Positions 1 to 43,946 of a stretch of 43,946 bases of DNA are shown here, in pieces. The position numbers and the translations under genes were made by a program. Where the stretch lies: positions 1 to 43,946 of the forward strand of contig PS015361.1 of the NCBI GenBank assembly GCA_048213135.1, written 5' to 3'. Within the stretch, counting starts at the first letter, position 1; every line of letters begins with the position of its first letter. This DNA comes from Reclinomonas americana ATCC 50394 (taxonomy: Eukaryota). Below the pieces are notes generated by a model. The model was given only the letters and a program-made list of their open reading frames with translations. It was not told where the DNA came from and did not search any database.

Positions 1-18
1 TGTGTGTGTATGTGGCAG

Positions 19-2699
19 TTGCACCCGAAGGACGCGTACGATTACTACCGCGATACGCCAATGTATCGTGATCGCAAGATGGAGTTGCTGCGTGTGCGTG
101 TCGAGGCCGGTGTGCAGGCGGCGCCGATGCTGCACGACGCCAATGTGCAGACCGCATGGTGTGTATTCATGCACGCTCGCTTGCCTCGCGGCGTGTGTGT
201 GTGTGTCCAACCAAACTCACTCCTCGCCTCAGGAACCTCAACAAGCCCGCGTCGGTGCAAGTCGAAGCCATCACGTACGAGGAGAGTGCGCTGGTCGACG
301 TGTTGCAGTCGAAGGATTTGCGCAAGTTCCTGTACGAGGCGGCGCCCAAGTTTCGTTGGCGTGCATGAGAGAAATGGAGCTCAAAATCGTTTTCAATTGG
401 TTCACTGACACCCGCCTGGTGATGCAGGATCGAACGCTCACTGCGTGAGAACGAGTCGGTGGATGTGTTGCTCAACGATTTCGAGCTGCTGGATCGGGAG
501 AACGATGCGGTGATCGGCGGTGGCAAGAGCGAGAACTCGCTGCACGAGTACATTAGTTTCACGGACCCACACTACAACCAGAACGACTCGGTAACCTGCA
601 TCGACTGGCACCCAAAGTTCCGCGGCGTCGTCGGCGTCTCTCTCGGCAAGAACAAGTCGTTCGACGAGCGAGTCCTCGACATGGGCAAGACCACCTCGTC
701 GTACATTCTCGTGTGGCACTTTTCGCAGAATCGGAGACCGAAGGTGCGTGCCCCCACTGGCGAGGTGTGGCATCCGTTGGGGCGTCAGAGCTGATCCTTT
801 TCTTCTACTCGTGCAGTTTGTCCTCGAAGCGCCAACAGATGTGTTGTGCTTCCGTTTCAATCCAACACAACCCCATTTGGTGGCGGGCGGCTGCACGAAC
901 GGCCAAGTGTGCTTGTGGGATGTAACAGAGGGTCTCGACATGTTGCGCTCGAAAAAGTCATCCGGTGGCACGTCGTCGTCCGCAACGGGCGGTTCGGCGG
1001 CTGCCGGCAGTGCGTCGGGTTCATCGGCCGCCGCCGGTGGCTCTGGCCAGCGTCTCGGCGAGGAGGACATTCCTGTGTTTAAGTGGATGTTGCGTGTCTT
1101 GCTTTTCCTCGTATTCATCATCGCGCACGTGCTCACATGGCACTATTTTTTGTGACAGTCGTGCGTCTAATGTCGAGTGCTCGCATCGGCGTGTGGTCAA
1201 CGATGTTCGCTGGTTGCCCGCCGAGCACGAGGTGCGACAAATCGCTTTTTACTTATGCTGTGTACACCTGCTCATCTCTGCGTTGTCGTGCAGTTTTCCA
1301 CCGACGGCTCCGTGCGTGGCTCCGAGGATGGAGTATCACATCAATTTGCGTCCATCTCTGCTGATGGCACCGTGGGCGTGTGGGACAGCCGCAAGGAGCG
1401 CAAGGAGTCTCGCAGGGGACAGCGTGCACGCGATCGAGTTGCGTTGTCAGAGGCAGGGTTGATGTACATCCTCTCTCTCTTTTTGTGACTCACACGCGAC
1501 GTAACAAATACGCCAACAGAAAGCCACAGAACACTCGGAAAACGACGTGCTGCTGGTTGCCAAGCTGGCCATGTCGCGCATCGAATCGAGCGGTGAGTTG
1601 TCCGGCTCACAGTTGGTGCTGTCGAGGCCTGGCGAATCGCCGTATGCGTTCTACTGTTGCTCGGAGGACGGCGAGTTTGTGGTGGGCGACTGGACACCGC
1701 GTGTCGACGACGAAGGCAAGCCCATTGTCGGCGTCAATGTCGTGCGCGAAGTGTACCGCGGGCATCTGGGTCCTGCGCTCTCCATGGAGCGCAGTCCACA
1801 CTTCCCCGACCTGTTCCTCACGGTGGGCGACTGGAGATTCCACGTGTGGAAGCTGGGCGTTGCGGTGCGTTTGTGTGACGAAACGAAGATGTGGGAGTAT
1901 GTGTGCTGATCCACTCGCTTTTGTGTATCACAGCAACCGCTGTTGAGCTGCTCCTTCTCGCCACACTATCTGCGATGTGGTCGCTGGTCACCGCATCGAC
2001 CTGGCGTGTTCTTTATCGGTAGCGACGACGGCACGGTGGCCGTGTGGGACATTGTGGATCAGATCAGCAAGCCTGCGTTGGTGCACTCCATCGGCAACAC
2101 CTCGGTGCGCTGCATGGAGTTCTGGACCGACAGTCGCAAGAATCGTTGCGTGTGGCGATGGGAGGGGAGGAAGGGGGGAAATAGAAAGTGGTGCTCACCA
2201 TCATCATTGTGCTCGCAGACATGCAATACTTGGCGGTGGGCGACACGCAAGGCACGCTGCATATCATGGAGCTGCCGCGAGGCTACTCGCGTGCGGTACC
2301 CGACGAGCGCAAGCTGGTGGAGAGCCTGGTGAAGCAGGAGCTCACTCGCATCAAGTACGTCAATGTGCGTCGCTCGGTGCGCGCAGCGCAGCTGGCAGAC
2401 AAGAAGGCAGCGGTACGTGGGTTCCACTCGACCATCGCTGCGTAAGACTCACTCACCCCTCAAACTTGGCGCGACAGGAGCCCATGTTCCCTGGCTTGGG
2501 CGACATGGAGGGGGCCGGCAAGGGCGACGAGAAGGGCGGTGCATCGGGATCCGGCGCCGCCGCCGCCGCCTCCCCAATCATGCTGGAGGACTCACAAGAA
2601 TTCGTCATCCTCAAGGAGGAGTTCGGCAAGCTCTTTGCCAAGCAACTGGCCGCCGACGCCGACAGCGAAGCCACGGCGGCGGCTGGCGAGTACGCCTAA
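19..2699 (+). CDS. DNAI3: Axonemal inner-arm dynein intermediate chain WDR63/IC140-like (WD40), 5' truncated by window edge, 9 complete introns
   Basis: Spliced translation ...EAGVQAAPMLHDANVQTAW|NLNKPASVQ...LHEYISFTDPH...VTCIDWHPKFRGVVGVSL...SFDERV...YILVWHFSQNRRPK|FVLEAPTDVLCFRFNPTQPHLVAGGCTNGQVCLWDV...MERSPHFPDLFLTVGDW...WSPHRPGVFFIGSDDGTVAVWDI...LAVGDTQGTLHIMELP matches WDR63 blocks as I recall them. Donors at 159, 350, 744, 1089, 1232, 1438, 1865, 2145, 2413; TAA at 2697-2699. Confidence 0.85.
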
Positions 2700-2872
2700 T
2701 CCCCCTTCTTGGCGACTTTCTCTCTCTGTCTGTCTGCTTTTCCTTGTGTCTGTCGTTGTGTGTGTGCGTGTGGTGCGTTGTGTACGAAGGCAATATCTGA
2801 TCGTGAGGTCGAGTGCATCGAGAATGCATTGCAAGATGCACCACCACGCCACGCGCAGCACAGCACAACTCT

Positions 2873-3317
2873 CTAATCATCCGAGCTGACCACGCTGCTG
2901 CGAATCCACGCCTGCAGCAAATCGACACAAGTGAGCACCCGAAGCCAGTCAGTGTCACCACAGCCGAGCAAGCAGACCTCCTCCATGCGCTTGGCCACGA
3001 AGAGAGTGACGGCGCCACCGAGTGCTGCTCCGCCCTTGCAACACACATAGTCGCAATCAATCTCTCTCTCCCCACATTGGAAGAGAATGCGATCAAAGGA
3101 AGGAGGGGAAACATACCAGCACACCGGCCACCACTGGTCTCCTACTGTAGGCCGCCAGTCGAGGCGCCATGCGATAGCCCGCAAGTGCGCCACCCGCCGC
3201 ACCTTACAGCACAAAGAACAAAGGTCAGTGAAAATGTGCAGAAGAGGAGGACATGCTTGCAGTACCTGAGAACACCATGATGCGCTTCAGAGTCTTCCGC
3301 AAGTCGCCGAGGCCCAT
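2873..3317 (-). CDS. Small (77 aa) glycine-zipper membrane protein of unknown function, 4 exons
   Basis: Exons 3317-3266, 3202-3117, 3034-2978 and 2911-2873 join in frame across GT-AG introns to give MGLGDLRKTLKRIMVFSGAAGGALAGYRMAPRLAAYSRRPVVAGVLGGAALGGAVTLFVAKRMEEAWIRSSVVSSDD*. It has two GxxxG-rich hydrophobic segments and is not visible as one ORF in the track. Confidence 0.6.
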
Positions 3318-3678
3318 TCTCTCTGTCTGCGTCTCTGACTCGACTCGTGATTGATCTTGTCCTCGACGTTCACAAGAGAGATGTGGTGTCGCCGAGAGCG
3401 TTGCAGCGTGAAAGTGTGCAGTACAAGCTGTTCAACTACGCGCGAGGCATGTGCGGAAAGAGAGCCAGTCACAGCACGAATCGCGCGCAACGTCGCACTT
3501 CGACGTGAGTTGCTTCTTTGCTGCTCATTTGCCATCACGGCGTTCATTCCATACAACGCCAGGTGGCAAGCAGAGCAATCTATGACACCTGCCAGGCGTG
3601 CTGTCGGAGATGGTCTCGAGCTCGAACTCCGCGCGCGCAGGACAGACACTTCCCCATCCTCGACTCGTTGAGCGCGAT

Positions 3679-6600
3679 ATGTGGTCGCAGTCACTTCGAC
3701 TGCGGCTGCTCGGCCTGATGCCGCCACAGCGCACCACTGCGGTGGTGCAGCAGATGGTGTGGGCATCCACGCGCGCCTCCATTCAGCGTGTGGAGAGCGA
3801 GTCGTTCCTCAGTGGAGCCTCTGCGTTGCGTAACAGACTGAGAAGAAGAGTGGAGAGGAGAGGTGTGAGCTGATGCACAAGCAAAGAGACAACGCGTGCG
3901 TGAGAGAGTGTGAGTGTGTGTGTGTGTTTGGCCCACATGGGCATGCCTGTGTTGGTTTTGGTCAATCTGCATGCTCTTCTCTCTCGCTTGACTCTCACTG
4001 TGCGCGCGCGTGTGTGTGTGTGCGTGCTCGCTCGTTCTGCTCTGTGGGAGAAGAAAAAAACGAGTCGACTGCTGCAAAGTTTTGATTGATGTATAATGTT
4101 CGTTTTCCCTCGCAAACACACAGATGCACAGATGCACTCTCTCTCTCTTCCTTTCTCTCTCATTGTGCTCGCTCGACCAGCGCATTCACACACAGATCAG
4201 TGATTGATGAAATGGGAAACGTGGGGGGGGGGGTTTGGCTGTCAGTCATCTGCATGTCGTACTCACTCGCACACGCGCATGCACACATACAGTCAAGTGG
4301 TGGACGACATGTATCAACAGTGGCAGGCGGATGCCAACTCGGTGCCGGAGTCGTGGCGCAAGTTTTTCGGCGATGTGGATCGCTCGGGTGCTGTGGATCC
4401 GAGCAAATCGATTCCCTTTGTGCCGCTCGCACGCACCACCGTCCTCTCGGCGGCGGCGGTGGAGGCCACTGGATCGCAGGCGTCGCCCATGACCAGCAAG
4501 AGCGTCGAGCGAGAGCTGCAGGATCACAACATTCGTTGCGTGTGTGTGTGTATTGTCTTCTTCTTGTGCTGCCGTTCCTGACCCTCTCGCGTGCACACAG
4601 TGACACAGCTCATTCGTGGGTACCGCGTGCGTGGCCACTTGCTGGCCGACCTGGACCCGCTCAAGCTCGACAAGCGCCCCTACGCGGCCGATCTCGATCC
4701 AAGCAGCTACGGTTTCACGGAGGCCGACATGCAACGCAAGTTTTACGTGGGCGAGAGTCTGGGCCTGGTGGCCACCGAGGAGGAGCCGCATTCATGGCGC
4801 ACCCTCGAGTCTATCATTGCACAGCTCAAGTCTGCGTACTGCGGCCGGCTCGGTGTGGAGTTCTTCCACATTGCCGATCAGGGCCAGCGTGCTTTCCTCG
4901 GTCGCATTGTTGCGCATATTGTTGTTGTTGTTGTCGTCGCGTTTCATTGCACGTTGCTTACTCGTGCTGCAGATGGAGCGCCAGAACCCGTACGCACTCT
5001 CGGCAGAGAAGAAGAAACGTATCCTGCTGGGTTTGCTGCACGCTGACCGCTTCGAGAACTTCCTCAAGACCAAGTGGACCACGGCCAAGCGCTTTGGACT
5101 GGAGGGTGGCGAGGCTCTGATCCCGGCTCTGGACATGCTGATTACGCACGCGTCGGAGCTCGGTGTCGAGGCTTGCGTGCTCGGCATGCCCCATCGCGGT
5201 CGTCTTTCTGTGCTGTGCAACATTGTTGCGTCGCTGATGCTGCTGATGATGGATGCACAGTGTGCTCTCTGCTCACTCTTTTTCTCTCCCATTNNNNNNN
5301 NNNNNNNNNNNNNNNNNNNNNNNNNNNNNNNNNNNNNNNNNNNNNNNNNNNNNNNNNNNNNNNNNNNNNNNNNNNNNNNNNNNNNNNNNNNNNNNNNNNN
5401 NNNNNNNNNNNNNNNNNNNNNNNNNNNNNNNNNNNNNNNNNNNNNNNNNNNNNNNNNNNNNNNNNNNNNNNNNNNNNNNNNNNNNNNNNNNNNNNNNNNN
5501 NNNNNNNNNNNNNNNNNNNNNNNNNNNNNNNNNNNNNNNNNNNNNNNNNNNNNNNNNNNNNNNNNNNNNNNNNNNNNNNNNNNNNNNNNNNNNNNNNNNN
5601 NNNNNNNNNNNNNNNNNNNNNNNNNNNNNNNNNNNNNNNNNNNNNNNNNNNNNNNNNNNNNNNNNNNNNNNNNNNNNNNNNNNNGCGCGTCCGACTCACC
5701 AGTGGCGTCGGGTGCTTCTCAATCACGTTGTACATGTGCGGCTGAGTGAACTTGGGCTCGTCGATCTCGTTGTGTCCGTGACGGCGGTAGCACACAATGT
5801 CGACCACCACATCGCGGTGGAACTTTTGGCGCCACTCCATCGCGGCCTCCACGGCAAAGATGACGGCCTCTGGGTCGTCGCCATTGACGTGGAAGATGGG
5901 TGCGCCGACAGTCTTGGCCACGTCGGAGCAGTACGGCGACGAGCGAGCCTTGCGCGGATCAGTGGTGAAGCCTGCTCGCCACGGGTGAGCGTCGATGCAC
6001 ACCAGACGGGGGAGGCAAAGAAAACCCACGTACCAATCTGGTTGTTGACGATAATGTGCACGGTGCCGCCAGTAGTGTAGGCGGGCAGGTCCGAGAAACC
6101 GAGCGTCTCAAACACGACTCCCTGACCGGCAAACGCGGCATCGCCGTGCATGAGGATGCTCATCACCTTGTTGCGCTCGACATCACCGCGGAAGTGCTGC
6201 TTGGCACGCGTCTTGCCCTCGACCACCGGGTTGACGGCTTCGAGGTGCGACGGGTTGGCAGTCAGCGACAGGTTGACCTTCTTGCCGTTCGGCAGGTTGC
6301 GGCTGGTGGACTCGCCCAGGTGATACTTGACGTCACCAGAGCCACCCCACACGGCGTCGACCAGATCGTCCTCCTCCACGTGGCCGTGGAACTCGGCGAA
6401 CAGAGCGCGCATGGGCTTTTCCATCTGCGGTGANNNNNNNNNNNNNNNNNNNNNNNNNNNNNNNNNNNNNNNNNNNNNNNNNNNNNNNNNNNNNNNNNNN
6501 NNNNNNNNNNNNNNNNNNNNNNNNNNNNNNNNNNNNNNNNNNNNNNNNNNNNNNNNNNNNNNNNNNNNNNNNNNNNNNNNNNNNNNNNNNNNNNNNNNNN

Positions 6601-9110
6601 NNNNNNNNNNNNNNNNNNNNNNNNNNNNNNNNNNNNNNNNNNNNNNNNNNNNNNNNNNNNNNNNNNNNNNNNNNNNNNNNNNNNNNNNNNNNNNNNNNNN
6701 NNNNNNNNNNNNNNNNNNNNNNNNNNNNNNNNNNNNNNNNNNNNNNNNNNNNNNNNNNNNNNNNNNNNNNNNNNNNNNNNNNNNNNNNNNNNNNNNNNNN
6801 NNNNNNNNNNNNNNNNNNNNNNNNNNNNNNNNNNNNNNNNNTTGGCATTCGGTTTTTTTGTGAGTGATGCCGTGGATGCTGACTCGAGAGTGGTGCAGGA
6901 TATCTACTCCAAGAAACTAATCAGCGAGGGTGTGATCACGGAGGAGGAGTTGAAGGACATGATTCGTGGCATTGACGACAACTTGGAGGCCGAGTTCAAG
7001 GCCAGCAAGGAGTACAAGAAGAAGGAGGGCGAGTGGCTGGAGAATAACTGGCAGGGTGCGTGAGTGTGTGGGTGCTTAGGAGCAGGGGATGGTTGTCAGC
7101 AATGATGTTCGATATTAGTCTTTGTTGAGGCACTCCGGGGTCGGAGTGCCGTTGAGATCAACATTTATTCTCTGAGCTTGACATTTGTCTCTCTCCCACT
7201 TTGTTGTATTCTGCCTCTCGTGACTGTCACTTTGCTGACTGATGTTGCGTGTGCGTGATGCATGGCAGGCTACAAGCGTATCAAGGAGCAGGGTGTCATC
7301 AAGCCGACTGGCATTGAGCTCGGTGTGTGTGGACATGGTAGCCGTCAGTGAGCACTTTTTTGTGTTTCTCAAGTGAGCCATGTTGATGCGCAGGCGCACT
7401 GCGTGAGCTGGCCGCCAAGATTTCAACGCTGCCGCAGGACTTTACTCTGCACCGTGGTGTGAAGCGTGTGTACGACTACCGTGAGAAGGTGGCCGCGCTG
7501 GCTGCCGACGACAAGAAGGTCGACTGGGGCATGGGCGAGCTGCTCGCTTACGCCTCGTTGCTGCGCGAGGGCATTCCTGTGCGACTCAGGTTTGTTGACA
7601 ACCTCAGCGCTTAGCTTTTCCCATTATTATCACTATTATCACTCAACCCACCCTGTATAACAAAAAATAGTGGCCAGGACTGCGAGCGCGGCACGTTCAG
7701 CCACCGCCACGCACTTGTGCACGACCAGAAGATCCCTGGCCGCGAGTGGATTCCGCTCGACAACATGTACGACAAGCAGGGCAAGTTCCGCGTCACCAAC
7801 TCGCACTTGTCAGAAATGGGCGTGCTCGGCTTCGAGCTCGGTATGTGTGTGTGCGATTCTCCATCGACGCACACGCCAGCAAGCTGACCACTCTCGTGTC
7901 CATTACGCAGGCTACAGCCTGGAGCACCCGCTGCTTCTGGTGCTGTGGGAGGCGCAGTTTGGCGATTTTGGCAATGGAGCCCAGATCATCATTGATCAGT
8001 TTATCGCCTCGGGCGAGCGCAAGTGGAAGCGGCAGTCGGGTCTCACCCTCCTGTTGCCACACGGCTACGATGGCCAGGGTCCGGAACACTCTAGCGCGCG
8101 TCCAGAGCGCTTCTTGCAGCTTTCGGACGATGACCCAGAGTTGGTGCGTTGCCTCGGTTCACTCGAGAGAGTCACCTCCTGTGGTCGCGGCTGACTCGTT
8201 TGATTTTTCGCAGTTCCCGCCAATGACGGCTGCACACCAGCTGCAGACGGCAAACATGGCAGTGTGCAACATCAGCACACCCGCCAACTTGTTCCATGTG
8301 TTGCGGCGACAGGTGCGGTTTTTCATTCTGCTCTCACTTCTCTTTCTTTTCTCATTCCCTCGTCACAGATCCACCGTGATTACCGCAAGCCGCTGGTGAT
8401 CATGACACCGAAGAAGCTTCTGCGCCACCCGCTGGCGGTGTCCTCTATGGAGGAGTTTGGTCCCGGCTACGAGTTCCAGTCGATCATTCCCGGTTCGTGT
8501 GTGTGTTCGTCTCTTCGGTGGTTGTTGTCGTCGTCAGTCGTCGCTCACTCGCAATCGCAGAGACCGAGAAGCTCGTGCCACCGAATGAGGTCACCCGCCT
8601 CGTTTTCTGTTCTGGCCAGGTCTACTACGATCTGTTCGAGCGACGCAAGGAGCGTGACATCCATGTGCGTGATTCACCAAACTTGTCATTCATGACTCTC
8701 GAAAGAAAAAACACTCGCTCACCAATCCGCACCACGCAGGACGTCGCCATTGTCCGTGTGGAGCAAATTGCTCCGTTCCCGTACGCTGCCGTTGCCGAGC
8801 AATGCCAGAAGTACCCGAAGGCCGAGGTTGTGTGGTGCCAAGAGGAGCCGCAGAACCAGGGCGCTCTGAACTTTGCCGTGCTGCGCATCAATGTGTGCCT
8901 GCAGGATGGTCGCCGATGTGTGAGTACCATTGTCCCCTGCCAACATCGCCAGTCGCATGCTCCGTCGCTGACCCGTGTACCTTGTGGTTTTCTCGTTTGC
9001 AGTCACACGCCAGTCGCGAGTCGTCGGCATCGCCGGCCACCGGCTCACCCTACGTGCACGAGTTCGAGCGCAACTTGCTGCTCAACGCTGCGCTGCGCAT
9101 CCACGACTAA
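3679..9110 (+). CDS. OGDH: Mitochondrial 2-oxoglutarate dehydrogenase E1; two middle exons lie on an inverted contig (5685-6433)
   Basis: [13 protein letters not shown] (presequence-like)...[19 protein letters not shown]...[18 protein letters not shown]...[13 protein letters not shown]...GMPHRGRL...[10 protein letters not shown]...[10 protein letters not shown]...[10 protein letters not shown]...NNQIG|FTT...[12 protein letters not shown]...[16 protein letters not shown]...[13 protein letters not shown]...[24 protein letters not shown]...[10 protein letters not shown]...SASPATG; TAA at 9108-9110. Confidence 0.97.
5685..6433 (-). other. Gap-flanked contig in inverted orientation carrying OGDH exons
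   Basis: The minus strand encodes MEKPMRALF...HPTPL, which fits exactly between plus-strand ...SVLCNI (ends 5224) and DIYSKKL (starts 6899). N runs lie on both sides. Confidence 0.92.
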
Positions 9111-9245
9111 GCGAATGCGCGAGGCGTGGGCTGTACCCTTGTTTTTTCTCTCTCTCTTGTATGTTTCGGTTTCGAGTGAAGGTCGTTTATTCTACGTATC
9201 ACGTCCGTCCTCCCCTCCATCGTCCTTCCACACCGCGCAGCAACG

Positions 9246-10521
9246 ATGGGAACGATGCGACTGGCCCACTGTTGCGTCGCCCGGTGATCGACACCACCAG
9301 CGCATCGTCGCATGCTCACCAAGTACGCACACAGTGTCAGACATTCACGTGCTGCCGTCGTCGGCTGGCCTCTTTTCACACGCACTCTTGTCACCGAAAC
9401 GCATGCTCGGCGCGCTCAACATCAAATGGCGTCGCGGTCGCAACGCATACCCTCCCGCGCTGGTCACTCGCAGCCTCGACGATGCAAAGCAGCAAGTGTG
9501 TGCGCGTGTGAGAGGAAGAGATCATCATCTTTTGTCGTCGTCGTCGTCTCACGTGGTGGCGCTTGTCATTCAGGGCGCGAATCACTTTTTCGTCACTGGT
9601 GACCTCACCAACTTGGCCACCGAGGACGAGTTCGCGTACGCTCGCCATCTGCTGGCGGCCGGTGCGCGGATTTCGAGACAACTCGCCCCCTGTGTGTGCT
9701 CACTTCCCCTTTTTGATGCAGACGCCTCGGTGTGGCAACACTCGACGGTGATACCCGGCAACCACGATATCTACACGTACGGGTGCCCACTGCACGATCG
9801 GTTCGCCCGACACTTCCTGCCGTCGGGCGTGTCGACAGCAGCGGCGTTTCCGCTGCACAGCACAGTGCAGAGCGGCACGCAACGTGTGCAGATCCTGGCG
9901 TTCAACTCGGCCGTCCCCAGACCGCTGTTCATGTCGGGAGGGCGTGTGTCGGCCGAGCAGTGGGAACGAGCAGAGCGCCTGTGGTCACCGCAGGTCGGTC
10001 GGATCGAGTCTCCCCCGCTCCCTTCCCGCCCCACATGCTGACTGTGTGTCGCAGAAACCGAGTCCCGACGTGTTCCGTGTGGTGGTACTGCATCATCCAC
10101 CACTGCCACGACGAACACCTCGCTCGCAAACCATGCACGGACTGGACGCGGTCGACATTGAGCGCATGGCGCAGTTCTGCGAGCGGCATCACGTCGATCT
10201 GGTGCTGCACGGTCACACGCACACACCGAGTGCCGTTGCGTGCTCCATCCACCGTCTTCTCTCTCAGTATCGCCCGCACCTCACTCCACTCCTCTCCTTC
10301 CCTCTCCCTCCCTCTCGCAGCGCCGACTGGCGAACAGCGCCGGAACGCCCGTCTACGAGTCCGGCAGCACCACGATGCTGGCCGAGAATCCACTCGTGAC
10401 GGCACGCTACAACATGTATGAGGTGCGCGACGGCAAGCTGGTACGCGCATGGTCGCGAGTCTTTGACACCAAGAGCAACTCGTTCCGCGAGGTCGACCTG
10501 CCGGTGCTGCATCCCGAATAG
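9246..10521 (+). CDS. Calcineurin-like metallophosphoesterase (CpdA/Icc-like), 5 introns
   Basis: All five metal-binding motifs are present after splicing: RLAH|LSDIH, VTGDLTN, IPGNHD, VLHHPP, LHGHTH. TAG at 10519-10521. Confidence 0.9.
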
Positions 10522-10597
10522 AAGAAACCCCCCGATTAATGATGATGCTGCTGTTAACATTATAGTGCTGCCTAGAATTGCATTTGTTGTCTACACG

Positions 10598-12849
10598 TCA
10601 GTCGCCGACCTCTGACGCTATTACCGTATTGAGCAGTGTGGTGCGTCGATCGACCTTGCTGATGTCCAAGTGCACCGCACCGCCGCCATTGTGACTGTGG
10701 AGCGAGCGCAGCGTGAGTTAATGACCCCCACGGCGACACAACGCATGAAAGACAACGCAACTGATCGCGTACAATCGCACAGAGAGTACGCAAAGAACTC
10801 GGCAGAATCGTTCCCGCCACAAAGACACCGTGCACCGTGCGACCACCCTGCTGAAAATCGCGAAACTCCAGCTGCAACATTTCAGGTAAAGTGAGTCGGC
10901 GCAACAAGACTCGAAGTTGCAGCCACACGCGCGCACCCGTAATGATTGCAGCGTGCCATTCACGAACGCAGACGGACTCAGCAATTGCGGCACGTCGGCA
11001 GTGAACCGTCGGCACTCATTCAGCAACACATCAAACACCTGTCGCACACTCCTGCCTCGCGCCACCACATGCACACAGTTCGCCCTGTGTGAAGCACGCG
11101 TGTGGGCGACAATCAACGAGCATTACTCATTGACCTTGAGCTGGACGCAACTTGGCGGCGCCTGGTCGCACACCCGGCGTGAGGTCAAGTGGTCTCAGCT
11201 CCACATCCAATCCTGCAACACCGACGAGTGTCAGCAACGTGTGGGGGAAAGGTGCAGTGCAGCTCGAGCCAACCTTCCCGATCGAGCACGTTGCGCACAT
11301 AGGGCGGGACCGGAGTCCACACAGCGAGAGGTCGATTGCCGGCACCGCGACCAAAGAAGGCGCACTCTGTCGGCCACAACACATAAAAGTATTCACACAA
11401 TCCGTTCTGATAGGAGGACCACAACGAAGTGATGGCCTGCTCCCTGGAGGTCACAAAGATAGCAGGACGGTGAGATGCACCAGCAAGCAACATCCATGCA
11501 TCAACGCACGCAAACCATTCGCGTATTCTCGACGTCAGAAACGCCGAGTCGTCGGCCGACAGGCTGCTCAGCACAGGCGACAGCGTGTCGAGTGTTTCCG
11601 TGTCCACGGCCGAACTGCTCGCAGCACTCACGAGAATGAACAAACACGCGACTGTGGTGCAGATGGTGAAGACCCACGAGTGGATCATCGCACCTTCGTT
11701 CCTGCGCGACCTTGAGGTGCGCAGCGGTACTGGCTGGCACGGCTGACGAAGGATGCGCAAAGTACAACAGGCCCTGGCACAGTGAGCGCGTCTCGCCAAA
11801 CACCTCATCCTGTGCACTCTCATGTTGGTGGTCGGCTTGCTTCAAGATACACGGAGAGACTCGCGAATGACGCACCTCGGCGGCGTGCACACCCAGACAT
11901 TTGAGCAACGCCGATGTGTGCTCCGTGGATCGCGTCTGCTGGCACCACGCAAACGGCGACGACGAAGTGAAAGCCATTTCCGTGCGCAGAATCCAGTCAC
12001 GCGGCACATTGTCGGCACGCTACGCACCACAGCAACGAGCAGCGCATGTCAGACAGGGAGAAAAACGAACACAACACTGAAAACTGATGAGCACCTCGGT
12101 CGGTGGCGCGGCCGCAGCAACGCGCAGAGTCAACAGCTTCACCGTCGACCCCGTTGTCGTTGTAGTGGTGGCGGTCGTCGTTGTCGCAGCCGCCGCCGCC
12201 GCAGCAGCAGCCGCCGCAGCTGCCGATCCAACTTGCACCTTGCGAGACGCCGCCGCACTCCGCGCAATCACCTCGTCCACCCATTCTTGCTCCGAGGCAG
12301 TCGCCGGTGCAGCACCAACCGCACCCGCAATCATCTCGTGGAACCCATTCTGCAGCCCCGCTCCCAGCGCCGCGTGTCGCGACACGTCCTCCTGCATCTC
12401 CATGGTCAACAACACTGCGAGACACACACACACAGACACACACAGACCTCCCAACTCGTCAGTCGACGCACACCGTTGGCCGCCGCAGTGGTTGTGGTGG
12501 CACCTCTCAACTGGCGATCACTATCATCGTCGTCATCTTCATCATCATTATCGGCTTCACCATCATCATCGCGATCGTCGCCTTCATCGTCGACATGAGG
12601 AGTTCGCTGCCGCGATCGGGATGCTCGCGTTGAAGGCGCTGGCGGTGACTTGCTGGTGGGCCGGCGTCGTGCCAGTGGCAGTGGCGATGGCGGTTTTCGT
12701 GGAGGTGAGGAACCCGATGCAGCCGCTGTTGTCGTTGTTGTGCGTGTGGCTGGCGCCTGCAAGAATTTTTTCCGCTTGGTCGCCGGTGCACCGTTGCCGA
12801 GTGACCCGTTCAGCCCAGAGACGGACTGGTCCTCGGCGGCGCGTTTCAT
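10598..12849 (-). CDS. DONSON: DONSON (downstream neighbour of SON) replication/CMG assembly factor homologue, multi-exon
   Basis: After a low-complexity N-terminus, ordered blocks PRDWILRTEMAFTSSSPFAW, LCQGLLYFAHP, W|EQAITSLWSSYQNGLCEYFYV, VRNVLDREG, DVPQLLSPSAFVNGTLQSL and VAGTILPSSL recall DONSON [28 protein letters not shown], SLY...CPYFYV, PPTLLSPVAFRGAT and ITGPIMPHSL. Start and last exon are less certain. Confidence 0.82.
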
Positions 12850-12910
12850 GCAAGCAAGCGTGGACGGTTTGCGATGACAAATGACGTCAATTTCCCGCAA
12901 TTTTGTATTA

Positions 12911-14524
12911 CTATGTAGGTGCTTGTGAGGTGCACCACTGGTAGAGGCGACTGTTGACAGTGTGCAGTCGTTGCACTTCTGCTTCTAGCTCGGCTAATCT
13001 GGCGGCAAGCGCGGCGGCGTCCGACGATGAGGACGATCCGGCGGCTTCGACGGCATCGCCGGCCGGTCGCGCCACGCGATCGTGCAGGAACCGGTGATCG
13101 TCGAAATGGAAGGCTGCGTCGTCGCGCGAGGGCGAATCGTCAATGTCCATGCCACACGGTGGCAGCGTGGTGTCTGCGCAAGATGCGTAAGCATGCAGGG
13201 AAACGAGGGGATTTTCGTCGTGTTTACAGACCGTCGTTCATGACCGCCGGCAACTTGCGCAGCGGCACCACTGGATGTGGTGGCGCGGCCGAGAACTCCT
13301 TCGTGTCGGCCACTGTGACAATGGTGACTCCCATCACCGGCGAGCCACGGTGCTTCTCGAACGAGCGAACCGTTTGACCGCTCATGGTGTCCCACACTCG
13401 GAGGGTGCCGTCGAGCGAGCTCGACACCAGCGTCCCATCGTGTGCCGTGCACAGGCCCGTGACGGAAGACCTGCGTAAATGCTGTGAGTGTGCTGACAAC
13501 AATGGGGAGCTCGTGGGGCGCCGCCGCAACTTGTGACCGACAAGAGTGCGCGAGGCGGCGCTCGACGAGGTGGTGAGGAACGCCGAAGCCGCATTCGGTG
13601 CCACGGGAAACAGCTCGAACGCAAAGATGCGCCCATCGTCGGCTCCCACATAGCAGGTGGAAGCGAGGGTGTCGGTGGTCACCGCACGCAGCGCCGACGG
13701 GAACGCCATGGACCACACCGACTGGCCGGTGAGCAGATCCCACATCTTGCACGTGCGATCCGACGACACCGACAGCAGCAGCGGCGCCATGCCGAGCGCA
13801 GTGGAGCACACAATGTCGGTGACGGCCAGCGTGTGCTCGGCCAGCGTCAGTCGCGGCATCGCCTCGCCCTGCGACAGCACCTCGGCGAGATCCCACACAC
13901 GCACCAGTGAATCCTCCGAGGCCGAGATCAGCAGCGCACCGTCGGCGCTAAAGCACAGCGCACTGACGCTCTTGTAGTGCGCCTCCCAACTGCGACACAT
14001 GTGACCGGTGCGGATCTACAGAGAGCAGTGAGCGCGTGGATCAATGGCACACGTACACACGCATGCATGCAGACCTCCCACACATGCAACGACCCGCCAA
14101 CGCCACCGCCGACCACATACAGCCCGTCGGGCGACATGGCAACACTCGACAGTCGCTCCGGTGTTCCACATCGATACAGCGGCTGATCCTGCACGCCGCG
14201 GGAGTCAGCACAACGCCACGCACAGCACTGACAGACAGCGAAGAGACAAAGAACCTTGGTGGCGGTATACATGCTGACACTCGATCGCCCACTGTGCGCC
14301 GACACAACAACTGGTCCACCGCCATGCGGACTGCACACGAGTGCCACACCATGCGCCGGTGCGCCACTGCCACCAGCGTCGCCCACGCGCCACGCTCGCA
14401 TCACCGATCCCGTCGACAAGTCGTGCGCATACGCCACCACCGAAGCCGACGACGATGACGACGAGGCATCATCGCCACTACCAGTGGCCAGTGATGTCCA
14501 CGAGATCACCACGCTGGTGCTCAT
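12911..14524 (-). CDS. WDR18: WD40 protein WDR18/IPI3 (rixosome subunit), 4 introns
   Basis: PERLSSVAMSPDGLYVVGGGVGGSLHVWE|IRTGHMCRSWEAHYKSVSALCFSADGALLISASEDSLVRVWDL...EHTLAVTDI...SVSSDRTCKMWDL...GHK|SSVTGL...LVSSSLDGTLRVWD, with a C-terminal coiled coil ARLAELEAEVQRLHTVNSRLY typical of WDR18. Confidence 0.85.
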
Positions 14525-15032
14525 GTTTGTGTTGTGTGCGTGTGTGTGAATGTGCCGTGATGTGCAGATGTCGGCAAGCAAGCCCTCGCGTGGTCCACTC
14601 GCGATGCAGACTCACACCAATCGATGGTACGAACAAGGAACAGAGGCGAGATGCCCACACGCGCAAGCCGAGATGAACACGAAGAGACAGCGCACACAGG
14701 GACAATCGTCGGTGGCGAAATGGCGGCCAATTGCGATAACGACTCGCCGACGGTCCCTCTCTCGATTTTTCAGTCACACTCAGCGTGCACGCTCTCTCTC
14801 TCTCTTTCTCTCCGTCTCGCACTGTCTGCGTGCCTGTTTGCTGCACTCTGCGTAGTGTGCACGTGCGTGCGATTGTCGTTGTCGCGACACCAAGAGACCG
14901 TTTTGTTTGCGCGACGAGCAGAAAAAATAAGGTGGGCCCGCTGACCGATCGTGGTCCCACTTTCATGTCCATCACGCTCATTCCTCTCTCTTGTGTCTCT
15001 ACTGTGTCTGTGTGTGTGTGTGCACAGTAAGC

Positions 15033-18000
15033 ATGGGTGATCTGCAGTGGCAACGCATTCCGCATGGTAACGGGCCTCCACCGCGCTTCGGATCGTGCAT
15101 CGTGCCCTTTGCAGGCTACCTCGATCAGTACCTGGTGTTTGGTGGCACCAACCAGAGTGTCTTCTTCAACGACATTTACACGTTTTCCACGAGTTGCGTG
15201 CTTGCGAGTGCGTGCGTGTGTGTCTGTGTGTGTCCGGCAACTCACGCTGCCTCGCCGCAGGCACTGTGGAGTGGTACCGACGAGAGGGATGGGGCACTGT
15301 GCCACCGTCGATGTTTGCCTTCTCGACCTTTGTGCATGGCAATCATCTGTATGTGTTTGGAGGCTACGGTGGCGCCTGCACCAGCGAACTGTACTCGCTG
15401 AGTTTTGGTGCGTCGCGTCACTCTCTCTATCTCTCTCTCGTTCTCTCCTTCTCTCATGCACTCACTCGTGCGTGCGTGTGCGTGCATGTAGACACCTTCG
15501 AGTGGGAGAACGTGATGACGACGGGCGATCGACCGCCTCCTCGATATCTGCACACCACCACACGAGTCGGCGGTCTGGTGGTTCTGTACGGTGGCCAGGT
15601 CAGCGACGGCTCAGTCACCGACGACATGTACGTGCTGAGCCTCGTCTCCATGCGATGGGAGCGAGTGGTGTTTGCGCCGGGCGAGATGAAGCCGGTGGCT
15701 CGGTGTGCGCACTCGATGACGGCGTGGGATGGCTCGTGCGTGCTCTACGGCGGCCGCTCCAAGAGCGAGCCCATGAATGATCTGTGGAGTTTTGACATTG
15801 GTGTGTGTGTGTGCGTATGTGTGTGCTCACTGGTGGAGCTGGCGCTCGCTCACTCTTGCGCTTGTGTGCGTTGCCGCAGAGAAACGCATGTGGACGCAGA
15901 TCATTTCCGACGTCGCCACACCACCTTCGGTGTGCGAGCACTCGTGCGTGATGCTGCCGGATTTCCGCCTGTGTGTGTATGGTGGCAACAACGGGCGCAC
16001 GCGAAGCGATCTGGTCTGCTTGTTCACACCGCGCTTCTCCGACTCGCGGACGCTGGTCACGGGTGTCGACATTCACGTTTTTGAGCCGCCGATCTTGAAC
16101 CGGGAGACGGTTCGATTTCTCCCATCCCCCTCCCCCCTCCGACCTCCGGCTCTCCTCCCTCACCACTCACTTCTCTGCAGTGCGGCTGGCCCACACGGCG
16201 GTCATTGCATGCGGCTGTTTCCGTGGCCAACAATGCACTCGGTCTGCGCACGGAGCGCGGTCTGCAGACTCACATGTTGATGTGGGGCGGTTTCGATGGT
16301 CGCCATGTTTTCGGCGATATGTACACTCTTTACGTGCCGCCCCGCGCCAACAATGCCATGTCGCTCACTGGCCTCAAGGCGCCCGTCGATGCGCCAGGTA
16401 TGTACACGAGTGGCACGAGGGTGTCTGTCTGTCGTTGGGAGTTGTGAAGCCTCACGCAATCACACTGTTGTGCTGGACAGACGAGATGTTGATTCTGGCC
16501 TTGCGTGACGGCTCCACTATTGAGGTGTCGCGGCCGCTGCTTGAGGCACACTCGACGTACTTCCGCACGCTGACCACCGCCTCGCGCACCGTCATCATGT
16601 CGTCGGTGCCGAATGAGGCCGTGGAGCAAATGGTGGCATTTTTGCAGGGTGGTACGCTCACGGTGAGTGGCGTACAGACGCTGTGGTTTCGTCGACACAT
16701 TCCTTTCTTGCTATTCAACTCACTCACTGTGGCGGTCTGCAGATCAAGACGTTCCGAGAGGGTGCTCAGCTGGTCGAATTGGCCGTGCGCTTCCGCCTTC
16801 CAGCGCTTCTGGAACAGATCAAGCGCATTTTCAAGCAGCGCCAGCAGCCACAAGACCCGCCGTCACGTCGACGTGGTTTGTTTGCATCATTCCTGTTTTC
16901 GTGCTCCTGTTTGTTTTGCTGACCACTGGTGGCGAGCAGTTATTGGCGACGTGCCACTGCAGCCCGACGGCTACGAATACCTGATCAACATCAGTACTGT
17001 GACGGACTTGCTGGAGATGTGCGACGAGTTCAAGGCCGAGTTGCCGGATCTGCGTGACACCGTGGTGCACTTTATGGTGCGCAACTACCCAGAGGTGTCG
17101 GTCACCTCGCATTTCAAGATGCTACCGCGCCCACTCCGCGAAGAGGTCTGTCGGTGTTGTCTTTTGTTTGCGTCTCCTTTTGCTCACCTGCGCTCGGCAT
17201 GATAACAGATTCGCAATCGGTATCAAGCCCTGCTGTACTCGTCACCACTGGAGGAGCTTGACGATCCGACGCGGGCACTCGTGCTTGGCGTACACGACGC
17301 CACGCTTGCGGCGGTGTACGGCCGGCAGTCCACTCCGCAGGCGCAAGACCGCGAGTACGAAGAGTCGCCTGGCGAAATGTCGGCCGCATTCAGCATGCAA
17401 GGCCTGAGCCGCAGTGACTTCGACGACACTCCACAACCGCATTCGTCAATCACAGCCAGGGCTCCGATTCTGCGCGACTCGCCGCCGCCGGTCAAGCGCT
17501 CCATCTTTGATGGCCTCCCGTCGGGCACGTCACACCTTAAGTCCGCCACGCTCTTCCCCTCCACCGCCACCGCCACGCTGAGCAGCTTGCCGGCCGCCGT
17601 GCCCGTGGCTCAGCAGCTCATGCAACAACAGCAGGGGTCGTTGTCTCAGGCGCCACCATCGATGCCGTCGGTGCGGTCGGCGTCTGTACCTCGCTCACAG
17701 TCCTCGCCGGCACCGGCCATGCCGCCGCAGTCAATTTTCGATCGCGCAACGCCAGCGTCAGGAGTGTGGTCGTCGTCGACCAGCAGCACGGCAGCGACGC
17801 CACACAGTATGTTGCCGTCGGCATCGTCAACGCCGGTGCCGCCGTTTGAGTCGCGACGCACGGAGCAGTCGATTGCGGAGCGTCTGGAGGCAGAGAATGC
17901 GCTACTGCAGCAGCGCTCGATGGAGCAGCAGATGCGGCAGCAGCAGTACGCTGAGCCACGTATGGACGGACGCACACTGACACCGTTGGAGAGGCTAGAG

Positions 18001-21000
18001 CAGGATTACCGAGCGCGCCAGGGTGGAGTGCCACCACAGCAGCAGCAACAACAACAACAACAGCCACCACCACTGGTCCAGTCGGCCGCCGACTTGGCCC
18101 TGGCACACACCGCAAACCCGGGCTCGTCGGCAGTTGACCAATTTGAGCGAGACTTCCGTGAGCGACAGATGCAACAGACGGCGGCCATGCGATCGTTGCA
18201 GGACCAAACACTGCTGGGACCGCAGGCGCGGCGTACGGTGTCGCTCGAGGAGGAGTTTGAGGAGCGGCAACGCGAACTGCAGAGGCAGTCGGCCGCAGCC
18301 GGTCGACCAGCGGCCCCACTTGAGCAGCTGGAGGCGGAGTTGGCGATGAAACGCAAGCGCGACGAGCCCCACCACGGTTACATTCCGCCGGTGCAACCGC
18401 CCTACGAGCAGATGACGCAGCTGCCGCGACCGGCGTTGCCGCTGGAGACGGAGCACGAGTTGCAGAGGACGCGAGCGCAGCAGCAGCAGCAAATGTCGGG
18501 TGCGCGATCGTCGCCAGAGCCACGGCACCAAGCCGATCCATCCTCCGCCTTGGCCGTTCTGGAGCAACGCTATGTGATGCAGCAGGCGGAGCAGCAAGCG
18601 GAGCGGAATCGCCAGTTTGACGCACAGTACCAGCCGGCGACACAGGCAATGCCACCACTGGGCCAGCTGGGACAGATGTCTGAGGGACCATCTAGGTCTG
18701 CTGGATCACCGCTGGAGCGACTGGAGCAGGAGTACTTGCAGCGACACCCGCCACAGTCGATCTTTGACCGACCTGGTGTGCCTGGAGCGCCGCCACCGGC
18801 CAGCGCCGCCACTTCGTCTGCGTTGGAACAGCTGGAGCGCGAGCGCAAGGATCGTCTGGATAAGATTGCTGCCGAAGCCGCGCAGCGGCAGAAGCAGCAC
18901 GTTGCCGCGCAGCAGCCGTCGTCGTTTGACGGCAGCACGCCGGCACTGCAGCGGTTAGAGTCCGAGTATCGTCAGCGTCAAGTGGGGGAGCAAGCGGCGC
19001 AACAACAGCAACAGCAAGCGCCAGGCGCAGGCCCTCGTCGTGCCAGTGCCGCCGAGGAGGAACTGCGACAGCAGGTATCGCAACTGCAGTACGATATGGC
19101 GCAATTGCGCAATCAGCAGCAGACACGTGCTGCCTCCAGCGCGGCCCTGGGCGCTGCAATGGGAGCAGCCATGGCCAGCGGCTCTGTGCTTCCCGATGAC
19201 AGCATTCCGCACAGCCGCAACTTCCCGACTCCACTGCTGCCACAAGGCCAGTACGCCAATTCTCCCATTGCACTCCCGCGCTCTGCCAGCGGCTCGGAGA
19301 GGTCACTGAGTGGTGAGTGGTGGAAGCCTGCATTTCCTTATTTTGTTTCATCTCCTCACCATGCCCAACAAAATATAGGTCGTGTCAAGCGTGAGGGCTC
19401 TGTGGCTCCGCGAATGCAGTCAGATGAGTGGACCTACGGAGGCATGCCACCGAGAGGTGACGAGCCGCCGTACAGCGGCGCCCGGGCGCCGTCGGATGTG
19501 GCCTCCGAGTCGTCCGAGTACGCTGAACCGCTGCAGTACATGTACGCGGAGAGTGGTGTGGGCGCGTCGGGTGGTCCACCGGGATCCACACCGCTGCCGC
19601 AGATTGCGCCGCCAGCGCGCATCATTCCCATGCCCGCGTCGTCTGCTAGCGAGGCATTCCTCACGACCGAGGATGCTCTCGGGCCGCGATCTTATCTGCC
19701 CGGCGATGAGCTCCGACAGCGTTCGCCCGTGTCGGTGGGACCACCGCCTGCCACCCAACTGATGCCTGTGCCCACTGTGCCGTTGCGTCGCTAAGCAGCG
19801 AAAATATCGAAGATTTCGACTGACTTTGTTTGGATGACGACCAGTGCCTACGAGCCACCCATGGAGGTGCAGGACACGCATCGGCGTCCACTGCTGCGCA
19901 GTGGATCTCCGTCTCTGGCCTCCCATCGCTCCATGAGTGCCATGGTACGCGCGTATGTGAATGTTTGGTGTCAATCGTCTTCTTTGATCGCTTACCGTTG
20001 TTGGTTTGTGCAGCCCACCAGTGGCACCGATCTCGACGATCTGGTGGATCTACCGCCGGGCGGCTCGTTCGGTCGTCGTGTGGAGGATCTGTTGAGGAGA
20101 CATCCACTTGACGAAGACCCGCTGTCCGATGTTTCCGGTATTGCGCCAACATACCCACAAAAGTGCGTTCAGTAGGCCTGCATCAGTGCGTTGCGGCGAG
20201 GCGTAACTGACCATGCGTGTGTCGTGCAGAGTGGATCCCCGACAGAAACACGAGGCCATGGCGGCCGACATTGATATTGTGCGCTCCGAATTGTACGCCG
20301 CCATCAAGCAACTGCACGATGTGAGTGATGTGTGGTGGTGCCAGGACTTTAGGGATGCACGATACTCATCTTCGGATTATTTGCTGTGCAGTCGGAGGAG
20401 GCTGATCAGTTGGCAGAGACGGCAGCGGCACTCAACATGACGATGCGCCAGAAGCACTTGTTGAAGCCGCAGTTGCCGGCCACGCCGCCACCACGGTTAG
20501 CCAAACCACCGCGACCCGTCAACGCAGCACCCGCACGTCGTTCCTCTGCAGCAACTGTCACACCAGAAAAGTACGTGTGCCATGTGAACCTTGTGTGCAC
20601 AGCGAGAGAGAGAAAGAGAGTAACCAACGAACGACACGCTGACAGGGAGTCGGACGTTCCAATTTTGCACTCGTCGATGGAGGAAGGTCGCCGGCTGGCG
20701 CTGAAGCGTGAACGAGTCACATTCATGCGCACCATCAACGAGGAGAAGGTGTGTATGAGTGCGCGCAGCAATGTATGTCGTGTTAGTTGTCGCTCACTGC
20801 ATGGCACAGGCGGCATGGGTGGACGAAAATCACATTTTGCGCACGCTCGTGAGCCTCCATCGAGCACACGGACCGGAGTCGTTTGAGTTTTTGGGGTGCG
20901 TCGCTCAATTCCCAATCTGTTGTAATCGCTCTCCGAACCATGCTCACGAGGACGGTGGACTACAGCTTCTTNNNNNNNNNNNNNNNNNNNNNNNNNNNNN

Positions 21001-22911
21001 NNNNNNNNNNNNNNNNNNNNGAAGGAGAACCCGAAGGCGGCACTCATCTATGCCGACCAAATGGAGGACAAGAAGAAGCGCTGTGCGGAGCTGGAGACCG
21101 AGTTGACGTTGCTGGCGAAGCAACTGGCCAACTTGAAGACGCAGCGTGAGCATTTCTTGGGGCTGGTGGAGGTACGCGTGGTTGTCAGTCTTCCTCCCCC
21201 TCCCACCGTCGCTGTCCATCTCATTTGTGATGCGCAGACGGACGTCAACAAGGACCACATGGCACTGGCACAAACCGAAGCCGTGCACATTCAGGAGAAG
21301 CAGAAGCTGATGGACGAGCTGCAGGCTGAGATGCAAAGATTGGACACGTGGCGGCGACTGGACGGCGAGTTGTTCCAGTGGCTCGACTCGCAAAAGCTGA
21401 AACTGCGACGAGTTGCGTGCANNNNNNNNNNNNNNNNNNNNNNNNNNNNNNNNNNNNNNNNNNNNNNNNNNNNNNNNNNNNNNNNNNNNNNNNNNNNNNN
21501 NNNNNNNNNNNNNNNNNNNNNNNNNNNNNNNNNNNNNNNNNNNNNNNNNNNNNNNNNNNNNNNNNNNNNNNNNNNNNNNNNNNNNNNNNNNNNNNNNNNN
21601 NNNNNNNNNNNNNNNNNNNNNNNNNNNNNNNNNNNNNNNNNNNNNNNNNNNNNNNNNNNNNNNNNNNNNNNNNNNNNNNNNNNNNNNNNNNNNNNNNNNN
21701 NNNNNNNNNNNNNNNNNNNNNNNNNNNNNNNNNNNNNNNNNNNNNNNNNNNNNNNNNNNNNNNNNNNNNNNNNNNNNNNNNNNNNNNNNNNNNNNNNNNN
21801 NNNNNNNNNNNNNNNNNNNNNNNNNNNNNNNNNNNNNNNNNNNNNNNNNNNNNNNNNNNNNNNNNNNNNNNNNNNNNNNNNNNNNNNNNNNNNNNNNNNN
21901 NNNNNNNNNNNNNNNNNNNNNNNNNNNNNNNNNNNNNNNNNNNNNNNNNNNNNNNNNNNNNNNNNNNNNNNNNNNNNNNNNNNNNNNNNNNNNNNNNNNN
22001 NNNNNNNNNNNNNNNNNNNNNNNNNNNNNNNNNNNNNNNNNNNNNNNNNNNNNNNNNNNNNNNNNNNNNNNNNNNNNNNNNNNNNNNNNNNNNNNNNNNN
22101 CTATGTGATTGGTGCCGTACGTTGTCAGTCAACTCACATTACGCGCAGTCATTCGAGGACGATCGCGTGGCGTGGGAGCAAGACCGTCGGCGGCTGCAAT
22201 TCGAGATCGACGAGGAGCAGAAGCGTGCACGAGATCGGTACAAGGACTCGTTGCTGGAGCTGCAGTACTTTTTGCAGACGCTGGAGGCTGAGAAGTCACA
22301 GTTGTCGGCCAAGGTGCGTTTCTCTTTTCTGTTTGTGCACCATGTACAAGCGCAACTGTTGAACGTTTACTGACGTCGCTGCAGGTCATTGAGCTGGGAC
22401 AGCTGCTACACCGCGAACGCGAACGCGAGCGAAATATTGCCGAGTTTGCCAATGCCTGCAAGACCGTCAACCAGCAGTTCCGCTCTGGCGAGCTGGTCAA
22501 GTACATGCAGGACGGCAACACGCTGGCGAGTCTGCGGTTGCACTTTGAGGTGGAGCGCTCGCAGGCCATTGATAAGGTCGGTGGATTTCGTTGTTGGGGG
22601 ACGGATTGGGATGCACATTGCAACTCACAAACATTGTCTTGCAGAGCCGCGAGTTGCGCGACGTCAATGGTCGCCTGGAGGCCGAAGTAAACCACGTGGT
22701 CCGCCAGTGTGCCGACATGGAGCGCACGATTTACGAGGTCAACGAGATGCAGCACTCGGTGGACCCGTTTGCCGCGGTTGAGGCACCCGGCAGCGACTTG
22801 CGAGCACGTCCGTCTGCAAGAGAAAATGGCGCCGCCTACGATTACAACGCGCAGGGAGGCGACGAGGGTTACGAAGAGGATGGAGACGAGGGAGAGGAGG
22901 TGTACGAATAA
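15033..22911 (+). CDS. Large Kelch-repeat + BTB/POZ protein with long Pro/Gln-rich repeat region and C-terminal coiled coil; crosses two gaps
   Basis: Kelch repeats (PPPRFGS...LVFGG, LYVFGGYGG, PPPRYLHT...LYGG, ARCAHSM...LYGG, CEHSC...VYGG, LMWGGFDG) are followed by BTB-like LLEAHSTYFRTL and BACK-like LPDLRDTVVHFMVRNYPEV...FKMLPRPLREE. Splice phases link exons through 17209-19312 to the coiled-coil exons, ending TAA at 22909-22911. Continuity across the N gaps is assumed. Confidence 0.7.
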
Positions 22912-22959
22912 TGTAACGTGTGTGGGACGACAAAGAGGACTGTCTCTTCGTTTTGCTCG

Positions 22960-23139
22960 ATGGAGCGCAGGCTGCTGCGGCACGTGGCCTTTTATCGCAA
23001 GCCACTCTCGTTCTCACTGCTCGCGGCTGTGAATGTGATTGGTGTCGTTGGGGGTGTGGCAATGTACTCGGTGCAAGAGCAACTGCGAAAGGCACGTGCG
23101 ATGCATGCGGATGATCATTCATCATTCATGCGCGATCTC

Positions 23140-23183
<44 letters not shown>

Positions 23184-23321
23184 TGCGTGTGTGTGTATGC
23201 GGAGTAGGAGGAGTACTGGCAAGAGAACCCCGGTCGCCCGGTGCCTTGGGTCAAACCCGCATTGTACATGGCCAAGTGGGAGGCCGAGGCTGCAGGGGAA
23301 GCACAGCAGCCCCCAAGATGA
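22960..23321 (+). CDS. Small single-TM protein of unknown function, 2 exons
   Basis: MERRLLRHVAFYRKPLSFSLLAAVNVIGVVGGVAMYSVQEQLRK...|EEYWQENPGRPVPWVKPALYMAKWEAEAAGEAQQPPR*. Acceptor at 23207; the donor is either GC at 23092 or GT at 23143. Confidence 0.55.
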
Positions 23322-23416
23322 CACTGACTAGAGAGACACAGAATGTAGTTATAGGCAACAACACGCGACACAGCGATTTACAGAGAGAAACGATGATGAG
23401 AGGAAAGAAAGGGGAA

Positions 23417-24360
23417 CTATAATGCCGCGGTGGTGGGCGGTGGAGTTGCGTGCGCTGTTGGCGATGGCGTTTCCCTGTGTGGATACTCGGCCTCGCCAGA
23501 GGGCTCGTACTGCTGCGCGTAGCTCCCCTCTGGCGCCGCGGCTGTCATTGGTGGACCTCGACTGGCCACTTGTCGCGCAGTCGCCAGGTCCTCCAAGTCG
23601 GTCGCCAGCTCACGCATCTGCAGCTCTCGTGCGTACTCCAGTTCCCGCATCCGTTCCTCCTCCTCCAGTGCCGCCTGTGACGACACGTCCGTGGTCAGCA
23701 CGGGAGAACGCACACACTCTGTTTTGTCAATCAGACTCTTCGCCACACGCAACTCGCTCATCGTCGAGCTTCTTCATGTCGATAAAGTACTGGTACTTGG
23801 AGGAGGTGATGCCGAGAAAGTCGGCGATCTTCAGACCGACCTTGTCGAGCACTGCGCAGTGCATCAGGGCTCCCACGCTCAACTGCCCCTCCCACAAATA
23901 CGTCCTCGCACACACACACAAACGCACCTTGTACAGCGCGCTTGCCAAACGCCTTGAACTTCTGCTTCCAGTTCCGCTTGCCTTCTCCGCCCTCCGCGGC
24001 GACACCGTCCACATCATCGCCCGCTGGCGTGGACGACGACGATGAGGGCGTCGACGATGACGACGAACCAGCCGGCGACTCAGCGGCCACCATCGACGCC
24101 GGCGATCCAGCCATGCTCACATGCACTTCGGTCGCCACTGCTGGAGGTGGCGGTGGTGGCAACGGTGGAGAGGACGGCGGCGCGTCGCGATCGAGCTCCG
24201 CTGACACGGGCGACGATATGCACGACGTTGGTGCTGAATCGGTCAGCGCAACGCCCACAGACTGCACCGACGCAGTGCCAGGCTCCTCCTCTTCTTGCTC
24301 CTCTTCCTCCTCCTTCTCGTGGTCGAGAGCGGCGGGCACAGCTGCTTCTTCTTCGCTCAT
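23417..24360 (-). CDS. FAM177-like protein, 2 introns
   Basis: WKQKFKAFGKRAVQ|VLDKVGLKIADFLGITSSKYQYFIDMKK resembles the FAM177 core (DFLGEKIASVLGISTPKYQYAID), followed by an acidic helix. Confidence 0.65.
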
Positions 24361-24413
24361 GAAAGCAACAATAGTTCACGGGACCAACCAACGGCTACCT
24401 TCCGCGTTTTCAC

Positions 24414-25537
24414 ATGAGCCGACGCAGCTCTGCCGCCTCATCGGCCTCCTCGCCTGCTTCGGCGGCCTCTGTGCCACCGCACATGCCTCCGCTGCTGAGT
24501 GCGCGCAGTGCGGCGAGTGTCGCTGGCAGCAGCGGCAGCCACAGCAGCCGACGATCGCCGGCAGTCGCAGTGAGCGCGCCTCGCAAGCCCTCGTCAGCGG
24601 TCACCGCCACCACCAAGCCACAGAGTGCGAAGAAACCTCCTGCTGCTGTGCATGAGGCGCCACCGATGAACAAGCCGCGGGCGGATCTGAGAGCGCTGTT
24701 TGAGCCGCTGCGACACAAGCCGAATAGTGAGCGAGTGTGTGTGCGCATGCACAGTGTGCTGCGTAGTAGACTCACTATGTGTGTGTGTGTGTGTGTGTGT
24801 AGGTTCGGCGGAGGCCAGCTTGTGTCTGCACTGGGAGGAGGTGCGTGATGCGATGCGCGGATGTCAGCTGGTGTTGCGTGAGCTGTATCGCTCCAAGTCG
24901 CTGCTCGGCGAAGGCACTCTGGCGGCCGTCGATCGCGTGCACAAGTTTGAGCGGTCGTCGTTGTCGCCGTCTGCCGCGGCGGCGGCGGCCACTGCAGTGG
25001 CGTCGCCGCTGGAGCTGGACGGTGTGCCGTGTGTGCCGATTGTGTTGAGCACCGAGGGCACCGCGGTGGAGAAGTGAGTCGATTGAGGTTTCTTTGCGAT
25101 CAGTGTGTGCGTGTGTGTTGCCAGTGGTGTCATCGTGTTGCTGCGTCGCAGGATCCTGGCACAGGTGGAGATCGAGAGTCCGCTCACCGGCGCGTCCATG
25201 TCGAAGCACACAGCCGCGTTGGTGCGACGCATCGAGGAGAAGTATGCAGGGTGAGCAAGTGTGACGCAGCGTGCGTGCGTGTGTGTGTTTTCTGGCGAGC
25301 CACTCAGTGCACGGCGAAGCAGGCTGGAGGCCGAGTTGGAGGCCTCCAAGACCGTCATTCGCAAGCTGACGACGCGAGTCAACGAGCTGATGGTCACCAA
25401 TGAGTTTCTGCGGACACACTCGGCGCCACCGTCGCCACCGGAGCGGAGTGCCGACGAGTTTATCCAGGAGGAGATGCAGCGGACGACGGGGGCGATGGAT
25501 GAGCACACTCGCGCCCGNNNNNNNNNNNNNNNNNNNN

Positions 25538-25568
<31 letters not shown>

Positions 25569-25740
25569 CATACCTCCTTGGTTCGCTCCGCCAGCATCGA
25601 TCCCAGTTCGCTCTTCTCCGCCTCCTGCACCACTGTCGGAAGTGCACGTAGCTCGTCGCAGTCACGCTCCAGTCCGGCGATTCGACTCCTCAACTCCTCA
25701 TTGTCTGTCGGAAGATGCGTGAGGAGAGAGAGAGAGGAGG

Positions 25741-25772
<32 letters not shown>

Positions 25773-27109
25773 TGGAGTGCGGCTGACATACCTCGTTGCA
25801 GGAACTGCAGGNNNNNNNNNNNNNNNNNNNNCTTCCTGCTGCACACGTGGTGACTGAGTGCTTGATTCGCTTACGCAGTTGGTGTCGGTGCGACGGGAGC
25901 TGCGCGACCTGCGCTGGAAGTCGGAAGATGATCGCTCACAGCTGCTGAGCACTGTGGGCGAGTACCTTGCCGAGCACGACCGCTGTGTGTACCGCTTGCA
26001 CCTCCTGCTGGAACAGGTGCTGAATTTGACCGCTGCCCCGGGCACCATCACCACCGTGCTGGAGCCACGACCCAATGTCAATCCAGTGGTGGCCACCGCC
26101 AGTTTGTTGCGTGGGCTTGCGCCGCGTGAAGAGCATTGCTTTTTGCTAACCCAGAGTGCGCAGGCTGGAGCAAGTCAATGGCCTCCTCTCGACGCAGCTG
26201 ACAAAAGAGGTGGCGCAGCTGTCGGCAGCCGCAACCAACGCCGCACCTGTGCGCTACGGTGATGATGTGGAGAGTGCCGGTGGCGACGGTGAGGGAAGAC
26301 CACATTCGTCGGAGAAGAGGAATGGAGCGGAGGGGGCGGCAGGCGATGCGGGGAGCGAGAGTTCAGAGTCGGAGGACAGTGACGAAGACGGCGACGCGGC
26401 AGGCGACGGTGCCTCCAAGGCCAGCAGTGTGCGCATCACCGAGGGCAACTCAGAGCTGCTATCCCGCCCTTCGCTGACGACGCGCCTGAGAAGAATACTC
26501 GAGCAGCTCGACATTCCACGTGGCAAGGTCTGTGACTGTCACACGCGCTGCACGTTGATGAAAATCCCATCGACTCACCGTGTCGTCAACAGGAGCTGGT
26601 GGCCATCATTGTGGAGCTACGTCGACGCTTCCAGGAGCTCCAGGCACAGTACGAGCACGAGCGCCGACGAGTGGCATCGCGTGTCGGCGCCGTGCGCAAC
26701 GAGATGAGTCTGATTGCGGTGGAACGCGACACGCTGGCCATGTCGCTCAACAAGGACCACCGACTGTTGCTGCTCAAGTCGCTGCCGTGAGTACAGTGCG
26801 AATCGGTCAACAGGCTGCAGTGTCCATCGAATTTCTGAGTCTCCCCTTGGTGCGCAGGTTGGCACCTCCGTCTGGCGACGGAAAGAGTGTGGTGGAGCCG
26901 GGCTCGCCACCAGCCGAGTTGAAAATGCCCGAGGGCGTCGATTTTGGTGAGCGTGCTAAGTGGTCGTGTGTTCAATGGAAGTTTCGCTGACGTTCTGTGG
27001 TGGCGCAGGCAACGATCTGAATGACCTCATGGTGCGCAAGGATCAACCGCAACCCAAGGGCGGCGACACAGAGGATTCATACAGCAGCGACGACGACATT
27101 GGGGATTGA
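24414..27109 (+). CDS. Multi-exon coiled-coil protein of unknown function; exons at 25538-25811 are on an inverted contig
   Basis: Ser/Ala/Pro-rich N-terminus, then heptad-rich exons (RSRLEAELEASKTVIRKLTTRVNEL, RRELRDLRWK, LRRRFQELQAQYEHERRR) joined by phase-compatible GT-AG introns. TGA at 27107-27109. Confidence 0.65.
25538..25811 (-). other. Second gap-flanked inverted contig
   Basis: Plus-strand ...CGC GCC CG (25517) joins the reverse complement C CTG CAG TTC... in frame (RARLQFLQR|DNEELRSRIAGLERDCDEL...RTKE). 20-N gaps lie on each side. Confidence 0.85.
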
Positions 27110-27158
27110 TGTGACAACAACTACAACAGCAAACAACAACAACAAATACAATGTTCTT

Positions 27159-29238
27159 TTACAATTCAGTCGCCTTGATGTACTCTCGCATCATCTCGAA
27201 ACACGCTTGTGGTTGATCGGCCGGAGCCTGCGACCACAATGTGGGGGTACGTTGGCTGATTATGACAAAGAGAGCGCAGCGAGTCGGGTGGACGACGAAC
27301 CATGTGACCGGCATTGGCGACCACCACTTGTGTCATACCACCGGAGGTTGTGTACCAGCCGGCCGTGTTGTTGTTCACAATCCACACCTGTCGTGCGGCC
27401 GCCCGAAACGCCGCAGCTCCCGGCCACTCCAGCTTTTGCAGATAGCGATCTGTGCCCATTACTAGGAAAAGAAAGAGAGGAGGTGCGGTGAGTGGCGATG
27501 GTGTCGCGTGACACGAGAGCATAATGACGCACAGTTGCAGATGAGATCCACCTGCGGCAAATCAGCGGTGAGTAGCGCGTTTAAGGCAGAGAGCATGAGG
27601 CGGCGCACGAAACATTGCCGTTGTACACGAGCATGGGCATGGCGGCGAGAATGTCGGGCCACAGTGGCAGTGAGGTTGGAGCATTGAGATCCGGAATCAA
27701 CGCCGTCTCCACCTGCAGGCACACCACGTGCGATGGGTGCCGAGAAAAAACACAAAGTGCATGACATTGACCGACACACACCTGCGCGCCCTGAGCACCC
27801 CACGCTGGAGCACCGGGTGGAATTTGCAGTGCCTGCCGCACGTCACTCCGCGCGAGGTACTCGGCCACACGCGGATCATCTGCTGCGTTGAATTGTCGAA
27901 TGTCGTACTGCGTGGCGCGATTGTAAGCGAGGCGTCTCGACGCACCAGCCGACCATCCTTCTTCGCAACTGGAGACACATTGCCGCCGAGGGTGGTAATG
28001 GGATTCAACAGACCGTAGTAGCACGACGTGTTGAATGCGGTGATGTAATCGCCCTGATCCAGCAGTTTCTTGCAGTTTTGCGCCTGCGCCGACAGGGCCA
28101 CGAAATCCCTGCGCAACGCAGTGACTATGGTGAGATGGCGAAAGAAAAGCAGCTTCTCTACGCGATGCTTACGAACTGGGAACCAATCAGGCCATTGGCG
28201 TCTGCGCGCGCGAGAGAGAGTCAGAGAGGGAGAGAGAGTTAGAAGAGTGAGAGAGAACACATGGCGTACGTCGACTGGGAGACGCACAAGCATAGTCCGG
28301 AAACGAAAGGTTCTGCTCGATGGGCTCCACCTGTGATGGGAGCGTGGTGGTGAGTGACCAGTGGTGCTGATCGTGGCTCGGATGAATCCTCGCGCTTCGC
28401 TCTCACCCAACCGTCACCGATGGCCACCCCGGCGACGTGCAGCGGATACGAGGGACCGCGAACACGTCGCTGCTGCAACAGCTGCCACGCGATGTTGGGG
28501 GCCTGCAGGTTGTCGGTACGTGGGTATGACACACACGGTGATACGGGTTGAGCGAGCATGCACGCACCATGTGACCGGCAAACGACTCGCCCACAATGAT
28601 CAGAGGCCGCTGCGCAAACCGCGGGTGCTTCTCGCAAAAAGAGAGCAGTGCGGCCTCGGCCGCACGGCGCAACTGCACCTCGTTTTGCACGTACCCACCG
28701 CCCGTGCCGTCGTGAACCGCCGAGAAACCAGTGCCAAAGGGCTGATCGAGGTACAAGACATCGGCCAGCGCCGTCCACGACCACGGTGCCTCCTCCAGCT
28801 GCGGAGTTGCACTGCTGTCGACGCCACTGCGCTGCACACGGAACGGTCCATTCTCCGTGAACAAACCAAAGAGCGACGAGGCGCCCGGTCCACCCTGCAG
28901 CCACAGCAGCAGCGGCTTTGGCGACGATCGCGACTGCTGCTGCGACATGCTGTCCTCGATCAGCCAGTAAAAGAGCTGGCCGGGTACATTGTCGGCCACA
29001 GTGGCATTGAGACTGTGTGGCGTAGGGGTCATCAGTGACGGGGACGGGGGAGTGAGGAGGAGCACGAGGCAATGATCCGCAACAATCCGGCGTGCATGAC
29101 AAGTCGCGTCTGCAACGATGGTGGCAGGCCCGGCAGCGCTGTGATCAAGTCGGGCGATGCAGATCGGGAGGCCGTGGCATTACACAGGGAGGCCGCCACA
29201 AGGAAGGCAAGAAGCGCGACAGCTGTCGCTTGCGACAT
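27159..29238 (-). CDS. Secreted/lysosomal serine carboxypeptidase, family S10 (CPVL-like), 10 introns
   Basis: Signal peptide, then LITALPGL, HAG|FL, LFYWL, PLLLWLQGGPGASSLFGLFTENGPF, LYLDQPFGTGFS, GESFAG (Ser), AIGDGW, YNGN|VDLICN (Asp), AGHM|APADQP (His). Confidence 0.95.
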
Positions 29239-29320
29239 GAACGAACGAGGATTGGCGAGAGGACGGACATCGCTTGTCCTCTCACTTTGTGCCGACATCG
29301 ATATCATCGACAAACACGCA

Positions 29321-32300
29321 ATGGCTGGCCGAAAGGGACGCTCCAAGGTACCTGCACTGGACATCTCGTACGCACACATGCAAGCCGTGCTGCATCTGCT
29401 GTTGTTGCACCGTCATGCATTGCATGTTGATCTCTCTCTTCCTCTTCTTCTCCCCTCTCCATCGCATCCCCTAATCCCCACTCCACTCTCTTCACTGCAT
29501 GTATCACTCTCGTGCGCGCCTGGTGTGTTCTCTTTTTGTGTGCGGGTCGGTGATGTGCATCTGCACATGCACATGCACACACACTCACCCCCCTCGGCTC
29601 GCCCTGACAGGTCCGCGCGGCCGTGGACAAGAAGCGGAAGAAGAAGGGAAAGGTGTCGCCCAACTTTATGACACGCAACATGGCCATTCGCAAGCTGCAG
29701 ATCACGCTGCGCGACTTCCGCCGCCTCTGCATCATCAAGGGCGTGTATCCGCGTCAGCCGAAGAAGAAGCTCTCGGGGCGCGACAAGACCTACTACTACA
29801 CCAAGGACATTATGTTCCTCATGCACGAGCCGATTCTGCGCAAGCTGCGCGAGATCAAGGTCTCGATCATCGTCCAATCGTCTCTCTTTCGTGCTCTGAC
29901 CTTGTTCTTTGCAGGCACACAACAAGAAACTGACGCGCGCCGTCGGCCGCAGGGAGTACTCGACGGCCGACAACCTGCGTGCGCGCCGGCCAGTGTATCG
30001 CTTGGACCATGTGATTCTGGAGCGGTACCCGAACTTCCAAGATGCACTGCGCGATCTCGACGACGCCCTCAATCTCGTGCACCTGTTCGCCGCACTGCCA
30101 CCCAACTCGAGCATCAAGCAGCAGCGCATCGCCAATTGCTCGCGCCTCGCCCGTGAGTTCCAGGCCTTCGTGCTGCAGACGGGCGCTCTGCGCAAGGTCT
30201 TTGTGTCCATCAAGGGCATTTACTACCGCGCCAAGATCCTCGGCCAGGATATCACGTGGCTCGTACCGCATGCATTCACGCAACACGTATGTCGTGCGCC
30301 TCTGTCAGCAGAGAGGAGCGTGGCTCGTTGTTTTGCTGACCATTAGGCGGCGCTTGCAGGTGCCCTCGGACATCAACATGGAGGTCATGCTGACCTTCCT
30401 CGAGTTCTACGAGGTGCTTATGTGCTTTGTCAACTTCCGCCTCTACCAGTCTATTGGTCTGCGATACCCGCCACCTCTGCCCGACGATGGTCTCCACGCA
30501 CCCGGCTACGTCATTGATGCGGCGCTGAGTGCGGCAGCGGCCACAGCACCGAGCGAGGGAACTGTGTCGACCACCACCACCACCACCACCACCACCGCCG
30601 CGACAGCATCTGCTGCTGCCGCTGTGTCATCCGCTGCTGCCCGGGCTGCATCTGCGGCACGCTCCCGTACTCGGTTTGTTGGGCAGCCGTCGGTGGAGAG
30701 TGACTGGTGGGTGGTGCTGACACTCACTCGTTTACGATTGCGTGCAGTGTGGTTGACACGACGAGTGCCATGAAGACGTTGGCGGCGAAAATCTCGCAGA
30801 TTCGCAAGAAGGACTCGGGAGCTGTCGACGACGAGGACGACGTGGTGGAGATTGTCGCCTCGGCGCCGGCCTCGGACGACGAGGACAGCGACGACGACGA
30901 TGATGATGAGGAGATGGAGGATGGTGACGAGGACGAGGAAGACGAGGATGGTGAGGCGCAGGAGGACGACGATGGTGAGTGCTGTTGGTCTCCGCCCAGT
31001 GCACTGCATTCAGGGAGCTTTTTTCTTATGCTGTCCGCTGCAGTGGCGCTGTCGGAGGGCGAGATGGACGGTGAAGGGGAGGCGGAAGGCGAAGAGATGC
31101 AGCAGCCGGATGAGCTCACCGAGGGTCTTGCCACCACTGCGGAAGAGCGCACGCAGCTGCGGGGCGATGCGCAAAAGGCGCCCCAGATCTTTGCCGGTCT
31201 CAAGTTCTTCTTGAGTCGCGAGGTTTGTGTGTGTGTCCGTGTTCGTGACACTTCTCTCCCCTTTTTTTAACCTCACTTGGTTGTCGGTGTTATTGCACAG
31301 ACGCCGGTGGCCACACTCGATTTTGTGATTCGCTCCTTTGGCGGCGTTACGTCGTGGGCAGGCTGCACCATTCCTTCCGCATTTGTCGAGGGCGACTCGA
31401 GCATCACCCATGAGGTAAGATGCTGTCACTTGACGCCCTTTGGTGACCCGTATAAGCTCACCGCGCGCGCTCTCAGGTGGTGGATCGCCCGCGACAGGCG
31501 CATCGCTTCCTGTCACGCGAGTACGTGCAACCGCAGGTGAGGGCGAATCGGAGAGAAAGATTCCGTTCACGACAACCCTGACACGTGTTGTCGTTTGCGT
31601 GTAGTGGGTGTTTGACTCGGTCAATGCCCGTATTCTGCTTCCGGTGGAGCCGTACATGCCAGGTCTCGCACCACCGCCGCATTTGTCGCCGTTCGTGGAC
31701 AACCGCCGTTTGGGGTGAGTTTGCCTTCCCGTTGCTTTTGCTGTGGTTTTCTCCGACTCTTGCGCTGCGTCAGTCACGCTCACTCCCTTCGTCCCTCCCT
31801 TTCTTTTTTATGCAGATATATCCCGGAGCAGGCACTCAAAATCAAGCAGCTTATCGCCGAGAGTCGAGGCGAGCAGATTGCCAAGTTGGAAGCCGGTGCG
31901 CAACGGAGAATTCTGGGGAAGCTCGCACACGAGGACACGGCTGGTGCACTGGAGGAGGAGGACGAGGAGGAGGAGCAGGAGCGCTACGTGCGCGAGCTGC
32001 AGGCGGAGGCCGCTGGTGTGTCGTACTCGGCCGCGCAGCACCGCAAGCAGAAGAAGGCTGGAAAAGGCATGCAGGTCGACGATGATGACGAGGAGGAGCA
32101 TGGCGAAAAGGCTGCAGCGGACGGTGACGACGATGAGGAGGAGATGGCGGTCGACCCAGGTGTGTGTGTGTGTGTCTGCGCGACAGTTCTCTATTTGGTG
32201 GGTCGCATGAACTGACGACGACGACCGTTGTGCAGAAGAGGAGAAGCGCTTGGAGAAGCGACGCAAGTCTCTGGAGCGCAAGCGACATGCCGAGCATATG

Positions 32301-32456
32301 GAGGAGAAGGAGAAGAAGGACTTGCGCAAGGCCGTCATGCCCAAGAAGAAGCGCAAGCTGTTTGAGCACTTGGAGGCCAAGAAGACCAGAAGAGTCAAGG
32401 TGGTCAAGAACCTGGAGCGGAAACGTCGTGCGGTCGCCGGTGGTACTGCGCAGTGA
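29321..32456 (+). CDS. PES1: Pescadillo / Nop7 ribosome biogenesis factor with BRCT domain, 10 introns
   Basis: [133 protein letters not shown]. Confidence 0.97.
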
Positions 32457-32612
32457 ATGAGGAGCTTGCAACGTACTTGGTTATTGACGCGCACACGAAG
32501 AGCTCTCCATGTGCTTGCCCATCAAAATAGGCGAAAATGGCATCATCGGTCGCGGCATCATCGGTCGCGGCGACCGGGAAACTCGTCGTGCTTGAAAAGC
32601 TCGCTGCTTACC

Positions 32613-33007
32613 CATTTGTGGCACGGACCAACTCCGTTCCGTCACCCGCATTTTGCCGACTCGAGGAGAGCAGAAAAGGCAGACACACGTACAGAGAGAG
32701 AGAGAGAAACACACACTCGGCCAACAAACAATCTTGGGGAAATATGACAAACAGCTCGGCCGCCGCCGCCCGTCAGTGGTGCGTCCTCCTCCTTCTCTCC
32801 TGTCCTTCTGTCTGTCTGTCTGTGCGCGTTGTTGTGGTGTGTGTGATCGCACTCTCCCTCTGTGTGTGGCACGCTCAGTGGACGTACTACTGTGTGAGTT
32901 GTCAGAAAGCACTTGTCACAAATCTCCGAGTCGACCACACACACACACACTGTGAATCGATAGGCGTGTGTATGGCTGCGTTTTTTCTCTCTCCCTCCCT
33001 CCCCCCC

Positions 33008-33062
<55 letters not shown>

Positions 33063-33478
33063 NNNNNNNNNNNNNNNNNNNNCATTTGTGGCACCGACCA
33101 ACTCAACACGCATTTTGCCGACTCGAGGAGAGCAGAAAAAACACACACACACGCACAGAGAGAAACACACACTCGGCCAACAAACAATCTTGGGGAAATA
33201 TGACAAACAGCTCGGCCGCCGCCGCCCGTCAGTGGTGCGTCCTCCTCCTTCTCTTGTCCTTCTGTCTGTCTGTCGTTGCGGTGTGTGTGATCGCACTCTC
33301 CCTCTGTGTGTGGCACGCTCAGTGGGCGTACTGCTGTGTGTGGGAGGCGAGTGAGTGAGAGTGGGGAGTTGTCAGAAAGCACTTGTAACAAATCTCCGAG
33401 TCGACCACACACACACACTGTGAATCGATAGGCGTGTGTATGGCTGCGTGTTTTCTCTCTCCCTCCCTCCCTCCCTCC

Positions 33479-33510
<32 letters not shown>
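32613..33510. repeat. Imperfect direct duplication of about 430-450 bp, copies separated by a (CT)n run and a 20-N gap
   Basis: CATTTGTGGCAC...GCATTTTGCCGACTCGAGGAGAGCAGAAAA...ACTCGGCCAACAAACAATCTTGGGGAAATATGACAAACAGCTCGG...TGTGAATCGATAGGCGTGTGTATGGCTGCG...(CT)n occurs at about 32613-33062 and 33083-33510, with scattered SNPs and indels. Confidence 0.9.
33010..33062. repeat. (CT)n microsatellite; similar (GT)n/(CT)n/(GA)n tracts fill many introns
   Basis: Read directly. Other tracts at 23142-23179, 24777-24800, 25539-25567, 40543-40575 and 43257-43283. Confidence 0.9.
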
Positions 33511-33513
<3 letters not shown>

Positions 33514-34532
33514 GCCTGCACGCACATCAGCAGATGATCATCCTTGTCATCATCATCATCATCATTTTCCGTTGCCAACAAACACAACGACAGTTGCTCC
33601 GTGCACGCGTGTGTGGTTATCTCTCTATGTGTATGTGTGTCTCTGTGTGTGCGTGTGTTTTTTTTTATGATGACGTGATGTGCTTGAGTTGATTTGATTC
33701 CCGTCACTGCTGCACTGCCGTGACGTGCATACCATCACAAGTCTTTTTGCGATTACAGAAGCTGTGTTGCTGATTGTGTGAGTGCGAGCGAGAGAGTAGA
33801 AGGGTGGCAGAGGAAGGGCACGCTTCTTGCTTCTCGTTTGCCTGTCAAGTCGCTGGCGTATGGGAGAGTGAGAGAGGATTATTGTTCATGCTTTGTTTGT
33901 TGCATGCTTCGTGCTCGATGAATGAGCGGGCGCTCACGTCACCGACACTTGCTGCTGCTCTCTGGTGCACTGTTGCTGGGGGTCGTGTATTTGCCCCCCG
34001 CCCACCGTCCAGAGAAAGCAGGCGCACCTGCAGACGTCGTGTGCGCCTTTTGGTTTCCTTGTGTTGCATGTTTCTAGCCGCATCTTCTTCCCGCACATTG
34101 CTGCACGGTGTTTGTTCTTTATGGGAAGCACCGACATGTGCATCTGTGCTGCTGCTGTGTTCCCCTGCTTTTTTTTGTTGTGTGTGTGTGTGTGTGTGTG
34201 TGTCGCGGCGTGAGTTGGAGCGATGGACAACTGGTACTTAAATGTCGTCGAGCTTTCTGTCTTCCTTGCGCACACTGCAGCAGAGTGTGATTCTGCACAG
34301 AAGTGCACCTTTTTGTTTGGTTTGTGAGAGGTGTTTCCATTGCGTGTCGTGAGAAGAGACGCGTGGTCGGGCTCTGCATGTTTTGCGTGTGATCGGAGAA
34401 ACGATGCCTCACATGGAAAATAGTGCGGCCCACGTTTGGTTGTTCCACTTGCCTCTTTTTTTCCTTTTCCTCTTTTTTCATCTTTGCGGGGAGCGAGCAC
34501 CGCGGCCTTTTTTTGCACCCTTCTTACGCAGA

Positions 34533-36120
34533 ATGCTCAGGGGGCGCTTCCGCTGGACGCCTGAGCTCAACGAGGACTTTGAGGACGGCATCCGGGAGCT
34601 GGCGCGATGTGGCATTCGTGCGTAGATCCTCGCCTCTGTTGTCCACGTGTGTGGAGGTGCGACGACACTCGCCAAACTGACACGCTTGCCATAATTTGCA
34701 GAGCTCGCACCCAAGGCTCTTCGCCACGCAATGTTGCGCGTTCACCCTGAACTCGAACCACTCGGTCTCACCCTGGCGCACGTGAAGAGGTGAGTGGTGG
34801 GGGGTCCAAGTGGGCGGACGAACAACACATGGACACTTGGTGGCGTGTGCGCGTGTCGTTGTTGTGTGTGTTCACACTTATGTCGCTGGTGCACGGTGCA
34901 CGAGAGTGCAAAGTGCTCTTTACTTATCAGCTCACTGTTGTGTCATTACGTGCAGTCACCTGCAAAAGTGGAGGATTGCGTGTCGCGAAGCCAAGCATTT
35001 CCGACGTATGCCCGGCTCCAGTCCTCCCGGAGTGACTTCTGGTCGCAGGCAGATGCGCGGACCGACGTCGCGCTCGCGCTTGCTAATGTCGGCACTGGCT
35101 CATTCGACTGACGGCACCATTGTGCCATCGAACACCGCCCCTCCGATGCAATCAATGCCGACAGGTGCCGCCGTGTCGGCGACGACCGTGCCTCCCACGG
35201 CAGGCGGTGGCGACGAGTGCAAGCCTGCATTGCACAAGTACCACAGCGGCGCCTCGACTGGTCCTGTTCAGCGGTATGGCGTTCACAGCAGCAGTGGCGG
35301 TATGCCGCTGTCTGCTGTCGAGTACAGTGCGTATGCGACGCCACTTGTTGCGAACATGGGAGGGTGCTCTGGGTGTGCGGCCGAACGGCAGCCACACGAC
35401 GCTGCTGTCACCGGCACAGCGGCATCGGCGGCGACGGCCGCGGCCACTCCTTATCGCGGCCACGGCAGCCTCGGTGGCATGTCACTGACCTATGGCATCG
35501 AGGACGCCAACAGTGTCGGTGGCTCTGACGAGGACGAGGAGTATGGCGACGGTACCGGCGACGGCCGCAGCAGCGGCAGCAGTGCCCATGCCGTCACCAC
35601 CTCCACGCCGGCACCACACATGTCGCCGCGTCCGACACTCTCCATTCCCTATGGCTACGGCGGATCGCCCGCCGCTCCAGGCTTTGGTGGCGACATGCAA
35701 CAGCCGCAGCAGCAACAGCAGCAACAGACGCAGTACCATGTTCAGCAGCTTCCTCTTGCGTACCAGCAGCAGCAGCAGCAGATGACCATGTCCTGCGGTG
35801 GCAGCACGATGGCCATGCCGCCGCCTGTCATTCACCAGCCGCCGCGATTCCTCAACAGCGGGCCCTACGGTTTTTCGTCCATGCGACACATGTCTCCGCA
35901 CCAGCAGCAGCAACAGCAGCCACCGCAGCCACCGCCGTACCGCCCCCAGTACCCGACGCGCCGCCCGAAGCATCGCTCTCTCGGCAACGGAAGCGACATG
36001 TACCCACGCTCGTCGCACACAGCTGCCACCGCCTACACGACGTCGATGCCTGTCCATCCGTTTTCGCACCACCACAGCTTTGTCGGCGTGCCAGCCATGT
36101 ATCCTCCAGCCTACGTCTTT

Positions 36121-36151
<31 letters not shown>

Positions 36152-36949
36152 AGCAACAGATGCACCAACAGATGGTTCAGACGGGATTTCAGCAGCTGCA
36201 CCTTGGCCAGCCGCAGCAGTCGTCGCAGGTGCAACAGGAGGATGGCGACGAGTCGCTGTCGTCACAGCAGGCATCGTTGCCGCCGCCGCCACCGCCGCAC
36301 CAGCACCAGCAACAGCAACAGCAGCCGTGCACTTCGGCGATGCAGCTTTTGCCCGCACCTCTGCCGCCATTCTGTGGTCCCGAGGCCACCGCGCCCGCTG
36401 GCGGGTCGTTGATGAACGACTTGGAGGCAGTGGCGTCGACGGTACACGCGACAGCCACGTCGGTGGCCGAACTGATCGAGATGGACATGGAAGAGGCGGC
36501 CTCCACAACGGTTTGTGTCGATGTGCGTGTGTGATGGTGACGAAGCAGATGAAGGCGATGCTGACGTTGTTTTGGCTTTGTCTGTGCAGGGACTCACCTC
36601 CAGTCTCGACGATTTCACCTTCTTTGACGATTTGCACGTGTCGATGGACAGCTGCGCCGTGTCGCCGGCGCACGACTTGGCTTTAGCCTCCACATTCTCG
36701 ACTCCGTTCGGAACGATGCATTCGGGTATCAGTCGCTGCGGTGGCGGCAGTGGCACCGGCACCGGCACCGGCAGCAACATGAGTCTGTTTGGTGCGCCTC
36801 GCCCCACGACTCCATGCAGTGGTGGACCATGCGCCGACTTGTTCGGCACAGGCCACGGGCACGTCACCAGTGGCAGCCACAACAATGGCAACAGCGGCAC
36901 TGGTGGTGGGGTGATGTGGGGGGTGGCTGACTTGCAGGCGTCGACGTGA
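34533..36949 (+). CDS. GARP/SHAQKYF-class Myb-like transcription factor (paralogue 1) with polyQ low-complexity C-terminus, 3 introns
   Basis: MLRGRFRWTPELNEDFEDGIRELARCGI|QLAPKALRHAMLRVHPELEPLGLTLAHVK|SHLQKWRI carries the R-x-x-W-T-x-E-L, A-PK and GLT-x-x-HVKSHLQK signature. Confidence 0.85.
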
Positions 36950-39619
36950 GTACGCAGGCGCGCCGAAAGATAGTGTGTGTATGTGTGTGAATAGGATGTT
37001 TCGAGGAAGAGAGAGAGAGATGTGTATACACTTGCACAGACACTACAGACACGACAAATGTCGCATGCGCGCACATTATGAGTTCATGTGTGTGTTTCTT
37101 TATGTCTATTTTACTGTGAAAAGATTGTGATGTTGTGAGAGTAAGGCGTGTGAGATAGGAGGGAGTAGGAAGAAAGAACATCTCCTCAGCGACAATGTAC
37201 TCAGAGCGAGGATGTTTTATCGGTGTCCCAATACCGAGAGAATCGTACAACAATGTGTCAGTCAAGCCGTGCGTTTCGTACTCGGTGCTGCGTGTGCATG
37301 CGTCTGCTCATGTCGCGCGTCGTCGTGCGTTGGTCAACGGTCGATGAGCTGACGACAGACTCCAGATCGTCCCGTAAAAGAAGACAAGTGGCGGAAAAAT
37401 GAACATCGGAAGAAGAACTCAGTTGTCGAGGCATCACAGTGCTCATTTGTGTGGTACGCACTGACGGGAAGCAACACACACGTTTCACCGATGCACCTGT
37501 GATGCGAGTGGGGGGCATGTCCTCTGGTGTGCTGCTGTTGTATGCGTCGCTGCACTTTCGACAATGAGACAAACAGGCCTGCAGCTGCAGGCGCGGCATC
37601 CAATAATTGCAATTCGTGCACGTTTGTGAAACAGGCGATGCTGGTGAGGTCACGGGACGCAATCACGCACAGTCTATCGCTGACACTGATGTGCGGTACG
37701 TGACGGTGGCTCTGGACACCAGTCAGCATTTATGGATTTCGCAGCTGGGACATCGATCGCGACACACGGAAGAGACCCCGGCCCTCTCGCAAAGACGTGG
37801 CTTCAGTAATCCACGGAGCATGGAGAGTATAGTGGTGAGCGCGGACGACCATGACTTCATGCCTGTGTGTTGCCACATAGCTGCTCACAGCCGGCGCCGA
37901 TATCGGTCAGTGAATTCGAAACTGCAAAAGACTCGCATGAAACCACGCACGGAGGTGTGAGAGAAAGCGACAGCTATAGGATGCAAGAGCATCAAAGGAA
38001 GGCTGCTGACGGTGGCGGTGGGACGGATATTCGTCGTCGCGACGCGTGCTCGTGTCTCACGGTCAAAAACTGGCCACGATAAAATTCGTGGCCGATCGCG
38101 AGGTGCTGCGTTGTGATGAGAGCATTTCGTTTCGTCAGTGGCCGCGCACTCGTGCCACAGTGCAGTGTCATTTTGTGGGTGAACACATGAGTAATCTCCG
38201 CCAAGGGAGGACCGCTACATCGAGCTACACGCGCGTGTGCACGGCACGCGAGACGAGGACGATGCTGGTGCGGCCGCCCACAAATATATCAGTGGCACCA
38301 CACCTCGCGGGATGTCCGAATACGACTTGTAGAGTGCGATATCACTCGCGGCTCACTGCGGTTTGCAAGGTGGCTCCGCGGAGGGACAGCGTGGACTGAT
38401 GGGTTTTGTACAAATATGCGAAGCAGGCTGTGTATGAGGCGCCGGCCGTTGACGCACGGAGAAAGAATCTCATGCAAAGCTGCCGGTGAGAGGACACAAG
38501 TGATCGCGGACAGTGCACGCTGCTCTCCGACGTGCAGAGGCATGCATGTTCTCGCGGACGGTGTTCTCTACAAGGTGCAAGCCTCCGAGTATTGTCTGTT
38601 GAACGCAGCGCACCTTTGCAACTGTGAGAGCACATTGACCTAATCCGGGCCGGATGCGATGACATGTTTTCGTGACCGCACAAAAAGAGCGCTATTTTTC
38701 CTTTCTTTCATTGCGCCGAGAGCAGACCACCAGTCGATTCTTTGCACGCACACCTGCACGCACTCAATTTCCTGCTCAATCCAAGCATCATGCCACTGCG
38801 TCGAAGGTGTGTGGTGGTGGGAGCAACAGGGGGGGGGGGGAGAGAATTTTTTCCTAGTGAAAAAATGCGGGTGGCGCCGACTTCTCCTTTGATGCACCCT
38901 GTCGTGGGGGCCTGTGTGAGTGCGTGTCTCTGCGTGTGTGACGTGTGTGTCGTTTCTCCGCGAGCTATAGAATGCAGCGTGCCCTGCGCTGCAGCCGCGT
39001 TGCGCAGAGATATATCGACGTATACGATGGCGTACTTTCGCTGCTTTGCGGCTGTTTCTTTCTCCGCGAATGGGTGTGGCGAGTGTGTCTGTTCCCGAAA
39101 CTCGCACACTATCATGTATGCACATAGTTGGCTCTGATTCATCCACGCGCGCGCGTGTGTGTGTGTGTGCGTATGATGTGTGCACGTAATGTGTCCGGAT
39201 TTTTCCTCATTTTTATAATTATTGCGACCACCCACCACTTGCCCTGTTTTCTCGTAGATCTCCTCATATTTCTCTCGCACGCATCTATATCGCCAAATCG
39301 CATCTCTGATTATGTGCGCATGTCCCGACGCAGCGAGACCGCTCTCATGCCTGCCGACGAGGATCTTCTGCTGACAGAGTTGCCTCGCCGGTGAGTGTGC
39401 GCGATGTTCACGAAAGAAAGAATGATCCTATTTCTTCTCCACTGTCTCTTGGCTCTTTAGTCCCCGTTATGGCTACACGTCTTTCAGCGGGACTTGATTA
39501 GAGTGTGCTTTTTGGCGCCACACACGACCGTATTTCGCTCAATTTCTTTTTCTTTGTCGACTGTCGGAGAGGAGACAACCTCCTCACCCGCCGCTCTTCA
39601 CCGTACCTGACCGTTGGCC

Positions 39620-40537
39620 ATGATTTCGACACACAGAGGCCGCCTGAAGTGGACGCAGGAGCTCACCGACATCTTCGAGCAAGGCATCGCCAACCTGGCC
39701 TATGCAAAAATCCGTGAGTTGTTGCCGTGGCGTCTTCGTCTGCGCATTCGAAAACACTGCTAACGACTTCTCCCTGCCCACAACAACAGCGCTGGCACCC
39801 AAGGCGCTCCGCCGCGCCATGATTGACATCGAGCCGGAGCTGGAGGTCGAAGGACTTTCACTGGCGCACGTAAAAAGGCGAGTGGTGCGTGTTCGCGCGC
39901 ATACATCACACACACACACACACTCCCGTAATATTATTGTGTGCGCATGTTCGTCTGCTCTTTTGCCAATCACTCTCTCGCTCCCACTTTTTCTGCGCTT
40001 CTTCGTATGCTGTCGTGCTGAGTTTCTCTTCGATCCTGCGATGAGTGAGCAAGAGAGTGTGACGCTCGTAAGAGAAACCCGTTACACGGGTGTTTCTGTG
40101 ATTCGTTGCGTGCTTTTTTGCATTCCCGTTTTTCACACTGCTGCAACAACATTAACGGACAACTCGTGTTGCAGTGCACCTACTATTGCTCTCTCTGCTA
40201 CTCTCAGTAACACACTCGTGTGCATGCTGTTCTCTGCTGTGCTGCTGTGGCGCCGTGCACTGTCGCCTCGACGCCCGCTGTCTTCTCCTTTTTTGTCTGA
40301 CTACTGTTCTTTCACTCGTCGTGCGTCTTTCGTGGACGTACACGAGAAGTGTGCATTGCTGGATGTGCACACGCTCTTTCACCATGTGCCTCCTCCTGTG
40401 GTCACTTTTCTCTAGCACGATTCTCGTCTGCACTCCGCACCTTTTCTACCTACACGCATCCAATATTATCACGAACACCATGTGCGAGAGTATGTGCAGC
40501 GAATTATTGTTGTAGTTGCCTCATCGCTACACTATGT

Positions 40538-40580
<43 letters not shown>

Positions 40581-42534
40581 TTTCGCAATCTATCAACCCG
40601 CTTATGGTCTCATTCTCCCGCTGCTGCTGCCAACGCACAAAACACGAAGACTCACGTTTGTGCGTGTGTGTGTGAACAGTCACTTGCAGAAGTGGCGCGT
40701 GGCCCGCCGCGCCGAGGAGGCGCAGTTGCGCCGCGCAGCCATGAGCGCGGCGCGCAAGGCCGGTGGCTCACTGCTGCACGACAACAGCAGCGCAGTGCAC
40801 GCATTGGCGGGTGCAACCGCCTGCCGATTCATCGGCGCCGTCACCACCACCACCGCCGGCAGTTCGGCTGCCGATAGCGACGACGAAGATGGCGTTGCCG
40901 GCTTTGCGCCTTTCGGAATTCCCGGCGGCATCGACGGCGCTGAGCCGTGCAAGTGGGACTGGAATCAGCACAAGCCGGCGGTGCTGCTGGCTCCCACCCG
41001 CCAGTCGGATACGGCGTGGGAGTTCCGTGTCGACACCGACATGTGCGCCTTTGACGCCGCCTCGTACTCGTTTGCGCCCACGGCACAGGTGGTTCCCGCC
41101 TCTGCCACTCTGCGCCTCACTATGCCGCCACGCCCGATGCAGTCGGTGGCGACCGCGGTCCCCTGGGCGGTGCCTGCCTCGGCTCCACCACAGTCGTCGA
41201 GTGCAGCACACATGCACACCTCCACTCTCCACCCGTCTCCGATCGGCCAGTCATCTTTCCATGCGATGCGCTCGGTGCCAGCGCACGCGTACAACAGCAG
41301 CAACAGCAGCGGCGCGGGCTGGATGTCGGACTCGTCGATGCAGAGTCGCGTCACTGCCAGCTCGCTGATTCACGTTAGCGACGTGGCACCGACCACTGAC
41401 GACGACGGCGACGACTCGGATCGCAGCCGTGTGCGTCGTTTTATCATCTCGTCGGCACTCGATCCGCTGCCGCTCTCGCCGTCACGCAGTCGTGCACCAC
41501 TCGCGTCGGCCACCTCTGCCTCCGCTGCAGCTCGCCTCACTGCCGCCATGGCGGACGAGTACGAAGCCGACGACGACGGCGACGGATCGGCACCATCGTG
41601 TCGCATCGCCTTCCCGTCGTCGACTGTGGGCGCCGCGCGACAGACACAACCAACTGTGCCTCCGCGCCGACCGCAACCACACCAGGCCCTCGGCGGATTC
41701 GTACAGCCGCTGTCGTCGCCCAGTCGCGCTGCATTTCGCCACATTCACGGTCGTCGCACCGAGTCAACCACCACCGGCGCAATGACTGCGCAGGATGGCG
41801 GCAATGCCGTCACCCCTTCTTCTTCGTCTTCCTCTGCTGCTGCTGCTGCGTCGCTCGCGCCGTTGCCGCCGCTGCCGACGCCAGTGATCTTCGGATCGGG
41901 GTCGTTTCCCGTTCATGGCCCCGCCGCCGCCGCGTATCCGCACTCCGGCCTCCCAGTCCAGTCGCAGCAGCAGCAGCAGCAGCAACTCCCACAACAAGAC
42001 CAACAGCAGCAGCAGCAGCCGGTAGCTCCGTCTGAGCTGCAGCTGGCCGAGTCGGTCGACATCCACCAACCACTGGATGGCGAGCGCCATCTGCCGTCGG
42101 CCTTTGATCCGACCGAGTCGTGGGGCTCGGAGATCGACGACGACGAGGAGACACTGACGACGCCATCAACCACTGGCCGTCACACCACCCTGGACTCACA
42201 TTTTCACCCGGTGGTGAGTTCTTCCATCGTCTGTCTGGCGCGGGTCTCCTCACACAATCACTCACCCTCCTCCTTCCTCCTCCCCGCACAGAGTCCGCCC
42301 CACGTAGACCACGTCGGAGGGCTGGCCATGGACTGGCCGCCGTGCACCTTTGCCGACGACTTCATGTGCGGCTCGTCGGTGATGACGGGAGGTGCGCCCT
42401 TGTCGTACTTTGGGCCAGCCCCGCAGCGCCTGAGCGTGCCACACGCACTGCACGACGCCAGCTGCTTCCTCAAGGCCAACGTTGCTCGCCACACGGGCTC
42501 CATGCTCCTCGACGATGCGATGCACGGTCACTGA
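39620..42534 (+). CDS. GARP/SHAQKYF-class Myb-like transcription factor (paralogue 2), 2 introns including a GC-AG intron
   Basis: MISTHRGRLKWTQELTDIFEQGIANLAYAKI|PLAPKALRRAMIDIEPELEVEGLSLAHVK|SHLQKWRV. The two intron positions and phases match paralogue 1; the long last exon is 40680-42534. Confidence 0.85.
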
Positions 42535-43437
42535 GGAGTGATCCGTCGCAGCCGCCCACATGCAGGAGGCACTACGCCCCACGTGCCTCTTGCCTATTGT
42601 TCCATACTTGCCTTTGCCTTGCCTTTGCCTCGTCTTTTGTTGCCAAACTCCTCTGTCCTAGTGTTCGTTCTACGTCGACGAGCCGCACCGCTAACTATGT
42701 GTGCATGCCTCTCTTATCCTTCCTTCCTTGCCCGCCCCTCGCCTCCCATTCGCTTCTCTGCTTTGCACATCGGTGCGTCTCTGTGTTCGACGTTGTTGCT
42801 TTTGTTGATACCCAGTGTTGGGAACTCGGGCGCGCCCCGTGTGACTCGCTTTGTTGCTGAGCCACATGCCCGCGCGCCTTTGTGTTCTCTCGCCCCCCTA
42901 GTGTTGTGACGACGGTGAATGAAAATCGTCGTCTCCTATCCCCCGCAAGATCATGTCCTGCTGCAAACTCCCAAGTCAGTCTGTCAGTCCTTCATTGTGG
43001 TCGTGTGCACACACGCCGCTCTTCCGTCCTTGGCCCCCCACGCACACACAGAAGGCGTGTGTAAGAGAGTGTGTGAGAGAGAAGGGAAGGACAGCACGCA
43101 GCACGTGTGTGGAATCAAGTCCGGAGGTGCTTACGACATCTGTATCAGTCGACTGCGCGCTCTCTTTCTCTCTTCTCCACAACTCGTCAGTGTGTGCACA
43201 CACACACGCACTGACGAACTGCGGGGATGGGGTGTGGCCCATCACGCGCATTAGAGGTGTGTGTGTGTGTGTGCGTGTGTGTGTATGCATTTGTGTGTGC
43301 GCGCGGGATGCGTTTACTGACNNNNNNNNNNNNNNNNNNNNNNNNNNNNNNNNNNNNNNNNNNNNNNNNNNNNNNNNNNNNNNNNNNNNNNNNNNNNNNN
43401 NNNNNNNNNNNNNNNNNNNNNNNNNNNNNNNNNNNNN

Positions 43438-43946
43438 GATGTAGAGGGTGCCGAAGAAATCGGACGTGTATTCTCCAGGAGACAGAGGAGGCCATGACAG
43501 AGGAGGAGGAGGAGGACAAGGACAAGGAGGAGGAGGAGGATGGGCGTCTGAGCAAGCCACAACTCCAGTGGAGAATCCGCACTTTTCCAAGTCGGCCTTG
43601 TTTGCCAAGGGCCAGTCGTTTGTCAAGCTGGAGGAACCGACGCTGGCGCCTCCGCCTGTCACTGCGCTGGCTGGCGGTGTGTGTCTCTTGCTCTCTATGT
43701 ATCTCTCTCTCTATGTCTGTGCGACTGATTGGCCGGAGATGCGACAGAGCTGACGCCGATGAAGACGGTGGTGGTGCTGCGTGCGCCGGGTCAAATGTCG
43801 CAGCACTCGACAGTCACTGCCTCGCCGATGCGTGCGGTGATTGATGCAGCGCCGCCGGTGAACACGGAGAGCAATCTGTCGGCGCAGCTGGCGCAGGCGC
43901 ATGCGACGGCCACGTGGGATGTGAACTACAGAAGGCAGCACATGTA
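43438..43946 (+). CDS. Partial gene of unknown function between a gap and the window end
   Basis: PKKSDVYSPGDRGGHDRGGGGG...ENPHFSKSALFAKGQSFVKLEEPTLAPPPVTALAG, then a GT-AG intron at about 43678-43747, continuing in frame ELTPMKTVVVLRAPG... open to the end. Confidence 0.45.

Follow-up and report, generated by a model that had tools for sequence, protein, structure and literature searches.

Evidence for a second, very specific class of intron start, GTTGCG(T), in a 44-kb window of GC-rich eukaryotic DNA

Our analysis indicates that about one quarter of the introns in the window, the whole stretch of GC-rich eukaryotic DNA analyzed here (43,946 nt), start with GTTGCG(T) and not with the usual GTNNGT. 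We consider this second, very specific intron start to be real; all results come from this one 44-kb window. The merged intron table (n = 92) contains 69 GTNNG introns, 21 introns of the second class (GTTGCG, n = 19; GTTTCG, n = 2) and 2 others, and among donor hexamers of the window GTTGCG ranks first (19, versus 14 for GTGCGT). The initial annotation had described these 21 sites, all preceded by A, C or T and distributed over the three phases, as a mainstream donor class. Direct reading reproduced the motif and the preceding base at every site, the gene models place class introns in all three phases, and the share of 21/92 in the table rises to 13/39 among homology-anchored introns.

The anchored introns were obtained by protein-guided spliced alignment with fetched homologs, in which every GT-AG pair was weighted alike, without donor preference, and solved-structure alignments were added to the set. 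The 39 introns comprise 25 with GTNNG, 13 with GTTGCG or GTTTCG and 1 with GTCTCG. Thirteen of the 21 class sites lie in genes with fetched homologs; the neutral spliced alignment placed 12 class members and returned 11 sites as its top choice. These 13 sites and one sibling donor are listed below (a slash marks the cut; counts refer to the neutral spliced alignments).

350..427, plus strand: class intron, donor a/GTTTCGT, phase 2, WD40 gene (10-2699); 11 of 14
1089..1158, plus strand: class intron, donor t/GTTGCGT, phase 2; 11 of 14
1438..1519, plus strand: class intron, donor a/GTTGCGT, phase 0; donor in 7 of 14
2145..2218, plus strand: class intron, donor c/GTTGCGT, phase 1; 8 of 14
3825..4292, plus strand: class intron of 468 nt, donor c/GTTGCGT, phase 2, 2-oxoglutarate dehydrogenase E1 gene; 12 of 14
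4535..4600, plus strand: ambiguous class intron, donor c/GTTGCGT, phase 1; 4 of 14
4909..4972, plus strand: class intron, donor t/GTTGCGC, phase 0; 12 of 14, no gap against homologs
5225..5293, plus strand: class donor t/GTTGCGT, phase 0; the intron enters an N gap at 5294 that hides the acceptor
9271..9334, plus strand: class intron, donor t/GTTGCGT, phase 1, metallophosphoesterase-like gene; 11 of 18
10235..10320, plus strand: class intron, donor c/GTTGCGT, phase 0; 8 of 18, 25 residues without a gap against P0257
27552..27613, minus strand: class intron, donor t/GTTTCGT, phase 0, S10 serine carboxypeptidase gene; 12 of 14
27908..27969, minus strand: class intron, donor a/GTTGCGA, phase 0; 6 of 14, top choice
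29013..29083, minus strand: class intron, donor t/GTTGCGG, phase 2; 6 of 14, top choice
29860..29914, plus strand: sibling donor g/GTCTCGA, pescadillo gene; alignment to the solved pescadillo structure

Alternative gene models were compared by profile HMM, which gives the bit scores quoted here. The 350 intron leaves no gap against homologs, and its alternative model scores 26.6 versus 543.4 bits; the 1089 junction (IPVFKW/IRASN) is likewise free of gaps, with 543.4 versus 521.7 bits for the alternative. The 2145 intron scores 543.4 versus 533.7 bits and has one residue extra relative to four homologs, while 1438 lies within a variable region, where the best rival donor, GTGCAC at 1424, is just 3.4 bits below. 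Five conserved motifs had been taken to fix the cut site, and the homologs bear this out: FLSGASA/QVVDDMY (3825) and YNGN/VDLICN (27613) continue without gaps, MRLAH/LSDIH (9271) does so against all nine aligned homologs, VSP/YDIR (27969) is identical in close homologs, and LPGL...HAG/FL (29083) extends over 19 residues without a gap against P0141. Beyond its 6 of 14, 29083 is found in one further alignment with another acceptor. Residues encoded by split codons are conserved (Y in VSPYDIR, L in AHLSDIH and F in HAGFL), which excludes boundaries moved by one base.

Two sites are less firmly placed. The donor at 5225 is positioned solely by gapless continuity, the next conserved residues being on an inverted piece (5685-6433). 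At 4535, a rival GTGTGT donor at 4540, 5 nt downstream and with another acceptor, is chosen in 7 of 14 alignments; the 4535 junction shows no gap in MAFFT, and the profile HMM prefers 4535 by 1.6 bits. In the pescadillo gene, the exon upstream of the 29860 sibling ends at chain residue 85 of the solved protein and the downstream exon starts at residue 86. This donor shares C at +5 and G at +6 with the class and departs from it by its C at +3 and its G at -1. A GTTGCG at 1859, picked as a donor by the gene finder, was rejected, as the homologs give GTGCGT at 1865 (14/14).

The other eight sites rest on gene models, which recovered 32 of 37 anchored introns, an error of about 14%. Six of the eight (11151, 13530, 15193, 19782, 23753 and 26106) were chosen by a Viterbi model with neutral donors, and a trained donor model was run separately.

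10695..10761, minus strand: predicted class intron, donor a/GTTGCGT; from the trained-donor model only, not chosen by the neutral model
11052..11151, minus strand: predicted class intron, donor a/GTTGCGT; acceptor uncertain, with an in-frame CAG also 67 nt in
13471..13530, minus strand: predicted class intron, donor a/GTTGCGG, phase 2, WDR18-like WD40 gene
15193..15260, plus strand: predicted class intron, donor a/GTTGCGT, phase 1, kelch/BTB gene; flanked on both sides by kelch domains
19782..19844, plus strand: predicted class intron, donor c/GTTGCGT, phase 2; low-complexity region
21412..21421, plus strand: candidate class-like donor a/GTTGCGT immediately preceding the N gap at 21422; sequence only
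23675..23753, minus strand: predicted class intron, donor a/GTTGCGT, phase 0
26106..26163, plus strand: predicted class intron, donor t/GTTGCGT, phase 2

We read the protein across the 13530 junction, ...LVGHKSSVTGL, as having the usual WD-repeat spacing.

The abundance of the motif exceeds background: GTTGCGT occurs 22 times in the window versus 10.9±2.9 times in shuffles, and none of 100 shuffles has as many as 22. These copies comprise 15 donors, 1 intron-internal copy, 4 antisense copies and 2 in unannotated sequence, and none of the 22 in the window falls in a sense exon. GTGCGT, by comparison, provides 14 donors yet has 13 copies in sense exons, so that 15/16 sense-strand genic copies of GTTGCGT are donors versus 14/44 for GTGCGT. 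The composition of the class also agrees with the earlier description of a donor tail shifted one base into the intron, since T stands at +7 in 17/21 class donors and at +6 in 55/69 ordinary donors. CG occupies +5 and +6 in 21/21 class donors, whereas CG at +4 and +5 is found in only 28/69 ordinary ones. At +3, 42/69 ordinary donors have G, and at +4, 51/69 have C or T; this use of G and C could be plain GC bias. Among the anchored donors that are not GTNNG, 13/14 have T at +3 (p = 1e-6 versus intron composition).

The exon base before the cut differs between the classes. At -1, the class has A9 T7 C5 G0 (n = 21), while 46/69 ordinary donors (67%) have G (p = 1.2e-8); in the anchored set, G at -1 is found in 0/13 class and 19/25 ordinary donors (p = 1.0e-5). 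Without any preference for G, the class -1 base behaves like position -2 of ordinary donors (A23 T17 C16 G13), as in a shifted register. The initial annotation stated that the class never follows G. The contrast with ordinary donors is real, but against background the rule is only weakly significant, because G before GTT is rare anyway (14.8% in spliced coding sequence; p≈0.035 for 0/21), and the verified 29860 sibling, G/GTCTCG, does follow G.

In branch, acceptor and length, the introns of the two classes are alike. Both have a CTSAC/CTSAT-like branch motif 10-35 nt before CAG, C is found at acceptor position -3 in 19/19 class and 62/69 ordinary introns, and lengths agree, with medians of 71 and 68 nt (p = 0.54). 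The class introns have the features of U2-type introns, namely GT/AG ends, junction alignments without gaps, and a reading frame and homologous protein restored by their removal. Together, these data establish at the sequence level that the class sites are used as intron starts, are abundant, carry a highly specific heptamer and ordinary branch and acceptor signals, and have no -1 G preference.

The pairing of these donors with U1 was evaluated by nearest-neighbor duplex energies (duplexfold), with bulges allowed, using AUACUUACCUG as the canonical U1 5' end (PMC4856993). The mean was -1.0 kcal/mol for the class, -5.7 for ordinary donors and -2.7 for random GT sites. No stable register was found for the class: 2/21 donors pair their intron +1 G with C9, complementarity to the canonical 5' end is no better in the +1 register, and U/pseudouridine would lie opposite the invariant +5 C. 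The initial proposal that the usual U1 reads these sites with a shift or a bulge, like human GUUAAGU, is not supported in that form. Pairing of the class is poorer than that of random GT sites; we therefore predict a changed or variant snRNA and consider it a better bet than the usual U1 in either register. A hypothetical U1 with G-C at positions 5-6 gave a class mean of -7.1 kcal/mol, with the +1 G paired to C9 in 14/21 donors; however, 37.5% of random GT sites reach this mean, and pairing energy alone therefore fails to explain the specificity. No snRNA gene was found in the 43,946-nt window.

Our preferred reading, to which we assign a probability of roughly one half, is that the major spliceosome removes these genuine GT-AG introns, which carry a second, sharply defined 5' splice site, N/GUUGCGU (rarely N/GUUUCGU), read one base displaced by an altered U1 or a U1 variant. 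The cut would fall at the GU of N/GUUGCGU, and the base-paired part, GCGU, would be the tail of the commonest ordinary donor, G/GUGCGU, one base deeper in the intron. The +1 G of the intron would take the place of the exon -1 G of ordinary donors, and recognition would be shifted by one base. Stable shifted pairing needs an snRNA matching G-C-G, and the U1 of this lineage, or one of its variants, is thus predicted to lack the canonical UU/pseudouridine pair at 5'-end positions 5-6. The T at +3 in 13/14 anchored donors that are not GTNNG agrees better with a paired U+3 than with a bulge that could be any base. Against a shifted register, a -1 G would wobble-pair with U10 and is still absent from the class. 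More tentatively, it is possible that the 5' end of U1 or a variant has changed to read G-C-G-U with one binding register and two cleavage registers, the cut being made wherever GU falls, as G/GUGCGU or N/GUUGCGU. If so, the frame in which U1 binds and the site of cleavage would come apart by one base in about 1/4 of introns.

A dedicated second snRNA, a U1-like variant fully complementary to GUUGCGU beside an ordinary U1 for GTNNGT donors, is a rather unlikely alternative. It would parallel U11 for minor introns, but would feed into the U2-type machinery for branch and acceptor that ordinary introns use. The near-invariant heptamer, whose specificity far exceeds that of every ordinary donor hexamer, the constant CG at +5 and +6 and the failure of the canonical U1 5' end to pair with the class all suit such an snRNA. 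The two GTTTCG members and the four GTTGCG[A/C/G] members indicate some tolerance, and one altered U1 in two registers covers the same data with fewer parts.

We are still more doubtful that an ordinary U1 keeps its normal register and leaves one U (+2 or +3) bulged, with U1C and other proteins offsetting the weak pairing. GU + U + GCGU is indeed the commonest ordinary donor plus one U, the 29860 sibling G/GUCUCGA resembles a bulged C plus a -1 G, and bulge registers exist in human according to PMC4856993. However, pairing on both sides of one unpaired base, including -1 G with C9, was not observed: this register offers C9 to a -1 G, the base found in 67% of ordinary donors, yet none of the 21 has one, a free bulge would not be expected to be nearly always T, and pairing with canonical U1 is weaker than at random GT sites even with bulges allowed. 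A gene-modeling artefact, with nearby ordinary GT sites adjoining GTTGCG as the true donors, is very improbable even though 4540 outvotes 4535 and the gene-finder's 1859 donor proved wrong, since 11 sites are the top choice of an alignment blind to donor sequence, five conserved motifs cross junctions without gaps, and the heptamer excess and absence from sense exons are independent of the models' donor choice.

Several known systems resemble this class in part. Introner-like elements are introns spread as mobile-element copies, and here too many introns have an identical 5' end. The class introns are not repeat copies: blastn all-versus-all of the 90 modeled introns with both ends visible returned nothing beyond simple-repeat matches and a single donor match of 14 bases, past the first 7-10 bases only (GT)n runs are held in common, and this identity was rejected for want of similarity along the introns. 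U12-type introns have donors of the RTATCCTT type and branch sites of the TCCTTRAY type. Like them, the class forms a second high-information donor class beside the ordinary one and would call for its own recognizing snRNA. Its GTTGCG/GTTTCG donors and CTSAC...CAG branch and acceptor, as in ordinary introns, fit neither U12 consensus, and U12-type identity was rejected; its frequency also greatly exceeds the 0.36% that PMC4856993 gives for U12-type introns in human.

Bulged registers between the 5' splice site and U1, with the bulge at +2/+3, are cited in the Figure 1C legend of PMC4856993. The class shares with them one extra U between GU and the paired tail, but differs in the lack of a -1 G, an extra base that is nearly always T and poor computed stability. 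The class also resembles the human shifted-register sites of the GUUAAGU type (Roca and Krainer 2009, as cited in PMC4856993). There too the cut is made at GU, a U comes next and the usual tail starts one base later, with the intron +1 G where the -1 G usually pairs. Such sites are rare in human, all validated noncanonical registers together amounting to 1.5% of 201,541 sites (PMC4856993), in contrast to 21/92 introns here. The tail is GCGU here and AAGU in human, and pairing with canonical U1 is unstable here (-1.0 kcal/mol), unlike the shifted control oligonucleotide in the melting table of PMC4856993 (-6.5). If U1 binding and cleavage do come apart as in the more tentative reading above, this class would be a natural, genome-wide version of a rare human curiosity.

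All 21 intron starts that the initial annotation had singled out as a second class of 5' splice site read as claimed, GTTGCG in 19 cases and GTTTCG in two, and the exon base before them is A in nine, T in seven, C in five and G in none. The sequence after each site resembles an ordinary short intron, with a CTCAC/CTGAC-like branch motif 10–35 bases before a CAG. A Viterbi gene model that scored codon usage, branch and acceptor and treated every GT as equal chose 11 of the 21 sites; with donor tetramer frequencies learned from its own output it chose 14, and GTTGCG was the commonest donor hexamer in that output (13/91).

The window (43,946 bases, ~59% G+C, eight N runs) is densely packed with eukaryotic genes cut by short introns, including the following.

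Genes of the window and the basis of their names
10-2699: WD40-repeat protein, homologs ~40% identical; presumably dynein-intermediate-chain-like
3679-9110: 2-oxoglutarate dehydrogenase E1 (OGDH), by homology
9246-10521: metallophosphoesterase-like protein, homologs fetched; name presumed from familiar motifs
13224-14524: WDR18-like WD40 protein, by homology or domain match
from 15033: kelch/BTB protein, by homology or domain match
27159-29379: S10 serine carboxypeptidase, by homology
29499-32456: pescadillo, by domain match and solved-structure alignments

The best OGDH matches (64–69% identity) include fungi, unicellular relatives of animals and alphaproteobacteria. The middle of the OGDH gene, at 5685-6433 with N stretches on either side (5294-5684 and 6434-6841), is encoded by the minus strand, and the flanking parts of the gene lie on the opposite, plus strand; the scaffold is therefore mis-oriented at this point, a contig apparently having been inverted. 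Amid this gene-dense sequence, 32457-35052 (2.6 kb) and 36950-40479 (3.5 kb) carry no gene model on either strand, and the products of the neighbouring genes, at 35053-36949 and 40480-42534, are long proteins rich in glutamine, alanine and serine.

Homology supports the use of the class sites as donors. A protein-to-genome spliced aligner with the same cost for any GT...AG was applied with 14–18 homologs for each of four genes. Its majority choices amounted to 37 introns, and the following 12 class members were found among its introns.

Class donors found by neutral spliced alignment (first intron base, strand, homolog votes)
3825, plus, 12 of 14
4909, plus, 12 of 14
350, plus, 11 of 14
1089, plus, 11 of 14
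2145, plus, 8 of 14
1438, plus, 7 of 14 for the donor
9271, plus, 11 of 18
10235, plus, 8 of 18
27613, minus, 12 of 14
29083, minus, 6 of 14
27969, minus, 6 of 14
4535, plus, 4 of 14

We count 4535 as ambiguous, since a rival GTGTGT donor five bases downstream, with another acceptor, drew 7 of 14 votes and the homolog profile HMM favours 4535 by only 1.6 bits. The class model came out on top in every head-to-head HMM comparison, with margins from 1.6 to more than 500 bits. The five conserved-motif junctions by which the cut sites had been fixed are gapless in multiple alignments, as is IPVFKW/IRASN (the slash marks the junction), and at 5225, where the site meets an N gap, the reading continues gapless onto the inverted piece 5685-6433. 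Boundaries moved by one base (TT...AGN) are excluded by conserved residues across or beside the junctions, namely the Y of VSPYDIR, the L of AHLSDIH and the F of HAGFL. Two solved-structure alignments added a further verified intron, in pescadillo. The introns anchored by homology thus number 39 (25 GTNNG, 13 GTTGCG/GTTTCG and 1 GTCTCG); the remaining eight class members, among them 21412, a candidate donor that touches an N gap, come from gene models. Two other candidates were rejected: GTTGCG at 1859, where homologs voted 14/14 for GTGCGT at 1865, and GTTCTT as a third donor type (four modelled cases). Homology showed the GTTCTT case at 29904, the only one so checked, to be where an intron ends (...GTTCTTTGCAG), and the other three were gone from the model with trained donors. 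Taken together, the analyses of this window confirm the observation: the second donor class exists, is abundant and has high specificity.

The introns 9496-9573 and 9662-9721 (plus strand) of the metallophosphoesterase-like gene contain no in-frame stop codon, and the first also has a length that is a multiple of three, so that a plain ORF reading passes through both; they were revealed only by homolog-guided alignment (9/18 and 13/18 votes). The use of tblastn matches as coding hints was dropped, because the matches read through in-frame introns and the models got worse. The carboxypeptidase intron 27445-27532 (minus strand), after DLICN, ends in a TAG acceptor (CCTAG) supported by 12/14 homologs, against the CACAG 12 bases downstream that the gene finder had chosen. 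Runs of (GT)n/(TG)n are common inside introns (3825-4292, 159-232, 15801-15879 and 32160-32235, for example) and also stand directly at ordinary donors (GTGTGTGT...), where they offer several in-frame alternatives and make donor choice ambiguous.

A gene model trained on the anchored introns recovered 32/37 of them and 18/21 of the claimed sites. The merged table of anchored and modelled introns comprises 92, of which 69 are ordinary (GTNNG), 21 belong to the class and two are others, in one 44-kb window and with eight class sites depending on the model. GTTGCG is the commonest donor hexamer (19 cases), followed by GTGCGT (14). Compared with background, the heptamer GTTGCGT is enriched, with 22 copies on both strands against 10.9±2.9 and none of 100 dinucleotide-preserving shuffles reaching 22, but the hexamer GTTGCG is not clearly so (58 against 48±6.8; 7/100 shuffles reach 58). 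The 22 heptamers divide into 15 donors, one intron-internal copy, four copies antisense to exons and two in unannotated DNA, and sense exons have none. In contrast, GTGCGT is a donor 14 times, while sense exons have 13 copies and a further 17 lie within introns. Six sense-exon copies of GTTGCG were inspected, and their seventh base is C or G, not T. Two additional GTTGCGTG copies at 24873 and 40105 (both plus strand), preceded by T and C, stand in model-free DNA upstream of two genes, at 25832 and 40480, and may serve as donors for 5' exons missed by the models or for introns of untranslated regions.

The positions of the class donors are much stricter than those of ordinary donors. Of the 14 anchored donors other than GTNNG, 13 have T at +3 (p=1e-6); G occupies +4 in 19/21 class donors, and CG occupies +5 and +6 in 21/21, partly by definition. 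Among neutrally found introns, CG stands at +5 and +6 in 13/13 class donors versus +4 and +5 in 16/25 ordinary ones (p=0.003). T follows at +7 in 17/21, its ordinary counterpart being T at +6 in 55/69.

The last exon base also separates the classes. G precedes 46/69 ordinary donors versus 0/21 of the class (Fisher test, p=1.2e-8), and this contrast is solid because the anchored set shows the same difference (19/25 versus 0/13, p=1.0e-5). The claim that the class never follows G holds as a contrast with ordinary donors, but as absolute avoidance it is weak: G before GTT is already rare, at 14.8% of the GTT in the spliced coding sequence (35/236) and 14.9% of those in the whole window (143/961), so that 0/21 reaches only p≈0.035. 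Of the 39 GTTGCG copies outside the claimed donor set, just 4 come after G. The class -1 base behaves as the ordinary -2 base (A23 T17 C16 G13 of 69). The homology-verified pescadillo intron 29860-29914 (plus strand) begins G/GTCTCGA, with C at +3 and +5 and G at +6; it is the only verified donor related to the class that has a different +3 base, it follows G, and it resembles GTTCGA with one bulged base.

In their remaining parts the two classes are alike. The acceptor -3 base is C in 19/19 class and 62/69 ordinary introns, median lengths are equal (68 and 71 nt, p=0.54) and the branch motif is common to both; since branch, acceptor and length match, the same 3' machinery serves the class, which is not a minor type. 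U12-type identity was rejected on motifs. Introner copies were rejected as well, since the only hits of an all-against-all blastn were (GT)n runs and a stretch of 14 identical bases shared by two donors. Intramolecular pairing between the 5' end of an intron and its 3' part was no different in the two classes (p=0.72).

The alignment proposed in the initial annotation fits the positional pattern: N/GUUGCGU resembles G/GUGCGU one base further in, and judged by sequence statistics this one-base displacement of the donor tail is well supported. Pairing with canonical U1 is not supported, and the proposed mechanism as a whole is borne out in part. With the U1 5' end from PMC4856993 and ViennaRNA duplexfold, which allowed mismatches and bulges, mean duplex energies were -5.7 kcal/mol for ordinary donors, -2.7 for random GT and -1.0 for the class, with 0/21 class members below -1.8 kcal/mol. 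In the shifted register, in which the +1 G replaces the exon -1 G, the invariant C at +5 would lie opposite a U/pseudouridine of canonical U1, whose best shifted site would be the human-type GUUAAGU, not GUUGCGU. We predict that the class is read by a U1 whose 5' end has changed or by a variant of U1. Among the 16 base pairs possible at U1 positions 5-6, G-C was strongest for both classes (-9.0 ordinary, -7.1 class), and with this hypothetical U1 the +1 G pairs with C9, in the shifted register, in 14/21 class donors. At +3, 42/69 ordinary donors have G, and at +4, 51/69 have C or T; these bases would pair or wobble with the G-C U1, although GC bias could also account for them. A bulge on the ordinary U1 register is a poor fit: there, a -1 G would be expected to help as in ordinary donors, yet the class has none, and the extra base would not have to be T, as it is in all but one of the anchored donors other than GTNNG. 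As for the predicted U1, Rfam found no snRNA genes in the 43,946-nt window at gathering scores, and relaxing the cut-off to E<=1 brought up just three matches, all below threshold and in unrelated families.

Few RNA–RNA contacts in eukaryotes are as conserved as the one between the 5' splice site and the invariant 5' end of U1. If that U1 sequence is unable to pair with the commonest intron start, this organism would show how far the contact can drift, and it would offer a natural system for cleavage-site choice independent of the U1 register, for which the later U6 and U5 contacts are obvious candidates. Co-evolved snRNA changes would then be predicted and could be read directly from the genome. 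In practice, gene finders with a single donor matrix would mis-model about one in four introns here; both neutral and single-matrix models of this window erred in such donor choices.

A literature search for GTTGCG/GUUGCG donors with intron or splice terms yielded no description among the matches listed, which does not prove that the class is undescribed. A metagenome scan with a pescadillo exon gave 164 pattern matches, of which 0 were confirmed. Human genes are known to use shifted, bulged and asymmetric-loop registers, but rarely: excerpts of PMC4856993 put validated noncanonical registers at 1.5% of 201,541 sites, GC-AG sites at 0.9% and U12-type sites at 0.36%. The human shifted sites are of the GUUAAGU type and fit canonical U1, whereas the class found here reads GUUGCGU and does not.
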